IMG/VR virus record: IMGVR_UViG_3300042318_000593
Span: 2,856-66,855 of that record
Origin: a virus
Lineage: Duplodnaviria > Caudoviricetes
Reading direction: 5' to 3' (one strand)
DNA length: 64,000 nt
How positions within the stretch are numbered: position 1 is the stretch's first letter; every line of letters begins with the position of its first letter. The translations under genes and the position numbers were made by a program. A model generated the notes under the pieces. That model made no database searches. It was not told the origin of the DNA and saw only the letters and a list, made by a program, of their open reading frames with translations. Shown here piece by piece: positions 1 through 64,000 of this stretch.

Positions 1-3
1 ATC

Positions 4-11
4 TATATTTG
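4..11 (+). promoter_or_regulatory. Bacteroidota-type -7 promoter element (TAnnTTTG) for tmRNA
   Basis: TATATTTG 13 nt upstream of the tmRNA 5' end. Confidence 0.6.
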
Positions 12-24
12 TATTCTATTTACT

Positions 25-425
25 GGGGACGCCTTGGATTTGATTTCAGGTATCAGGAGTAAATGGCACGTAGTCAGAATTCATCTATGACTTTAATCCA
101 CGGTGAAGAAAATTAAACGACAACGTTTACAACACAATGGAAATTGCAGGTTTACTTGCAACTTCTAAAGTAGCAGCCTAACCAAGTTAGCCTCCTATGC
201 GGGTCGACGGACACATAACCTAGGAACAGAAGTCCTTACAGTGTAATACCACTTAGAGTGTTGGAGCATGGCCTGATTGTCTCTTTAAAATTTAGTCAGG
301 AACAAGTTTGTTGTTTTTCTGTGTATGAAATCAAATATTTGTCAATTGAGAACCAATTGAATAAACGTGTAGTCATTTATTGTTGAGCAGGAAAGACAGC
401 GGTTCGACTCCGCTCGTCTCCACCA
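25..425 (+). ncRNA. ssrA: tmRNA (phage-encoded); tag reading frame 119-181 encodes (A)DNVYNTMEIAGLLATSKVAA*
   Basis: 5' GGGGACG pairs with 3' CGTCTCC-A-CCA including the G3:U70 alanine identity pair; T-arm AGCGG-TTCGACT-CCGCT; internal ORF after TAAAC ending in AA-stop. Confidence 0.95.
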
Positions 426-430
426 AAATT

Positions 431-456
431 AAAACCCATCATTTAGATGGGTTTTT
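431..456. terminator. bidirectional intrinsic terminator
   Basis: AAAACCCATC-ATTTA-GATGGGTTTTT between convergent tmRNA and CDS. Confidence 0.75.
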
Positions 457-2185
457 CTATTTCTTTTATTAAATCTTTTGATAGTTCTACATGTCCAAAT
501 CTACCAATGTGTAGATCATCAATCACTCCATTAGTCTCATCAAAAATACTTTGATATTTTTTGTATGGTATAAAATGTCTGTAACAATCCTTTTTAAAAT
601 TTCTTGATTGGTAATGTTTTATTTTAAAATTATTAAAAATAAATTGTCTTGTTTCTTCTTTACATAATTCAATATTAATGAATATAATTCTTTTATCATT
701 TTCAGCTAACGATTTCATTTCATTTAAATTAACTTCCTGAGTAAGATTGACTAAATAATCACAATTTTTTCTCATTAATTCTTGTACCTCTGGTTCAGAT
801 TCACCCCAATTATTAAAGATATAGGAATGTTTTAAATCAATACTTTCTTGAGACCAAATTCTTGTTGGTAAAATGGTTTCTGGTTTAACCCACGTCCAAT
901 GTAATACTTTATTATCTTTTAAAGTATGATTGATGATCTTTACAAAATTCTCAATTTCGGTCCACCAAACTGAATGTGTTTCTTTATTGTAGGCTATTTG
1001 TTCAGTAGTTTTCTTTTCAACGTCGTCATTTTGTTTTGGGTGAGGTGTGAATGGAATTATATCAACCAAATCATTTACGTTATTGGCAACTCTAAATCTA
1101 CTAATTGATGTCCAACCAAAAACAACCAAATCTTTTGGTTTTATATTTTTATGATTGTTTATAAATGATTCAAATATTGTGTAATTAGAACAACCACCCA
1201 TACCATAATTTACAACATCAATATTATAATGTTCGGCGATTAAATCGGGATAATTTTTTGGTGTTTCACCTAAATGATTTACATATTGTTTAGCCCAAGA
1301 TGAGTCTGATTTAAAATGATTTTCAAATGTTTGTGTATGTGAATCACCAAATACGTATAAGGTTGGTTTCAATTTACCCTCTAACATTTTAATCACCTTT
1401 TCTGAGAAATTTTTATTACCAAAATAACCTGGATGCATATCACCACTCGCACCATTCAATTCATCACATATTCTCATATTTTGGAATGTGCAAAATTGAT
1501 TTATACAGTTAAAACCACCAAATTTTAAATTTCTTCTTTTATCATAATCAACATAAAAATCTTTGAATGGCATTTGTAACGAATCATTATCAAACCAATA
1601 AAAATATTCAATATTATTTTCTTCTAAAAAACTAAATAGTCCGGCAAGTTCACCAACAAATTTATTAAAGTATATCATTGGATTATGATATTTTGATAAA
1701 TAATCTTTAACCTCGTTAGTTATTTCGCCTTTAAAATAATCATGATCATATTTTATTCCGTCTTTTGTTAAAACGTCCTGCATTTGTATTGATGATATTG
1801 AACCGATGTTTCTATCATCATCGTATCTTACATTGGTAATAACATAATCATTTACCTTTTCTACATATAAATCAACTCTATGAGGTGGATCTGTTATCTC
1901 AAATAAAAACAATGTCTTTCTTGCCTTATCTAATCCAACTTTTTGAATGTGTTCATATGTTCTTCTAACCAATCTCGGCGCTCCTGAACCTGAAAACGCA
2001 TCATGTTCTAATTTAACCCCAAAATGATCTGCAATGTATTTTGGATATGTAACATCTTTTTCATTATCCCACTCAACCCCATGTTGTTTCTTATATTCTT
2101 GTTTAACCCCAAAATCAGATAATCCACCACCTGCAGTTAATGATGAACCATTAACATATATTGTATCAAAATTAATAAACTTCAT
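443..2185 (-). CDS. tandem SGNH/GDSL-hydrolase-like protein (two domains)
   Basis: Two blocks with GSS/GDS, G-x-S and DxH motifs (DMHPG, DLHIG); start moved to MKFINF because the upstream extension spans a terminator. Confidence 0.6.
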   Translation of the reverse strand: MKFINFDTIYVNGSSLTAGGGLSDFGVKQEYKKQHGVEWDNEKDVTYPKYIADHFGVKLEHDAFSGSGAPRLVRRTYEHIQKVGLDKARKTLFLFEITDPPHRVDLYVEKVNDYVITNVRYDDDRNIGSISSIQMQDVLTKDGIKYDHDYFKGEITNEVKDYLSKYHNPMIYFNKFVGELAGLFSFLEENNIEYFYWFDNDSLQMPFKDFYVDYDKRRNLKFGGFNCINQFCTFQNMRICDELNGASGDMHPGYFGNKNFSEKVIKMLEGKLKPTLYVFGDSHTQTFENHFKSDSSWAKQYVNHLGETPKNYPDLIAEHYNIDVVNYGMGGCSNYTIFESFINNHKNIKPKDLVVFGWTSISRFRVANNVNDLVDIIPFTPHPKQNDDVEKKTTEQIAYNKETHSVWWTEIENFVKIINHTLKDNKVLHWTWVKPETILPTRIWSQESIDLKHSYIFNNWGESEPEVQELMRKNCDYLVNLTQEVNLNEMKSLAENDKRIIFINIELCKEETRQFIFNNFKIKHYQSRNFKKDCYRHFIPYKKYQSIFDETNGVIDDLHIGRFGHVELSKDLIKEIEKPI

Positions 2186-2220
2186 ATTGAAATATAGTAA
2201 ATTATTATTAAAAAGTATAT

Positions 2221-2318
2221 AAAACAACAAAAGGTCCGAAGACCCTTTGTCGAGATTTAGAATACCTCCTTTTCGTTTAGAGTTTATCATTTAACGGCGA
2301 CCAAACCGCCAAACTCTG
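2221..2318 (-). ncRNA. candidate small RNA with exposed AAAGGAGGT, ending in an intrinsic terminator
   Basis: TATTTATA immediately upstream; AGAGTTT/AAACTCT stem enclosing a GGCGG/TCGCC hairpin; terminator CGACAAAGGGTC-TTCG-GACCTTTTGTTG plus T-tract. Confidence 0.5.
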
Positions 2319-2330
2319 AATATAAATATG

Positions 2331-3440
2331 TTATTTTTTCTTATTAATGTGTTCTTTTAAAACTTTTTTTACTGTTTCTTTTACAATTTTAGATTTTTCC
2401 GAAGACCTCATTATTTGATCCCAAATTTCTTTTGTTATCGTTTTTTCTTCATTATCGATACTAAAATAAGCCCTGTTGTCTAAACGATTTTGTAAAAGTT
2501 TTGTATACGTGTCTTGTCTACGATTACCAAAAAATTTTTGATTAAGATCCCCAATTAATGAATTTTTACATCCCAATTCAAATGGAAAACTATTACAATT
2601 TTTTATAGTCAAATTAGGTTCATCTATTTTATTATAATCTGTTGTTGTTGAATAAATTGTAGTTTGATTTGGTTTATACGGTTTCTCGTCATCAGATTTA
2701 TTCGTCGTATCTGTTTTACTTGTTGTGTCCGTTTTACTCGTTGAATCGGATTTACTAGATGAATCCTCTTCAGTTTTTGTTGCCGTACCTTTAATTTTAT
2801 CTAAAAAATTGTAACTAAAACTTTTTCTATCTTTACCAAATGTAATTTTAGATTTAAACTTACTCAAATCGTAATTTGGAACTAACGATTTAATTCTACT
2901 TGTTATATCTTCTCTTGAAGTATCTATTGAGATGTCAAATGTTAAATTTTGACCTTCATATCTTGGATTATCTAACGTACCTGAGACGTAAGAAAAACTA
3001 TATGAGGATATTCCTAATTGTATTGGTTCATCAACGTTGGTATATGACGTAGAATCGAATATTTTAAATTCTCCGTTTGTCTTGGAAACGTAATTCCCCA
3101 TTAAAGATTTTTTTATGTTGTCATCTAAATTAACATTTGATTCTCCGTCACCAACACAAAAATCATATTTTTTTGCCCACTCTAAATCACAAGCAAATGT
3201 CCTATAAAAACTTCTTTTGTTTTTTAATGTAACCCTAACCTCATCCTTTTTAGTGAACATTTTATCTACATTGTCATTCAAGTATTTAAACAAGTTAATT
3301 TTTCCCTCACTAAAGATATTTTCATCTTTGAACCATATGGCAATAAATTGTTCTAAACTCAAAACATTATTTTTAAGTTTTTTATAATCTTTGGGTATTT
3401 TACTATATAAACTCTTTCTATTATTTTGAAAATTTACCAT
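2331..3440 (-). CDS. hypothetical (putative virion) protein with S/T/K/D-rich linker and C-terminal peptidoglycan-binding-like segment
   Basis: 369 aa; SKTDTT repeats; FELGCKN motif; C-terminal IVKETVKKVLKE. Confidence 0.5.
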   Translation of the reverse strand: MVNFQNNRKSLYSKIPKDYKKLKNNVLSLEQFIAIWFKDENIFSEGKINLFKYLNDNVDKMFTKKDEVRVTLKNKRSFYRTFACDLEWAKKYDFCVGDGESNVNLDDNIKKSLMGNYVSKTNGEFKIFDSTSYTNVDEPIQLGISSYSFSYVSGTLDNPRYEGQNLTFDISIDTSREDITSRIKSLVPNYDLSKFKSKITFGKDRKSFSYNFLDKIKGTATKTEEDSSSKSDSTSKTDTTSKTDTTNKSDDEKPYKPNQTTIYSTTTDYNKIDEPNLTIKNCNSFPFELGCKNSLIGDLNQKFFGNRRQDTYTKLLQNRLDNRAYFSIDNEEKTITKEIWDQIMRSSEKSKIVKETVKKVLKEHINKKK

Positions 3441-3445
3441 TACTA

Positions 3446-5008
3446 TTATTTAATTAGATCTTCAGGATTTACATCACCTGATTTTATTTGTTCATCAATA
3501 GCGTTTATTATCGTATCAACTCTAGGAGCATTAATCAATCTTAAAGTATCCGCAATTTGAGAATTACTTTGACCTGCGGTGTCTATTTGTAATTCATTTT
3601 CCTTACTTTTTTTAATTACATTTTTTAATTGATTATCAAAATCACCTGGTTTCCAACCACCTTGATATTTTTGTAATAAAAAAAATGCATCTAATGACCA
3701 TGCAGGCATAGTTGACAATTCACCTGCTCTAATACCTAAAGATTCAACATATTGAGTTGTTAAAATATTAACGGTTGCCCATCCACGTGTCATTTCTTCA
3801 TCATATTCATCTAATATTTTTTTATCTGTTAATGGAAGATTAACATCATATCCTTGTGCTTGTAGATATGATTCCGACATGGCTCCTAAAAATTTATATG
3901 CTGCCAATACCGCCGGAACTATAGTAACCGACGCCTGTATTTTATTACCTAATTCATTACCAAGAAATCTACCCCAACCTAACATCTTTATATTTTTTCC
4001 AAGTTCACGATATTTTCTTGGGTCCCACATTAAACTAACATTAAAAAGTCTTTCTGTAATGTTAAAAAATCTTTTCCACACACCTTTACCTTTATCAGGT
4101 TTCGAAAACATTAATTTAAATGCCTTCCACTTTGAGGTCATTTGATTTATTTTTTCAATAGTTCCATTTGATGTTTCAAATTCTCGTAATAAATCTCTGA
4201 ATGTTTGGTTATTGGTAGCATCCTTTAGTATATAAAATGGATCTTTCGGATCAAACAATCTTTTCATTTCTGGAGTCTTTTTCAATTCCTCGGTCCACAT
4301 TTTATATAAAGTAGCGTGTTGTTCTTTTTTTCTTAACGTTAATTGACCTAAAATTCTATTAATTTCAGTCATTTCTTTTCCAATATCCGTTTTACCTAGT
4401 GTATATTTTGTTAAAATAGATTCAAAATTTTTATCAAACTCACCTTTTAATAAATCAACATTAGGCATTACCTTATCGTATAAATTTTTTAATATATTTG
4501 GAGAGGAAATGGATTGACCTAATCCTCTAAAAAATTCAGTAAAAAATTCTTTAACTGTTTTAAATGTTTTACCCCAAATTTCATCAACAATTATATTACC
4601 TTTAGATGCAAGATAAGCCTGAACTCCTCTTTCCAATCCACTAAATTTTCTAATTAAAATTAAAAAATCAGGATCCGTTATTTGACTTACTTTAAAACCT
4701 TTTTTAACCAATAGTTCTTCAAATGCTAAACGCATTTCTGGAGATCTAAATAATGTTTTCCATACAAACATAGGTGTTTGACCATCAATTAAAATTTTAC
4801 TGATCTTACCAGTTTCTTTATCAACAATTATTCTACCTGTTTTAATCAAATCTTGTTCAAATTCTTTGTTTTTTAATACAGTCTTTGATAAAGTTTTTCT
4901 AATACCAATTTGTATAAATTCGTCAATTATTGGAAAAAGGTTAGCTTCGGTCAATAAACCGGTTAATTTTTTAAATTTTTGTATTTCTTCTTGTAATCTA
5001 TTTCTCAT
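3446..5008 (-). CDS. hypothetical putative head-internal protein
   Basis: 520 aa; leader MRNRLQEEIQKFKKLTGLLTE; hydrophobic segment near the C-terminal third. Confidence 0.5.
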   Translation of the reverse strand: MRNRLQEEIQKFKKLTGLLTEANLFPIIDEFIQIGIRKTLSKTVLKNKEFEQDLIKTGRIIVDKETGKISKILIDGQTPMFVWKTLFRSPEMRLAFEELLVKKGFKVSQITDPDFLILIRKFSGLERGVQAYLASKGNIIVDEIWGKTFKTVKEFFTEFFRGLGQSISSPNILKNLYDKVMPNVDLLKGEFDKNFESILTKYTLGKTDIGKEMTEINRILGQLTLRKKEQHATLYKMWTEELKKTPEMKRLFDPKDPFYILKDATNNQTFRDLLREFETSNGTIEKINQMTSKWKAFKLMFSKPDKGKGVWKRFFNITERLFNVSLMWDPRKYRELGKNIKMLGWGRFLGNELGNKIQASVTIVPAVLAAYKFLGAMSESYLQAQGYDVNLPLTDKKILDEYDEEMTRGWATVNILTTQYVESLGIRAGELSTMPAWSLDAFFLLQKYQGGWKPGDFDNQLKNVIKKSKENELQIDTAGQSNSQIADTLRLINAPRVDTIINAIDEQIKSGDVNPEDLIK

Positions 5009-5013
5009 TTTAA

Positions 5014-6657
5014 TTATTTTCTTTTTAAATCAAAATCCATTGCCAACTTTTTAAAATCTTGATTTTGATTTTTAATAAACTCATTTAATAAATATCCTGA
5101 TATTTTTACATAATATTTTGGATTAGTTTCTTGGTATTTCTTTTGATATATATCTAAAACCGGATTTATTTTACTGTCGTATTGAGTAATTAATCCCATT
5201 TCATATATTTTTGTTATTTGAGGTCCTAAATCAAATGCGGGGTCCGACTCAATTGTATTAATTAATCCAGGATTATCTGTTATTTCTTCAAATTTGTTTT
5301 CAACAATTTTATCGTATCCTCTATTAACCATTTGTTCATATGCCCACGATCCTAACTTAACTCCTATATGTATAACACCATATGCTGTGAAAAAATAACC
5401 CATTTCTCTTGCTGCTAATGTGTTAAAAATAGACTTAGCCGATTGTTTAGATATTAATTTGTTTTTAAACATGTAGTTTAAATTTAACATCAATCTTAAC
5501 ATCTTTGATTTATCTTTAGATGCAATTTTAACTCCATTTACTATTACTTTATCAATTGCATCTTTTATTACTTTTGGATTTTCAGAAACTAATTTTTGTA
5601 AGAGATAACGATGTCTGTCATTTTTTATATATGTTGGACTCATCGCATTAAACATTTCAGGTAATTCATTGGAATATTTAATATCTTTGACATATGTTGA
5701 TACCGCTTTAGCTTCCTCAATCGTACATCTACCCCAACCAAGATATTCGGAAACACCAGGTAAAAATGCTGCAATCAAATTAATGATACCACCTAAGGTA
5801 TCTCCTCTACTAAATTCAATAGACGCAACACCTAAATCCAATAATGTTGCTGCAACAATACCCCCCCAACCTGGAAATATAAAGAACACAAGAACACTAC
5901 TTATGGGTAACACGATTTTACCCCACTGATCATACCAATCACTAATATATTCATTAGGAATTTTAACACCTTTTAATGTTTCATTTTCATCATATGGTTT
6001 TCCGTCGTTTTTATTAACATACCAATCAAATTCCCAAGATCCATTTTTGAATACTAATTTACTAATATAAAAATCTCTATTTTCAGTTGTAAAATTTCTT
6101 AAAGTATTATCTGGAAAAAGAGGATTAAAAACTTTATTTTCAGGTATTTTGTTTTGATTTTCCGTTCCTTCCCAAGATTTGAAAAACACTTGAACTCTAT
6201 CTAAATTTGGATCCCACACTTCATGTTCCCCTGATTTTGGTATTACTAACGATGTTTTATTAAATCTATTTCTTGGTGGTATCTTTACTATAATAAATTT
6301 ATCATCAAAGTCCCTTTTTTCATTTTCTTTTTTTACTTTCTCTTGTTGACCGTCATTTTTAACATAATTGAGAACATCTTGTCTACCTTCTTGTTCTTTC
6401 AATGGGTTAGCTTTACCTCTTGTTAATTTTGAACCAACAACGTCAGCCCATTTAGTTACCCCCACTTGATTACCCGGCCCTCTTGTAACACCACTTTCCC
6501 ATTTACCTACGCTAGGATATCCTTGACCACCCGACTGTTTACTGGATGTACCCGCTTCAGGTTCCGCTGGTGGTGGTTCGGCCTGTTCTTCTAATTCCGT
6601 TTCGGATATTAAAGTAAGTAAATTATTATATTGTTTATCGGTTAAGCCCAACTTCAT
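5014..6657 (-). CDS. putative head-internal/ejected protein with transmembrane hairpin
   Basis: 547 aa; leader MKLGLTDKQYNNLLTLISE; hydrophobic stretch IVLPISSVLVFFIFPGWGGIVAATLLDLG; TATTTATA upstream. Confidence 0.55.
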   Translation of the reverse strand: MKLGLTDKQYNNLLTLISETELEEQAEPPPAEPEAGTSSKQSGGQGYPSVGKWESGVTRGPGNQVGVTKWADVVGSKLTRGKANPLKEQEGRQDVLNYVKNDGQQEKVKKENEKRDFDDKFIIVKIPPRNRFNKTSLVIPKSGEHEVWDPNLDRVQVFFKSWEGTENQNKIPENKVFNPLFPDNTLRNFTTENRDFYISKLVFKNGSWEFDWYVNKNDGKPYDENETLKGVKIPNEYISDWYDQWGKIVLPISSVLVFFIFPGWGGIVAATLLDLGVASIEFSRGDTLGGIINLIAAFLPGVSEYLGWGRCTIEEAKAVSTYVKDIKYSNELPEMFNAMSPTYIKNDRHRYLLQKLVSENPKVIKDAIDKVIVNGVKIASKDKSKMLRLMLNLNYMFKNKLISKQSAKSIFNTLAAREMGYFFTAYGVIHIGVKLGSWAYEQMVNRGYDKIVENKFEEITDNPGLINTIESDPAFDLGPQITKIYEMGLITQYDSKINPVLDIYQKKYQETNPKYYVKISGYLLNEFIKNQNQDFKKLAMDFDLKRK

Positions 6658-6739
6658 AGTCTATAAATATCCAATAAAACTTTTGAATACGATATTGGTA
6701 TAGGGAAAAATACCCTTTTTTGAGTTAAAAATAAAGATT

Positions 6740-7111
6740 TTAATCTTCGTTGTAGATATTTGGGTCTTCTTTGGAATACATTTTAATAAATTGTCCCGCC
6801 TTAGCGTTCGCTTCATCTTCAATTTCACCTCCAATATCGGGTGGTTGAACCTTAAGACGTCCTTGTTCAAATTGTTTGTGATGAACCATCTCATGTGCAA
6901 TACTTCTACATACATCCACAAGTGCTCGATTCTTAGCACATACCTTTATGATCTTGTTTTCTTTGGTGTAATCGTAGTTTGCAGTCGTTTTTAGACCGTC
7001 TCTATGGTTTTGTATCTTGATGGTTGGAACGGTTTTAAGTTCCAATTGTTCCTTTACAAATAGGACAAACTTGTCTAATATTTCTCTTTTCTCGTCAGTT
7101 AAAAAACTCAT
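6740..7111 (-). CDS. zinc metallopeptidase-like protein (HExxH)
   Basis: IAHEMVHHKQ...EDEAN motif; TATTTATA upstream. Confidence 0.65.
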   Translation of the reverse strand: MSFLTDEKREILDKFVLFVKEQLELKTVPTIKIQNHRDGLKTTANYDYTKENKIIKVCAKNRALVDVCRSIAHEMVHHKQFEQGRLKVQPPDIGGEIEDEANAKAGQFIKMYSKEDPNIYNED

Positions 7112-7123
7112 ACTTTATAAATA

Positions 7124-7363
7124 TTACAAAATTGATTCTTCAGGTAAATCATTTTCAGTTGCATATTGGTCGATTAGTTCAATAACATCGTCTTCCTCCA
7201 TTTTATACATGTCATTCTCATGAATAATATTGGGAGAATAATACATAACATCCTCAATTGTTAATTCTAACACTCTATATGTGTCGTCACCGTCATTATC
7301 GGTTGAAAACTCAACGTACAATATCCTATTGTCGTCGTTATAATAAAATTCTCTTATATACAT
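7124..7363 (-). CDS. small acidic hypothetical protein
   Basis: 79 aa ORF, very D/E rich. Confidence 0.6.
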   Translation of the reverse strand: MYIREFYYNDDNRILYVEFSTDNDGDDTYRVLELTIEDVMYYSPNIIHENDMYKMEEDDVIELIDQYATENDLPEESIL

Positions 7364-7458
7364 GGGCTAAACAATCATAATTATATTGATTTTACTCAAA
7401 ATCAAAAAATATACATTTATAGATACAAAATAGAGATATTTTTCTTATTATTATTCAT

Positions 7459-7782
7459 ATGGATTGGTATGTTATAGAATATTTGTATCCTATTGCCTTT
7501 CAAAGGTTTAAGGATACTATGTTTCCAAATGTTGGAGTGATAAGTCTATCAACTTTAGGGTTATATGACTCAAAAAAACTTTATCAGTTTTTTGATAAAG
7601 AGGGTGTGTACCTAACAATAGAAATGTATAACCCATATCAATGGGTTTTTAGTGTGTCACTTAAAAATGGTATTGTATTTGGACCTACACAGGATTCAAG
7701 AACTACCAGAGATGAAACTGAGACAGATGGGTTTCTTGAGTGTTTCAGGATATTAGATAAAAAATTAAAAGAGACTATATGA
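7459..7782 (+). CDS. hypothetical protein
   Basis: 107 aa ORF overlapping the next start (ATGA). Confidence 0.6.
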   Translation: MDWYVIEYLYPIAFQRFKDTMFPNVGVISLSTLGLYDSKKLYQFFDKEGVYLTIEMYNPYQWVFSVSLKNGIVFGPTQDSRTTRDETETDGFLECFRILDKKLKETI

Positions 7783-8099
7783 GTGATATTTATGATAATA
7801 GTATGAGTATGTCATCCAACTTTCTTTTACAATCAACAAGAGTCTTACATAACGACAATTATGATGAGGATGAATTGGAGATGATATCCAACTTTATGGT
7901 TGCCGTTGACAATGAGATATTAAATGAGTATAATAATACGTGTACCATCTTATCTTATGATAATGATCTACAACTTTACATTGAAATATTAGATGCCTTG
8001 ATTGTTATTTTTGAAGAAAGAGAAGAATATGAAAAATGTGAGATGTTAAAACATAAGAGGGATGACTCAATAGAAATAATGGAAAATAAAACAATATAG
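7779..8099 (+). CDS. acidic protein with UVR (UvrB/UvrC)-like motif
   Basis: C-terminal EEREEYEKCEMLK. Confidence 0.5.
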   Translation: MSDIYDNSMSMSSNFLLQSTRVLHNDNYDEDELEMISNFMVAVDNEILNEYNNTCTILSYDNDLQLYIEILDALIVIFEEREEYEKCEMLKHKRDDSIEIMENKTI

Positions 8100-8101
8100 T
8101 T

Positions 8102-8239
8102 ATGGCAATTTTATCGATGTCCGATGAGGAACGAAAGAAAATTTCAGAGCAACATAAACAACTTGAGAAGATTGCTCGTGAAAAAAAAGAAGAATTAAAA
8201 AAAGGTTTAAAAAAACCTGAAGAAAAAAAAACCTCCTAA
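8102..8239 (+). CDS. small protein (45 aa, not in ORF track)
   Basis: MAILSMSDEERKKISEQHKQLEK...; fills the gap before the terminator. Confidence 0.5.
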   Translation: MAILSMSDEERKKISEQHKQLEKIAREKKEELKKGLKKPEEKKTS

Positions 8240-8253
8240 TTGGAGGTTTTTTT
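8228..8253. terminator. bidirectional terminator
   Basis: AAAACCTCC-TAATT-GGAGGTTTT between convergent genes. Confidence 0.6.
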
Positions 8254-9324
8254 AATGAAGTTCAGTGCTGATGATATCACTTGGTGCATATCATAATATT
8301 TGTATTCAGCTAACCTACCTCCGAAGTGTATGTTTTCTAATTTATCGGCTTCAGCCTTATATTTTAAGTATATCTCAGTATTTTCTTTATCATTTACTGG
8401 ATAATATGGTTCAGTTTCTTCCGCTTTATATTGTGTTGGATATTCCCAAGTTACCCACGTTGAATCTGTTTTAACGTCAGGTTCAAAATGTTTGTGTTCT
8501 ATTGTTCTTGTATGTATGGTATCACTATCGGTATAATTCATAACCGCACAACCCTGATGATTGTCTGTATCAAATTTAAAATGTTCAAACTTTGTTGTTT
8601 TATATTCTAATTGACCATATTTGTAATTAAAGAATTTATCTATTGGTCCTGTATAAATTACTTTACTATGTTCAGGTAATTCATCTTTAAAATAATCAAC
8701 ACTCAATTTAACATCAATTCCATCTAATAACTTTTCAAATATCTGTGTGTACCCTCCAATTGGAATACCTTGATATTTGTCATTAAAATAATTATTATCA
8801 TACGTTAATCTAAATGGTAATCTTGTTATAATTTCTTTTGGTAATTCTTTAGGATCTTTTCTCCATTGCTTCGATGTATAATTTTTAATTAATTTTTCAT
8901 ACACATCTTTACCTACCAATTTTATCGCTTGTTCTTCTAAATTTGTAATTTCAGTAATCTCAGAACTTTGTTCTTCAATTATCTTCTTAGCTTCATGTGG
9001 ATGTGTTACTCCCCATAACTTATTAAATGTCCACATGTTGAATGGTAAAGCATAAATTTCACCTTTATAGTTTGCAACGATTCTTAAACTAAAATTATTA
9101 AATTCAACAAATTGATTTATCCACTTCCATACCTCTTCGTTTGACGTATGAAAAATATGGGGTCCGTATGTGTGAATGTTAATACCATCTTTATTCTCTG
9201 TGTGGCAGTTGCCTCCAATATGGTTTCTACTATCAATAACACAAACCTTATGACCTTGTTTCGTTAATTCGTGTGCACAAATGGATCCGTAGAATCCTGC
9301 ACCTACTATTAAGTAATCGTACAT
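8236..9324 (-). CDS. glf: UDP-galactopyranose mutase
   Basis: GAGFYG FAD motif, HIGGNC, YGPHIFHT, YQGIP, EPYYPVN, GRLAEYKYYDMH. Confidence 0.95.
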   Translation of the reverse strand: MYDYLIVGAGFYGSICAHELTKQGHKVCVIDSRNHIGGNCHTENKDGINIHTYGPHIFHTSNEEVWKWINQFVEFNNFSLRIVANYKGEIYALPFNMWTFNKLWGVTHPHEAKKIIEEQSSEITEITNLEEQAIKLVGKDVYEKLIKNYTSKQWRKDPKELPKEIITRLPFRLTYDNNYFNDKYQGIPIGGYTQIFEKLLDGIDVKLSVDYFKDELPEHSKVIYTGPIDKFFNYKYGQLEYKTTKFEHFKFDTDNHQGCAVMNYTDSDTIHTRTIEHKHFEPDVKTDSTWVTWEYPTQYKAEETEPYYPVNDKENTEIYLKYKAEADKLENIHFGGRLAEYKYYDMHQVISSALNFIKKTSN

Positions 9325-9325
9325 A

Positions 9326-10102
9326 TTATAATTTTATAAAATTTTCACAATAAATGTCATTAGTATTTATATGTGAATTACCTTCACCAAACCATACTTT
9401 GGGACATATAATTTTTTTATTAGGGTTTTTTCCTAACCAAGATCCCCACCAACTAAAGGTACTATTTGTAATAATATGATCATCACATAAAGATGTTAAA
9501 CACATATCAAATATTAAATCACCTGTGCTATATATTATGTTTTTATTTTTAAAATTTTCTCTACACCAATTAATATCATCAGATGTAAATACAAATATCG
9601 TATTTTCATCATTTAACATTTCAATTGAATTATTATAATATTCCAAGGAAGGTTGTGGATGGATATGTGGATTTACTAAATAATCACCTCTCCTAACATG
9701 AACTGAAACTAATTTATTATCTTTGTAATTTTTAATAAATTCATTAACTTTTTGTATTGTATCTTCTTTAAATTTAAACTCACTTCTTACCACATTTTTA
9801 CAATGTTGGAAATATTTTTCGGTTTGAAAGTAACCGATAAAATTTGTGTTATTAACCACATTAAAAATATCTGAATTAAAATGAAAATATGGTTCTCTAT
9901 ATTCATGTTTCGCAACAAACGGTTCAATTAAACACTCATTGAAATCAAAAAATTTAAATAAATAACTATTTTTTTTTGTTTCGGGATCGATGATAATATC
10001 ATAACCATTTCTATGTTTAATACCCAATAGTAAAGAATATTGAAACATTTGATTACCTAATTGACCGTGTCCACCTAAAAGATTGTATGTTATCCCGTCC
10101 AT
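9326..10102 (-). CDS. alpha-1,2-fucosyltransferase (GT11)
   Basis: GQLGNQMFQY, GYFQTEKYF, SVHVRRGDY, NSTFSWWG. Confidence 0.9.
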   Translation of the reverse strand: MDGITYNLLGGHGQLGNQMFQYSLLLGIKHRNGYDIIIDPETKKNSYLFKFFDFNECLIEPFVAKHEYREPYFHFNSDIFNVVNNTNFIGYFQTEKYFQHCKNVVRSEFKFKEDTIQKVNEFIKNYKDNKLVSVHVRRGDYLVNPHIHPQPSLEYYNNSIEMLNDENTIFVFTSDDINWCRENFKNKNIIYSTGDLIFDMCLTSLCDDHIITNSTFSWWGSWLGKNPNKKIICPKVWFGEGNSHINTNDIYCENFIKL

Positions 10103-10815
10103 GTTTTATATCTTGATTTTATATGATTTTCTAAACCTCCAACGGGTAACATTTGAATATCCGAAAAATCTTCTCTTTGAAATGTTAATGGGTATTTTGA
10201 AGTAAAACTTTTAATTTTATTTTGTGCCGCAAATTTACTAAATTGAGTATCTATATTCATTTCCTCATAAAATGGAAAATTAAGTAAAGTATCATAACAA
10301 CTACTATTAATTACGTATGAATGGCTTGTTGATAAATGTGTAAGTTGGTATAGATATTCACCTCTTTTTATCATTGGGGATAACGGCATACAACCTAAAA
10401 AAAACATATCCCATTCTACATTCTTTAACTCTTCTATAGTTTTACTTAAAACATCGATAACGTCAACGTCATCATTAAAGATCATATCATCTTCAAAAAT
10501 TAAAACATTATCAATATTATTATCTTTAGCGTATTGATAAATTTTTAAATGAGACATTAAACATGATCTTTGACCTAATGTGACTTTTTTAATTCTATCT
10601 CTGTGATATGCGTCAAGATCTGAAACTGGTTCACATAATGGATAACCTTTCTGTGTTAAAATTTCACTTTCTTCTTCACTTAATCTAATTGCACTAATTC
10701 TCTCACTATTAATATTATATTTATTTAATTCTGTTTTAATTTGATCATTTCTATCTAATCTATCGTCTAAATTTATATAACAAACTTTTTTAAAAAAATC
10801 GAATGGATTTGACAT
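10090..10815 (-). CDS. glycosyltransferase family 25
   Basis: YINLDDRLDR, SCLMSH, LIFEDD, WDMFFLG, FSDIQ. Confidence 0.85.
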   Translation of the reverse strand: MSNPFDFFKKVCYINLDDRLDRNDQIKTELNKYNINSERISAIRLSEEESEILTQKGYPLCEPVSDLDAYHRDRIKKVTLGQRSCLMSHLKIYQYAKDNNIDNVLIFEDDMIFNDDVDVIDVLSKTIEELKNVEWDMFFLGCMPLSPMIKRGEYLYQLTHLSTSHSYVINSSCYDTLLNFPFYEEMNIDTQFSKFAAQNKIKSFTSKYPLTFQREDFSDIQMLPVGGLENHIKSRYKTWTG

Positions 10816-10816
10816 A

Positions 10817-11500
10817 TTAATTATTTTTAAATGGTTTCTTATATTGGGATTCCCAAAACTCTTTGGTCATCGATTGATGACCTCCGATATCACTAACATC
10901 GTCTGATTTTTGTATTAATGATAATGGATATGTTATATATTTTTCTTTAAACGTATTATTTAAAGTTATATCCATATATCTAATTTCAGGATCATTTAAA
11001 ATAATATCGTAAGTATTTTTATTTAAAATATACGCTTGTGTACTAACACAACAATCACATTTAATTAAATTTGGTGATATTAGATTTAATTCAGTATCAT
11101 GTAAATTTGAACCTAAAAAAAATATTTCCCAATTATCTATCTTTGATAATTGATCTAAAGCGGTTTCAATAATGTCAATACCTCTATAGTTTTCTGTGTT
11201 ATAAAATTCAGCATCATCTTCTAAAATTAAAACATTTTCAAAATTATTTTCTTTTGCAATTTTAATGATTTGTTTATGTGATTCGGCGGCAGCTAAAGTT
11301 GCTGATAACATTTTATGTTCATCATTTCTTATAAATTCAGTTTTATCGAATGCCTTTACTGCTGAAAATCTTTTAACACAATCAAGTAAATCATATTTTT
11401 GTAATTCACTTATCATGTGTTCATTTCTATCTGTCCTATAATCTAAATTTATATAAAATCCCGCAGATATAAAATCATTAATTTTCATAAAAAAATTCAT
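10817..11500 (-). CDS. glycosyltransferase family 25
   Basis: YINLDYRTDR, SH, LILEDDA, WEIFFLG, SDIG. Confidence 0.85.
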   Translation of the reverse strand: MNFFMKINDFISAGFYINLDYRTDRNEHMISELQKYDLLDCVKRFSAVKAFDKTEFIRNDEHKMLSATLAAAESHKQIIKIAKENNFENVLILEDDAEFYNTENYRGIDIIETALDQLSKIDNWEIFFLGSNLHDTELNLISPNLIKCDCCVSTQAYILNKNTYDIILNDPEIRYMDITLNNTFKEKYITYPLSLIQKSDDVSDIGGHQSMTKEFWESQYKKPFKNN

Positions 11501-12572
11501 TTAATAGTTCTTCCCACATTTTACCGACTACGGAAATTGAGAACCTGTCTTTTATTGTATTCTTAGCTCTATTTCTTATTTCTTCTTTTAAACCTGGCGT
11601 ATGTTCTACTTCTAAAAGTTTATCTTTTACGTTACCCGTATAATCCATATAATGTGCATCACATGTGACCTTTTCTGTCATCATTTTTTCCATGTCTGTT
11701 CCATGTGGAAAGTTTAGAAAAACACAACCGTCTGAAAAATATTCAGGTACCGCACCTAAACTATAAGTTATAACAATCACACCTGCGGCAATTGCCTCTG
11801 CAACGGAGCATGAGAATGTATCTTTATAAACACAACCATTTGGATGATATAAAGGAAATATAAAATAATCGGTTTCTAATAACTTACTAAATAACGTTTC
11901 TTTATCGGTTCCGTTTTGGTGATTGATGTAATCAAACTTGTACATTGGTTCCCACCCTAATTCATTAATTGTTCTGTCGGCAACATCTCCTCCTCTACCG
12001 TACTGTGCGTGGAATATTGAACTTCTATTTTTTCTTTCAATTCCTTTATTAGATATTTCATCCATTAAATCTGTCATAATAGGATTTGGAATTATTTTAA
12101 CTATTGTATTTTTAAGTTTTTCCTCTCCCATTTTAATGCTCCATCTATTTTGATCTTCAGCCCATTTTGAGATATTTAAAAATCCCATTCTAATATTTCG
12201 TTCGGTACAAAATTCAATCATTTCATTAATTGAATACACCCAAGCCATATGATACCAATAAATTAATCCTTTATTGACTTTAAAAGGGATTTCATTGTAT
12301 TTGTCAAACCACAATGCTGAAACTAAAATATCCACTTCACTGTTAATTAAATCACCATATCCAAAATCAACGTATTTTACCCCTCTACATGTTATACCAT
12401 CGGTTTTTTCTAAAACTATTGTTACATCATGACCCTTTTCCGCCAGATATTCGGAAACTAAAATCATACTTTGATCTGTTCCCGAACATGCCGCTCCCCC
12501 ATTTCTTATACTGTCACCATTTAATATTTTAGGTCTACCAGCCGCCCCTATTAATAAAAAAACTATTTTCAT
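11478..12572 (-). CDS. GT-B glycosyltransferase (GT4-like)
   Basis: DTFSCSVAEAIAAG...GAVPE C-terminal GT4 motif. Confidence 0.8.
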   Translation of the reverse strand: MKIVFLLIGAAGRPKILNGDSIRNGGAACSGTDQSMILVSEYLAEKGHDVTIVLEKTDGITCRGVKYVDFGYGDLINSEVDILVSALWFDKYNEIPFKVNKGLIYWYHMAWVYSINEMIEFCTERNIRMGFLNISKWAEDQNRWSIKMGEEKLKNTIVKIIPNPIMTDLMDEISNKGIERKNRSSIFHAQYGRGGDVADRTINELGWEPMYKFDYINHQNGTDKETLFSKLLETDYFIFPLYHPNGCVYKDTFSCSVAEAIAAGVIVITYSLGAVPEYFSDGCVFLNFPHGTDMEKMMTEKVTCDAHYMDYTGNVKDKLLEVEHTPGLKEEIRNRAKNTIKDRFSISVVGKMWEELLNEFFYEN

Positions 12573-13825
12573 TAGATTGTTTTTTCGTATCGATCACTCC
12601 ATTGTTTATCTTCATCAAATAAATACATAACAATCTTACCAGGTTTCTCGATACACTCTAAATTTACTGTAGTTTTATTATTTTCTAAGTTTACATATTG
12701 TGGAGACTCCTCAATTGTAAAATCTTTTCGATATAATTCAATACCTGCCTTTGTGTGTATTGCAAATGTTAAAAACTTAGGATTTTTAAACTCAAACTTT
12801 TTGAAGAAATCTAAATCCCATTCTAAAGTTAAATCATATTTGTTTCTAATGAATTGAGCTTCCCAATCTGGTGGGTTTGGTGGTGTTTTAACTTTCAATG
12901 TATAATCTTGGATTAAACATTTTTTAAAATCGAATCCTCCATAAACTTCATAATCGTGTAAACTTCTAACGGTTCCTAAACCGTAAATACCCATATCAAT
13001 TCCATATTCTTCGGTACCAAATAATTGACGTGTTTTGTTGCGAGCAAATACATCTCTTTCTCCACTTGTTTTCTTTGTTTCGCTATTCACACCGTGATCA
13101 TCCCAATGTTTTACACGATAGTTTCTCGTATATTCGTGCCACATAATCATACGATATGGACTAAAGAAATCATAACCATTAGTAAATGCACGAACGCTTA
13201 ATGTTGTTTCTTCAGTATAACCACCAAAATAGATATCCGGATCATAAGGTACTTCTTTTATAAATTTACCATATGTAAAGTAGAAATGACCGCTCATTGT
13301 TCTAGCCTTAATAACCTCGGTTCTTGTTTTATAATCTTGAATATACCAAGGCATACTCATCAATAATCTATCTCCACTAAATTCATATTGAGACATTAAA
13401 CAGGGAGTTGGGATCCATTTATCTTCGGATTCTTTTGGATTAAATGGTGTACAATACGTAGTTATAATTGGTTTTTTAACAGATTTTTTTGCTTGTTTAA
13501 AATCCTCCAAAACCATCACATCCCAATCTTGAACAAATCTATGATGTGAATCAATTTGTAATGTAAATTCTTCGTCGTCGTATAGTGTATTAGTAATGTG
13601 TCTTGCCCAACCTAAACCTTCACTTTCACTATAGTGATGTTTACTAATTCTAAATTGTTCGATACCGTCAAACATGGTAATAGGTTCACTACTATCATAT
13701 TGCCAACAAATACCAAATGTTAAATTTTGTGGATTTTTTGCCTTGTTAATCATATCCTCAATTGTAGGGACTAACTCAGGGTCTCTGTAAGATGCGATCT
13801 GTACAAAAATTTTACCTTTCTTCAT
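12572..13825 (-). CDS. GlcNAc-transferase (GT60 / Skp1-hydroxyproline GlcNAc-T-like)
   Basis: IFVQIASYRDPE, LQIDSHHRFVQDWD, VPYDP, EETTLSVRAFTNGYD. Confidence 0.8.
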   Translation of the reverse strand: MKKGKIFVQIASYRDPELVPTIEDMINKAKNPQNLTFGICWQYDSSEPITMFDGIEQFRISKHHYSESEGLGWARHITNTLYDDEEFTLQIDSHHRFVQDWDVMVLEDFKQAKKSVKKPIITTYCTPFNPKESEDKWIPTPCLMSQYEFSGDRLLMSMPWYIQDYKTRTEVIKARTMSGHFYFTYGKFIKEVPYDPDIYFGGYTEETTLSVRAFTNGYDFFSPYRMIMWHEYTRNYRVKHWDDHGVNSETKKTSGERDVFARNKTRQLFGTEEYGIDMGIYGLGTVRSLHDYEVYGGFDFKKCLIQDYTLKVKTPPNPPDWEAQFIRNKYDLTLEWDLDFFKKFEFKNPKFLTFAIHTKAGIELYRKDFTIEESPQYVNLENNKTTVNLECIEKPGKIVMYLFDEDKQWSDRYEKTI

Positions 13826-13938
13826 GTATAATTGATTTTTTTATAATATAACAAATAAATGTGGAAAATAAAAGTCATCTAAATTTCTTTTTTAAAAGGT
13901 TTTTAGATATTATTAGTAATAGACCAATTTTAATGATA

Positions 13939-14304
13939 ATGAATAAGATTTACCAACCTGTTGTAATTGAAATGACAAATGAGATTATTAGTGATTTAAC
14001 TGAAAGTCTATTTTTTGAGGATTATGAGATTCATTCAACTGCATTTGCGGAGAAATACCTATTGGATAAGCTAACTGAAAAATTTATTTTAGGTGAATTA
14101 GAAGGGGACGACGATGAATTCCTCGGAGTGTTCAACGATGATGAATTTGAGGTGGTTTTACGTGAAATTGTGGCTGGTAGTGTGTTGTATGAATTAAAAG
14201 AGAAAGGATTAGTTGATTCTTATGAAGATGATACGACTGAGGAGATGTTTTTTTTAACAAAAAAGGGAAAAAGGGTAATGAAGAAGAAAGATGGGTTAAT
14301 TTAA
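13939..14304 (+). CDS. acidic protein with C-terminal winged-helix-like motif
   Basis: LYELKEKGLV...FFLTKKGK; start set at MNKIYQ. Confidence 0.5.
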   Translation: MNKIYQPVVIEMTNEIISDLTESLFFEDYEIHSTAFAEKYLLDKLTEKFILGELEGDDDEFLGVFNDDEFEVVLREIVAGSVLYELKEKGLVDSYEDDTTEEMFFLTKKGKRVMKKKDGLI

Positions 14305-14636
14305 CGATGTTTTATGATCAACTCACCCAAAACTTCAATTAAACCGACTAATCTTTGGAATTCAACTTGTTGAATATCAACATTTTCAGTCAATTTACAT
14401 AATTTGTCAAGATTTTCTTTAAATTCTGACTTTGCCTCGTCTAAATTGAATTTTCCTTCGGAAGCTTTCTTGTAATATGGTAATTTTACCACAAAATGGT
14501 GGTAAGTTAACATAGAAGGACCTCCTTTTTTCTTCGCATCTTCAGTAATTTTGGTCGCACCCTTTAATCTCTTTGCCGAAAACTCGTCAAATCCAATTTT
14601 TTCCGATTCTACCAATAAATCACTAAATTTTATCAT
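14301..14636 (-). CDS. putative head-internal protein
   Basis: Leader MIKFSDLLVE. Confidence 0.5.
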   Translation of the reverse strand: MIKFSDLLVESEKIGFDEFSAKRLKGATKITEDAKKKGGPSMLTYHHFVVKLPYYKKASEGKFNLDEAKSEFKENLDKLCKLTENVDIQQVEFQRLVGLIEVLGELIIKHR

Positions 14637-14962
14637 TTTTTCTTTTCTTCTATGGTTTGAGAATATAAACTTCTCTTATAATTTCTAATTTTTTCCTTAA
14701 CAAGAGCCAATAATTTTTGTGAATTTGTTAAATTTGATGAAATCATTGAAATTCTTGATTTTGTGAGATTTTGTAATCCTGACGGAACGGAATCTTCTAA
14801 TTTTCTTAATTCTCTAACCGTTTCGTTAAGTGAATTTTGTAATTCTTCAATTTTAAACTGTACACGACTAAATTCATTACGAGATACTTTGGAAGTTTCT
14901 TCCATTAGTACTTTATCCAATATGTTTTTTACCTGATTTTCGGTAATAATGATTTTTTCCAT
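14633..14962 (-). CDS. coiled-coil putative head-internal protein
   Basis: Leader MEKIIITENQVKNILDKVLMEE. Confidence 0.55.
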   Translation of the reverse strand: MEKIIITENQVKNILDKVLMEETSKVSRNEFSRVQFKIEELQNSLNETVRELRKLEDSVPSGLQNLTKSRISMISSNLTNSQKLLALVKEKIRNYKRSLYSQTIEEKKK

Positions 14963-14970
14963 AAATTTTA

Positions 14971-15216
14971 CTATAAACCAAAGTCTTTTTCTTCCTTATC
15001 AGTTAATTCTCCATCTCTTTTCATACCTTCTTTGATATACGTCCTAATTAATTTGGAAACGGTTTTATCTTGATGATTAGCCACCTTTTCAATTTCTTTA
15101 TAGTATGCTGGTACAACCCTGAAAGTCAACATTTTAATTAATTGTTTGTGTTTAGGTTGAGACGTTTTTGTTGTTTCTCCTGATGCCTGCATTTCTTGGT
15201 ATTTCTTAGAAGCCAT
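14971..15216 (-). CDS. ribbon-helix-helix DNA-binding protein
   Basis: MLTFRV...EIEKVA...TVSKLIRTYIKE pattern; TATTTATA upstream. Confidence 0.6.
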   Translation of the reverse strand: MASKKYQEMQASGETTKTSQPKHKQLIKMLTFRVVPAYYKEIEKVANHQDKTVSKLIRTYIKEGMKRDGELTDKEEKDFGL

Positions 15217-15288
15217 GTGTATATGTTTTTATATAAATATTTTGTATTACAAAAGAAAATCATTATATTATAATATAAATGATATTTT

Positions 15289-15648
15289 ATGTCTGAAGAG
15301 AAACCAAATGTAAATCCGGTCATCAAAGAAATTGAGGAAAAGTACCCCGAAATGACCAAAGAATTCAAAAAAATAATGAGAGACCAATATGAGACGTTTT
15401 GTAGGAAACAATCTAATTATGGTCCCGATAACATCGCCTTAGGTAAAGATTTAAGTAAGGAGGAAGACCGTAAATTGTCCCAAATGGGACTTTGGTTCCG
15501 TATGAACGATAAAATCCAAAGAATCAAACAACTCGTCGTTTTAGGAGCTCAGGACAACGTAGGGGAGGCGGTAGACGACACCTACCAAGACTTATCAGTT
15601 TATTCCATCATTGCTCAATTAGTAAAGAATGGTAAATGGGGAAAATAA
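15289..15648 (+). CDS. nucleotide-modification-associated domain protein (DUF1599-like)
   Basis: RKQSNYG...RMNDKIQR...EAVDDTYQDLSVYSII. Confidence 0.75.
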   Translation: MSEEKPNVNPVIKEIEEKYPEMTKEFKKIMRDQYETFCRKQSNYGPDNIALGKDLSKEEDRKLSQMGLWFRMNDKIQRIKQLVVLGAQDNVGEAVDDTYQDLSVYSIIAQLVKNGKWGK

Positions 15649-15754
15649 ATATTTTCCTTTAAATTGAAGGTCAAGGGGTTAAGTTAATAAAAACTTATCC
15701 CCTTTTCCATTTTTATAACGATAATAAAGGTATTTATTAAAAACGAAAAGACTT

Positions 15755-16114
15755 ATGAATGTAAACATTAACCATCCGTCGTTCATTTCATTTTTGGAGA
15801 ACGTATCGGCGTCAATTTTATCTAATGTGACGATCAGTAATTACTTCTCCTTAAATCAAGATAAGAAATTAGGTGTTCAGTACATGGTCTTAAAACTGAT
15901 GAAAAATGCAGTTAAAGTAAGAGCCAAACTGACAGATTTAGAATTAAGGAGTTTCGTTAGTGTTCTTTGGAAGAAGAACGAAGAATCGGAGAATTATGAG
16001 TTTGCGGCAATTCTAAACGACATTGCTGAGAACTTTGACGCGGTTAATGATGTAACCTCAAAACCAACTAAAAGAACAACCAGAACGATTAAAGTAGATA
16101 AAAACAATGGCTAG
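15755..16114 (+). CDS. hypothetical protein with UVR-like motif
   Basis: ESENYEFAAILND. Confidence 0.5.
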   Translation: MNVNINHPSFISFLENVSASILSNVTISNYFSLNQDKKLGVQYMVLKLMKNAVKVRAKLTDLELRSFVSVLWKKNEESENYEFAAILNDIAENFDAVNDVTSKPTKRTTRTIKVDKNNG

Positions 16115-16499
16115 AACTATCGACATAGGATCCAAAACATACTACGCAAAGCAAACTTTGAAGTGGTGTGAGAAGTATTTTGGTCTATGTGATAGAAAGA
16201 AGAGAAAGTTAATCTTTAAAGTAAGTGAAAGAAAAAGAAAATCGGGTAATTCTGACATTTATGGAAATTACTGTTTTTGGAGGAACACCATTACCTTATA
16301 TCTACCAAATAACACCACCATACATGATATTGTTGCAACTATGATTCATGAATATACGCACTATTTACAATCACGTACAAAATATAGAAATTACGAAAAA
16401 ACTCATTACTATTCTCAAAATCCATTGGAGAAAGAAGCTAAACGTAATGAAGAAAAATATACCAATATGTGTTTAAAACACATTAAGAAGAATATGTAA
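16107..16499 (+). CDS. zinc metallopeptidase-like protein (HExxH)
   Basis: MIHEYTHYLQ...NPLEKEA. Confidence 0.7.
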   Translation: MARTIDIGSKTYYAKQTLKWCEKYFGLCDRKKRKLIFKVSERKRKSGNSDIYGNYCFWRNTITLYLPNNTTIHDIVATMIHEYTHYLQSRTKYRNYEKTHYYSQNPLEKEAKRNEEKYTNMCLKHIKKNM

Positions 16500-16709
16500 T
16501 TATATTGTATCTTGTACAATCTCAGCTTCAGGAATTTCAATTAAAAAAAGAAGAGTATCGTCATTGTTAATTCTACTTTTAACAACAATATCACATCTCC
16601 AATTTTCCTTTAAGTCATTTACATGACCATCTTTAATACGATCTTGTTTTATCTTTTTAAAGATATAATAAAGTTTATTTTGATAATTTACTAATTCTTT
16701 ATTTAACAT
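16500..16709 (-). CDS. hypothetical protein
   Basis: 69 aa ORF coupled to the upstream nuclease gene. Confidence 0.55.
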   Translation of the reverse strand: MLNKELVNYQNKLYYIFKKIKQDRIKDGHVNDLKENWRCDIVVKSRINNDDTLLFLIEIPEAEIVQDTI

Positions 16710-17367
16710 ATTTGAATTTAAAACCGGTTAATTTTTCTATATCTATTTTATCTACTTGATTATTATGAATACCATCTGGTTTCGATGTATTATTATCAAA
16801 TAAAAATGCCATCCATTCCTTAGTTTTTACTATGTAAATAACCTTCCAACATTTGGTTGGAACCGCAACTCTACCAATTCTTTTTGCCTCTCCAATATTA
16901 CCACACCAAACTTTAACACTATCTTGTTGTTTTGATAATTCTCTTTCCAATGTTTCAACAGACTTCCAATCACCCGCATTTAAACTATGATATTGGGCCG
17001 CCATATTTGAGAAATAGAAACATTCGTCTTGAATTGCCTGTGTTTGACACAAATTCTCCGCAGCTGGCATCATGTGTCCTCTATCTGTTCCTGAACCTTT
17101 ATAATCATTTAATAAATCAGTTTCAGAAGGTAATTTTGGATCGGGTTTAAAATTGTCTTTTCTTGCCAATGGTGTGGGACAACTAACTTTTGCTCTTGTA
17201 ATCCACCATTCTACCATTACAGGATATTTTTTTGATTTACTAAAATGTGATGTATAATTTGTGTGTTTTAAAACAACCACATCCTGTGCAAATGTAAAAA
17301 CCGTAATGAATAATAACATTAATGTCATCATAGTCACCCCAACCCTGGAACCTAAATTCTTTCTCAT
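16699..17367 (-). CDS. DNA/RNA non-specific endonuclease (NucA/EndoG family) with signal peptide
   Basis: DRGHMMPA catalytic motif, F-SNMAAQ-LN, VPTKCWKV; hydrophobic N-terminus ending TFA-QD. Confidence 0.9.
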   Translation of the reverse strand: MRKNLGSRVGVTMMTLMLLFITVFTFAQDVVVLKHTNYTSHFSKSKKYPVMVEWWITRAKVSCPTPLARKDNFKPDPKLPSETDLLNDYKGSGTDRGHMMPAAENLCQTQAIQDECFYFSNMAAQYHSLNAGDWKSVETLERELSKQQDSVKVWCGNIGEAKRIGRVAVPTKCWKVIYIVKTKEWMAFLFDNNTSKPDGIHNNQVDKIDIEKLTGFKFKYVK

Positions 17368-17915
17368 AAATTCTTTTCTATTAAATACCTATAAATCTCC
17401 AAAGGAGTGTCATTATGAACACTAAATTCACTATAAGGTATATTGTTAATGCCCAACGTAAGCTTAATGTCCTCATCGATCTCCTGAGCTTCTTGTAGAC
17501 CTTGTAATCTACCATTTGTATCATATGTCTCATCATTTCTTTTTAATAATATGTTTATGTTGTCATATTTTTTAAATAAAGACCAAAGGAAATTACTTAA
17601 ACCTGACATTGAGTAATGAGATGCTGGATATCCTTCACCGTATCGTTGTTCATAAAAACAACCTAATACAATTGGGGAATCTACAATAATATAATCAACC
17701 TTACCATAAAGACGACTAATATTTCTATGTTGATTTGCGGTAATAAAGAACTGATCCTTTAATTGGGATACATTTCCTTCCCATGCAACTTCTTTTGGGA
17801 ACTCATATGTATATTCAACACTCATATGGTGTTTTTTCATCTCAGTAAATAAACCTGATGCTTGTGTGGATTTACCTATACCAGGTCCACCAAAAAAGTT
17901 AATTATCTTACTCAT
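17364..17915 (-). CDS. P-loop NTPase/kinase (NadR/AAA_28-like)
   Basis: GGPGIGKST Walker A; IIVDSP; GRLQ. Confidence 0.75.
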   Translation of the reverse strand: MSKIINFFGGPGIGKSTQASGLFTEMKKHHMSVEYTYEFPKEVAWEGNVSQLKDQFFITANQHRNISRLYGKVDYIIVDSPIVLGCFYEQRYGEGYPASHYSMSGLSNFLWSLFKKYDNINILLKRNDETYDTNGRLQGLQEAQEIDEDIKLTLGINNIPYSEFSVHNDTPLEIYRYLIEKNL

Positions 17916-18145
17916 ATCTTACCTAATATACATAAAAAAGGGGAGTTTGTGAAATCTCCCGTATATTAATTTATATATGTTTATTTTGTCCCCCGACAAC
18001 AAAAATAAATAAGTTATATATTGTAAAAACACCTAAAAATAGGGTGTCTATTTGTCAGATAAAAATTAATTTGGGTTTTAATATCGACGGCCTTAAATAA
18101 ATTCAATTTTTTATTTTAAATTATACTATTTATAGAATTATTACT

Positions 18146-18772
18146 ATGGAACAACACACAATAGAATTGATTGGTATGGTTTTGGTTGCTGTTATCACAG
18201 CATTAGTTGGTCCAGCAGGACTTGAGTATGTGAAGGCTAAACTATCTAAACCAACATCGAAAGACATCGTTAGAGATGATATTGAAAGAAATTTGGTTAT
18301 TTTTGATGAAATATCAGAAATTAGAGATATGATAGATGCGGATAGAATTTGGATAAGTCAATTTCACAATGGTGGTCATTTTCTTCACACCAACAAATCA
18401 ATTCAAAAGTTTTCAATAACATATGAAGACGTTAAACCTGGTGTTAGTAGTATAATTCATTTATTCACTGACATTCCGCTATCGTTATATTCAAGATCAA
18501 TGAACCACATTATGGAAAATAAACATTTGTGGATTTCCGATTTTAAAGATGACACCATTGCAACTTACGGATTAAAGTCGGCGGCGGAAGCAACGGGAAC
18601 TAACGCATCATATGTAATTGGGTTGTTTGATATTGTAACGGACAAATGTATTGGAACTATGGGTGTTGATTATAGAGAGAAAAAGAGATTAACACAAACA
18701 CAAAAAGATTTTTTAATAGAGAGAGGTAGTCGTTTAGCTGGATATTTATCAGTATACCTTAAATCAAAGTAA
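18146..18772 (+). CDS. membrane-anchored GAF-domain protein, putative T4 T-like holin
   Basis: N-terminal TM helix followed by ADRIWISQFHNGG...IGTMGVDY GAF-like region; TATTTATA upstream; near endolysin. Confidence 0.55.
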   Translation: MEQHTIELIGMVLVAVITALVGPAGLEYVKAKLSKPTSKDIVRDDIERNLVIFDEISEIRDMIDADRIWISQFHNGGHFLHTNKSIQKFSITYEDVKPGVSSIIHLFTDIPLSLYSRSMNHIMENKHLWISDFKDDTIATYGLKSAAEATGTNASYVIGLFDIVTDKCIGTMGVDYREKKRLTQTQKDFLIERGSRLAGYLSVYLKSK

Positions 18773-18778
18773 CACATT

Positions 18779-19144
18779 ATGAAAAAATATATATTCACGG
18801 AAAGTCAAATTAAGAAGATCATTGACAATCAAATCGTAGAAAGTAAAGATCTACAAGAACAAACAATGGTTGATGATCAAAAAATGGCAATTAATGCGGG
18901 TACAAAAGCTTTCTTAGATGCTAAAAAAATTCAAGGTAAAGATTTAACAGATAGAATTAAACAATACCAATTATCTATCCCTAATTGTGAACCAACAGGT
19001 CATATGATGGATTGTAAGGACATGTTACCTGAAAATGACAAAAAACTATGGCAATCACTTATAAATAAGAATAAACCTTTATTTGATAAGGCGTTAGATT
19101 GGTTCAATAGTATGTTAGGATTAGGAACTGGTAGTGGTTATTAA
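18779..19144 (+). CDS. putative head-internal protein
   Basis: Leader MKKYIFTESQIKKIIDNQIVE. Confidence 0.55.
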   Translation: MKKYIFTESQIKKIIDNQIVESKDLQEQTMVDDQKMAINAGTKAFLDAKKIQGKDLTDRIKQYQLSIPNCEPTGHMMDCKDMLPENDKKLWQSLINKNKPLFDKALDWFNSMLGLGTGSGY

Positions 19145-19212
19145 AATATAATTTAATATAAGTTATACCCAAATATTTTTTATGATATTTGGGTTTTTCT
19201 TTTAATATACGT

Positions 19213-19220
19213 TACCTTTG
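19213..19220 (+). promoter_or_regulatory. Bacteroidota-type promoter (-7 TACCTTTG, -33 TTTG at 19188)
   Basis: TTTG-N21-TACCTTTG upstream of 19244. Confidence 0.65.
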
Positions 19221-19243
19221 TGTCTTAATCAAAAAATAGATTT

Positions 19244-19597
19244 ATGTCAGAAGAGAAAAATGAGAAGAGATGTTCGGGTTGTAAAACACCGAAAACACTT
19301 GACAATTTTTACAAGAACAAATTGGTTTTAGATGGTCATAGCAACTACTGTATTGATTGTACAAGAGAAAATTCAAGGAAATATTTCCAAAGAAAGAAGG
19401 AGAAACAATCTAAAAGTGAAACTGATAGTTTAATTAAATTAGCTCTTTTTGGTGGTCAAACCAACGATGTTAGTACAACTGATGCGGATAGTTTGATGAA
19501 AGTTCTTATGATTGAAAGGTTATTAAAGTCAGTCACAGAAGAATTATCTACCCTTAAGAAAAACCTAACAAGTTCAGATATGTTCATATCTCAATAA
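19244..19597 (+). CDS. zinc-finger protein
   Basis: KRCSGC...FYKNK...DGHSNYCIDC, resembling the Zn fingers of endonuclease VII/HNH proteins; no nuclease domain. Confidence 0.65.
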   Translation: MSEEKNEKRCSGCKTPKTLDNFYKNKLVLDGHSNYCIDCTRENSRKYFQRKKEKQSKSETDSLIKLALFGGQTNDVSTTDADSLMKVLMIERLLKSVTEELSTLKKNLTSSDMFISQ

Positions 19598-19648
19598 TAT
19601 ACCCGTTTTTATATTGATAAAAAGGTATTTATTATATATTTATGTAGT

Positions 19649-21283
19649 ATGAACATACAAGATTTAGTTTATGACGTTATAGTAGAAGAGGTTAAAAATA
19701 AGAAGCTATTTAACTTTCTATTAAAAAAATGGTTTGGTGATAATCCAACACCAGAACAAATACAACAAGCTGAGGCCGATTTAACATTATTCATGGAAAA
19801 ACAAAAAAGTTTAACCGTGAATAATCCAGCTGTCTATACTTTTTTAATGAGACACGACGGTACTCGTGGTCTCCCCGCATTTGATCCGTCTAAATTAATG
19901 GACATTAGTCAATATAGTTTAGAAGAAATTGAATCTTTACTACACGAATTTAGAGATGCGGTATTAACCGCAGGTGAAGAAGATGAATTTAAAGGTAAAT
20001 TAACATCTGACGACAAAAAAATCTCCGCATCTAAAAAATTATGGTCAAGTGATAGAGACGTAATCATTAATGAAGAAGGATTTAAAGTACACTATGTATC
20101 TGACGCTAGAGAATCAATTAAATACGGATTTTACCAACAAGCGATGGCCGAAAAACACGGAGGACTTCAATGGTGTGTAACGGGTAGAAATACGTCAGAT
20201 TCTCGTTCTAATTTATGGGGAACATATAGACCAAGAAGAACTTTTTGGTTTGTTATGGATGAATCTAAAAATCCTAAAGACAACCCAAATAAAGAAGTTT
20301 ATAGATATTACATATGTGCATTACAATATTGTGAACGCGATCAAGGTTATACCGGTTTCAAAATGACGAGTATGTTAAATGATGGTGACAATCCTAAAAC
20401 ATGGGAAGAGGTTACTAGAATATATCCACAATTAGTCGAACATAGAGATAAGTTTGAATATGTAAGATATGATGAGGCCGAATTATTCGACAGAAACATG
20501 GCCAATCGACTTACAGAAACTCCAGGAAGAAATGAATTTGCGGCCGCAAGAAGAGAATTAAAAAAGGCTTATTTAGACGGAGGTGGTGTAATATCAACTG
20601 AGAAGTCTTGGAAAAGTATGGATCCAAACCTTAGAAATTTATATATTTTAACAGTAACAGGAAGAGATGTTTTAGATAAATTTTCGTCATATGAATTAAT
20701 ATCGGCAATTAAAAAGGTGGGTAACGAATTTAGATTATTAGATAATACACTTAAATCTGTCGGTTCAAGACAAGATCAAAACGGAAGAACAATTAATCAA
20801 AGTTTAGCGGATTTAGGTGTTGCTTTCATTTATCAACATTTAATGGAAAATGAATTTATTACCGCTAGAACAAGTATTGATAATCCTAAGATTAGATTAT
20901 ATAAAAGTAAGAAGAATAAGAAAAATTTTGGTTTATATCATTTAGATAAAACAAATTGGGTTGTTTACGATGGAGTTATGTTTGAACCTCACTATACCGA
21001 ATCATCAACAATATTATACATCGATGATCAAGATAAATCATATTTAGTTGAGACATATGTGGTAGGTGAGAATGGTCCGATTGATAACCGTACTCTATAT
21101 TGTGTTTATCCTATTGATGAAGATAATGAATTGGCAGGTGGACACTTTATTGGTGCTAAAAAATGGTCGGAATTAGAAGGTACTAAAATGCATCCTAAAG
21201 ACGAAGAAAATGATGATGACGATTCACGTAGATTCAGTGATTTAGATCCTGAAACGGATGTAGATATAAAGGAAACATATTAA
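19649..21283 (+). CDS. putative head-internal protein with WC-motif (PcfJ-like) domain
   Basis: Leader MNIQDLVYDVIVEE; SIKYG...QWCVT. Confidence 0.5.
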   Translation: MNIQDLVYDVIVEEVKNKKLFNFLLKKWFGDNPTPEQIQQAEADLTLFMEKQKSLTVNNPAVYTFLMRHDGTRGLPAFDPSKLMDISQYSLEEIESLLHEFRDAVLTAGEEDEFKGKLTSDDKKISASKKLWSSDRDVIINEEGFKVHYVSDARESIKYGFYQQAMAEKHGGLQWCVTGRNTSDSRSNLWGTYRPRRTFWFVMDESKNPKDNPNKEVYRYYICALQYCERDQGYTGFKMTSMLNDGDNPKTWEEVTRIYPQLVEHRDKFEYVRYDEAELFDRNMANRLTETPGRNEFAAARRELKKAYLDGGGVISTEKSWKSMDPNLRNLYILTVTGRDVLDKFSSYELISAIKKVGNEFRLLDNTLKSVGSRQDQNGRTINQSLADLGVAFIYQHLMENEFITARTSIDNPKIRLYKSKKNKKNFGLYHLDKTNWVVYDGVMFEPHYTESSTILYIDDQDKSYLVETYVVGENGPIDNRTLYCVYPIDEDNELAGGHFIGAKKWSELEGTKMHPKDEENDDDDSRRFSDLDPETDVDIKETY

Positions 21284-21286
21284 ATG

Positions 21287-21314
21287 AAAAAGGGACTATA
21301 AAGTCCCTTTTTTT
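21287..21314. terminator. bidirectional terminator
   Basis: AAAAAGGGACT-ATAA-AGTCCCTTTTTT. Confidence 0.7.
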
Positions 21315-22155
21315 ATGATAGTAATGAATAATATTCTTTAAAATGTTTAATACGATCTGCAAGACCTATTGTTCCACCATTTACTCTTTTTGTGATTTTA
21401 GTTACAACTGTATCAGATGAACCTTCATCAGCCATCTTATGTAAACCGTTCTTAGAGAAGAACCAAGCCGCAGATAATAATGCATAATCCGATGCGACTT
21501 TATCCGGATTTGAAACCATATCCTCATTTATTGATTTACCAAATGCAGTATAGTTATCCTTTCCAGTCAACTGAATATATCCACGACCGCAGAATTTAGA
21601 TCCTTCACCACTTGATTCAGGACCATTACCCATTCTACCTCCGTAAACTTTATTTGCAATTTTTGCGGGTTGTCTTTCGTATGGTTTTGCTGCGGCTTCA
21701 GTAGGGAAATATTTTTTAAATGTCCCTGTAAGACCCTTAGCAGAATAGTTAAGATTTTCTTTAGTTAATCTAAATCCACCTGATTCATGACCACACTGAG
21801 CTAAGAAATGTGCTAATCTTAATGGGGTATTGATTTGGAATTTAGCTGCAGTATCAGGAATTTGTTTGATTACCGCATCAGGAATATGACCTTTCAATTT
21901 CTCTAATTTTAAACCACCGATATTTGCAACGGGTGCTGGTTCAGTAATTACCGTCGGTGCACTTACAGTACCTTCAGTAAATAACTTACTCCAAGTACCA
22001 TCACCAACAATACCGTCCGCAGTTAAACCGTTTGATGATTGCCAGTTTTTTACCGCAGCTTCGGTTTTTGGTCCAAATTTACCTATTGGGTCTACACCCA
22101 ATTTAATTTGAAGTTTTTTTACCTCTTCTCCTTCTGATCCTAATTTTAATAACAT
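21313..22155 (-). CDS. endolysin: peptidoglycan-binding domain plus GH19 (chitinase-like) muramidase
   Basis: LKLGSEG...DGIVG PG_binding_1; HFLAQCGHESGGF, ENLNYS, GRGYIQLTG, ITKRVNGG. Confidence 0.9.
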   Translation of the reverse strand: MLLKLGSEGEEVKKLQIKLGVDPIGKFGPKTEAAVKNWQSSNGLTADGIVGDGTWSKLFTEGTVSAPTVITEPAPVANIGGLKLEKLKGHIPDAVIKQIPDTAAKFQINTPLRLAHFLAQCGHESGGFRLTKENLNYSAKGLTGTFKKYFPTEAAAKPYERQPAKIANKVYGGRMGNGPESSGEGSKFCGRGYIQLTGKDNYTAFGKSINEDMVSNPDKVASDYALLSAAWFFSKNGLHKMADEGSSDTVVTKITKRVNGGTIGLADRIKHFKEYYSLLS

Positions 22156-22215
22156 AATTTTTCTATTTATATACTAATAAATACAACTTATCTTTTTAAA
22201 GTATTTATATATAAC

Positions 22216-23418
22216 ATGAAAAAAGTAATTTTAACGGAAGAACAGATTAAGAGGATGGTAGATAACTTGGTTATTAATGAACAAAATGTTGTGGTAGGTC
22301 AAAAAACTGATACGTCAACAACTGTAGAAAATAAAGTGTTCCCAATAACTCAATTAGGTGATAAATTTGAATTTGGTCAATATGATAGTCCTAATGTTAA
22401 AAACACAATTGAATCCTTAAAACCTCAAATAGAAAACTTCATTAAAGAAAGTGATTCAAGAGAATTTACTGTCAATATTGCAGCGGGAGAATCACAAGTA
22501 ACAAATCCAAAGGGGTTTGAAAAAAAAGGTAGTTTGGCGTTGGCGAGAGCCAACTCGGTAAAGAAATATTTTGAGGAAATATTCTCCGACTTAATTAAAA
22601 ATGGTGTATTAAAAATTATTTCTCCTACGGATGTAAATCAAGTTAAAATTGGTGAGACTCAATATGGAGGACCTAAAAGTGGAGATAATAAAAATCCCGA
22701 AAAAATTGAATTATATAAAAATGAACAATTTGTTAATTTCAATATTGTTGGTGTTGGGTCAAGAAGTATAACAAAAACAACCAAAACTGATTTAATATGT
22801 AATTTTGTAAATAGCGCGAAAGGTGGGGTTGCAAAATTAGTAAATGATTTTTTATATAATACAAATCAAGACGGTACCGGTCCAAACACATTTGATGTTA
22901 GTAGTTTACCTGATGGAAGTAAAATTAGAGTCATTTTCAACACGTTCACAATTCCAGATTTAATGACAATTCAAATGGGAAGTTATTCATATAATACTGG
23001 ATTTTTAGGTAGTAGACAGAATGGAATGTCAAATGATTTGGCAACAACATTAGGTAATGCTTATTTAACACGTGGAAAAGAAATACCTCCACAATATCCA
23101 CAAAATATTGTTAGAGCAAATCCCGAAACATCAAGAGAATATATTAGATTATTAAATGACGAAGATTATAGAGAATATTTTGGACATATTTTTCCTAACG
23201 GAGTACCAAGAAAAAAAGATTTAATAGTTTACCTTTTCGATCAAGATCCTATTAAATCTTATGATAGTACATTTACCACACAAAATAGTAAGGGTAATTT
23301 AGATGGGTCGGGTGCAATAATTGATTTAGTAAAAAAAGCGGGAGATACAATATTAAAAATTAATATTTATAGTCCACTTGGTGCAACTAAGTGGAGATTA
23401 GAAACTAAGTGTATATAA
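22216..23418 (+). CDS. putative head-internal protein with OmpA-like domain
   Basis: Leader MKKVILTEEQIKRMVDNLVINE; AGESQVTN...LALARANSVKKY. Confidence 0.5.
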   Translation: MKKVILTEEQIKRMVDNLVINEQNVVVGQKTDTSTTVENKVFPITQLGDKFEFGQYDSPNVKNTIESLKPQIENFIKESDSREFTVNIAAGESQVTNPKGFEKKGSLALARANSVKKYFEEIFSDLIKNGVLKIISPTDVNQVKIGETQYGGPKSGDNKNPEKIELYKNEQFVNFNIVGVGSRSITKTTKTDLICNFVNSAKGGVAKLVNDFLYNTNQDGTGPNTFDVSSLPDGSKIRVIFNTFTIPDLMTIQMGSYSYNTGFLGSRQNGMSNDLATTLGNAYLTRGKEIPPQYPQNIVRANPETSREYIRLLNDEDYREYFGHIFPNGVPRKKDLIVYLFDQDPIKSYDSTFTTQNSKGNLDGSGAIIDLVKKAGDTILKINIYSPLGATKWRLETKCI

Positions 23419-23531
23419 AAAGTAGTGTCTTTTTGTTTTTTATTTTCATCGTAAAAAATGGTCATCGTTGATTTATTCTGAATTGAACTAAATCAATATC
23501 CTGTTATTTGTATAATTATATTTTAATTATA

Positions 23532-24131
23532 CTATTTGTTATGTGTCCCACAATAAGGACATATAGGTAACGATTTCTTGTTTTTGTGTGCTGTTTGGGT
23601 AAATTTCTTTCTACAATTCATACAAGTTAAGAATTTTGCGTCTTTGTCTTTTTCGTTTTGTTTTTTATATAATTCTATACTTCTTAGTATTTGATTGTAT
23701 TTGTCGTCAGTTAATTGAAATTGACCCACTTCATTCCACCATTTAACTGAGTTATTTTTTGGGAAGTGTATAGCCTGTCTAACCCATTCTTGACCTGATT
23801 CAGGATGTTCAACATTCCATAGTGTTATTACATTTGTATCATGTTCCCAATTTGGTTCAACTCTTTCACCATTAGTATGAGGTTCAGTAATCCAAACAAT
23901 ACGTTTACTAACCAAATCAAAAAAATTTAATATTTTTCTTTCATTAGTTTTTTCATTTTCTTCCTCAATCCTATCTACGAATTTATATCTTAAAGGGTTA
24001 GACATTCTTTCAGGTTTACTGAATAATCTTTTTTTTCGTGTAAACGCAAAACTACGACTTCTCTCATCTATATCTTTATTAACCGACTTCTTTAAATTCT
24101 CTAATTGACCTTCCGATAATAATATTCTCAC
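23532..24131 (-). CDS. putative head-internal protein with C-terminal zinc ribbon
   Basis: GTG start; leader MRILLSEGQLENLKK; CMNC...CPYC. Confidence 0.55.
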   Translation of the reverse strand: MRILLSEGQLENLKKSVNKDIDERSRSFAFTRKKRLFSKPERMSNPLRYKFVDRIEEENEKTNERKILNFFDLVSKRIVWITEPHTNGERVEPNWEHDTNVITLWNVEHPESGQEWVRQAIHFPKNNSVKWWNEVGQFQLTDDKYNQILRSIELYKKQNEKDKDAKFLTCMNCRKKFTQTAHKNKKSLPICPYCGTHNK

Positions 24132-24174
24132 AAAACTTGTTTCTTATAAATATTTGATCTATCAATAAAGTAAA

Positions 24175-25521
24175 TTAAATAAATTCCTTTAAAATATCAC
24201 CATTTAGAAATTTAAGTATCTTTATACTCTCATTAGTATTATACCCATACGATAAGAACTTTTCCTGATTAAATTTACAAATGTCTTTAACATTGTTTAA
24301 AAATTCAATCTTTTCTTCCTTTGTTTTTTTTGAGAACTTATCAATCTCTAATTCTATCATTTTAATTCTTTGATAATCGTCATCAATATCATCGTAACTT
24401 TCATCAATATATGGGTGAAATGTCATATAACCATACTCATTTTTTATATGTTTTAATGATTTAGATGGACCAACTAAAATAAATGGATGACAATGTCCTA
24501 TTGGTTTCCAAATTTTTTCAGATAAAAATCCTGTTGGGAATTTAACGTCTGGTTGAAAAAATATTGATTCTGTGACTATACTAATATATGTATCCAAATA
24601 CATTTCTTTATTTTCATGACCAATACCTTTAACATTAATTAAATCATCAACATCGATAGTTTTAGATGTATTTGTAATTAATTCAATAAATTCTAAATTA
24701 TGATCATGTTCTATTAGTCTATTAATTAAATTTTGATCATAATAACTTTTTTCCCAAGAAACTAAACTATTATCTAAACCTAATCTATGTAACTTATTCA
24801 ATAAAATAAGTCTATGTAATTTCCAATGTCTTGTAAGTAATAAAAAATCTTTTTTGTCTTTACCAATACTTGATTGAAAATCATAAAAATTGACTATACT
24901 ATTGTTTGACTTTCCATTTTTTATTACTTCATTAAATTCGGTCGATTTAAATTTCATATAGAAATCATAATTCAAAATATTATAATTTACATTAAGATTT
25001 TTAAAATTTTCCAATAACTTAAAATCAGAAAATACTAAATAAACTTTTTCGTCGGAAATTCCTTTCCCTCTCGTATAATTCACTATCCTTTGGAAATTTT
25101 CGGTTGTTATTCCCAATCCTCCATCAATTGTGTAGTTGATCAATAACTTACCATCATAATTTACAATTTCATCGATTGCAACATCTGATATGAAATCTAA
25201 TGCAAATTTATTATGTACCGGATGTTTACCAAAAAAAGAATCAAGACCTGAATGAGGTTCAATAATGTAGAACCAAGGATAGTTTTTACCATTTTTTCTA
25301 TCATTAACGATATCTAATAAGGATTTTTTATGTGAGAAGTTATTGTAATCATTACTATTAAAAACACAATAATCTACCCCCCATTTTTCATTAAAGTATG
25401 AGTACGACTTATTATATACAAATTTAGTTGCTTCGTAAATTGTCGGTATAAACTTAGGATCTAAACAATTTGGTAACACCCCGTTATATGTTACAATATC
25501 GTAACCTAAAATAATATTCAT
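24175..25521 (-). CDS. putative glycosyltransferase-like protein
   Basis: ISIVTES...FLSEKIWKPI...HPFILVG...DESYD, a GT10-like C-terminal signature. Confidence 0.5.
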   Translation of the reverse strand: MNIILGYDIVTYNGVLPNCLDPKFIPTIYEATKFVYNKSYSYFNEKWGVDYCVFNSNDYNNFSHKKSLLDIVNDRKNGKNYPWFYIIEPHSGLDSFFGKHPVHNKFALDFISDVAIDEIVNYDGKLLINYTIDGGLGITTENFQRIVNYTRGKGISDEKVYLVFSDFKLLENFKNLNVNYNILNYDFYMKFKSTEFNEVIKNGKSNNSIVNFYDFQSSIGKDKKDFLLLTRHWKLHRLILLNKLHRLGLDNSLVSWEKSYYDQNLINRLIEHDHNLEFIELITNTSKTIDVDDLINVKGIGHENKEMYLDTYISIVTESIFFQPDVKFPTGFLSEKIWKPIGHCHPFILVGPSKSLKHIKNEYGYMTFHPYIDESYDDIDDDYQRIKMIELEIDKFSKKTKEEKIEFLNNVKDICKFNQEKFLSYGYNTNESIKILKFLNGDILKEFI

Positions 25522-25540
25522 TAATGTAATATATAGAAAA

Positions 25541-27388
25541 TTACTTAGAAACTAAAGTAATCAGTTTTAATTTAGATTCCTTTAAATCCAATTCATAATT
25601 GGTGCAGTACTTTGGTAAATTTTCAACTTTAACATCCCTGTTATAAAAAACTTGATTATTATCTTTATTAACAAAATCAATTTTAACTGTACCTTTTTCA
25701 CAATCAATATGTGTAGATCTAATAATAACTTTAGCATGGTCGTTTTCAAATCTGTTGGATTCTTTAAATAAAGTTTTTATTATATAATTTAGTTGTTTTC
25801 TTAATTCAATACAACGTGTATTACTATCAGGGTTATCTATTAATTTATTAAAATACTCATCTGTACGTTTTGTGATATAATTATTATCCCCATATTTTGG
25901 TAATGTCATTTCATAATTATAAATTGGTTCTTCAATTTCCGTTGTTAGTCTATAATGACTAATATAACTGTCTGTCATATCTCGTAATGTCCAATCAAAC
26001 TCTTCACCAATACCTCTTATATTTCTTTTAATTAAAAATTGTACCAAAAAAACAATTGAAAAATTAAGTTCATCACTACCACTACCAAATGATAAGTATT
26101 TTTCCATGGAGTCAGCCTCTTTATCATTTTCAGATTCATAACTTGCGTGTGATAAATCTGTGACGTCATCAATAAAGTAATCTTTTAAATTTTCATCTTC
26201 GGCGTAATTATCAAAAAAATCTGTTTTAAATTGATCATATGTAGTAACCCCTAACTCTTCACGTAATACATTTTTATTATCTTCATAGTATTTTTTAAAA
26301 ACCTCTTCTAAGTCACTGGCGTAATCTTCTTGATCATAGTATCTACCGTTTTCCAAATCACTATGTACCCATTCCCATCCATTATTACCCTCCATTCTAT
26401 ATTGATCAATTGTGTTGTTCACACCATCAGCATCACCTTCTAATTCATCAACTTGTATAATAAGTCTACCTCTATTAATATAAACCGCACCATCCCTATT
26501 TTCACCATCAATTAAATCTTCTAATTTATCATCATCACCATTTAATATTGCTTCAACCAATCCATTATCAATAACACCAATTGATTTTCTTAATATTGTC
26601 ATTCCATCCTCATCAGGTAATATTGATATTCTATTAACCTCATTTTTAATTTCTTCTTCATTTGTTTCTCTAACTAACGACGGGAAGAAATAGTTTTTAA
26701 TCTCATCTTTACCACCCCAAAACTCAACAAAATTTAACCTTTTATCTTTTGGGTCCATGAATTGATTTGTCTCAAAATGAAATTGGTACTTGTCTGTCGG
26801 GTTAGTTTTATTCATCATAATGAATAATGGACCTTGTTTGTGATGTCTTTCAAAATGATTATCCCTTTCTTGGTATTTTTTATTTAAACAATATTGACCC
26901 CAAGTAGTACACCACTCAGTACTAAATCCTAAATAAGCGGATCCCTTTTCGGTTAATGGTTGATAGAAATCCCAATCCTTACCTTCATGTAATAATTTGT
27001 AATCCTCATTTATTATTAATGCTTTAAGTATTTCGTTAAAATTTAAGGTATCTGAAATAATGTATTTTTGAACTATTTTATAAAGATCTCCTAAACTTTT
27101 TAATTTGTTTATGTCCAATGCAATATTGTGTAAATAAACATACCCCAAGTATTCCTCGGCCTTAACCAAATCCTCATCTCTTAATGTTCCTTTTAGATAA
27201 AAAGACAATAACATTTTTGCATATTTTCCTAATGATAACAATTCACCCGTACCATCGATATTGGTTTTGGGGTCGGCCATTACTATATCTAAAAAAGTCT
27301 CATATGGTATTTTTGAGTAATATTTCTGATATATCTCTTTACCACTTAACTCAAGTAATAGTTCTTCAAAAATGTTGTTAAAGTTCAT
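25541..27388 (-). CDS. putative head-internal protein with WC-motif domain
   Basis: Leader MNFNNIFEELLLE; YLGFSTEWCTT, KYQFHFETNQFMD; acidic C-terminal half. Confidence 0.55.
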   Translation of the reverse strand: MNFNNIFEELLLELSGKEIYQKYYSKIPYETFLDIVMADPKTNIDGTGELLSLGKYAKMLLSFYLKGTLRDEDLVKAEEYLGYVYLHNIALDINKLKSLGDLYKIVQKYIISDTLNFNEILKALIINEDYKLLHEGKDWDFYQPLTEKGSAYLGFSTEWCTTWGQYCLNKKYQERDNHFERHHKQGPLFIMMNKTNPTDKYQFHFETNQFMDPKDKRLNFVEFWGGKDEIKNYFFPSLVRETNEEEIKNEVNRISILPDEDGMTILRKSIGVIDNGLVEAILNGDDDKLEDLIDGENRDGAVYINRGRLIIQVDELEGDADGVNNTIDQYRMEGNNGWEWVHSDLENGRYYDQEDYASDLEEVFKKYYEDNKNVLREELGVTTYDQFKTDFFDNYAEDENLKDYFIDDVTDLSHASYESENDKEADSMEKYLSFGSGSDELNFSIVFLVQFLIKRNIRGIGEEFDWTLRDMTDSYISHYRLTTEIEEPIYNYEMTLPKYGDNNYITKRTDEYFNKLIDNPDSNTRCIELRKQLNYIIKTLFKESNRFENDHAKVIIRSTHIDCEKGTVKIDFVNKDNNQVFYNRDVKVENLPKYCTNYELDLKESKLKLITLVSK

Positions 27389-27448
27389 TGTATATAAATA
27401 TCCCTATAGATATAATAAAAAACCCCTCATTTCTGAAGGGTTCATTAA

Positions 27449-27910
27449 CTATTGTTTTGGTTTCTTTAAAAACCTATCAAATTCGGTTTTATATTGTTTA
27501 ATCGATTCGTTCATCATATCATCTTCTTTCATACCCATTTCATCCATAGATCTTCTTTTCTTCATACGTAATGGACCACGAAGGTTTTTATATGTACCAA
27601 ACATTCCTCTTGCTCGATCTACCTCACCTTTACCTGAATAATGTGAATGGAAATTAGGATAAGCACTATGTAATGTATCAAAATCATCATACGTTTCATC
27701 ATCATAGTCACCGTCAGGTAAATCTTGATATGTTTTATTTGAACTACCCGTCCAACCTATATTATCTTCACCGTGTTTTGCAAAATATTCTTCTTTTGAA
27801 GGTCCATCAAGTTCTTCATCCATATATCCTTCATTTTGTTCTTGAACTCTACTTTTATTTTCCACCAATCTTTTTAATTGGTCTTCTGTGATTTTAAATT
27901 TCTTTCCCAT
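27449..27910 (-). CDS. acidic putative head-internal protein
   Basis: Leader MGKKFKITEDQLKRLVE; several x-x-E sites. Confidence 0.55.
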   Translation of the reverse strand: MGKKFKITEDQLKRLVENKSRVQEQNEGYMDEELDGPSKEEYFAKHGEDNIGWTGSSNKTYQDLPDGDYDDETYDDFDTLHSAYPNFHSHYSGKGEVDRARGMFGTYKNLRGPLRMKKRRSMDEMGMKEDDMMNESIKQYKTEFDRFLKKPKQ

Positions 27911-27970
27911 TTTATCTGTGTTTCTATATAAATACTTGGATTTTAGATATAGTTTAGTTATATTATATTC

Positions 27971-28729
27971 ATGCCGTTAATTAACTTAAATAAAAAATAT
28001 GATAAGTTTGTAACATTTGGTTGTTCTTATTCAAATGGTCACAAAATTGGGGAAACGGGATCATGGGGGTATCACTTATCAAAATTACTTAATTGTGAAC
28101 ATTATAATTATGGATTTAATGGATCGTCAAATAACCTTATAATGGACAACGTGGTTAAATTTTGTGAGTCTAATGACACTAATAATGTGTGTTTAGGGGT
28201 TCAATGGAGTGAGTGGAGTCGTCGTGAATTTTGGGTTGAGTCTGAAATGAAATATAAGTCATTTAATGTTCCATCATTAGAACGACTTGAATCTATGAAA
28301 AATGATTCTCCCGAATTATATTTTTTTAGAGATAACCAAGATTTTTTTGTTTCACTATGGTTTGATTATAAAGAAAATATTTTAAGAACAATTCAATCAA
28401 TGATTTTAACCAAGAATTACCTTGACAATAAAAATATTGATTATATTATGTTTGAGGGGTTAGGATCTATATTAGATATGTTCTACCCAAATAAAGAACA
28501 TATATCGGGACATAACGATTTAGTCCTATTATCAGATGAATTTAAATTAAAAATATTAAATGATAAGTGTTTTTTTAATAAATTAGGTGACATGAGAACC
28601 CTTATGAAAATTCACCCACTATATGAAGATATAAATGATGGTCACCCTAATCCTAAATTTTTAGAGTGGTGGTGTTTAGAAATGTATAACGATATAAAAG
28701 AAAAATATGGAAAAACCAATAGTAATTAA
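27971..28729 (+). CDS. SGNH-hydrolase-like protein
   Basis: FGCSYS, GSSN, DGHPN. Confidence 0.6.
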   Translation: MPLINLNKKYDKFVTFGCSYSNGHKIGETGSWGYHLSKLLNCEHYNYGFNGSSNNLIMDNVVKFCESNDTNNVCLGVQWSEWSRREFWVESEMKYKSFNVPSLERLESMKNDSPELYFFRDNQDFFVSLWFDYKENILRTIQSMILTKNYLDNKNIDYIMFEGLGSILDMFYPNKEHISGHNDLVLLSDEFKLKILNDKCFFNKLGDMRTLMKIHPLYEDINDGHPNPKFLEWWCLEMYNDIKEKYGKTNSN

Positions 28730-29093
28730 CGCATTAGAAACCGAAGGATGTTGTGTTCCAAAAGGTTGGGGCGACGAAATTATAATTGAGAATAATGAAA
28801 TGTATTGTGGTAAACTTTTAAGGTTTAAACAAGGTGCGAAGTTTTCAATGCATTATCATATGATTAAAGATGAAACTTGGTACGTGGATAAAGGTGAGTT
28901 TATCTACAGATGGATAGATACGGAAACGGCAGAAACGATTGAACAACAATTAGGGGTTGGAGATACAGTTAGACAAAGACCAGGTCAACCCCATCAATTG
29001 GAGGCATTAACAGACGGTGTGGTGTTTGAAGTATCCACAGAACATAAAGACACAGATTCATACAGAGTATGGAAAGGTGATAGTCAAAAGTAA
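28707..29093 (+). CDS. cupin-domain sugar isomerase-like protein
   Basis: KGWG, SMHYHMIKDETWYV, PHQL, EVSTEH. Confidence 0.8.
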   Translation: MEKPIVINALETEGCCVPKGWGDEIIIENNEMYCGKLLRFKQGAKFSMHYHMIKDETWYVDKGEFIYRWIDTETAETIEQQLGVGDTVRQRPGQPHQLEALTDGVVFEVSTEHKDTDSYRVWKGDSQK

Positions 29094-29096
29094 AAT

Positions 29097-29855
29097 ATGA
29101 AAATAACAGTAATAGGTGAATTTTGTACGGATATATTCGTATATGGTGAAACAAAGAGATTAAGTCCTGAAGCTCCCGTCCCTGTTTTTAATCCATTATA
29201 TGTGGAAAGAAATTTTGGAATGGCTGGAAATGTAGTTGAAAATTTGAAGTCGTTAGATCAAGATGTAACGATTAAACATCTACATCAATTTCAACCAATT
29301 AAGAAGACAAGATATGTGGATGATAAATCTAATCATATGTTTATTAGAGTTGATGAGGGTGAGGAAACAATTACACCTTTGGAATTGACTGATGATGTAA
29401 TTGATGAAATAAAAGAATCTGACGCAATTATTGTAAGTGATTACAATAAGGGATACTTGAACGAAAAAATATTATTAGAAGTTGCATATCATTCTCGTTT
29501 TATTGTCATGGATACAAAGAAAAAAATAGGTAATAAAGTTTTATCTAGTTTCAATTTTATTAAATTGAATGAATCTGAATTTTTAAAACACGATTTTGAT
29601 GCATGTTGGTCAAACAAAATATTGGTTACGTTAGGATCAAAAGGAGCAAAATATATGGATACCATATACCCGTCACCTGATCCTCGTGAAACTATTGACG
29701 TTAGTGGTGCTGGTGATACATTTACAGCATCGTTTACCGTAAAATATTTGGAAACTAAAAACGTTGAGGAGTCAATAATTTACGCAAATAAAATGGCATC
29801 AATCGTTGTACAGAAAAGAGGGGTGAGTGTACCAATAACAAGACAAAAAAAATAG
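29097..29855 (+). CDS. D-glycero-D-manno-heptose-7-phosphate kinase (HldE/RfaE kinase domain, PfkB family)
   Basis: RLSPEAPVPV, SDYNKG, DVSGAGDTF. Confidence 0.85.
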   Translation: MKITVIGEFCTDIFVYGETKRLSPEAPVPVFNPLYVERNFGMAGNVVENLKSLDQDVTIKHLHQFQPIKKTRYVDDKSNHMFIRVDEGEETITPLELTDDVIDEIKESDAIIVSDYNKGYLNEKILLEVAYHSRFIVMDTKKKIGNKVLSSFNFIKLNESEFLKHDFDACWSNKILVTLGSKGAKYMDTIYPSPDPRETIDVSGAGDTFTASFTVKYLETKNVEESIIYANKMASIVVQKRGVSVPITRQKK

Positions 29856-29857
29856 TT

Positions 29858-30670
29858 ATGAAAATTTTAATAACAGGAACAAATGGGTTTATTGGGAAAA
29901 ACTTATTAAATGAGTTAAAAGACCAACACGAAATATTAGAAATTAATGAAGATATTTTTAATGTTGCCGATTGGTATAATGAAATATATTTTAAATTAAA
30001 TAAGTTCGATCCTGAAGTGGTATTTCACGTTGGTGCGTGTTCAGATACATTAGAAACTGATGTTAATTACATGATGACACGGAACTTTGAATTTACCCGT
30101 AGAGTTGCAGAATGGTGTCAGTTACTGGATAAAAAGTTTATTTATTCCTCCTCTGCCGCCAATTATGGGACAAATGAAGAATATCCATCAAATCTTTATG
30201 GATGGAGTAAATATGTTGCTGAACAGTACGTTGTTAAATGTGGTGGTATTGGTTTACGTTATTTTAACGTTTACGGTCCATTAGAAGACCAAAAAGGGAA
30301 GATGGCATCCGTGGCGTATCAAATGTTGGAAAAACAAAAAGAAGGTCAGGAAATCAAGTTATTCCCCAAAAAACCACAAAGAGACTTCGTCTATGTTAAA
30401 GATATTATAAATGCCAATTTATTTGCATTAGAAAACTATGACGATAATAGAGGTCAATGGTATGAAGTTGGCAGTGGTGACGCGAGAACATTTGAAGATG
30501 TTTTGGATATATTGAAAATTGAATACACCTACCATAATGAAAAAGATATCCCTGAAGGATATCAATTTCATACTAAAAGTAATTCTGAAAATTGGATGGT
30601 CGGTTGGCAACCACAATTCAATTTAGAAAAAGGTCTTAAAGATTATTTAAATTTTTTAATATATAACTAA
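29858..30670 (+). CDS. hldD: ADP-L-glycero-D-manno-heptose 6-epimerase-like
   Basis: GTNGFIG, HVGACSDT, YSSSAANYG, YGWSK, LRYFNVYGP, KGKMASV, RDFVYV. Confidence 0.8.
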   Translation: MKILITGTNGFIGKNLLNELKDQHEILEINEDIFNVADWYNEIYFKLNKFDPEVVFHVGACSDTLETDVNYMMTRNFEFTRRVAEWCQLLDKKFIYSSSAANYGTNEEYPSNLYGWSKYVAEQYVVKCGGIGLRYFNVYGPLEDQKGKMASVAYQMLEKQKEGQEIKLFPKKPQRDFVYVKDIINANLFALENYDDNRGQWYEVGSGDARTFEDVLDILKIEYTYHNEKDIPEGYQFHTKSNSENWMVGWQPQFNLEKGLKDYLNFLIYN

Positions 30671-30671
30671 A

Positions 30672-30869
30672 TTAAGCAGTTGGTACGTGTCTCTCTAAAA
30701 GAACGTATTTACTTTTAAATTCAAGTTCTGATCCCGCTTCATTTGGGGTATACTCTTGATGTGTTTCCAACCAAGCAATAGCATCTTCTTTATTTGTAAT
30801 ATGTTCAGTACCAAGTGCCGGAGTATTTTCTCCAGGTAAGGTGATTGCAATAAATGTTGTCTCTTCCAT
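30672..30869 (-). CDS. hypothetical protein
   Basis: 65 aa ORF; TATTTATA upstream. Confidence 0.55.
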   Translation of the reverse strand: MEETTFIAITLPGENTPALGTEHITNKEDAIAWLETHQEYTPNEAGSELEFKSKYVLLERHVPTA

Positions 30870-30957
30870 TGTTTTTTGTTTTAATAACTAATTTTATTAT
30901 CCAGTATTATCTAGTTTTATTAATAATAGTGCTTTTATAAATAGTATGAAATTTCAA

Positions 30958-32427
30958 TTAGTTATTTAATTTTGAATTATTTTTTATAGAATTATCCCAA
31001 TTATAAAATAAATCCCACCAATCGTTCACTCCTGTTATTCCATTATTATACCCTGGCATACTCTGCATCCAAAATATTAACCATTTATATTGAGCGTCCC
31101 TATTATAATCATAAGTTATTGTTGGTACACTTGGCATTGTTGATAAAGTCGCGTTAATCCATCTATCACTATTAATTAATTTTTTATTACCTCCTGTTGG
31201 TTTCCAATCTTCTATATCACTTAGTACCGGTGTTTTATTATTCCAATCATAATCTTTATTTGTATTTGGTGGTTTATGTGTACAACCTAAATGAGTGCTG
31301 TCCGCATAACCATCGGTAGGGTTACCATAACTTCCCCAAAATCTAGAATCTAAATGAGACATTTGAGCTTCAATTTGGTGTCCTCTATTGTGAATATTAT
31401 TCCCTGGATTAGTCTCTAAATTATAACCATAAACAACATATGTTTTATTAAATACCGGAAGATCATTAGACATCCTGTAACTATTTGAAACATCTCCAGT
31501 TGAGGGACTAGCCATATTTGATTCTGGTAAATTTAAAAAATTTGCTGCGGTGATACCGTTATTTAATGAATCTTTAACAACGGGATAACCCCAACTTAAA
31601 GGTCTTAATGAAAACCACACTTCTTTAACATCGCTATTCTCAACAAGAGATTGTAAATTTATTTTACTAAATACGTCAAAATAATCTGGTTGATAATCTG
31701 GAGTCAATTTATCTTGGGCGTTCATGTAAACATCTTGTTTGTCCTTTAATCCTCTTTTAAGTTCATATACGTTTATGTATTTTACTATTTTAAAACTAAC
31801 ATTAGATGTTTGAGATGGGTTATTATAACCTCTAAATTTACTTCCTTCCTCAAGGCCAAACTTAGTTAATGACAAATAATCTATTGTTTTATTTTTTAAA
31901 TCTTGTATTGTTACAGGTGATGTAGAATTTAAACCCGGCGCTCGTTTTGTGTCAACATCTACACCATTTAAAGTAGGGTAATAATTAACCACCACAACAG
32001 GTACTATTATCCTTGCATTTGGATTTGAAGGGGTTGATAGGAATGGTAACGTTTTTAAATCAACGTTTTCAATTTCACTTACATATGTTGTATCTTTTAT
32101 TGAAAATTCTTTAAAAGATATATTAAAATAAGAATATCCCGATTTTGCACCGTAATATGTTTTATTATGTAAAAAAACAGTATTATTAGATGAAGTTATA
32201 ATGAGACTATCTAAACTAACGACCGTATCAAATCCATTTGAATAATGGGCGATTACTTGAGGTTGGTATTTCTTACTAATTGAAATAGTGTCTTGACTTA
32301 TTAACTTAATTGATAATAAATTTACTGTTCCACTCCCTGTTATGGGGGTCGGTTGTTTGGTCACTTCCATGGTTTTAGAACAACTAAACAACACAACAAT
32401 TAATAACAAATAATGTATTTTTTTCAT
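30958..32427 (-). CDS. putative lipoprotein
   Basis: Lipobox LFSC after a short hydrophobic signal; degenerate zincin-like HNRGHQIE; TATCTTTG promoter at 32448-32455. Confidence 0.65.
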   Translation of the reverse strand: MKKIHYLLLIVVLFSCSKTMEVTKQPTPITGSGTVNLLSIKLISQDTISISKKYQPQVIAHYSNGFDTVVSLDSLIITSSNNTVFLHNKTYYGAKSGYSYFNISFKEFSIKDTTYVSEIENVDLKTLPFLSTPSNPNARIIVPVVVVNYYPTLNGVDVDTKRAPGLNSTSPVTIQDLKNKTIDYLSLTKFGLEEGSKFRGYNNPSQTSNVSFKIVKYINVYELKRGLKDKQDVYMNAQDKLTPDYQPDYFDVFSKINLQSLVENSDVKEVWFSLRPLSWGYPVVKDSLNNGITAANFLNLPESNMASPSTGDVSNSYRMSNDLPVFNKTYVVYGYNLETNPGNNIHNRGHQIEAQMSHLDSRFWGSYGNPTDGYADSTHLGCTHKPPNTNKDYDWNNKTPVLSDIEDWKPTGGNKKLINSDRWINATLSTMPSVPTITYDYNRDAQYKWLIFWMQSMPGYNNGITGVNDWWDLFYNWDNSIKNNSKLNN

Positions 32428-32504
32428 ATATTTTTTTATTTACAGGACAAAGATATACATATTTATGAATATTCCAAAAAAATATTAAGATATTTATAAA
32501 ATAG

Positions 32505-33047
32505 ATGAAAATAGTTAAAATTAAACAAAAAGACCTTGAGAGGATGATTAATGAACAATTAACCAATCCCATACAAATTGGTAAATATGTGTATGATACA
32601 TATAAGAAACTGACCTCCTCCCCTGAAGAAAAGAAGAAACCCCAAGAAGGTCCTTTACCATTTTCCGAGAAAAACTTAGGACAAGAACTTAAGAAACAAG
32701 GAGTTATGTATCCCGACGTGGCAATGGCTCAATCTATGTTAGAGACGGGTTATTTTAAAAGTGGTATATTTTTGGATAATAATAATCTATTTGGTATGAA
32801 ACACCCAAGACAAAGACAAACACTATCTAAAGGACCAAATAGAGGACATGCAAGTTTTGAAAATTGGCAAGATTCGGTTAAAGATTATAAAATGTGGCAA
32901 GATTACAATAAGTTATCTAACTTATCTAAAGACCAATATATTGCAAAGTTAAATCGTATTTATTGTATGCCACCATCTTGTGGATCAAACAATTACGCAA
33001 AAAAAGTTCAAAGTTTGTTATCAAGAGCATTAAGTTCTCTTAGTTAA
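32505..33047 (+). CDS. glucosaminidase (GH73-like) with putative capsid-targeting leader
   Basis: AQSMLETG, NNLFGMK, HASF..WQDSV.DY; leader ...ERMINEQ; TATTTATA upstream. Confidence 0.8.
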   Translation: MKIVKIKQKDLERMINEQLTNPIQIGKYVYDTYKKLTSSPEEKKKPQEGPLPFSEKNLGQELKKQGVMYPDVAMAQSMLETGYFKSGIFLDNNNLFGMKHPRQRQTLSKGPNRGHASFENWQDSVKDYKMWQDYNKLSNLSKDQYIAKLNRIYCMPPSCGSNNYAKKVQSLLSRALSSLS

Positions 33048-34468
33048 AGGTAATTTCCAAATCTTTTAAAGAATTCAGCTGGCATTTCACTATGTCCTAT
33101 ATTAAGTAATACTGCATTACCTAACATTATTTTTGCCGCTTTTTTCTGACATTTAACAACCTCAGGAAATCCCCAATTACTTGGGTTATAAATCATGTGT
33201 ACTCTTTTATCGTTAATGTGATATCTAAGTGAATCTTCTTTTGTTGTTGGGTCAATTAATCCAACAAACTCATATTCCCCACTTGCTGGCCACGCTTTAA
33301 GTCCACCTTGACTAAACCCTAAAATAGATTTTATAGGGGTTTTACCTAACATTCTCTTTGCCTGTGTTATATCACTTGTAAATGGTAATACTAAAATTGT
33401 TTTTTTATCTTTTAATTCTTGTGGCATTTGACTTAACATCCATTTAGGTGTTGCATAACCAACTCCACCAAAAACAACACAAGCAGTATTATCAACAGGT
33501 TTATCTGGCGTACTTAAAATACCCCCCTCAATTCTTTTCTCAAATGGTGGATTATTAGGATTTGGTTTGTCTTCGTTAATCTGTATTGTCTTTGGATCTC
33601 TATCTACATGGAATTTTTTTACATACTTTTTAAAGTCCGTCAATCCACCTCTTTTTTGAACCCATCTAACGGGATTTATATCTCTAAACCCAAATCTACC
33701 TCCACCATCGGATAAATAAACAATACCTGTTGCAATTGAATTTAATTTAATCCCGATTTCTTGAATGACGTTAGTTTTTTGTTCTGTAGTCTCCCACGTT
33801 TCTAAAAAATTAACAATATTCTCCCTCCACAAAATATCTTTAATTTGAATATTATTTACCACCGTCTCATTCCACATACTTTCTCTATCTTCTCTATTTT
33901 TTTTAATATCGGTAAAATATTCTCTTATTTCTTTTGCATGTTCTTTAACTAAACTATCAATCAATCTATAATATTCAATTAAATCTTTTGACGGTCCTGA
34001 AGGTTCATTCATATGTCTAAACTTTTCACGAACCTCATATTCATGTTCTAATTTATTTTGAAAATCATAAGGAAAACTTCTAATGTTTACCCATCTTCTA
34101 CCTGTTTCATCGGGAGCACTCATAATATCTGTTGGTGCATCGAATTGTAAATCTCCTTCGATTTGATATAATATACCTCCTTCGGTTTGTACCCCTTTCA
34201 TGTTTTTAACCAATTCTTTATCCATAAATCTAAACGTGGATAATGATTTTCTTGTACCAACAATCTTACTCATATCATCAATACCGTGAACATCCCCGAC
34301 GTGGAATGTTGTAACTCTTTGTTTACCCCAAATGTAATTAACTAAGGATGGTGTTAATGGAACATCCATTCTAACAATATGAGATTGTACATTAGCTAAC
34401 CACTTCAGTTCATTTAACTGTTGTTGTTCAATAAGTTTTAATTGTGATTCTGTAACCTGAAGCTTCAT
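33044..34468 (-). CDS. two-domain putative head-internal protein with C-terminal alpha/beta hydrolase
   Basis: Leader MKLQVTESQLK...LNE; internal INE junction; GFSQGG nucleophile elbow, LIDP, terminal His. Confidence 0.55.
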   Translation of the reverse strand: MKLQVTESQLKLIEQQQLNELKWLANVQSHIVRMDVPLTPSLVNYIWGKQRVTTFHVGDVHGIDDMSKIVGTRKSLSTFRFMDKELVKNMKGVQTEGGILYQIEGDLQFDAPTDIMSAPDETGRRWVNIRSFPYDFQNKLEHEYEVREKFRHMNEPSGPSKDLIEYYRLIDSLVKEHAKEIREYFTDIKKNREDRESMWNETVVNNIQIKDILWRENIVNFLETWETTEQKTNVIQEIGIKLNSIATGIVYLSDGGGRFGFRDINPVRWVQKRGGLTDFKKYVKKFHVDRDPKTIQINEDKPNPNNPPFEKRIEGGILSTPDKPVDNTACVVFGGVGYATPKWMLSQMPQELKDKKTILVLPFTSDITQAKRMLGKTPIKSILGFSQGGLKAWPASGEYEFVGLIDPTTKEDSLRYHINDKRVHMIYNPSNWGFPEVVKCQKKAAKIMLGNAVLLNIGHSEMPAEFFKRFGNYL

Positions 34469-34480
34469 TAGATATAAATA

Positions 34481-35002
34481 TTACTTAATTCCAGATAGAT
34501 ACTCATCTATCTTCTTTTGTACCTCGGGATCTTGACCTGTATAAATGATGTTTGTAATGTATTGTCTCAATGGATATATTCTATCTGTCAATACTCTTTC
34601 CTCAACCTCAGGATTTTTACGTGTACGTGGAACTGGATCCATCCATGCCTTGTTCGCAATTGTTCCATAATCAAAAGGAACCACCCTATAACGTGATTTA
34701 AGACGACTTCTATCTGCAACGAAGATTACGTTCAACATATCAGGTTTAATACGAGGACCGTCACCAGAATTACCAATAGACCCATCTGGTATAAAGTTCT
34801 TATCACGAGTAAATGAAACCATCGTTTTATGTTTGGATTGTTTTAATGTTCTATCTAAATTTAAAACCTCCTCGTATTGTTTAGATCCTTTTAACATATT
34901 ACTATTCATAATACCTAAAGCACGTTCCTCAGTGGTATGATGATAGATTGGGATTGATACCATATCTCTTAACTTCTCCAATAATATGTCTTGTAGTTTC
35001 AT
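34481..35002 (-). CDS. putative ADP-ribosyltransferase-fold protein with capsid-targeting leader
   Basis: Leader MKLQDILLE; YHHT...VSFTR...EVEERV (H / SxT / ExE triad). Confidence 0.5.
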   Translation of the reverse strand: MKLQDILLEKLRDMVSIPIYHHTTEERALGIMNSNMLKGSKQYEEVLNLDRTLKQSKHKTMVSFTRDKNFIPDGSIGNSGDGPRIKPDMLNVIFVADRSRLKSRYRVVPFDYGTIANKAWMDPVPRTRKNPEVEERVLTDRIYPLRQYITNIIYTGQDPEVQKKIDEYLSGIK

Positions 35003-35112
35003 TACCCCTTAAGTTTCTTTAAGATTTCTAAATTCTTCTTAACGATGTTTAATGATTTAACACCTGAACGTCTACTTCTCATAGCACGTGGTTTTTTTGG
35101 TCTTGTTCCCAT
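35002..35112 (-). CDS. small basic protein (36 aa, not in ORF track)
   Basis: MGTRPKKPRAMRSRRSGVKSLNIVKKNLEILKKLKG; stop overlaps the next ATG. Confidence 0.5.
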   Translation of the reverse strand: MGTRPKKPRAMRSRRSGVKSLNIVKKNLEILKKLKG

Positions 35113-35122
35113 ATATTTTGTT

Positions 35123-35767
35123 TTAGTCTTTTGAAAATAAATTATCTAACATTGCAATGTCTTCGTCTTCAGTTACGTCTTGTGCGGGTGGTGGTATGGC
35201 ATTAGGTGTTAATGCTTTATATGTTTCAGGTCCAACAACACCATCTACTTTAAGACTATTCTTTTTTTGGAAGTCGGTTACTTTTTGTTTTGTTATTTTA
35301 CCGAAATAACCCGTTGGGTTTTTAAAATCTAATAATGTTTGTAGTTCTTTAACTCCTTGTGTTTTACAACCAAATTTAAGAAGACTACCATTAGTAATAT
35401 CTATTATTTGATTTGCACATGGCTTTGGTGTTTGTGGTGCTTTCTCTGTCCATTTTTCAGTTACACTATCATACGAATCTCCATCTTCAAAAACTAATTT
35501 AAAATCTGTTGTTCCTGAAGGGACAATTTCACCTGCAGTTACGGCTTTCTCATCTTTAGTTATATAATAACAATCACCTGAAGAGTAAAACCAAACTTTG
35601 TCACCATTAGATAGTATAATTTCTTTACCCTTACCAGATCGATTTGTTTTAACGTTATCCCCCCATTGATTTATAATCAATTTAAAAAATTGATTGTCTT
35701 CTTGATTAACAGTTTGTTCCACCATTTTCTTTAATTGACTCTCGGTCATTCTTATAACTTTCTTCAT
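35123..35767 (-). CDS. peptidoglycan-binding protein with capsid-targeting leader
   Basis: Leader MKKVIRMTESQLKKMVE; LKFGC...VKELQ...FQ...DGVVGPET PG_binding_1. Confidence 0.75.
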   Translation of the reverse strand: MKKVIRMTESQLKKMVEQTVNQEDNQFFKLIINQWGDNVKTNRSGKGKEIILSNGDKVWFYSSGDCYYITKDEKAVTAGEIVPSGTTDFKLVFEDGDSYDSVTEKWTEKAPQTPKPCANQIIDITNGSLLKFGCKTQGVKELQTLLDFKNPTGYFGKITKQKVTDFQKKNSLKVDGVVGPETYKALTPNAIPPPAQDVTEDEDIAMLDNLFSKD

Positions 35768-35779
35768 ATCTTATAAATA

Positions 35780-37423
35780 TTAAATATTTTTTAATGTATT
35801 CATTAATGATAATTTGGATTTGTTAAAATTTATTTTATCTTTATGTACAGGTTCTTTAGGTGTTTCTCTTTCCGGATAATCACCCAATGGTTTTATTTCA
35901 TTTTTCTCGACACCACCTTTCAATGCATTCTCTAATAATTTATCATATTGACCTTCTTTAAGGGTATGTGGTATACGAATCATTCCCAAACCGTAATTAT
36001 TAGTTTTAATAAATTCATTTTTTATATTATCACTTTCGTACAATATATTATAATTCATTTGTCTAGTATATTCTGATTTACCAAACGTAGGTTCAAAATG
36101 TTGTTTTCCATCATATTCAATAAGAACATTATATTCGGGTAGATAGAAATCAAATTTTTGATTACCAAGTTCAGGATAATTCTTTTCTTTTTCAAATTTT
36201 ATATCTTTCTTTCTTAATAGTTCACCAATATGTCTTTCATTTCTTGATTCCTGACATATCGGACAACCTTGTCCTGTAGAATGATTAGCTGGAGTTTGCC
36301 AAAACATTCCATGTTCTTCATCATTAGGTCCTTTAACGTGACATTCAATAGGAATTTTTGTATTTGCATTAACAAATTCTTTGTCAATATTTGGATAAGT
36401 ATATTTAATAGATCTGTTAGACTGTGAGGATTCAAACGTTCTTTTGTAATTATTTAAACTATTAACCCTATCACATTCTTTACATTTAATTGACCCAAAT
36501 TTTTCAGTACTTTTCCAAATTGATGATGGAGATTTTATCACGACAGGATATGGAGTTTTCCCGTGTAAAGTACAACCAAGAGTAATTGGTGAATCACCAC
36601 CGATATAATCTGATAATAAAACAAATCTGTTACCATATAGTTCATGAATTTTATCCATGAATTTTTTTTCTTTAACCGATATTCTATTACATTCTGAACA
36701 TAAAGGTACACCTGTGTAAAAATATTTACCCTTTACTCTTGTGACTTCTTCATTATGTTTTAAACATTTTATTTTAGTATTTCTTGATGGATTTGAATAT
36801 TCCATACCCTTCCAATCATACCAACTTATTGGAATGTGGTATAATTTCATTCTCTCTTTAACTTTTCTTATAAACTCCGCACGAGAAAGATTGGTTGGTT
36901 CTTGTTTAACAATTCCTTGTTCGTCTTTACATTTTCTACAACCAACATTTTGATATATGTGAAGTTGTGCGTTTTTTATACTTTGTTTACCATGGGGTTT
37001 TCCATCGGAACCAATTTTAGGACAATAAAAATCAAATTCATTATTAATACCTGTATATCTTCTCAAACCTGGTCTATTGTAGATATATAACGGATTTCCA
37101 TTTTCATCCTTCCATATATCTTTTACCTTACTATAAAAATCATTTTTAGTTGATTTAACATTACTTTGACTATCATCTTTCTTACACTCACCACATCCAT
37201 TTGGACCTGTACGACCTTTCAATAGATATTCAACAAGTGCAGGGAAATCAACATTATGTTTTTTACAATGAACATTTACCGTAGAGTTTTTTGTAAAGTT
37301 TTCCTGATTACCGAAATCATAAAGACTACCATTACGATAAGGAAAAAGTTCTTTCATCTTCAATAGAAAATCTTCCTTTGTTCTTGATTCGGTTCTTTCA
37401 GATATAATATCTAATAATTTCAT
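35780..37423 (-). CDS. homing-endonuclease-like protein: Cys/His repeats plus C-terminal PD-(D/E)XK (DUF559/Vsr-like) nuclease
   Basis: Repeated C..H.../GCxxC units; FDFYLPEYNVLIEYDGKQH; leader MKLLDIISE. Confidence 0.75.
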   Translation of the reverse strand: MKLLDIISERTESRTKEDFLLKMKELFPYRNGSLYDFGNQENFTKNSTVNVHCKKHNVDFPALVEYLLKGRTGPNGCGECKKDDSQSNVKSTKNDFYSKVKDIWKDENGNPLYIYNRPGLRRYTGINNEFDFYCPKIGSDGKPHGKQSIKNAQLHIYQNVGCRKCKDEQGIVKQEPTNLSRAEFIRKVKERMKLYHIPISWYDWKGMEYSNPSRNTKIKCLKHNEEVTRVKGKYFYTGVPLCSECNRISVKEKKFMDKIHELYGNRFVLLSDYIGGDSPITLGCTLHGKTPYPVVIKSPSSIWKSTEKFGSIKCKECDRVNSLNNYKRTFESSQSNRSIKYTYPNIDKEFVNANTKIPIECHVKGPNDEEHGMFWQTPANHSTGQGCPICQESRNERHIGELLRKKDIKFEKEKNYPELGNQKFDFYLPEYNVLIEYDGKQHFEPTFGKSEYTRQMNYNILYESDNIKNEFIKTNNYGLGMIRIPHTLKEGQYDKLLENALKGGVEKNEIKPLGDYPERETPKEPVHKDKINFNKSKLSLMNTLKNI

Positions 37424-37435
37424 TATGTATAAATA

Positions 37436-38548
37436 TTAAACTTTAATAGTTGTGTCTCTCCATCCTTTATCAATTGGATATTTCGTACTTAAATACAATT
37501 GGTTATTACTATCAAGACCCTTCATTAATTCTTCTTCTATGTTTTCTTTATCAAGATAACCAATACGAATAAGTTTTATGTTTTTTGCTTTTGCATATTC
37601 ATTTTTTTCCCTATCGTTAAAAACTTGAGTTATGTAATCTTGGCTAATACGTGATTTTCTAAAGTGGTAAGCACCGTCAAATTCAATCAATGTATTTTGA
37701 TCTGGCAAATAAAAATCAAATGTCAATTTACGACATCCTTTTTTACTTATTCCTTTTTTACTTTTATATGAGATACAATCGTCATATTTTTTAAATGGTA
37801 TTAACTTAATATTTTTTTCAAACAATACCCGACCAATTGTTTTTTCTCCCTTCGATTCTTTACACCAAGGACATCCACGACCATTTAAATGACTATTTGG
37901 TGTTTGAGGAAAATCTCCACGTGTTGGGCTGTGTATTGGACAGGTTATCATCACTTTTATCTTTCCATTTACATAAATCACATTATCATATGTATATTTT
38001 GGTGTTCCGTCCTTATGTTGGTGTTCTTTCGTTGCTTGTGCTTTTTGAATAAACTCTTTGGTGTTAGATTTAGACGCATTTATAGCACATTTATCACATC
38101 CAGCACCTTGTAGGTGATTAGATGGATATTGGGGAAAATCTCCATGTATTGGGCAAGTTATCATCACATTCACAAATGATCCACCATATATGACATTATC
38201 ATATGTATACTTTGGTATTTTTTTTCCATCATCATCATATAAAAAATGTATCTTTTGTGCTTTTTGAATAAACTCTTTGGCGTTAGATTTTCTACGTATA
38301 GAATCACATTTTTTACATCCCTCTTTACCTGCTAAATGATTGTTCGGTGTTTGGGGAAAATCCCCATGTAACGGACAGGTAATGTTTACGGTTTTATTTA
38401 AACCATTCATAACCACATTATCATAAGTATATTTGTCACCGTGGACTTCCTTCGATTGTTTAACAAATTCATCCTTAGTCATTAGTTTACGACCACCAGC
38501 CTCATTCATATCAACAACACTCTCAAATATAATATCTAATAGTTTCAT
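37436..38548 (-). CDS. homing-endonuclease-like protein: CPxHG repeats plus C-terminal PD-(D/E)XK nuclease
   Basis: Three KYTYDNV..ITCP.HGDFPQ.P..HL.G.GC..C repeats; FDFYLP..LIEFDGAYH; start at MKLLDIIFE after TATTTATA. Confidence 0.8.
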   Translation of the reverse strand: MKLLDIIFESVVDMNEAGGRKLMTKDEFVKQSKEVHGDKYTYDNVVMNGLNKTVNITCPLHGDFPQTPNNHLAGKEGCKKCDSIRRKSNAKEFIQKAQKIHFLYDDDGKKIPKYTYDNVIYGGSFVNVMITCPIHGDFPQYPSNHLQGAGCDKCAINASKSNTKEFIQKAQATKEHQHKDGTPKYTYDNVIYVNGKIKVMITCPIHSPTRGDFPQTPNSHLNGRGCPWCKESKGEKTIGRVLFEKNIKLIPFKKYDDCISYKSKKGISKKGCRKLTFDFYLPDQNTLIEFDGAYHFRKSRISQDYITQVFNDREKNEYAKAKNIKLIRIGYLDKENIEEELMKGLDSNNQLYLSTKYPIDKGWRDTTIKV

Positions 38549-38667
38549 ATACACATATAAATATCCCACAAATATTAACGGACACAAAAAGAGAGAGACA
38601 AATTTCGAACGGGGGTTCCGGCGTGTTAAAACAAAAAACCGTGAACGGGGTTATCGGAGGTTAGAAA

Positions 38668-39114
38668 TTAAGAACTGATCATATCAACACCGAAGTTATC
38701 AAACTTCCTTTTATAGACAAATGATATCTCATGACCCTTATGCATCATAAATCTATCCAGATCGGTATCCCGTTGTGTTTCAAAGTTATGGAGGGTATAT
38801 TTCACCTTACCAACAACATCAAACATATAAGTAATCTCACCACCATTCTTAAGTTGTTTCTTAGTGGGATAGTCAATAACGATTGTGACGGTGTTTAAAG
38901 GGGGTAATTCGTAGGATACATCTAGGGGAGGGTAATTATCACCATGATATATCTGAACCAAGCCACGACCCTTAGACAGGGCCTTATAGACATTTACCAT
39001 CTTCTTAATCATCTTATGATCTTCTGGTGAACCATTATAACCATCTGGAACGTTACCATAGTATTTAACCCTTGGTTCATTAGTATTCTCGGTTAACAGG
39101 TCCATTAGTTTCAT
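38668..39114 (-). CDS. putative head-internal protein, single KKAKxxYKAL-family domain
   Basis: Leader MKLMDLLTE; KKMVNVYKALSKG...YELP...KFDNFGV. Confidence 0.6.
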   Translation of the reverse strand: MKLMDLLTENTNEPRVKYYGNVPDGYNGSPEDHKMIKKMVNVYKALSKGRGLVQIYHGDNYPPLDVSYELPPLNTVTIVIDYPTKKQLKNGGEITYMFDVVGKVKYTLHNFETQRDTDLDRFMMHKGHEISFVYKRKFDNFGVDMISS

Positions 39115-39117
39115 ATG

Positions 39118-39156
39118 TATAAATATATCGTATACCAAGATCCCCTAGGGTGGTAT
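39118..39156. repeat. 39-bp direct repeat copy 1 (contains the TATTTATA motif on the - strand)
   Basis: TATAAATATATCGTATACCAAGATCCCCTAGGGTGGTAT; 37/39 identical to 39894-39932. Confidence 0.85.
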
Positions 39157-39165
39157 TATTTGTCT

Positions 39166-39888
39166 TTATATTATATTATTTTTTAAAATGTAATCATGTA
39201 AAATACCACCAAGAACAATATGTCCATTATTATTAAGATGCATATCATGGTAAGTTAATTTATTTTTTATGGACCATGTTAACATAGAATACTCATTATC
39301 CACATTAAAGAAATTTCTTTTAACCAATTCTTTGTCGTTTTTTATATAGGGCCAATATAAAAATATGATTTTATTACCGGTACTTTCTACATATGACTTT
39401 AATGTATCTACATTATACAAAAGATGTTTAAAGTGTTCTTCATCATCATAGACATACATAAGATACGTTTCATACATTTTACTCAGTTCTTTATATTCCT
39501 TATCATGTATGTCGATGTTTTTAATTGGAACATCATATCCCGAAGTTACCATAATATCGTCTTTATCATATTTTATTACATTATCAATACTAATGTTATG
39601 TATTATATGATTAATAATATTAGGTTGATAGTCTAACCAACAATTATATGAACTATGATACGTGCCCCATCTATGCGTATATGTCAATTGACATATGAAC
39701 AAGGTATCTTTTCTTTTATGAATGTTAATGTCATCATATATTTTCTTAGTTATTGAAACGTTACTTTGTCCCGCAACCGCAATGACCTCAACATCCATGT
39801 TGTAATGATTTTTTAATATCGACCCATAATCTACGCCATCATCAATCGAATAAGAACATCCCGACACTAAAATTTTTTTATTTACCAT
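39166..39888 (-). CDS. SGNH-hydrolase-like protein
   Basis: VSGCSYS, GQSN, DMHLN; start at MVNKK. Confidence 0.6.
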   Translation of the reverse strand: MVNKKILVSGCSYSIDDGVDYGSILKNHYNMDVEVIAVAGQSNVSITKKIYDDINIHKRKDTLFICQLTYTHRWGTYHSSYNCWLDYQPNIINHIIHNISIDNVIKYDKDDIMVTSGYDVPIKNIDIHDKEYKELSKMYETYLMYVYDDEEHFKHLLYNVDTLKSYVESTGNKIIFLYWPYIKNDKELVKRNFFNVDNEYSMLTWSIKNKLTYHDMHLNNNGHIVLGGILHDYILKNNII

Positions 39889-39893
39889 TACAT

Positions 39894-39932
39894 TATAAAT
39901 ATATCGTATACCAAGAGTCCCTAGGGTGGTAT
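39894..39932. repeat. 39-bp direct repeat copy 2
   Basis: TATAAATATATCGTATACCAAGAGTCCCTAGGGTGGTAT. Confidence 0.85.
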
Positions 39933-39934
39933 AA

Positions 39935-40456
39935 TTAATTAACGGGAGGAAATGAGTTAGGTTTTGTATAACGATAGAATATCTGTCTGAAGGAGTTATT
40001 ACCACCTTTATGTATATAATCGTTAACCTTCTCAATATCAATGTTAGATTCCTTAAATGTGGTCATTATTTTATTCTTAGCGGTTCCCATATCATTTCCT
40101 TGTGAAACGGACTCAGCACGGTTAATAACGTCATTATTACATCCTGCACCACGACTGGTGAAACCCATCCACGCTTTACCATCGGAACTCGGAGAAATGG
40201 TACAAGACCAATTAACGGTCATACCATTCACTTTAACATCCACCTTAGACACCATAGGGTTCATACCACCTTCATATAACTCTTTGAGTTTATTACCAAC
40301 GATAACATTCATATTACCAATAACCTTACCACCTGAACCTTGGAATGCGTGTAATTCATCACAGTCATTTGCGGTATATGTACCACTTACAACAACCGTG
40401 GATGATTGTTCCGTTATTATACGTCTAAGTTGTTGTTCTGATATTACGATCTTCAT
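39935..40456 (-). CDS. putative head-internal protein
   Basis: Start at MKIVISEQQLRRIITEQ after TATTTATA. Confidence 0.6.
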   Translation of the reverse strand: MKIVISEQQLRRIITEQSSTVVVSGTYTANDCDELHAFQGSGGKVIGNMNVIVGNKLKELYEGGMNPMVSKVDVKVNGMTVNWSCTISPSSDGKAWMGFTSRGAGCNNDVINRAESVSQGNDMGTAKNKIMTTFKESNIDIEKVNDYIHKGGNNSFRQIFYRYTKPNSFPPVN

Positions 40457-40471
40457 GTTATATAAATACAA

Positions 40472-40505
40472 CAAAAAAGGGATATGAGTAGCGAATTCAT
40501 ATCCC
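40472..40505 (-). terminator. intrinsic terminator
   Basis: GGGATATGA-ATTCGCTAC-TCATATCCC-TTTTTT. Confidence 0.7.
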
Positions 40506-40559
40506 AACGGAACGTTAACCATTCCGGTCCTAAGTCGGGTCTTCAAACCCGAGGTATCT

Positions 40560-40763
40560 TTATTTGAGTTTCTGTAAGTTGTGGATGATGTTGTTAATTA
40601 ACCTCACCTTATGTCCTGCTTCCCCTTGGATAAACATAAACTCCTTCTGCATGGTCAACCAATCGATTTGTTCGGGTATACCGTAACCTTCCTCATCGGT
40701 GTATCTAATTGATCTTTCTCCAATGACTGTCTTTAGTTGAGATTCTGTAAGGATGATTTTCAT
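40560..40763 (-). CDS. small putative head-internal protein
   Basis: Leader MKIILTESQLKTVIGE; TATTTATA upstream. Confidence 0.6.
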   Translation of the reverse strand: MKIILTESQLKTVIGERSIRYTDEEGYGIPEQIDWLTMQKEFMFIQGEAGHKVRLINNIIHNLQKLK

Positions 40764-40778
40764 ATGTATAAATATGTC

Positions 40779-41363
40779 TTAATAATGAACGTCATCATCA
40801 CTTGGGATATAGTCATGTCCCAAATTGGATAGTTTTTTATATAAGTCGGGATTTCTTTTCTTGAGGTCATTCATATCCTTATATTGTGAAGAAGCACGAT
40901 ACATTAAACGATCTAAATATTTTTGTATATCTTTGTTATAGTATGGACTTTCGTCTCTATTACCAATATAAGTTCCTTGTACCACAGGATCAAAATCGTT
41001 ATTTGGAAATAAATCTTTTAATAAGTTGTTTCTTAGGGCATATTGGTATGCTGTACCATTTTCTATTTCGAAGTCCGACACGGTTACATATTTACTTGCA
41101 AGTTCTCTTACCTTTTCATCGGTTAAATCCTCATTATATTTTTTTCTATTTGTGAATACATCATCAACCAATTTATTACCCCTTAGAAAATTCCATAGTT
41201 TCTTATGTTTCAATGCAAATTGTCTTGGATTAGGATAGTTAACCGCAAGTTCCTTAGCTTTCTTTAATCTTCTCTTATATAGACTTTCAGGTAACGAAGA
41301 ACTACCAAACTTATGTTCGGTTATAATATGATTATATTGAGATTCCGTTATGAGGATTTTCAT
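40779..41363 (-). CDS. helical-repeat protein with capsid-targeting-like leader
   Basis: Leader MKILITESQYNHIITE; three A..Y....F/L repeats like homing-endonuclease DNA-binding repeats. Confidence 0.55.
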   Translation of the reverse strand: MKILITESQYNHIITEHKFGSSSLPESLYKRRLKKAKELAVNYPNPRQFALKHKKLWNFLRGNKLVDDVFTNRKKYNEDLTDEKVRELASKYVTVSDFEIENGTAYQYALRNNLLKDLFPNNDFDPVVQGTYIGNRDESPYYNKDIQKYLDRLMYRASSQYKDMNDLKKRNPDLYKKLSNLGHDYIPSDDDVHY

Positions 41364-41414
41364 ATGTATAAATACCCCGAAATAAAGAACCCTCCGTATT
41401 GGAGGGTCTGTATT

Positions 41415-41759
41415 TTAAAAAACCAATTTACCTAAACGTAACATCACCCGACCCATATACCCCACGGTTCTTTGGTCTTCCCACGTCTGTTGAGTATCCT
41501 TTATTATAAAACTTCTATAAGATGATTCAAACCTATATCCCCGAAATAACTGATTAAGTTCCTCTATACATTCCTGTTTGGTAAGATTCTCCGTTTCAGG
41601 ATAATCCAACCGATGTTTCATCTCCTCCTGAATATAGGGTTTTAATACATTGAATATCTTATAGGACTTTTTTACGTGTAGTATATTCATCTCCATATAG
41701 TCCAATAGACTATCGTAAGAGTAATTGTTTCTTAGGAATTTGAATGTTGTGTATATCAT
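41415..41759 (-). CDS. hypothetical protein with N-terminal FKF[FL] motif
   Basis: MIYTTFKFLR; TATATTTG promoter at 41764-41771. Confidence 0.6.
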   Translation of the reverse strand: MIYTTFKFLRNNYSYDSLLDYMEMNILHVKKSYKIFNVLKPYIQEEMKHRLDYPETENLTKQECIEELNQLFRGYRFESSYRSFIIKDTQQTWEDQRTVGYMGRVMLRLGKLVF

Positions 41760-41918
41760 ATCACAAATATACGAAAAAAATCTGAAAAATTTTTATTTCA
41801 CTTTTTGGAAATATATTTCCATTTACAGGTTTTTACCTCCCGAATGTATTGGGATATTGTAGGAATTAGAAATATAGTTCTAATTTTACTACTCAAAGAT
41901 ATATTCAAGTCCCTTTTT

Positions 41919-43019
41919 TCACTTTTTGTTCCTTCTTCTTTGGTTCCTTATTTGTTCCGAATTGGTTGCCCATCTACAATTGGTTGGTTCATAATTACCG
42001 TCATTATTAATTCTATCTATACTATGTTTTGAAGAAGGTCTTGGTCCTATATCATTACAGAAATTTACAAATCCCATTCCTTTAGGTTCTAACCATCTAT
42101 CACATACAATTATTCCTCTTCCACCATAATTTGGATAGTTATCATTTTTTTCATTATAACAACGACGTTTCATATTCTTATAACGAGCATACATTAACTC
42201 TTTCTCCTTATTGTTCCTTGTAAATAAACCATTCTTATATGATCTTTCTTTTTGAAGACATCCACATGATTTTGTTGTAGGTAGTGTTAATCTTCTAACC
42301 TCCTTTATTGTTCCACATTCACACTCCACAGTAAAAACCATATCATCACCAGTACCTATTTCAGATAAAATGGTTAATTTATTATGTTTATACCCCACTT
42401 TATACTTTCTCTCAGTTGGAGGTTTTTTATTCAGTTCACGTTCTATACGTTTTTGTTCTCTAATCTCTTCCACCTCTTTTTTCTTTATATCCCTTTCCAC
42501 ACGTTTTAACTCCGCAGTCTCTTGTTTTAGTTTCCATGTACATCCACAGTCTTTTATTGCTTTTTTAGTTGCAGTTAATTTACTACTAACGACCTCCCTT
42601 GTTCCACCACATTCACATTTACATAAGAACGTTTTATTTTTCTCACCACCACTTGTAACACGATAACCTATAAACTCAATAACCGTTAATTTATGATAAA
42701 CATTACCCACTTCTATGTGTTTAATCTTTTTTCTTTCAACATTGTTTCTATCTAATACATCCATAACCCTTTCATCTCCAATTCCTAATTCTATTCCCGT
42801 TTTTTTTGCTGTCCCATATTCATGGTATTTGGATATAATATATTCATCAGTATATTTTTTATATTCACCGATAACCGAAACCCCATATGATCGAACGATC
42901 TTTAATACCGTATTACCTGACAAACCGAATTCAATACCCGTCTTTATTGCATTCCCGTTTTTCTTATAAAATTCTATAAGTTTTTCTTTATCTATTCTAT
43001 TAGTCTTTACATTTTTCAT
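41919..43019 (-). CDS. HNH-family homing endonuclease
   Basis: CxCxCG/SCGC repeats; MKRRC...NYGGRGI.VCDRW...SIDRINNDGNYEPTNCRWAT. Confidence 0.85.
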   Translation of the reverse strand: MKNVKTNRIDKEKLIEFYKKNGNAIKTGIEFGLSGNTVLKIVRSYGVSVIGEYKKYTDEYIISKYHEYGTAKKTGIELGIGDERVMDVLDRNNVERKKIKHIEVGNVYHKLTVIEFIGYRVTSGGEKNKTFLCKCECGGTREVVSSKLTATKKAIKDCGCTWKLKQETAELKRVERDIKKKEVEEIREQKRIERELNKKPPTERKYKVGYKHNKLTILSEIGTGDDMVFTVECECGTIKEVRRLTLPTTKSCGCLQKERSYKNGLFTRNNKEKELMYARYKNMKRRCYNEKNDNYPNYGGRGIIVCDRWLEPKGMGFVNFCNDIGPRPSSKHSIDRINNDGNYEPTNCRWATNSEQIRNQRRRNKK

Positions 43020-43250
43020 AAAATTCCCTAAAAATTTTTATTATGAATATACATAAAAAAAGTCATTTTTCAAAAAAATTCTGCAGAAATCCGGAACGCG
43101 TGATTGACCCCCTGTTTAGACCCCCCCTAAAAACACTTAAAAAAGGGGGGATACGGGAGGGGGGACCCCCCCTACTACTATACCCACTACTGATAGGGGG
43201 GTTGCCACACAACATTAGTTCCCGAAGGTTCACCTATGGTTACCAACACT

Positions 43251-43274
43251 TTATCCACAACGGAATGTGGATAA
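43251..43274. promoter_or_regulatory. inverted pair of perfect DnaA boxes
   Basis: TTATCCACA-N6-TGTGGATAA. Confidence 0.6.
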
Positions 43275-43313
43275 CTTTATTTGTATATTCTAACTTTGTA
43301 TTAGTATATTCAT

Positions 43314-43321
43314 TAACTTTG
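43314..43321 (+). promoter_or_regulatory. Bacteroidota-type early promoter
   Basis: TAACTTTG (second copy at 43291-43298) before 43341. Confidence 0.6.
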
Positions 43322-43340
43322 TGGGAACAAACAATAAGAT

Positions 43341-43895
43341 ATGAATATTACAAAAACCGAACTAAAAGATATACTATCAGGTATAGATATCTTTGTCCCT
43401 AATGTGGGATTGACAACATTAAAAAAAGTTAAGATGAATAAGTATCTTGACTTCAAACAAAGTGGTAAACAAAACCCTAACCCTTACTACGACCAAGTTT
43501 TAGTGGAACAAAAGTTATCAAATATCCAAACGGGATTTGATTACGATAGTCAATTAGAACGAAAGTATAAGAACGAGGGAATTACCCCTATTGTAAACGA
43601 GGACAAAAAAGAAAGTCCTTATCAGTTAGTATCAAAGTGTTTAGTTATGTTAAAGTCGGATAACACGAAATTCTATTTTCGTTATCAAGACCACAATAGT
43701 TCTTACCTTGATACACGATATTTGATTGAGGGTAATAGTATTGAAAAGTTATTGTTTCAACAATATATGATTGATACCAAGTCCGACTATTCAAAGTATC
43801 AAAATGGTTTAGAGAATACTTTAAACTATAAGGTAATGTCTTTAGACCACATTAAAAGAATTAAAATTCTTAAACAAGAATACACAATTCTTTAA
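43341..43895 (+). CDS. hypothetical early protein
   Basis: 184 aa, first gene of the + strand block. Confidence 0.7.
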   Translation: MNITKTELKDILSGIDIFVPNVGLTTLKKVKMNKYLDFKQSGKQNPNPYYDQVLVEQKLSNIQTGFDYDSQLERKYKNEGITPIVNEDKKESPYQLVSKCLVMLKSDNTKFYFRYQDHNSSYLDTRYLIEGNSIEKLLFQQYMIDTKSDYSKYQNGLENTLNYKVMSLDHIKRIKILKQEYTIL

Positions 43896-43915
43896 GGTTA
43901 GTTCCCCCACTAACC

Positions 43916-43944
43916 GACCACTCCGAAAGGGGTGGTTTTTTTTT
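43916..43944 (+). terminator. intrinsic terminator
   Basis: GACCACTCC-GAAA-GGGGTGGTT plus T-tract. Confidence 0.8.
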
Positions 43945-43973
43945 GACCATATTCACCTCCGTAATCCATAATG

Positions 43974-44294
43974 TTGTTTGGCATTTGTCATACAACCCAT
44001 AGATATCTGTGAATCATGTAAAGTTGTTTGGCAATTGTCATACACCCACAGATGTCTGGACACCGGGGAATATGGTTTGGCAAATTCAAATTGAAAGAGA
44101 AGATAAGGTTCCACGTCCGTGATTTTATTGTTTGGCAAAATTTGTCATACAAACCCTCTTGAGTCCCCGACGGGAAAATTGTTGTTTGGCATTTACGGAT
44201 ATGGTATAGTATATCTACGGATATTATCGGATATGCCAATCAAGTTTTGGTAACCGATCAGGATGTTGGGGGTTCGGTATTACATGCCAATCAA
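43974..44294. repeat. phased array of seven TTG(T/A)TTGGCA motifs
   Basis: Starts at 43974, 44024, 44073 (variant), 44128, 44182, 44234 (rev), 44285 (rev); spacing 49-55 bp. Confidence 0.85.
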
Positions 44295-44419
44295 TATCGT
44301 AGCTCTGTCCACAGGTGAAAAATCTTGGTATTACATTTAACATAGGTTTAACAAGTAATTCTTAATAGATAAGAATTATAAAGAAAAAAGTATTATATTT
44401 GTGGTCTAAAACAAACAAA

Positions 44420-44662
44420 ATGAAAAAAGCAAATGTTGTGATTATCTCACAAAACGAATTCGGTGTTGAACCAAACATTACTAAATTGTTCTTATCTACT
44501 AATGATGAATGTTTCAAAGAAAGTGGTGATACTTTTGATGAATACGTTATTGAACAAACTAATAATGTGGTAGGTATGTATAATCATTCAATCGTATTGG
44601 GTGAAGAAACTTTTGATAACCTCTATGAAGTAGAGTGTGAAGAAACTGAAATGGAGTATTAA
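44420..44662 (+). CDS. small acidic early protein
   Basis: Start MKKANVV after TATATTTG (44394-44401). Confidence 0.65.
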   Translation: MKKANVVIISQNEFGVEPNITKLFLSTNDECFKESGDTFDEYVIEQTNNVVGMYNHSIVLGEETFDNLYEVECEETEMEY

Positions 44663-44693
44663 ATTATTGTTGGTTCTGGTTTTTCATAACTTT

Positions 44694-44720
44694 CCCCTCG
44701 TAGAAATACGGGGGGTTTTT
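44694..44720 (+). terminator. conserved CCCTCGTA-type terminator
   Basis: CCCCTCGTA-GAAA-TACGGGGGG-TTTTT. Confidence 0.8.
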
Positions 44721-44761
44721 GTTTTATGAAGATTCCGTTGTAGAATCGTCTCCAGGAAATG

Positions 44762-45036
44762 TTGTTTGGCAGGAAAGTTCTCTAAATGTTGTCCCCTTGG
44801 TTTTACACTATTTACTAAAAGTTCTCTAAAATCCTATGAAACCCTTTGTGGTATTGAGTTGTTAGTCGGGGTGAATTCCCGACAGTGAAGTCCTGTACAA
44901 TTTGTTTGGCAATGCCAATCAAAATATTCTGATCAGTCGTCCCACGGGGGATTGTCGTATTACATATGCCAAACAATATATTGACCGGGTCTTCTTCCCA
45001 CGGGAACTCGTATTACATATTAACAATGTTTTAACA
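44762..45036. repeat. motif-rich spacer (TTGTTTGGCA/TGCCAAWCAA, CGTATTACA, TTAACA-N5-TTAACA)
   Basis: Motifs at 44762, 44902, 44913, 44956, 44967, 45009, 45020-45036. Confidence 0.8.
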
Positions 45037-45103
45037 GATATATCATAATTTATTTTGTGATATCAAAACTTTGTATTACCTTCGGGGTCTAAATATAAAT
45101 GAT

Positions 45104-45316
45104 ATGATAGTAAATGATGTTCTCGTAAACCCAAATATATTAATGGGTAAAAGAGTTAGACTTATTGAACCAATGGAAGATGACCCTCAACCAATTTTGG
45201 TTGGTCGTGAAGGAGTTGTTTACAATGTTGGTTTTGATGTTGTAAATGTTAAATGGGATAACGGAAGAAGTCTCGGTCTTATTATTGGTAAAGATATTTT
45301 TGAAGTATTAAATTAA
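45104..45316 (+). CDS. DUF4314-like protein
   Basis: GKRVRLI..M.DDPQPI..G..G.V...VKWDNGRSLGLI.GKD; promoter TTTG-N19-TACCTTCG. Confidence 0.7.
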   Translation: MIVNDVLVNPNILMGKRVRLIEPMEDDPQPILVGREGVVYNVGFDVVNVKWDNGRSLGLIIGKDIFEVLN

Positions 45317-45321
45317 TTATT

Positions 45322-45585
45322 ATGTTAGTAAAATATACAACCCAAGAATTTAAAACAAGTAGTGGTAATGAAGTATCTATCATACCTACTTTTTATAAAG
45401 TTAAAATTAAAGTAGATTACCTCAATAGAAAAGACGGAAATATGAGTAGTAGTATTATTACAATACCTATGAATAATCTTGGTGACCTTATTACCGAACT
45501 TAAAAAATTAGAGAGAGAATATAAGGCACATAAAATTGTTGATGATATGTGTAAGGAATTAAATAATGAATTAAATATTAAATAA
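45322..45585 (+). CDS. hypothetical protein
   Basis: 87 aa ORF in operon. Confidence 0.6.
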   Translation: MLVKYTTQEFKTSSGNEVSIIPTFYKVKIKVDYLNRKDGNMSSSIITIPMNNLGDLITELKKLEREYKAHKIVDDMCKELNNELNIK

Positions 45586-45587
45586 AA

Positions 45588-45758
45588 ATGGAAAAATTCA
45601 AATGTTGTTTATGTGGTAAGGAAGTTGAGGGTTATGGTAATGACCCAAGTCCTATACAAACTGAAAATGAGAATGACGAATGTTGTGATGAATGTAATCT
45701 GGCAAAAGTCGTTCCTGCAAGAATGGAATTAATATTCACTAATCTAAAATTAAATTAA
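45588..45758 (+). CDS. small zinc-finger protein (56 aa, not in ORF track)
   Basis: CCLCG...GYGNDP.P...CCDECN...VVPAR; fills the gap exactly. Confidence 0.7.
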   Translation: MEKFKCCLCGKEVEGYGNDPSPIQTENENDECCDECNLAKVVPARMELIFTNLKLN

Positions 45759-46109
45759 ATGTTAATTAAATTAACCCACAGAGGTACACCAACATTAGTA
45801 AATGTTGACCATATCGTTTCTATCTATATGGATACTGATATGAAAAGTGGTTTGGTACAATCCAAAGTAACCACAAGTAATGGAATTGTTTTCGTTGAGG
45901 AGACGTTGAATGTAATCCAAAAATTAGCTTGGCAAGTGAAGAATGGTATTCCACCTGAAATGGACTATGAAGTTCCTACTATTGATAGTAGAATAGAGAA
46001 ATCATATAACAATGATAGACCTTTGTCTTACACTCCAACAAGTCATAGAGTTCGTACTCCTATGAGAAGAAATTATAACCCTCATAATTTCAACGATAAT
46101 AACTATTAG
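45759..46109 (+). CDS. FlbD-like small protein
   Basis: IKLT...LVNVDHIVSI...VEETL pattern. Confidence 0.5.
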   Translation: MLIKLTHRGTPTLVNVDHIVSIYMDTDMKSGLVQSKVTTSNGIVFVEETLNVIQKLAWQVKNGIPPEMDYEVPTIDSRIEKSYNNDRPLSYTPTSHRVRTPMRRNYNPHNFNDNNY

Positions 46110-46139
46110 TTTTTCTGTTTGTGAGTTCATATTGTGTTT

Positions 46140-46167
46140 CCCCTCGTATTACGTACGGGGGGTTTTT
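46140..46167 (+). terminator. conserved CCCTCGTA-type terminator
   Basis: CCCCTCGTA-TTACG-TACGGGGGG-TTTTT. Confidence 0.8.
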
Positions 46168-46214
46168 ATTTTAACCCCTTAGGTACTACCCGTGAAGTTA
46201 CAGTGCCGCAGGAG

Positions 46215-46528
46215 GATATTGTTTGGCAACGTAATACAAGTCAAAATGAAACTTATCGTTCAAACACAAGTCATTTATTAATCATTTTGACACCTATTTG
46301 ACCGATAAACGTATTACATATGATCGATAAACTTACCCCGTCACCCTGATCGTCCGTAGGAATTTTGTTTGGCATGTTCACGTATTACGAATGTTCACGG
46401 AACGTGAACAATAAGAATTAGTGAACAACACGACTTGCTACAGATCCTGGTGAGAATTTGTTTGGCATTTGCCAATCAATATCCGGATGGTGCCAACAGG
46501 TGAAAAATTCTTTAACAAAGTTTTAACT
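46215..46528. repeat. motif-rich spacer
   Basis: TTGTTTGGCA at 46219, 46365, 46458 plus inverted copy at 46470; four GTTCAC/GTGAAC; TTAACA box 46512-46528. Confidence 0.8.
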
Positions 46529-46584
46529 ACAATATTTGTGTATGTTATATAAAAGACTTACCTTTATACTCTAAATTAAACACT

Positions 46585-47127
46585 ATGAAAAAATTTGAAT
46601 TAGAAGTCGTTCAAGACACAGACCCTGAAAGTCCTCGTACTTGGGATAACTTGGGTACAATGGTTTGTTTTCACAAAAGGTATGACTTGGGTGATAAGAC
46701 TGATTATCGTACGGAAGATTATGATAGTTGGGAAGAATTAAAAGAAGGTATCATTAAAAACGAAGGTGAAGTTGTTATCTTACCTTTGTATCTTTACGAC
46801 CACTCGGGTATAACTATATCCACAAGTTCGTTCAGTTGTCGTTGGGATAGTGGTCAAGTTGGTTTTATCTTTGTATCAAAGTATAAGATAAAGAAAGAAG
46901 GTATTGATGAAACAAAAGTTGAAGAATACCTTAAAGGTGAAGTTGAAACTTACGACCAATACCTTACGGGCGACGTTTGGGGTTATAAGGTATATGAAAT
47001 TGAAACTTGTGAATTAGGACACGAACATAAAAACGAAGTTGAAAGTAATTGGGGTATGTACGGACACGATGAATGTGAAAGTGAAGGGAAGTCCGTAATA
47101 GAACATTGGGAAAAGATAGTTGTGTAG
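46585..47127 (+). CDS. conserved acidic phage/plasmid hypothetical protein
   Basis: DPESPR, LPLYLYDHSG, WDSGQVG, YDQYLTGDVWG; promoter TACCTTTA at 46559. Confidence 0.7.
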   Translation: MKKFELEVVQDTDPESPRTWDNLGTMVCFHKRYDLGDKTDYRTEDYDSWEELKEGIIKNEGEVVILPLYLYDHSGITISTSSFSCRWDSGQVGFIFVSKYKIKKEGIDETKVEEYLKGEVETYDQYLTGDVWGYKVYEIETCELGHEHKNEVESNWGMYGHDECESEGKSVIEHWEKIVV

Positions 47128-47153
47128 AAATACATAAGGTTGGAAAGGTGAAG

Positions 47154-47180
47154 ACCCTCGTAGAAATACGGGGGTTTTTT
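47154..47180 (+). terminator. conserved CCCTCGTA-type terminator
   Basis: ACCCTCGTA-GAAA-TACGGGGGT-TTTT. Confidence 0.8.
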
Positions 47181-47217
47181 ATTTACGAGAAGTTTTGGTT
47201 CGGATCCCATCTGAATG

Positions 47218-47416
47218 TTGTTTGGCAGTTCGTATTACACTTACCTGATTCCCACAGCGCATGCGTTGAAACTTGTTTGGCATTTGCCAATCAATATCAC
47301 CACTGGACAGACATCCAAAATAAATGATCAATTTTGCCAAACAATATGTCCACTGGTCCTGAGCTGGAAATAAACTGGTTGAACATCGTATTACATGTGG
47401 ATAACTATGTGGATAA
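47218..47416. repeat. motif-rich spacer with tandem DnaA boxes
   Basis: Motifs at 47218, 47273, 47285 (rev), 47335 (rev); CGTATTACA x2; TGTGGATAA at 47396 and 47408. Confidence 0.8.
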
Positions 47417-47499
47417 GTTTATTAAAATATATTCTAAATAATTTGGAATATATAAAAAAATATTCCTTATCTTCGTGGTCTAATCAAAAAATAATTTTT

Positions 47500-48267
47500 A
47501 TGTCACAACAAGACAAACAAGTAGGTTCTATCATAAAGACAACTTCTTATGATAGATACAAGTTCAACTCATTACAAAGAGTAACAAAAGAGAAACATGT
47601 AAAAGACTTAATGGAAAAGATGAAATCTCATGGATTCTTACCAAACAAGGCTATTAGTGTTAATGAAAAGAATGAAATCATTGACGGACACCACCGATAT
47701 TTGGCGGCTAAGTCATTAGGTATTCCAATGTTAATTCAAGTTTGTAAGGGTATGACACAAGATTCAATTATCCAAGCGAATCAGTTACAAGAGAATTGGA
47801 ATAAACACGATTTTACAAACACCTACGCGATTCAAGGTAACCCTAACTATATCGCGTTAAAGGAGTTTATGGAAAAGTATCCTAAGTTTAAAATGACACA
47901 AGCTTTAATCTTATTGGTAAATGAACCTAACGCTCACCCAAGAGCCAAAGTTTTCCAAAGTGGAGAATTTAAAATTGGTTCTATTAAAAAAGCTGAAGAA
48001 GTTGCTAAGAAGGTTGAAGAATTGGCGATACACCACCCTAAAGCTTATGGTTCTAAATGTATCTCAGCCTTAATGTGTTGTGAAATGAGATGTAAAGGAT
48101 TCTCATTCAAAGAATTCATTGAGAAGTTATCTAAATTCCCTGACAAATTAACCCCAAGTATTACAACTAAAGCTTACTTAGAGAAATTTGAAGAAGTTTA
48201 TAACTATCACAGAGCGAAGAAACAACAACTTAGACTAAGAGATTTATCTTCGGATTTTGAAAAATAA
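47500..48267 (+). CDS. ParB/Srx N-terminal domain protein
   Basis: QR...HVKDL...ISVN...IIDGHHRYLAAK.LG; start MSQQDK after TATCTTCG. Confidence 0.75.
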   Translation: MSQQDKQVGSIIKTTSYDRYKFNSLQRVTKEKHVKDLMEKMKSHGFLPNKAISVNEKNEIIDGHHRYLAAKSLGIPMLIQVCKGMTQDSIIQANQLQENWNKHDFTNTYAIQGNPNYIALKEFMEKYPKFKMTQALILLVNEPNAHPRAKVFQSGEFKIGSIKKAEEVAKKVEELAIHHPKAYGSKCISALMCCEMRCKGFSFKEFIEKLSKFPDKLTPSITTKAYLEKFEEVYNYHRAKKQQLRLRDLSSDFEK

Positions 48268-48292
48268 AATGTTTTGGTTAGTTGATAATAGG

Positions 48293-48324
48293 AGTCCTCA
48301 TCGTTAATTCGGTGGGGATTTTTT
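48293..48324 (+). terminator. intrinsic terminator
   Basis: AGTCCTCATCG-TTAATT-CGGTGGGGATT-TTTT. Confidence 0.7.
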
Positions 48325-48356
48325 ATTTGGTATAACACCTGTGGACATAAAATATA

Positions 48357-48570
48357 TTGTTTGGCAAACGTATTACAACCCATCTTGAGTCAGTTTACTC
48401 AGTTAATGTTGTTTGGCATTTGCCAATCAATATCGGGGGATCGCAGCAGGTGGACACATTTACATCAAATAGTGTATTATATTACACATTCGTTTGTCTT
48501 TTTATTATTCGTATTACATATTACATCAAATAGTGTATTATATTACACATTCTTTAACAAAGTGTTAACA
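48357..48570. repeat. motif-rich spacer with exact 32-bp duplication
   Basis: Motifs at 48357, 48409, 48421 (rev); TTACATCAAATAGTGTATTATATTACACATTC at 48460 and 48521; TTAACA-N5-TTAACA box. Confidence 0.8.
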
Positions 48571-48626
48571 ACTATTATTTGGTGAGTAATATAAAAAGAC
48601 TACCTTTATGTTCTAAATTAATTTAT

Positions 48627-49475
48627 ATGAACGAACAAGTAAAAACATTATTAGACAAAACCAACCTGAATTGGTCGGTACGTCAAGAGAACATTCAAAC
48701 CACAAGTGGTATTATTGTTCCAAACAAAAAGGCAATCGTTAGAGATGACAACAACATGATCGTTGGTTTGCATTCTGATGGTTATGTTCCTTATCAGAAC
48801 CATGAGTTGATGGACTTATTACATCAAGTATCGGGTAGAACGGGTTTAGAAATTCATCGTGGAGGTGAGTTCAAGGATGGCGGTCGTATCTACGTTCAAC
48901 TAAAAGGAAATGATTTGAAGTTAGGTAATGACAGAATTGAAGGTTTCTTAACGGGGGTGAATTCTTTTGATGGTTCAACATCATTAGCATTTGGTCATTC
49001 TAATACGACTATCAGTTGTATGAACACGTTCTTTAGAGTTATGAGTGGACTTCAAAACAAAGTTCGACACACAAAGTCTATGTCTTTAAAAGTTGAAGAC
49101 ATCTGCAGACGTTTGGATATTGTTTTGCAAGAAGAGAAAGAAACATTCAGATTCATTACTGAATTGAGTGAAACACGTTTTGACGATTTGTTGAAGGAGA
49201 AGGTGACACGAAAATTGTTTGGCATCAAACCTGAAGTTGATTTAAATGATGAAGATGCGTTATCTACAAGAACACGTAATAACTTATCAAGATTCTACAT
49301 TGACTTAAATGGTGAGTTGTCTCAAAAGGGTGATAATATGTGGGGTTTATTTAGTGGTGTAACAAAATACACTACACACTCTTATAGTAAGAACGATAAT
49401 ACCGAAGCAAAAATGTTCGGTGGTATTGGTCAAGTTGAACAAGAGATATTTTCAGATTTGGTTCATATGGTTTAA
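48627..49475 (+). CDS. DUF932-family protein
   Basis: LNWSV, AIVRDD, Y.PYQN, GGRIY, NSFDGS, ISCMNT, RHT, WGLFSGVT.Y. Confidence 0.85.
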   Translation: MNEQVKTLLDKTNLNWSVRQENIQTTSGIIVPNKKAIVRDDNNMIVGLHSDGYVPYQNHELMDLLHQVSGRTGLEIHRGGEFKDGGRIYVQLKGNDLKLGNDRIEGFLTGVNSFDGSTSLAFGHSNTTISCMNTFFRVMSGLQNKVRHTKSMSLKVEDICRRLDIVLQEEKETFRFITELSETRFDDLLKEKVTRKLFGIKPEVDLNDEDALSTRTRNNLSRFYIDLNGELSQKGDNMWGLFSGVTKYTTHSYSKNDNTEAKMFGGIGQVEQEIFSDLVHMV

Positions 49476-49502
49476 TAGTTAGGTTTGTGTTTTCCCCCTC
49501 CC

Positions 49503-49530
49503 GACCCTCTACGAAAGTAGGGGGTTTTTT
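49503..49530 (+). terminator. intrinsic terminator
   Basis: GACCCTCTAC-GAAA-GTAGGGGGTT-TTTT. Confidence 0.8.
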
Positions 49531-49566
49531 ATTTTATCAAAATACGCACAGTGCCGGCGAGGAATA

Positions 49567-49738
49567 TTGTTTGGCAATCGTATTACAAATACTAGCGCCT
49601 GGTAAGCATTGTGATGTTGTTTGGCAACAGCGTATTACACTTGTTACCTTTTTATATAAATTAGTAACACTGCCAAACAATATCGTAGATCCGATCACAG
49701 GTATTACATCTGTTAATTTCTTTAACAAAGTTTTAACA
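49567..49738. repeat. motif-rich spacer
   Basis: Motifs at 49567, 49617, 49671 (rev); GTATTACA x3; TTAACA at 49722 and 49733. Confidence 0.8.
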
Positions 49739-49795
49739 ATTCAATTTGTTTGATAAAGAAAAAACAATTATCTTCGTGGTCTAAACTTATTAAAC

Positions 49796-50053
49796 ATGGA
49801 CAAGAAAGAAATTACCCGACAACTACAAGAAGCTTCTAATTGGATTTATGAAATATCTAATTATGAAGAAAATAATGAACCACATATCAAAGATATGTTG
49901 GAGGGTATTCAAAATGCAATTAATAAATTATCTATGGATGTTATTGAAGTAGATGTTAGTTTTTATCACCCTGACGATGATGAAACCAAAAAGGTTTATG
50001 ATGAAGAAGGTATGAGAGAAGAATTTGAAAACAAATTAAAACAATTAATATGA
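49796..50053 (+). CDS. small acidic early protein
   Basis: 85 aa; TATCTTCG promoter at 49769. Confidence 0.65.
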   Translation: MDKKEITRQLQEASNWIYEISNYEENNEPHIKDMLEGIQNAINKLSMDVIEVDVSFYHPDDDETKKVYDEEGMREEFENKLKQLI

Positions 50054-50304
50054 AACTACACATTTTAAAAATCCACGACAGGAATGACCACTTATCTGAT
50101 GATTTTTTTCTTACTATTCCATTCTTAAGAGATAGAGTGGTAAAAGATTGGTATGATATATGGAATGAATCAACTATTACCAAACAACAAATAATCGAGA
50201 GTGATGAATTGTTATTCGACTATATGGATAGTTTTGGTTATGATGTTGAAACCATTTTAACAATCACCGAACACGACATTAATCAAGTTTTAAATAAAGT
50301 ATAA
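50050..50304 (+). CDS. hypothetical protein
   Basis: 84 aa, translationally coupled. Confidence 0.6.
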   Translation: MKLHILKIHDRNDHLSDDFFLTIPFLRDRVVKDWYDIWNESTITKQQIIESDELLFDYMDSFGYDVETILTITEHDINQVLNKV

Positions 50305-50543
50305 TGATAGTAGAACTAAAATCCGTCGCATCAGTAATCGACACAGAAACCAAGATTGTTTATCCCAAATATGAGATGGGAGGGTTCGACAAATTGTCTG
50401 GCAGACATCTCGACGATTTGGATAAGAAGTTTGTGGATGAGATATCCGAAGCTGATATCACACTAATTAACGAATCACTTAAACCAAAAGTAGACCCATA
50501 CGACGATTTGTTTCGTAAGGTGGGTGTAAGAAATAAATTTTAA
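50304..50543 (+). CDS. hypothetical protein
   Basis: 79 aa, translationally coupled. Confidence 0.6.
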   Translation: MIVELKSVASVIDTETKIVYPKYEMGGFDKLSGRHLDDLDKKFVDEISEADITLINESLKPKVDPYDDLFRKVGVRNKF

Positions 50544-50546
50544 GTT

Positions 50547-50840
50547 ATGAAAAATAATGATAGAATAATTGAGTTATTGGATGAGTTGAATACTTTGACT
50601 TTAAATGATTTTTTAGATAATTTGAAGTGGGAAGATATTAAACACTACAAATATAAACAGCCATCAGGTACTCCAATATATAGACATTTTGTTACCATAC
50701 CACAATATTATCCGAAGGGTACTAAAGATATTAGATATCGTTGTAAACCCATTTATGGTGGTAGAATGGATGAAGTGGATTTAAACAATATTAATTATAG
50801 GTCATATGTAATTACTAAAATTAAAAATAAACTAACATGA
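50547..50840 (+). CDS. hypothetical protein
   Basis: 97 aa in operon. Confidence 0.6.
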   Translation: MKNNDRIIELLDELNTLTLNDFLDNLKWEDIKHYKYKQPSGTPIYRHFVTIPQYYPKGTKDIRYRCKPIYGGRMDEVDLNNINYRSYVITKIKNKLT

Positions 50841-51121
50841 AAACATTTGAATTCTTTTTAGACCAAAAGGTTACCACGTGGATGAGAACCGACTTTGAAG
50901 TTAAGGCTAACGACTTAAATGAGGCAGTTAAGATTGCCAAACAAATGTATGAAGACGGAGACCTTGAACAGATTAGTTGGGAAGAGATTATGGATACAAA
51001 GGAAGTATTACAACCAAAGGATAATGGTGGTGAATCTACGGCTGAGATATACAATATGAATCAGTTGGGTGATGTATTAGAAGTTTTCTCTAATAAAGTT
51101 GACCAAGTCAAAAATTTTTAG
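50837..51121 (+). CDS. DpnD/PcfM-like small protein
   Basis: FEVKANDLNEAVKIAKQMY.DG pattern. Confidence 0.5.
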   Translation: MKTFEFFLDQKVTTWMRTDFEVKANDLNEAVKIAKQMYEDGDLEQISWEEIMDTKEVLQPKDNGGESTAEIYNMNQLGDVLEVFSNKVDQVKNF

Positions 51122-51360
51122 TATATTATATAGTGTTTAATAATTAAGTGTTTGGTTAGTTGTACAATGGAGATCTACGGATCTCCATTTTTATTAGATG
51201 TAATACCAGTAATGGGCCTGGTGAGATATTGTTTGGCAAGATCTGTTTAACTTTTTTGATTAAATCTTCCACATATAATAAAAAAATAAATAATTTAAAA
51301 AATTTGTTGGTTTGTATTAAAATATGTATTACCTTTGTACTTCATTAAATCCGTATAATT

Positions 51361-51537
51361 ATGACCACGAAGATAATTTTATCTCCAAGTAAAAAAACGT
51401 ACGATGTTTGGTATTCCAATAACGGCAATACTTTCGTATTACACAAGAGTTTTAAATCAATAGACGAAGCGATTAAAGAGACGACTATAATAAATGGTTC
51501 TTTAAAGTTATTTAAAGACGTATTACAAAATAAATAG
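51361..51537 (+). CDS. small early protein (58 aa, not in ORF track)
   Basis: MTTKIILSPSKKTYDVW...; between TACCTTTG promoter (51330) and terminator. Confidence 0.6.
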   Translation: MTTKIILSPSKKTYDVWYSNNGNTFVLHKSFKSIDEAIKETTIINGSLKLFKDVLQNK

Positions 51538-51563
51538 AGAAGGTGGGTTAGTAAGTTTAGTTA

Positions 51564-51594
51564 GATCCCTCGTAGAAGTACGGGGGATTTTTTT
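51564..51594 (+). terminator. conserved CCCTCGTA-type terminator
   Basis: GATCCCTCGTA-GAAG-TACGGGGGATT-TTTT. Confidence 0.8.
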
Positions 51595-51806
51595 GCGCTG
51601 AAGTAGCTGTGCAAATTTCTAGCGCAGCACAGCACCGATATTGTTTGGCAATTTAAGTTTTATTGATAATCAACGAGTTATGTTTGCCAAACAAATTCCC
51701 CCTGTGCGCCTCTGCTGGATTTTACAGCGCAAATGTTGCCAATCAATATCAGCCAGCTGCGCCTACCAGTTTTTCTGGTAAAATCCTTTAGCAAAAATTT
51801 AACAAA
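51595..51806. repeat. motif-rich spacer with GCGC cluster
   Basis: Motifs at 51641, 51685 (rev), 51737 (rev); five GCGC. Confidence 0.75.
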
Positions 51807-51879
51807 AAATACTTGGATTATTTTTGGTGGTATAAAAATAAAAAGTTTATCTTTGTATCCTAAACTTAAAAATTATATT

Positions 51880-52476
51880 ATGGGAACAAGAAATTTAACA
51901 ATGGTAATCTCCAATGGAGAAACAAAAGTAGCACAATACGGACAATGGGATGGATACCCATCAGGTAATGGTCTTATTGTGTTAGAGTTCTTACAAACAA
52001 CCAATTTGGAAGAATTTAAAAAGAAACTAAACAAAGTTTTCTTTACAAACGGAAACAAAGAAAAAGAAATTCAGAATTGGTTAAAGACTATTGGATGTGA
52101 GAATGGTTGGATGACAGGAGACCAGTCAAAGTTATATCAAGAGAAGTATCCATACCTCACAAGAGATAATGGTGCAAGAATTCTCGAAATGATTAGAGAT
52201 GGTGAAGAAGATGAGATTTGGATTACCGATAGTACAGACTTCGCAGGTGATAGTTTATTCTGTGAGTGGGCTTATCTTGTAGATTTGGATAAGAATGTAT
52301 TAGAAGTTTATGAGGGTTTTAATAAAGAACCACTAACAATAGAGGATAGGTTCTTTAATCTAACTGATAAAGAAAGTGAGTATCACCCAATCAAATTGAT
52401 TAAATCTTATCAGTTAAATAATTTACCATTTGAGGACGAGTTCCTAAATGATTTTAAACAAGAACAAGAAAATTAA
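51880..52476 (+). CDS. conserved hypothetical protein (MGTR...WDGYP family)
   Basis: MGTR, YGQWDGYPSG, CEWAYLVDLD; promoter TTTG-N21-TATCTTTG. Confidence 0.7.
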   Translation: MGTRNLTMVISNGETKVAQYGQWDGYPSGNGLIVLEFLQTTNLEEFKKKLNKVFFTNGNKEKEIQNWLKTIGCENGWMTGDQSKLYQEKYPYLTRDNGARILEMIRDGEEDEIWITDSTDFAGDSLFCEWAYLVDLDKNVLEVYEGFNKEPLTIEDRFFNLTDKESEYHPIKLIKSYQLNNLPFEDEFLNDFKQEQEN

Positions 52477-52481
52477 TTATC

Positions 52482-53147
52482 ATGCCAAACTGGTGTAATA
52501 ACAACATAACAATAAGTGGTGATGAGGGTACAATTCGTACTCTCACCGCCGTTCTTAAGAGTATTAAGACTTCAGATGAAGAACAAAGTAATAATGTCTT
52601 CCAATCCCTTATAGGGTTACCCCAACATATGTCTGAAGGTGATTACAAAGAGAAGTGGTACGATACTAACATTGAATGGTTCGGTACTAAATGGGACATC
52701 TCATATAGTGAGGATATGTTTACATTTACCAAAGATGAAATCAGTTTCTTCTGTGAAACGGCTTGGTCACCACCAATTCCATTCCTACAGAACTTATGTG
52801 AGATGTACAAGGTGAATGCACACCTGTTCTATTCTGAAGGCGGTGTTGGATTCGCAGGTGAAACAACATTTAATTGGACAAAACCTGACTACTCCGCTGG
52901 TGAAGTTGAAGGTGAATTAGAAGTATATGACGACGAATGTGGATACCTCGAGGGAATATACAAATACTCAAGAGAGGAGTTTTGGTCTGAAGTTGAAAGT
53001 AGAGTAGATTGTATATTGGATGAGGAACAAACATTAGAAGACTTCATATCCGAGTTCGACTTCGTATCTGATGAAGACAAGGAAGAATTAACAAGATTAT
53101 ATAACGAAACAATTAAAGAAAATGACGAAGAATCCGAAGGTGAGTAA
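52482..53147 (+). CDS. DUF1281/YubB ferredoxin-like domain protein
   Basis: MPNWCNN, WY..NI.WFGTKWD, ETAWSPP, YSEGGVGFAG. Confidence 0.75.
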   Translation: MPNWCNNNITISGDEGTIRTLTAVLKSIKTSDEEQSNNVFQSLIGLPQHMSEGDYKEKWYDTNIEWFGTKWDISYSEDMFTFTKDEISFFCETAWSPPIPFLQNLCEMYKVNAHLFYSEGGVGFAGETTFNWTKPDYSAGEVEGELEVYDDECGYLEGIYKYSREEFWSEVESRVDCILDEEQTLEDFISEFDFVSDEDKEELTRLYNETIKENDEESEGE

Positions 53148-53343
53148 GACCACCTATCCCGAAAAACAACTGACTCAACAAGAGTGGTTCGAACAATTTG
53201 GTGTGGCAAGTGCGTACACCAAACCAACTCCATACTATGGAGGCAATGAGTTCAACACCCGAGTCTTTCTCGGAGGAATGACCAGGCCGAATTGGTTTGG
53301 CAAAATTATTAACATATTAAATCCATTATCATGGGCAAATTAA
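53122..53343 (+). CDS. hypothetical protein
   Basis: 73 aa overlapping both neighbours. Confidence 0.5.
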   Translation: MTKNPKVSKTTYPEKQLTQQEWFEQFGVASAYTKPTPYYGGNEFNTRVFLGGMTRPNWFGKIINILNPLSWAN

Positions 53344-53822
53344 ACAACGGAGTTTTCCTTAAGGTCACGGGGAACCAAGAACAAAGACCGCAGTGGGAAC
53401 AATTTATAACTGATGATCACGGAACAGATCTCCATCCGGAAATTGGTTTGGCAAGATTTGTAGAGGTTTATAAAGACCGAATAACTTCGGTGAAGACAAA
53501 CATACAAGAATTAGCCGACTTAGAGGTGATCATACTTCAGATCCGAGCACTGTCAAATTTGGTTGGCAATGTGAAACTATATACCGTTAAGGACAAGTAT
53601 ATCTATGCCAGAACAAATTTCTACAGAAGCGATAACGAGATCAATGAACTTCGTATTCTAATAGACCCAATAGACCTCTACTTCCCGAACGGCACAGTGG
53701 ATCCTCAGATATTGTTTGGCAATGAGGACTTTATGAAGAAGGTGTATTACAAGTTAAGGACATGTATGTTAGAAACTATCATAGAGAATGTGGATAACTT
53801 TACTAAAATATATTCTAACTAA
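53331..53822 (+). CDS. hypothetical protein
   Basis: 163 aa; carries embedded TTGGCA motifs and a DnaA box. Confidence 0.6.
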   Translation: MGKLNNGVFLKVTGNQEQRPQWEQFITDDHGTDLHPEIGLARFVEVYKDRITSVKTNIQELADLEVIILQIRALSNLVGNVKLYTVKDKYIYARTNFYRSDNEINELRILIDPIDLYFPNGTVDPQILFGNEDFMKKVYYKLRTCMLETIIENVDNFTKIYSN

Positions 53823-53880
53823 ATTTGGTATATACGAATAAACGATTTAACTTTATCCCCATAAACTAAACTAAATTAAA

Positions 53881-54504
53881 ATGAATCAAATTACTCTCTC
53901 CGAAAATGTAATGGTGTCTGACCCTTGTTATACACCCGACACTTGGTGTCAAACCAAATTAAATAATGTATTACCCGGTAAGTACAATGTCGAGGTAGAT
54001 AAACACGACGAAGGAACAGGTTGGGGTGTACGAGTGTCAAGTATTACAGTAATCCACGAGGATTATACTGATACTGATGATTGGGAACAACACAGTGAAT
54101 GTGGTGTTGACTCAGGTCAGTGTGGAATCTTTTGTATGACAAGTTACCGTAATGATGAAATGTCTGTAGGTATTACAACACCCACACTTGATAACCCATT
54201 TGTATTACCTTACAATGATAAGGGAGGTGATATGTGGTATGAGAAGATGTGTCACTTCACACTACATAAAGATCAGTGGGGTTTGTATGACACAGGTGTG
54301 GTATCCTCATCAGGTATCGGGGATGGTCAATATCCTTTGGATGTAATGATGGATGGAGATAAGATTGTCGGGATGAGGATTACATATCTTGGGAACTCCG
54401 ACGAGGACCTCTTAGATGAGGGTGATTGTTGTGGGGTATGTGGAGGTGAGTTAGAATCCGACGGGGAATGTGTTTATTGTTGTGACGAATCAAAAGATAA
54501 ATAA
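53881..54504 (+). CDS. DUF4241-like protein
   Basis: VSDPCY, PGKY, GVDSGQCGI, SSGIGDGQY; C-terminal CxxC..CxxC. Confidence 0.7.
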   Translation: MNQITLSENVMVSDPCYTPDTWCQTKLNNVLPGKYNVEVDKHDEGTGWGVRVSSITVIHEDYTDTDDWEQHSECGVDSGQCGIFCMTSYRNDEMSVGITTPTLDNPFVLPYNDKGGDMWYEKMCHFTLHKDQWGLYDTGVVSSSGIGDGQYPLDVMMDGDKIVGMRITYLGNSDEDLLDEGDCCGVCGGELESDGECVYCCDESKDK

Positions 54505-54505
54505 T

Positions 54506-54832
54506 ATGAACTACAATTCAAGGGAAGAAGTAAAGAACTTAAGAATCAAGTTCTGTAATGAGATAGAGAATCTATTTCAAGTTGGTCAGACCATAGAGTT
54601 TACCAACCCGTTCACAGTGTATGTAACGGAGGAGAATGAATTTGATTCCTCAATGATTAAGGTACCATACATAGTTAAGACAATGTCTGATGGGCAGTAC
54701 TTTACAGGTACCACACCATATGGGGATGAGTTCGATGACCTATCCACCTACGACTTGGAAGATATAGTAGAGGTGGCATATATCTTGGATACTATTGGTG
54801 ATAAACAATATAAACTATTAGAAAATGAATGA
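54506..54832 (+). CDS. hypothetical protein
   Basis: Start at MNYNSR. Confidence 0.6.
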   Translation: MNYNSREEVKNLRIKFCNEIENLFQVGQTIEFTNPFTVYVTEENEFDSSMIKVPYIVKTMSDGQYFTGTTPYGDEFDDLSTYDLEDIVEVAYILDTIGDKQYKLLENE

Positions 54833-55007
54833 TCAATTAGTTAAACTATGGATTAAGGATCAGATATCCAAGATCCAACGAAAGATGGATTCGGGTTATA
54901 TACTGACTTGGGTAGGTAGAGCTAAGATAGAAGTCCTACAAGATTTCTATGACACCTTCAACTTAGATAATGTTAACATCGAAATTAAATACCATGACAA
55001 AGTTTAA
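54825..55007 (+). CDS. hypothetical protein
   Basis: 60 aa coupled ORF. Confidence 0.55.
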   Translation: MNDQLVKLWIKDQISKIQRKMDSGYILTWVGRAKIEVLQDFYDTFNLDNVNIEIKYHDKV

Positions 55008-55125
55008 ATTCTTTTGGGACCAACACATCCTATATTACCTCATGAGTACTGAGGAACACTTCAACTACATGGCCGGTAAATGGGGTGATAGGTGGTACGA
55101 TCATATGGATGAGAAGTTCGGGTGA
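54994..55125 (+). CDS. small protein with N-terminal FKFF motif (43 aa, not in ORF track)
   Basis: MTKFKFFWDQHILYYLMS... Confidence 0.4.
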   Translation: MTKFKFFWDQHILYYLMSTEEHFNYMAGKWGDRWYDHMDEKFG

Positions 55126-55244
55126 TCGGGACAGTGGATCTGTGGGATGTTGTTTGGCAACTACTATTTTGACAAATTCAAAAAAAAGTTGCCTTAAATT
55201 TTTTATTACCATTTTTTGTTGTTATATTTTATTATAAACAATTA

Positions 55245-55454
55245 ATGATTATGAAAAAAACAACAACAAGCAAGATGAAAAAATCTGCTACAGCTCGTCG
55301 CACCAAGACAACTTATGTACCTGTATCTAACAATGTTTACTTCGACGGTAGTTCATACCGTGTAAGAGCATCTGTTAACGGTTCTAAGATCTCTAAGAAC
55401 TTCTCAAACAAGAGAACAGCAATTACATTCCGCAACCAATTATTGGCAGCGTAA
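55245..55454 (+). CDS. small basic AP2-like DNA-binding protein
   Basis: NVYFDGSSYRVRASVNG..ISKNF...AI.FRN; K/T/R-rich N-terminal tail. Confidence 0.6.
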   Translation: MIMKKTTTSKMKKSATARRTKTTYVPVSNNVYFDGSSYRVRASVNGSKISKNFSNKRTAITFRNQLLAA

Positions 55455-55617
55455 TCGTATTATAGACGAACAATAATGGACCCTCCACTTATTGTGGGGG
55501 GTTTATTGTTTAAAGACGATACCTGATCAGGATCTGATCGATCCGATATTGTCTGGCAAAACAAACAGGATCTACAACAGCAGCACTGTCAATGTTGTTT
55601 GGCAATATTTATATAAC

Positions 55618-56538
55618 ATGAGACTAAGTAAATTAAAAGGATTAACAGAGGATGACCAACCAGTGGATGGTGATATGAGGGGAATAGATAAGTTGAAGTA
55701 TGCCAGTGATAAGTTTGTTCAGACCATTCATAAGTATAGGAAACAAAATCTGTTCTGGAAGAAGATCAGTATACCTGAAGGTGAGATTCATAGTACTATA
55801 AGATTGGAGGAGGTTCCTTTCTCTGTAACCAGTTATAAAGATAAATTCCTCGGGAACATTACATGTTCTATTGACTTCAAACCAAACATGGATCCAAAAC
55901 CTGTTATCCCGTTGAACCTACTTCAGGTGGCAGCAACAGACTTCATTGATAGTATGTTAGAGATTAATCCTGATCTAAAGGATAAACCATCCATATACCC
56001 TACAGATATATTGGACATGTATCACTTTAGTTTCAGTAACGTGAATATCTATCCAGCCCAAGGTGTATTACACCTAAGGGACTACATGGATACCCCAACG
56101 TATAACTTAAGATTACTATCCCCAAATGGGTTTGGTGGTATTATGTTCTCAAGATCATTTCTATTAAATGTATATAAATTAAATCCAGGGGATGTTCCAA
56201 CCTTCGACGACGAATATTCTTTGGCAATGGCTAAGTTGGTAAAGAAAGCCAAATCAGTTTATAACGGACTGAAGAAGGGAACTTGGAAAGGTCATACATA
56301 TGAACTATCCGCCCCACTTGATTGGACCAAAGCCTTTATAGTACATCAAGATAGGTTTGACTACAATAGAACCGATAAGGTATTACGTCCTAACTTCGAG
56401 ATCAGATGTAATGTTGGTTGGGAGATTGTTGATGGTATAAAGAACACCCCTGAAGATTCACCTCTATCCAAAGAGGAACAACAAGAATTCCGTGAATATC
56501 TAAAGAACCGTTTCAAGAACTTCAACATCGGTTATTAA
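55618..56538 (+). CDS. putative head-internal protein with C-terminal KKAKxxYKAL-family domain
   Basis: TATTTATA at 55606; leader MRLSKLKGLTE; KKAKSVYNGLKKG...YEL...RFKNFNI. Confidence 0.6.
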   Translation: MRLSKLKGLTEDDQPVDGDMRGIDKLKYASDKFVQTIHKYRKQNLFWKKISIPEGEIHSTIRLEEVPFSVTSYKDKFLGNITCSIDFKPNMDPKPVIPLNLLQVAATDFIDSMLEINPDLKDKPSIYPTDILDMYHFSFSNVNIYPAQGVLHLRDYMDTPTYNLRLLSPNGFGGIMFSRSFLLNVYKLNPGDVPTFDDEYSLAMAKLVKKAKSVYNGLKKGTWKGHTYELSAPLDWTKAFIVHQDRFDYNRTDKVLRPNFEIRCNVGWEIVDGIKNTPEDSPLSKEEQQEFREYLKNRFKNFNIGY

Positions 56539-56539
56539 T

Positions 56540-57360
56540 TCGTATTACATAACAAGCTTACTTACGGGGACCCATAGGGTCCCCTTCAGGTTTTAGGGAT
56601 GTCCGTACTTGAACCATTTGTATGACGGACAATAGTGTTTGGCCTAATGAATTCTATGAATATTGTTTGGCATTATTTTGTTTAAGTATTACACTTAAAT
56701 GGTTAAACACAGATTCCCCCGATATTGTCTGGCAAGATCGACTGTATTACGGGTGTGGGTAAAATGTGGATAACTATCTCCCTCCCTTCGGTCGGTCGTC
56801 AGGGTGTATGACAAGGGTCCATAATGTGGATAACTTGTGAACCTATAACGTACTTTATGTTAAATGGAATGGAACGTATTACGGGACAGTGTATTACGTA
56901 TGAACGGGTTTATATATATGTAAATAAAACGGACACTATGACAGACCTGAAGGGGTCCGAAGGACCCCGTATTACAGTTATATATTCAAATTTTTTAGGA
57001 TATGGGTCTCTATTCGGTCAAGGGTCAATCCCCACATACTACCACTTTTCCCCACTTTCTCCCCAAAATGACGCTGGTATACCTACAATCAATAAATATT
57101 AGTAAAAGTGGGATTATCAGACCAATTTATATTCTACGATAAAAATATGTAAATAAAACCCCTCTAACAGGGTCAGTATCGGGGATAAAATGGGGGTAAT
57201 TTTCAGGGGTCTAAAGGTGGGATTTTTGTACCAATATAGAGCAATTACGTCCTCCCTACGGTCGGACTTCGGGGGGTAAACAGGATGTTCCCGACACGGA
57301 TGTCGGAGACATAGTGGGATAAAACAGGTCCAAAGTCGGAACTAAAACGTGGACAATCTC
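56540..57360. other. GC-rich non-coding region closing the early block
   Basis: Hairpins GGGGACCC-ATA-GGGTCCCC and GGGGTCC-GAA-GGACCCC; DnaA boxes at 56765 and 56825; GTATTAC words; G-runs. Confidence 0.6.
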
Positions 57361-57398
57361 GGAAGTTTATCCTATCTTTGTCTCCTTAAAATATACCT

Positions 57399-57533
57399 AT
57401 GGAAAACAATATCAACTTAGACGAACTATTATTAATCGGTGATTATTCAATATGTCAATATTCAGGATTACCTTCTGTGAGTTCTTATGTAATGGAAGAA
57501 GAGAATGAGGACTTCTATACGGGACATTCTTAA
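57399..57533 (+). CDS. small acidic protein (44 aa, not in ORF track)
   Basis: MENNINLDELL...CQYSGLPSV; TATCTTTG promoter at 57373. Confidence 0.5.
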   Translation: MENNINLDELLLIGDYSICQYSGLPSVSSYVMEEENEDFYTGHS

Positions 57534-57537
57534 AGTC

Positions 57538-57846
57538 CTATAACCAACCATGAATAATCATGGACAACTTATACCCTGTGAAGGCTCCGAGTGCTGAAGG
57601 GATAGGGAACACAATCATCTTACCAAGATCGGTCACGTAACGAGGTCTATTCTGAATTCTACCTAACATGTAGTAATAACAAAGATATCCAACAAGGACC
57701 ATTATGTCCGTATTAGTGGAAACGAATACAATGATGGTTGCACCCAAGAATCCAAAGATGAAGTTATCTCTAACTCCTTCCCATACCTCTTTAGGACCAC
57801 ACTCCTTCCATTCCTTAACCATCTTCTGAAATTGTTTCCTTGCCAT
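57538..57846 (-). CDS. small integral membrane protein
   Basis: About three hydrophobic segments. Confidence 0.65.
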   Translation of the reverse strand: MARKQFQKMVKEWKECGPKEVWEGVRDNFIFGFLGATIIVFVSTNTDIMVLVGYLCYYYMLGRIQNRPRYVTDLGKMIVFPIPSALGAFTGYKLSMIIHGWL

Positions 57847-57856
57847 ATATTAGTGA

Positions 57857-59245
57857 CTATATAGTGGGATTCTTTTCTCCGTTCACATACCATTTATTAG
57901 TTCTCTTATTCATACACTGAGTTTTATGTTCTGCCCATCTACAGTTCTCAGGTTCATAGTTACCATCCACATCAATTCTATCATTAGTATCTTCCCATGT
58001 AGGTGGATACCCCATGTCTTCAATGAAGTTTTCACATGATTCTCTCCATCTTTCACATACTGTTATTCCTCTACCCCCATAATGATGATAACTTACATCT
58101 CTTTGATTATAACATCTACTTAACATATTCCTCCACCTATTGTACATTCGTCGTGTATTTTCATCCTTACATAACCCATGACTATCAAAATGACTCTTAC
58201 ACCCACATGACTTTATAGTGTTTAATAACAAATCTTTATATTTGTATAAATTAACACTACCACATTCACATACACATTCTACCATCCTTTGTTTATATGT
58301 TACCCCATCATGTGTATAGTATTCAACCTCATCAACTTCTTTAAGAATTTCAAGACTATGATACCTTTCAATTATCATCTCTTTACTATTTAATCTATCC
58401 ATAGTTGTTTTGGATAGTAAACATCCACAATGGGTTGGTTGTGAGTTGGTTATAAATCTACGTAATGTCATTTCTTCTATATAACCACAAGAGTCACATT
58501 TAACCATTACATATCTTATACTACCTAACATTCCACCATCTTCTTTGTATTTTGTCACCTTATCAGTTTCTTTTAATAATGTCATATACCCTCTCTTTGT
58601 ACCAATTTCCACATTCATAGCATTTGATTCACTTGATACCTGTCTCATATAACATCCACACGATGTTGTCCTTCCACCTATGACGTCTCCTATTCTTAAT
58701 GGTTTAATCACACCACAATCACATTTAAATTCCATAATTCTAATCATAGACCCACCAGGATTTCTTATACCAGGTAATTCTTTTATGACAGTTAACTTAC
58801 CATATCTCTTCCCTGTGTAATCTACATTACTTTTCCTATTACCATTTAATTTGGAACATCCACAGGATTTTGTATTTTCACTGACAATAGCCCTTAATTG
58901 AACATCAAATTCTTCACTACCACAATCACACTTAACCTTAACAAACCTTTGACTTGTTCCACCTTTTGAACGTCTCTTTGGTGCCTCACCTGTAATGGTT
59001 AACATATTATATTTTGTTCCCACCGCATCTACATTTAAATCACCTTTACCTGATAAACACCCACAACTCTTTACCTCACCTCTTAATACAAGTGCCAAAT
59101 TCTTATCCCTTATGTTACCACAATCACACTTAATCTTAACCATTCTTGATAATGTACCATTATCGTACCTCTTTGGTTCAGTTTCTTCTATTATGGTTAC
59201 CATGTGGAATTTTGTTCCCGGTGTTGCCTTTAATTTATTTCCCAT
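57857..59245 (-). CDS. HNH-family homing endonuclease with five CxCG/SCGC repeats
   Basis: Repeated VKCDCG...SCGC; YGGRGITVCERW...DRIDVDGNYEPENCRWA. Confidence 0.85.
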   Translation of the reverse strand: MGNKLKATPGTKFHMVTIIEETEPKRYDNGTLSRMVKIKCDCGNIRDKNLALVLRGEVKSCGCLSGKGDLNVDAVGTKYNMLTITGEAPKRRSKGGTSQRFVKVKCDCGSEEFDVQLRAIVSENTKSCGCSKLNGNRKSNVDYTGKRYGKLTVIKELPGIRNPGGSMIRIMEFKCDCGVIKPLRIGDVIGGRTTSCGCYMRQVSSESNAMNVEIGTKRGYMTLLKETDKVTKYKEDGGMLGSIRYVMVKCDSCGYIEEMTLRRFITNSQPTHCGCLLSKTTMDRLNSKEMIIERYHSLEILKEVDEVEYYTHDGVTYKQRMVECVCECGSVNLYKYKDLLLNTIKSCGCKSHFDSHGLCKDENTRRMYNRWRNMLSRCYNQRDVSYHHYGGRGITVCERWRESCENFIEDMGYPPTWEDTNDRIDVDGNYEPENCRWAEHKTQCMNKRTNKWYVNGEKNPTI

Positions 59246-59309
59246 ACTGATTAATATAACAAATATTAGATAGATTTTAAACTAATTCCCCGTAAACTTA
59301 TCCACATTT

Positions 59310-59423
59310 ATAATACCACTAACCGACTGAGGAACTCCAGTCGCTTTAGAGATTATATAATATTGGATCTACCTATAGTGATTCTCCGACGCCGGAAGTC
59401 CCATTCACGGTGGTTGGGGTCAT
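59310..59423. repeat. structured dispersed repeat / candidate ncRNA, copy 1
   Basis: Two conserved blocks shared with 62243-62455. Confidence 0.7.
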
Positions 59424-59454
59424 TTATGTGGGATACAAATACTTATATACTATT

Positions 59455-60084
59455 ATGGGAACATTATATCATTTCGGGGACAGTTATGGTGGGGTAGGTG
59501 ATCACGATAAACACTTCGTTAAACATATATCTGAGAGAATGAATTACGATTACTGTAATCAGGTTCAATCTGGATCGGCCAATGAAGAAATACTTACCAG
59601 ACTATTATCCTGTATAATGGATATTAAAGAGGGCGACATGTTGTTCTTTAACTTCTCATTCTTTATTAGAGGTTGCTACTATAATAGGAAAATGAATAAG
59701 ATCATGTCAACCAATTCAATATACAATGATTCCTATTCATACTATGAAATAAACAGACCAATTGAAACGAAAGACGATTACATCATAGACATCATTAACT
59801 ACCAATTGGATAATAATGAAGATTACAATAGGAGACTCTTTTTTCAATTTGACGCTATCTTTAAACAATTACGTCATAGGAATATCCCTATATACTATAT
59901 CTTTATTGTTGAGAATGAATGGTCTAATACCTTATTGAACTATGGGAATAAGATTACCTTTCCTTCTCATTTCTCTAAATGGTTGGATGATAATGGATAT
60001 CATAACCAAGAGGAGTGTCATTATACCCGTGGAATTCAGGAGAATATATGTGATTATGTTATGAAACAGTTAATCCTTAAATAA
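59455..60084 (+). CDS. SGNH-hydrolase-like protein
   Basis: HFGDSY, GSAN, ECHY; start MGTLY. Confidence 0.55.
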   Translation: MGTLYHFGDSYGGVGDHDKHFVKHISERMNYDYCNQVQSGSANEEILTRLLSCIMDIKEGDMLFFNFSFFIRGCYYNRKMNKIMSTNSIYNDSYSYYEINRPIETKDDYIIDIINYQLDNNEDYNRRLFFQFDAIFKQLRHRNIPIYYIFIVENEWSNTLLNYGNKITFPSHFSKWLDDNGYHNQEECHYTRGIQENICDYVMKQLILK

Positions 60085-60321
60085 GTTATCCACATAGTTG
60101 AATACCCTTATGAATAGAGGTGTTGGTTTCTTCTCCCTTCCCTCCTTTATCCTTTGTGCTATTTGAAGTATGGTGTTTTCGTAGTTTTCCACCCCGAATA
60201 GAGGTATCATCACCTTTTGGTACATCTCCATCGTTTGACCTATATGTAGATCCTCCACGGTGGTTTTAACTGTTGTTGTCTCGTTGAATAACTTGAATGA
60301 TAGTTGAATAGGTATTTTCAT
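60070..60321 (-). CDS. hypothetical protein
   Basis: 83 aa; TATATTTG promoter at 60326-60333. Confidence 0.6.
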   Translation of the reverse strand: MKIPIQLSFKLFNETTTVKTTVEDLHIGQTMEMYQKVMIPLFGVENYENTILQIAQRIKEGREKKPTPLFIRVFNYVDNLFKD

Positions 60322-60359
60322 ACCACAAATATACTAGTACGAATTGGAATATCCTAATT

Positions 60360-61838
60360 TTAGAACACTATTTCTATATTAAATCTCTCGAACTTCTCCT
60401 TAATCCTTTTCTTTGCATCATCGTATAGAGATGCGTATTGTGTTGCTTCCACGGGAACTTCTCGATGGTATAGATTACCATCCTCTTTTTTTATCTTTGC
60501 GTATAGTTTCATCTTCTGTGTGGGATCCATCGTCAGAACAACAATAAGTTCCCCCGTTTCCTTATTATTGGACGTCCAAAACTCCTCAGGAAGGACATAA
60601 TTGTAAAATATATCATCCACCTTATACTTCCCCCTTTTGAATAGACCATAAATAAGTTCTATCTTCTTCCTGTCCTTCTCGGTAAGATCATTGTCCTCCT
60701 CCTCTTCGTTTACCATTACCGTGTCACTTGGTGTGGTCATAATTGCATTGATATTAAAATTACGATATCTGTTTCTAACCTTATTTTTAACATTTACATA
60801 TTCCACTCCCGTTTTGTTAGTTATACCATACTCATCATTATAAGATATATCCCCCACATCTTGTGCGCTTAATATTTTATTTAAATATACATCCTTACCC
60901 CCTTCTATTCTCCATATTTTTAATGGTAAACCATGACCACCTCCATTATCTTTTGATAAGTCTTTATTATAAAATGTAAACTTAATGGCAGTTACTTGTA
61001 AATGAAGTTCGTCCACCACATGAAATGTATATTCCTCAGGAAGTTCGTATCTAAAACGATTACCCTCGAAATTCACTATACCCTTTCTAATAGCTTTATG
61101 AATGGTTTTAACCCTATTTCTTTCCTTGTCTATATCTATGTCTTCGTTTAAAGGTGATTCCCACGCATCTACTTCATAATCAAAATATAAATCTTTATAT
61201 GGATTTGTTAATATTATCCCGAAAAGATTGAACCTTTTTCTAATTAAACTACCCATGTAATCCGTACTATGTAATAAACATCCTCTATTCAGATGTTTAA
61301 TTTTAACCTTTTCTGATGTAATAACAATCCCCGAGTGAGTTGTATGTACCGAGAAATCATTCGATAATTCATAAAAAAAGTGAGGTTGTTCAGGATCATC
61401 TCCCCCGATTGTTCCCTTCCTTAATGCCTTATATATGGTCTTTGCCTTTTTGATTTGTTTTTGTGTGTAATCATCTGTAGATTCATTTACCTCTTCCTTC
61501 TCCCACGGTTTCTTTCCTTGGTATTTAACTATCTCAGTGTTGGGACTATGATGTAATTCCGCATCGATATTGAAGTGTTTGAATTTATTTATGATTAATT
61601 CTTTAATCGCATGTATACTTAATGGACAATAAGTTTTTTCTACTATCTTGGAAATGAATGCAAATATCTCTATCTCACCATTTACTACAATTGGTTTCAT
61701 ATTATCCCCGAGTAGATAACTAAACGACACACCATCTGAACGGGTAATTGTTCCCTTCTTTAATACAGAAAAGACTAACTTGGCTTTCTTGATTAACTTC
61801 TTCTTATCATCCTCGGTAAATGTATCTATGAACTTCAT
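60360..61838 (-). CDS. putative polyprotein of four tandem KKAKxxYKAL-family domains
   Basis: Leader MKFIDTFTE; four roughly 110-145 aa units each ending F..F[NG]I, joined by VNE/LNE/VNE. Confidence 0.65.
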   Translation of the reverse strand: MKFIDTFTEDDKKKLIKKAKLVFSVLKKGTITRSDGVSFSYLLGDNMKPIVVNGEIEIFAFISKIVEKTYCPLSIHAIKELIINKFKHFNIDAELHHSPNTEIVKYQGKKPWEKEEVNESTDDYTQKQIKKAKTIYKALRKGTIGGDDPEQPHFFYELSNDFSVHTTHSGIVITSEKVKIKHLNRGCLLHSTDYMGSLIRKRFNLFGIILTNPYKDLYFDYEVDAWESPLNEDIDIDKERNRVKTIHKAIRKGIVNFEGNRFRYELPEEYTFHVVDELHLQVTAIKFTFYNKDLSKDNGGGHGLPLKIWRIEGGKDVYLNKILSAQDVGDISYNDEYGITNKTGVEYVNVKNKVRNRYRNFNINAIMTTPSDTVMVNEEEEDNDLTEKDRKKIELIYGLFKRGKYKVDDIFYNYVLPEEFWTSNNKETGELIVVLTMDPTQKMKLYAKIKKEDGNLYHREVPVEATQYASLYDDAKKRIKEKFERFNIEIVF

Positions 61839-62218
61839 TATCTTAGTATTAAATCAAACTTTTTAAATTTTTCAGAGATCTTCCCCCACGCTTTCTCATA
61901 AAGAAATAGATTTGATCCGTCATTCTTATCCACATGCCATTCATTTCCATCTATAATCTCATATAGTTGATACTTTATGGGATCCGTTATAACAAATACG
62001 ATTGTGAGTTCGGGACCTATCCCTAATGTGTATTCGTTATTTAAAACATATTTGTATTTTACCTCATTTCCATTACCATATTTAAATCCCACAGATATTA
62101 CTCCCGTCTTTAGTGCCGCATAGACATTCTTTACCTTCTTTACCATTTTGATCTTTTTTTCCTCCGATGGACCCGTATAAAAGGATGGACTTTCGTTTAG
62201 TATGTCTAATAACTTCAT
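61838..62218 (-). CDS. single KKAKxxYKAL-family domain protein
   Basis: Leader MKLLDILNE; KKVKNVYAALKTG...KFKKFDL. Confidence 0.65.
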   Translation of the reverse strand: MKLLDILNESPSFYTGPSEEKKIKMVKKVKNVYAALKTGVISVGFKYGNGNEVKYKYVLNNEYTLGIGPELTIVFVITDPIKYQLYEIIDGNEWHVDKNDGSNLFLYEKAWGKISEKFKKFDLILR

Positions 62219-62242
62219 TCTATATAAATATCCTTGTAATTG

Positions 62243-62455
62243 ATAATACCACCGATGGACTGAGGAACTCCAGTCGCTTTAGAAATTATATGTATTTGGA
62301 TATAATATGTAAAGTATAATGGTTATTATATGTAAAGTCATATAGTCGTATGCCGGTTTTCTTGTGCATTGATATTGTTATATGTGGTTAGTGCTGGTTA
62401 TATCCATCATTGAGTCTCCGACGCCGGAATCCCCGTTCACGGTGGTTGAGGTCAT
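62243..62455. repeat. structured dispersed repeat / candidate ncRNA, copy 2
   Basis: Same two blocks as 59310-59423 with a longer interior. Confidence 0.7.
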
Positions 62456-62480
62456 AAAAAAAGGTCCCTAATTGGAACCC

Positions 62481-62846
62481 TTACTTAATATCTTCGTGAT
62501 GTTCAAACCATAAAATAATATCGAACGGTTTAAATTTATAATCCTCTAAATGCTTAACATATAATTTATATTCGTGATTGTTTAATTCATATGGTCTATA
62601 TTCACCACTTGTATTATCTACAAAATAAAATCTAACAGCATTATCACTTTTATTATCACCAAGTTTAATAAATGCGTCATCGTTAATATCTAATTGAAGA
62701 TCATAATCATCGGGAAGTTCGTAGACAATCTTACCAAAGTGTCCTTTATGAATAACTCCACGTTTAAGTCCTTTGTATATTGTCTTGGCTTTCTTAATAA
62801 GTTTTTCCTTATTCTCATCCTCTAATAATATATCCATTAATTTCAT
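62481..62846 (-). CDS. single KKAKxxYKAL-family domain protein
   Basis: Leader MKLMDILLE; KKAKTIYKGLKRG...YELP...KFKPFDI. Confidence 0.65.
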   Translation of the reverse strand: MKLMDILLEDENKEKLIKKAKTIYKGLKRGVIHKGHFGKIVYELPDDYDLQLDINDDAFIKLGDNKSDNAVRFYFVDNTSGEYRPYELNNHEYKLYVKHLEDYKFKPFDIILWFEHHEDIK

Positions 62847-62884
62847 CCTATATAAATATCATCTTCAGATATTTAAAATCTTTA

Positions 62885-63277
62885 TCATCGTCTTGGGTTT
62901 ATAAAGTTATATGTATCAACTAATATCTCCTGATTTGTTGCTCCACCCATTTCCCACAATTCAAATACCCCATATACCATATCTGAATAAGCCCCATGAA
63001 TGAATCTCCTTATCTCTTCGTGGGTTGTTATATGACCTCCATTAATAAATCCAACCGTTCTATTATATAAATCTACCGATTCATTAAATAATGGATGATT
63101 TTCATTAAATATATTATAATGTGAAGCATAATGAGAATCCAATCTTCTATGGTATTCTTTTAGAAAACGAAGATTGCCAGTTAAACTGATTGTTTGATAA
63201 TGATTTGGATTGATTTCCCTACCATACATATCCAACATGGATTTCACACCCGATAAAAATTTAAATGGTCTAATCAT
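62885..63277 (-). CDS. hypothetical protein with N-terminal FKFL motif
   Basis: MIRPFKFLSG. Confidence 0.6.
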   Translation of the reverse strand: MIRPFKFLSGVKSMLDMYGREINPNHYQTISLTGNLRFLKEYHRRLDSHYASHYNIFNENHPLFNESVDLYNRTVGFINGGHITTHEEIRRFIHGAYSDMVYGVFELWEMGGATNQEILVDTYNFINPRR

Positions 63278-63488
63278 TTCTTCTTTTTAATTCATTATCT
63301 AATATGACATACCACTCGGTTGCTGTTCTCCCATCTTTTTGATTAGGCAATGTACCATTAGTTACCAAAAGTTTCATTATTCGTTTGATATAATCTGTGC
63401 TTATGGTTTCCAATGGATGCATCAATCCACCGTATGTTCTCCATTTAGGAGGAGGCGTTCCCTTAAAAAATTTAAAATCCATAGTCAT
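63270..63488 (-). CDS. hypothetical protein with N-terminal FKFF motif
   Basis: M(TM)DFKFFKG; start placed at the overlap with the upstream stop. Confidence 0.55.
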   Translation of the reverse strand: MTMDFKFFKGTPPPKWRTYGGLMHPLETISTDYIKRIMKLLVTNGTLPNQKDGRTATEWYVILDNELKRRND

Positions 63489-63870
63489 GTTCTTCCCATT
63501 TACATCGTTCATAAATAACATGATTTGTCTCCGCTTCAATATCAATAGTCATCCAAGAGTTCCATTGTATTTCTTGAACTATTCTTCTTACAGCCACACT
63601 ATTCATATAAGTTATAACCTCATCAATCTTACCTCTAATATTATAATCACTATAAGAATTATATTTGTCCCTATATAATTTAGTCATAATGATAATCAAC
63701 ATATTTTTAACCCTATCATTATCCATTAAATTATTATCCTGAATATATTTGTATGTAATGTCCAATACACCAATCAATAATGGAACATTTGTTGCATCAT
63801 CTAATAAACCGGTTAGTTGCCAATTTATTTTTGTTTCGTTAGATCTAAAAAATTTGAAATCCTTTACCAT
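63472..63870 (-). CDS. hypothetical protein with N-terminal FKFF motif
   Basis: MVKDFKFFRS. Confidence 0.6.
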   Translation of the reverse strand: MVKDFKFFRSNETKINWQLTGLLDDATNVPLLIGVLDITYKYIQDNNLMDNDRVKNMLIIIMTKLYRDKYNSYSDYNIRGKIDEVITYMNSVAVRRIVQEIQWNSWMTIDIEAETNHVIYERCKWEEHDYGF

Positions 63871-63873
63871 AAA

Positions 63874-63999
63874 TTATATTATATCAGGAAAATTATACAT
63901 TGGATGTTCAGGACCTATTCTTTGTCCTTGCACTGTGTTCCCCTCTTCAATATGTCTAAACAACATAAATTTATATGGACGATTACTATCAGGGTCAGG
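63874..63999 (-). CDS. 3' end of a CDS truncated by the window edge
   Basis: Open frame ...PDPDSNRPYKFMLFRHIEE...FPDII* ending just before the 63870 start. Confidence 0.45.
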   Translation of the reverse strand, partial: PDPDSNRPYKFMLFRHIEEGNTVQGQRIGPEHPMYNFPDII

Positions 64000-64000
64000 C

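What the first reader, a model, noticed from the sequence alone, without database searches (positions are those of the whole stretch)
43974..56734. About 40 copies of a GATATTG(T/A)TTGGCA motif, phased at about 52 bp, confined to the early block
Seen (manual count): 22 exact TTGTTTGGCA, 5 reverse TGCCAAACAA, 7 TGCCAATCAA and about 6 one-mismatch variants between 43974 and 56734; I saw none in the first 43 kb. They fill 200-450 bp spacers between each terminator and the next promoter. Spacing is often 49-55 bp (seven in a row at 43974-44294), about five helical turns. Several form the inverted unit TTGTTTGGCA-N1-2-TGCCAATCAA (44902, 46458, 47273, 48409). A few are embedded in coding sequence (49215, 50935, 53712), which suggests selection on the DNA motif itself. 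Inference: this is a dedicated protein-binding scaffold on what is probably the first-entering DNA. Possible roles are a centromere/parS-like anchor, an ejection or pull-in signal, protection from nucleases, or a decoy for a host protein. I know of no described system with this motif.
Basis: partly seen in the sequence, partly recalled or inferred. Interest (0 to 1): 0.9.

Follow-up and report, generated by a model that had tools for sequence, protein, structure and literature searches.

The report
Phased operator arrays before phage early promoters
An uncultivated lake jumbo phage carries conserved, evenly spaced copies of a short DNA word in front of each of its early-type promoters, related phages use the same layout with a different word, and the protein that reads the word is still unknown.

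Summary
TTG[T/A]TTGGCA occurs 34 times (0.27 expected). With one mismatch to TTGTTTGGCA allowed, all 47 matches lie at 43,203-56,734. The record is about 20% of a 310-335 kb freshwater jumbo phage.

The sites sit between a terminator and the next Bacteroidota-type promoter. They form convergent pairs or arrays (→ → →← ←). Same-direction neighbours are about 52 bp apart. In orthologous spacers of relatives, motif positions are kept at 91% and other positions at 50%.

Relatives confine the motif to the same syntenic block. More distant relatives keep the layout but use another word, such as TTACTGGGG, TTTACTGGAT, TTGTTTCGCA or TTAGTTTGGC.

Best reading: lineage-specific operator or enhancer arrays that build a higher-order complex controlling the early cassettes. 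The binder is not identified.

Comparative evidence argues against the ParB-like protein and the AP2-like protein as the specificity determinant. A centromere, a DNA-entry signal and a decoy are not supported, but none is excluded.

A second, lineage-invariant and strand-oriented word, GTATTAC(A), accompanies the arrays.

This scan had notes only on this same genome.

The parts
43974..44294 (.). Array 1: seven sites (+ + + + + - -) spaced 49-55 bp, after the terminator at 43,916-43,937 and before the promoter of the 44,420 gene
44762..44976 (.). Array 2: + , palindromic unit (44,902+/44,913-), - ; the promoter -7 element ends at 45,084
46219..46479 (.). Array 3: + + then palindromic unit (46,458+/46,470-); the promoter -7 element ends at 46,566
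47218..47344 (.). Array 4: + , palindromic unit (47,273+/47,285-), - ; followed by two DnaA-box words and the promoter of the ParB-like gene
48357..48430 (.). Array 5: + then palindromic unit (48,409+/48,421-); the promoter -7 element ends at 48,608
49567..49680 (.). Array 6: + + - at 50 and 54 bp; the promoter -7 element ends at 49,776
51229..51238 (+). Single site after the terminator at 51,166-51,189, upstream of the 51,361 gene
51641..51746 (.). Array 8: + - - ; the promoter -7 element ends at 51,855
53293..53721 (+). Four sites (53,293, 53,444, 53,559, 53,712; three are one-mismatch variants). The first lies 29 nt before the start of the 163-aa gene (53,331-53,822) and the other three lie inside it; all are upstream of the promoter of the 53,881 gene, and there is no spacer here. 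The 53,712 copy changes with the motif class in relatives.
55150..55159 (+). Highest-scoring single site (26.2 bits), 86 nt before the start of the AP2-like gene
55549..55604 (+). Two sites 46 bp apart (TTGTCTGGCA, TTGTTTGGCA). The second abuts a TATTTATA word 14 nt before the ATG at 55,618.
56663..56734 (+). Two sites in the conserved non-coding region 56,540-57,400. No host-type promoter was found after them.
49215..49224 (+). Isolated copy inside the DUF932 gene (reads K-L-F-G). It is not kept at this position in the 60%-identical relative L118, so it is probably a coding coincidence. The same doubt applies to 50,935 (-), 50,394, 49,120 and 56,217.
43900..57400 (+). Second word GTATTAC(A): 35 of the window's 44 copies lie here, and 33 of those 35 are on the + strand. 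Many lie 2-7 nt after a + site or 1-3 nt before a - site. One lies 73-97 nt before the -7 end of five promoters.
47500..48267 (+).
55245..55454 (+). Basic 69-aa protein with a beta-sheet plus helix fold weakly like AP2 and integrase arm-binding domains. Present in all 17 loci examined; it does not covary with the motif class.
53331..53822 (+). 163-aa protein, present in all 17 loci examined, fast-evolving (26-98% identity between loci), acidic by my own count of its residues, with no fold match

Best explanation
The copies are binding sites (operators) for one sequence-specific factor. The site is an asymmetric word of 10-14 bp, (G)ATATTG(T/A)TTGGCA(A).

The basic unit is a convergent pair of sites placed roughly 90-450 bp upstream of a host-type promoter (TTTG ... 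TAnnTTT[G/A]) and just after the previous terminator. In this phage lineage the pair is expanded into arrays. A tight palindrome (two half-sites 1-2 nt apart) is flanked by further half-sites that point towards it, spaced about 52 bp apart. That is five helical turns, so the sites face the same side of the DNA.

I infer that the factor nucleates on the palindrome and that further protomers on the phased half-sites join it, wrapping or looping the spacer into one complex. About a dozen such complexes would then set the activity of all cassettes of the early or host-takeover block together. This could be upstream activation or a timed shut-off.

A second, lineage-invariant word, GTATTAC(A), lies against the inner (GGCA) side of many half-sites and at about -80 of several promoters. 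It is probably read by a second, conserved protein; the universal AP2-like 69-aa protein is my guess.

Shown: the sites, their grammar, their conservation, their position relative to promoter-like and terminator-like sequences, and the switch of the word between lineages. Inferred: protein binding, complex formation, the regulatory effect, early timing, and the identity of any binder.
For: (1) Confinement and excess: 47 of 47 matches with up to 1 mismatch lie in 13.5 kb, against 5 expected for the whole window.

(2) Position: each of the 7 arrays with 3 or more sites follows a terminator-like hairpin and precedes a + strand host-type promoter. For 6 of 7 a regex match puts the -7 end 87-178 nt after the last site. 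For the first array I read the promoter by eye at 44,394-44,401. Strong + strand terminators.

(3) Where there is no spacer, the sites for the next promoter lie inside the upstream gene (53,444-53,721). The 53,712 copy is kept at the same codons in 11 of 11 loci of classes A, A1, A2 and C. In 3 of 3 class-F loci it is replaced by that class's own word, GATTTACTGGGT. The DNA word is therefore selected even at a cost to the protein.

(4) Footprint: in three orthologous spacers compared with four relatives each, motif positions match in 399 of 440 cells (91%), GTATTAC positions in 122 of 168 (73%), and other positions in 1,154 of 2,316 (50%).

(5) Grammar: 45 of 89 same-orientation neighbours lie at 49-56 bp, and there are 77 convergent pairs against 10 divergent. 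The distant class-A phage G006 has one convergent pair, 14-26 nt apart, in each stereotyped cassette.

(6) Relatives: the block is syntenic. The motif is confined to it in G001 (32 of 34 copies), G002 (27 of 27) and G003 (22 of 22). Class D (G005) has 35 of 39 copies in 18 kb, and class F (G007) has at least 27 of 30 in 10 kb. Their spacers have the same layout.

(7) The word differs between lineages while the layout stays. That fits a co-evolving protein-DNA pair.
Against: No binder was found. Pfam and PHROGs gave no DNA-binding family for the proteins of the block that I scanned (10 by both libraries, 20 more by Pfam, 10 of those also by PHROGs), apart from a sub-threshold ParB_N match. A whole-genome comparison of four phages gave no covarying candidate.

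No site overlaps a core promoter of the TTTG/TAnnTTTG type, so simple repression by occlusion does not fit.

Some sites have no promoter after them (56,663, 56,725). Some isolated coding copies look accidental.

Promoters and 'early' timing are read from sequence only.

The spacing between convergent half-sites varies (2, about 12, 14-26, about 33, about 42 nt). A rigid dimer could not span all of these.

Part of the copy number may come from duplication of whole cassettes.
Confidence: 0.5

Rival explanations
1. Genome-domain or partition-type anchor. The sites would be a dispersed centromere or domain marker, like parS/ParB, the KorB operators of plasmid RK2, or matS/MatP. A clamp or bridging protein bound there would position or compact the early block, and any effect on promoters would be secondary.
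For: A ParB_N-like gene lies inside the block. It is present in 10 of 11 loci with GGCA-type words and in 0 of 6 loci with ACTGG-type words. Palindromic full sites occur about once per kb in one domain of a large genome. Some sites are not followed by a promoter.
Against: ParB-like alleles are 28-62% identical among phages with the identical word. The window's allele is 28-33% identical to all others, although its neighbouring genes are up to 97% identical to L121. L169 (class A) groups with the alleles of classes B and C. G005 has arrays but no homologue (the Pfam model is too insensitive to count). No ParA-type family came up among the block proteins scanned. The presence/absence pattern is one evolutionary event, not repeated events. 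Every multi-site array is tied to a promoter.
Confidence: 0.14
2. Host-factor sites. The word would be the operator of a host transcription factor or nucleoid protein that the phage recruits to its early promoters or titrates away (a decoy). The motif classes would then track different hosts.
For: No phage protein covaries with the class. Block genes are exchanged between phages while the word stays the same. Three large unannotated proteins are relatively more alike between the two class-A genomes G001 and G006 than between G001 and class-D G005 (49 v 40, 44 v 35, 50 v 43% identity, against genome medians of 56 v 63). One of the three has a weak tail-domain match. Shared hosts could explain this.
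Against: A scan of one genome from each of 185,579 species for the 22-bp palindrome found an array only on one 13-kb phage-like contig binned in a Bacteroidota MAG (L141). The other 22 hits have one palindrome each. Outside that contig, the MAG has 33 copies of the 10-mer against 13 for the reversed control. That is about the same ratio as an unrelated Mucilaginibacter genome (51 v 23), so there is no sign of a regulon. The change from TTGTTTGGCA to TTACTGGGG is large for an orthologous host factor.
Confidence: 0.12
3. Replication elements. The repeats would be iterons bound by a phage initiator, as monomers on direct repeats and as dimers on the inverted repeat. The many arrays would serve as origins or as copy-control and handcuffing sites.
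For: The same word occurs both as direct repeats and as an inverted repeat, which is the classic Rep/iteron duality (recalled). The word is lineage-specific, as incompatibility determinants are. DnaA-box words lie in the block of the window (5 against 2.2 expected) and of G001 (5 against 0.6).
Against: About 12 arrays are spread over 13 kb, each tied to a promoter. Spacing is 52 bp rather than the contiguous repeats of about 22 bp. DnaA boxes are absent from the blocks of G006 and G007 (0 each). No initiator-type family came up among the block proteins scanned.
Confidence: 0.07
4. DNA-entry signal or polar trap. The sites would hold or pace the incoming DNA, like the T5 first-step-transfer stop signal. 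Alternatively they would act as oriented barriers, like Ter/Tus or Chi, against polymerases or nucleases moving through the block.
For: The convergent two-group layout is the geometry of a fork trap (the comparison itself is recalled). The sites lie between transcription units. DnaA-box words and dense repeats fill the non-coding region 56,540-57,400.
Against: There is no evidence that the block is at a physical end. The layout repeats before every promoter rather than once. A word of 10-14 bp with 52-bp phasing is unlike Chi.
Confidence: 0.06
5. Passive by-product. One promoter cassette was duplicated many times and the word is simply its slowest-decaying part, with no function of its own.
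For: The cassettes of G006 share long stretches besides the word. Arrays within a spacer share local words, which suggests tandem duplication of units of about 52 bp.
Against: Conservation is 91% against 50% within spacers. The word is kept at the same place in a coding sequence and is switched there with the class. The grammar is the same in lineages with different words.
Confidence: 0.05

Closest known systems
Stoperators and the immunity repressor of Cluster A mycobacteriophages (L5 type)
   Same: Both have tens of copies of an asymmetric operator of 13-14 bp per genome. That operator is read by a monomeric repressor and is described as an asymmetric DNA sequence at numerous sites across the genome (PMC9283540: search listing and start of abstract only). 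PMC6550527, on the evolution of immunity specificities in Cluster A phages, I saw only as a listing and the start of its abstract. That operator and repressor diverge together between sub-lineages there is recalled.
   Different: From recall, stoperators are spread over the whole genome, lie inside transcribed regions and are oriented with transcription to stop elongation. Here the sites are confined to one block, lie upstream of promoters, come in both orientations (convergent) and are phased at 52 bp. No repressor gene is known here, and lysogeny is not shown.
KorB (ParB family) and its OB operators on IncP plasmid RK2 (recalled, no paper read)
   Same: One palindromic operator is repeated about a dozen times, often at a distance upstream of promoters, and gives global co-ordinate control. 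A ParB-family gene lies among the regulated genes.
   Different: Each OB is a single 13-bp palindrome, with no flanking phased half-sites. Here the ParB-like gene fails the covariation and presence tests.
Arm-type sites of tyrosine integrases (lambda Int, P4-like and HPI integrases)
   Same: Short asymmetric sites occur in both orientations and are read by a small beta-sheet domain to build a wrapped higher-order complex. The block encodes a free-standing protein with a weak likeness to that fold (3jtz Foldseek probability 0.84, E 0.55; 3rmp Z 4.5; 3jtz Z 4.2).
   Different: No integrase, core site or att structure is present. The sites are repeated before about 12 promoters. The AP2-like protein does not change with the word.
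Rep-iteron systems of plasmids and phage P1 or P4 (recalled)
   Same: The same word appears as phased direct repeats and as an inverted repeat, and the word is lineage-specific.
   Different: Iterons are contiguous (about two helical turns) and sit at one or two loci next to the rep gene. Here the spacing is five turns and there are about 12 loci, each tied to a promoter.
Host-takeover module of Bacillus phage SPO1 (recalled; PMC13401047 read as abstract and outline only)
   Same: Both are compact blocks of many short operons, each with its own host-sigma promoter and terminator, expressed first and then shut off.
   Different: I know of no phased, lineage-specific upstream operator arrays in SPO1.

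Membership tests
ParB/parS or KorB/OB system | A ParB-family protein with an N-terminal CTPase or ParB_N domain is encoded by the element | tested here: inconclusive
   Window 47,500-48,267: ParB_N E 0.0024, 18.3 bits, below the 26.3-bit cut-off. phrog_12305 'ParB-like partition protein' E 6e-28.
ParB/parS or KorB/OB system | The protein and its site occur together and change together | tested here: not met
   The word is identical while alleles are 28-62% identical. The allele tree cuts across classes. G005 has arrays but no homologue. 16 loci holding distant ParB-like relatives carry 0-1 copies of the word.
ParB/parS or KorB/OB system | A partner ParA/IncC ATPase | tested here: inconclusive
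   No such family appeared among the block proteins scanned. The rest of the ~335 kb genome was not scanned for it.
Stoperator / immunity-repressor system | Many copies of one asymmetric operator of 13-14 bp | tested here: met
   About 45 sites at 12 bits or more on a position weight matrix.
Stoperator / immunity-repressor system | Sites spread over the genome, inside transcription units and oriented with transcription | tested here: not met
   Sites are confined to one block, lie upstream of promoters and come in both orientations, 77 convergent pairs against 10 divergent.
Stoperator / immunity-repressor system | A cognate repressor gene; a temperate life style | tested here: inconclusive
   No HTH or repressor family appeared among the block proteins. 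The whole genome was not scanned. No integrase was looked for.
Rep-iteron origin | Contiguous direct repeats of about 17-22 bp next to an initiator gene, with an AT-rich unwinding region | tested here: not met
   Spacing is 49-56 bp, across about 12 separate arrays. No initiator family appeared in the block.
AP2 / integrase arm-binding domain (for the 69-aa protein) | A three-stranded beta-sheet packed on a C-terminal helix, matching solved AP2 or arm-binding domains | tested here: inconclusive
   AlphaFold2 mean pLDDT 80.7, strands then helix 56-68. Foldseek best match 3jtz, E 0.55, probability 0.84. VIA-align Z 5.2 (7et4, rmsd 2.0, 47 aligned), 4.5 (3rmp), 4.2 (3jtz), tied with CedA at Z 5.3. 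No Pfam AP2 hit.
T5-type first-step-transfer or injection-stop region | Location at the genome end that enters first | not testable with these tools
   The record is a 20% fragment without end repeats. Physical ends are unknown.

The most novel reading that the evidence does not exclude
A whole family of freshwater jumbo phages labels its early or host-takeover block with a switchable 'address word'. Phased, convergent arrays of a lineage-specific site would be read by a factor of a kind not yet recognised, possibly one delivered with the DNA from the virion. That factor would fold the block into a defined nucleoprotein body. The body would decide which DNA is expressed first, and it would tell a phage's own early block from that of a co-infecting relative. 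This would be a self-recognition code for a genome domain rather than an ordinary operator set.
Probability: 0.15. Interest if true: 0.85.

Novelty: new variant of a known kind. Interest (0 to 1): 0.62.

Why it matters
Very little is known about how uncultivated jumbo phages of Bacteroidota start their programme.

This finding gives a complete, testable cis-regulatory grammar read from sequence alone: terminator, phased convergent operator array, an invariant oriented word, then a host-type promoter. It also gives a natural series of at least seven motif variants on one conserved layout. Such a series is the right material for finding a binder by covariation, and for building orthogonal promoter-control parts for Bacteroidota.

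It also shows that the obvious annotated candidate, ParB-like, is probably not the reader of the sites.

Tried and rejected
1. A single 14-mer scan of viral contigs gave 117 or more one-copy hits. These are chance matches and were not used.

2. A host operator. The 22-bp palindrome was scanned over one genome from each of 185,579 species. The only array is on L141, a phage-like contig. Three Sphingobacteriaceae hits (L147, L163, L156) share one orthologous intergenic hairpin; in L163 it lies between a peptidase gene and an outer-membrane protein gene, which was not informative. L151 and L161 (Bacteroidales MAGs) carry 22-bp tandem repeats that contain TGCCAAACAA. I did not follow them up.

3. 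Sigma-54, a single-subunit RNA polymerase promoter, or a variant -7 element as readings of the word. I rejected these by eye. The spacing to GTATTAC varies by 1-5 nt, the sites come in both orientations, and TA-N3-TTTG does not fit TAnnTTTG.

4. The AP2-like protein as binder of the class word. Rejected because the proteins of L185 (class B) and L179 (class F) are nearly identical.

5. The 163-aa universal protein as binder. It is not supported and not excluded. It is acidic by my own count of residues, has no Foldseek match at E 0.001 or better, has no usable Atlas hit, and shows no clean class-specific columns.

6. The 184-aa protein. No Pfam, PHROG or Atlas lead.

7. Whole-genome reciprocal best hits among G001, G005, G006 and G007 (114 families shared by the three large genomes). 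The families that are relatively more alike between the two class-A genomes are large proteins without annotation, apart from one weak tail-domain match, one DUF1599 match and one HAD-domain match. No DNA-binding candidate emerged. With one motif switch among four genomes this test has little power.

8. Of the 22 AP2-like loci, all 22 were k-mer profiled. For the protein-family and alignment work I used 16 of them plus the window. I left out L170, L171, L173, L181, L182 and L184, which gave the same or nearly the same profiles as L169, L174 and L179/L183.

9. Pfam PF02195 over five genomes matched only the window's own gene. It missed the BLAST-detectable homologues in G001 and G006, so its silence in G005 and G007 is no evidence.

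10. Sequencing runs. 18 lake-water DNA runs hold half or more of the sampled words of 43,900-52,000; three of them may be the source.

11. Literature. The literal motif strings are held by 337 papers; the 20 listed are primers and unrelated sequences. A keyword search on jumbo phage, Bacteroidota, early promoter and related terms found 20 papers, 15 listed, none on such arrays.

Full report
**What is there.** The 10-mer TTGTTTGGCA occurs 27 times in the window (22 on +, 5 on -), against 0.10 expected from shuffles. With T or A at the fourth base there are 34 copies, against 0.27 expected. With one mismatch allowed there are 47, and all 47 lie at 43,203-56,734, against 5.0 expected for the whole window. 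A position weight matrix built from the 34 copies extends the word to (G)ATATTG(T/A)TTGGCA(A). It finds 45 sites at 12 bits or more, and 44 of them are at 43,203-56,734. The one outside, at 6,020, is weak (13 bits) and lacks GGCA.

**What kind of genome this is.**
- The record is 66,855 bp, has no end repeat and has a CheckV completeness of 20.
- The region around the motif block is syntenic, at 50-97% protein identity, with IMG/VR contigs of 310-335 kb that are rated 95-100% complete. The window is therefore about one fifth of a jumbo phage.
- Lake-water metagenomes hold the stretch. One relative contig was binned in a Bacteroidota MAG.
- The promoters in the block have the TTTG / TAnnTTTG form, which I recall as the Bacteroidota sigma-A type. 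Sigma-70-type promoter matches are not enriched: 63 found against 64 expected.
- Most large proteins have no PHROG or Pfam match.

**Anatomy of the block.** Between 43,900 and 57,400 all genes are on the + strand, in short operons. Each spacer reads: terminator hairpin, array, a TTAACAAAGTTTTAAC-like box in several spacers, a TTTG-N17-22-TAnnTT[T/C][G/A] promoter, then the gene.
- Seven arrays have three or more sites. Their orientation strings are ++++--, ++--, +++-, ++--, ++-, ++- and +--. The first array has a fifth + site, a variant that the regex missed.
- For six of the seven arrays, the -7 element of the next promoter ends 87-178 nt after the last site. For the first array I read the promoter by eye, 107 nt after the last site.
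- Where two operons abut without a spacer (53,822/53,881), the sites lie inside the upstream gene.

**Grammar.** I pooled the window and eight related sequence sets; they are not independent, because several are close relatives.
- Same-orientation neighbours peak sharply at 49-56 bp: 45 of 89 pairs, with smaller groups near 105 and 150 bp.
- Convergent pairs outnumber divergent pairs 77 to 10.
- 32 of the 77 convergent pairs are the tight palindrome.
- In the most distant class-A phage, G006, each cassette has a single convergent pair 14-26 nt apart.

The convergent pair is therefore the conserved unit, and the phased arrays are an elaboration of it.

**Selection on the word.**
- In three orthologous spacers, aligned with four relatives each, window motif positions are matched in 91% of cells. 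GTATTAC positions are matched in 73% and the remaining positions of the array zone in 50%. Whole site-bearing units are gained and lost.
- The copy at 53,712 reads I-L-F-G-N. It is kept at the same codons in 11 of 11 loci of classes A, A1, A2 and C, as TTGT[T/C]TGGCA. In 3 of 3 class-F loci the same place reads L-L-G-N from GATTTACTGGGT, which is the class-F word.
- The four loci of classes B, D, E and G have no copy at that place. D has two copies elsewhere in the gene, G has one, and B and E have none.

**Relatives and the switch of the word.**
- Close relatives keep the word and confine it to the block: G001 has 32 of 34 copies in 18 kb of 335,630 bp, G002 has 27 of 27, and G003 has 22 of 22.
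- Using the universal 69-aa protein as bait I obtained 22 loci. Their most over-represented 10-mers differ by lineage:
  - GATATTGTTTGGCA (class A)
  - ATATTGTCTGGCA (A1)
  - TTGT[G/C/T]TGGCA (A2)
  - GATnTTGTTTCGCAC (B)
  - GATTTAGTTTGGCG (C)
  - TTTACTGGATTAA (D)
  - TTTACTGGGATG (E)
  - ATTACTGGGGTA (F)
  - AAAACTGGAA (G; 7-8 copies of its top 10-mers in a 16.5-kb locus that starts at its contig's end)
- Class D and class F spacers have the same terminator, → →← ←, promoter layout. Their words are confined in the same way: 35 of 39 copies in G005 and at least 27 of 30 in G007. The same pattern is scattered in the class-A genome G006.
- By genome-wide reciprocal best hits, G001 (class A) is closer to G005 (class D, median 63% identity) than to G006 (class A, 56%). 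Class A therefore looks ancestral and the ACTGG-type words derived.

**Who reads the word?** I could not tell.
- *ParB-like protein.* It gives a sub-threshold ParB_N match and a good PHROG match. Among phages with the identical word its alleles are 28-62% identical. The window's allele is 28-33% identical to all others, although its neighbours are up to 97% identical to L121. L169 (class A) groups with the alleles of classes B and C. The gene is present in 10 of 17 loci: A 6 of 6, A1, B and both C loci have it, while A2 and all six D-G loci lack it. It is not found by tblastn in the 97%-complete G005. The presence pattern is suggestive, but it amounts to a single evolutionary event.
- *AP2-like 69-aa protein.* It is in all 17 loci, is basic, and folds as strands plus a C-terminal helix (mean pLDDT 80.7). 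It has weak likeness to AP2 and integrase arm-binding domains. It is almost identical between classes B and F, so it cannot set the class.
- *163-aa protein.* It is also in all 17 loci and evolves fast. It is acidic by my count of residues and matches no solved fold.
- No other block protein gave a DNA-binding family.
- A host factor remains possible, but it has no positive support.

**A second word.** GTATTAC occurs 44 times in the window. Of these, 35 are in the block, and 33 of those 35 are on the + strand.
- It often lies 2-7 nt after a + site or 1-3 nt before a - site, always on the GGCA side of the site.
- One copy lies 73-97 nt before the -7 end of five promoters.
- GTATTACA is enriched in the block of all five genomes, whatever their class word: 6-24 copies observed against 0.6-5.5 expected.

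An invariant word and an invariant small DNA-binding-like protein make a plausible pair. This is inference only.

**Reading.** The best-supported explanation is a set of upstream operator or enhancer arrays on which a sequence-specific factor builds a symmetric, helically phased complex that co-ordinates the cassettes of the block.
- Against simple repression: no site overlaps a core promoter.
- Against a pure promoter role: two sites in the non-coding region 56,540-57,400 have no promoter after them.
- The rivals are a partition-type anchor, host-factor recruitment or decoy, iterons, an entry signal or polar trap, and a duplication by-product. They are weighed in their own sections.

**What is known.** The nearest described things are the stoperators of Cluster A mycobacteriophages (listing and abstract starts only), the KorB operators of RK2, integrase arm-type sites and Rep iterons (the last three recalled). 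The present system shares features with each and fails a defining feature of each. My literal search for the word, and a keyword search, found no description of it. I rate it a new variant of a known kind, multi-site operator arrays, with an unusual grammar and a natural series of specificity switches.

**Limits.** No host is known. 'Early' timing is inferred. The promoter calls are pattern matches. The pooled grammar counts include related genomes. The covariation tests rest on few independent switches.

Noticed in passing
window 25-425 (+): The phage record encodes a full-length tmRNA (Rfam RF00023, 92.9 bits; ARAGORN gives the tag peptide DNVYNTMEIAGLLATSKVAA).
   Followed up: no
window 43,900-57,400: GTATTAC(A) is a second block-confined word. 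It is almost always on the + strand (33 of 35) and is enriched in the early block of all five genomes whatever their array word. It may pair with the universal AP2-like protein.
   Followed up: partly
window 47,396-47,420, 53,790, 56,765, 56,825: Perfect DnaA-box words (TGTGGATAA, the reverse complement of TTATCCACA). Two stand in tandem in place of the TTAACA box before the ParB-like gene. They are enriched in the blocks of the window and G001 but absent from the blocks of G006 and G007.
   Followed up: partly
window 56,540-57,400: About 850 bp without a convincing gene. It is dense in GTATTAC copies, DnaA boxes, G+C-rich hairpins and two array sites, and it is conserved in G001 and G002 (66-74% when read as a 92-aa frame). 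It could be an origin, an RNA gene or a control region. Rfam found nothing at gathering score.
   Followed up: partly
window 47,500-48,267 compared with L121, L141, L165, L166, L118: The ParB-like gene is an allelic hot spot. It is 28-36% identical to its counterparts in relatives, while its flanking genes are up to 97% identical. This looks like gene replacement or an arms-race gene.
   Followed up: partly
window 35,780-37,423 (-) and 37,436-38,548 (-): Two nuclease-like proteins begin with MKLLDII. The 370-aa one carries three tandem units of about 70 aa with a C-P-x-H ... C-x-x-C zinc-finger-like pattern (weak DUF723 and DUF4379 matches). Its C-terminal stretch looks endonuclease-like to my eye. 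Their repeats evolve fast in relatives.
   Followed up: partly
L151 about 1,013-1,130 and L161 about 4,913-4,960 (Bacteroidales MAG contigs): Tandem 22-bp repeats, GGCAATTGCCAAACAACTGTAC-like, contain the same half-site TGCCAAACAA. They may be iterons of an unrelated element.
   Followed up: no
G006 240,700-261,000 (loci L234-L236): The early cassettes are near-copies of each other. They share a stretch of about 40 nt (TAATCCAGAGTCTGAAGATG...) between the site pair and the promoter, which shows that whole regulatory cassettes have been duplicated.
   Followed up: no
L169, L186, L187, L188, L174, L175, L178, L179, L180, L183 (for example L179 4,707-5,465): A well-conserved 252-aa Cys-rich protein (GYEVCP...C..LCLN) lies in the early block of 10 of 17 loci and is absent from the window. 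It is not related to the ParB-like family (hhalign probability 3%).
   Followed up: no
window spacers, for example 47,255-47,268, 51,590-51,640, 51,700-51,770: The stretches between sites carry G+C-rich, often palindromic words (GCGCATGC, CAGCTG, GCGC) in a genome of 31% G+C. The same is seen in class-F spacers. Their meaning is unknown.
   Followed up: no
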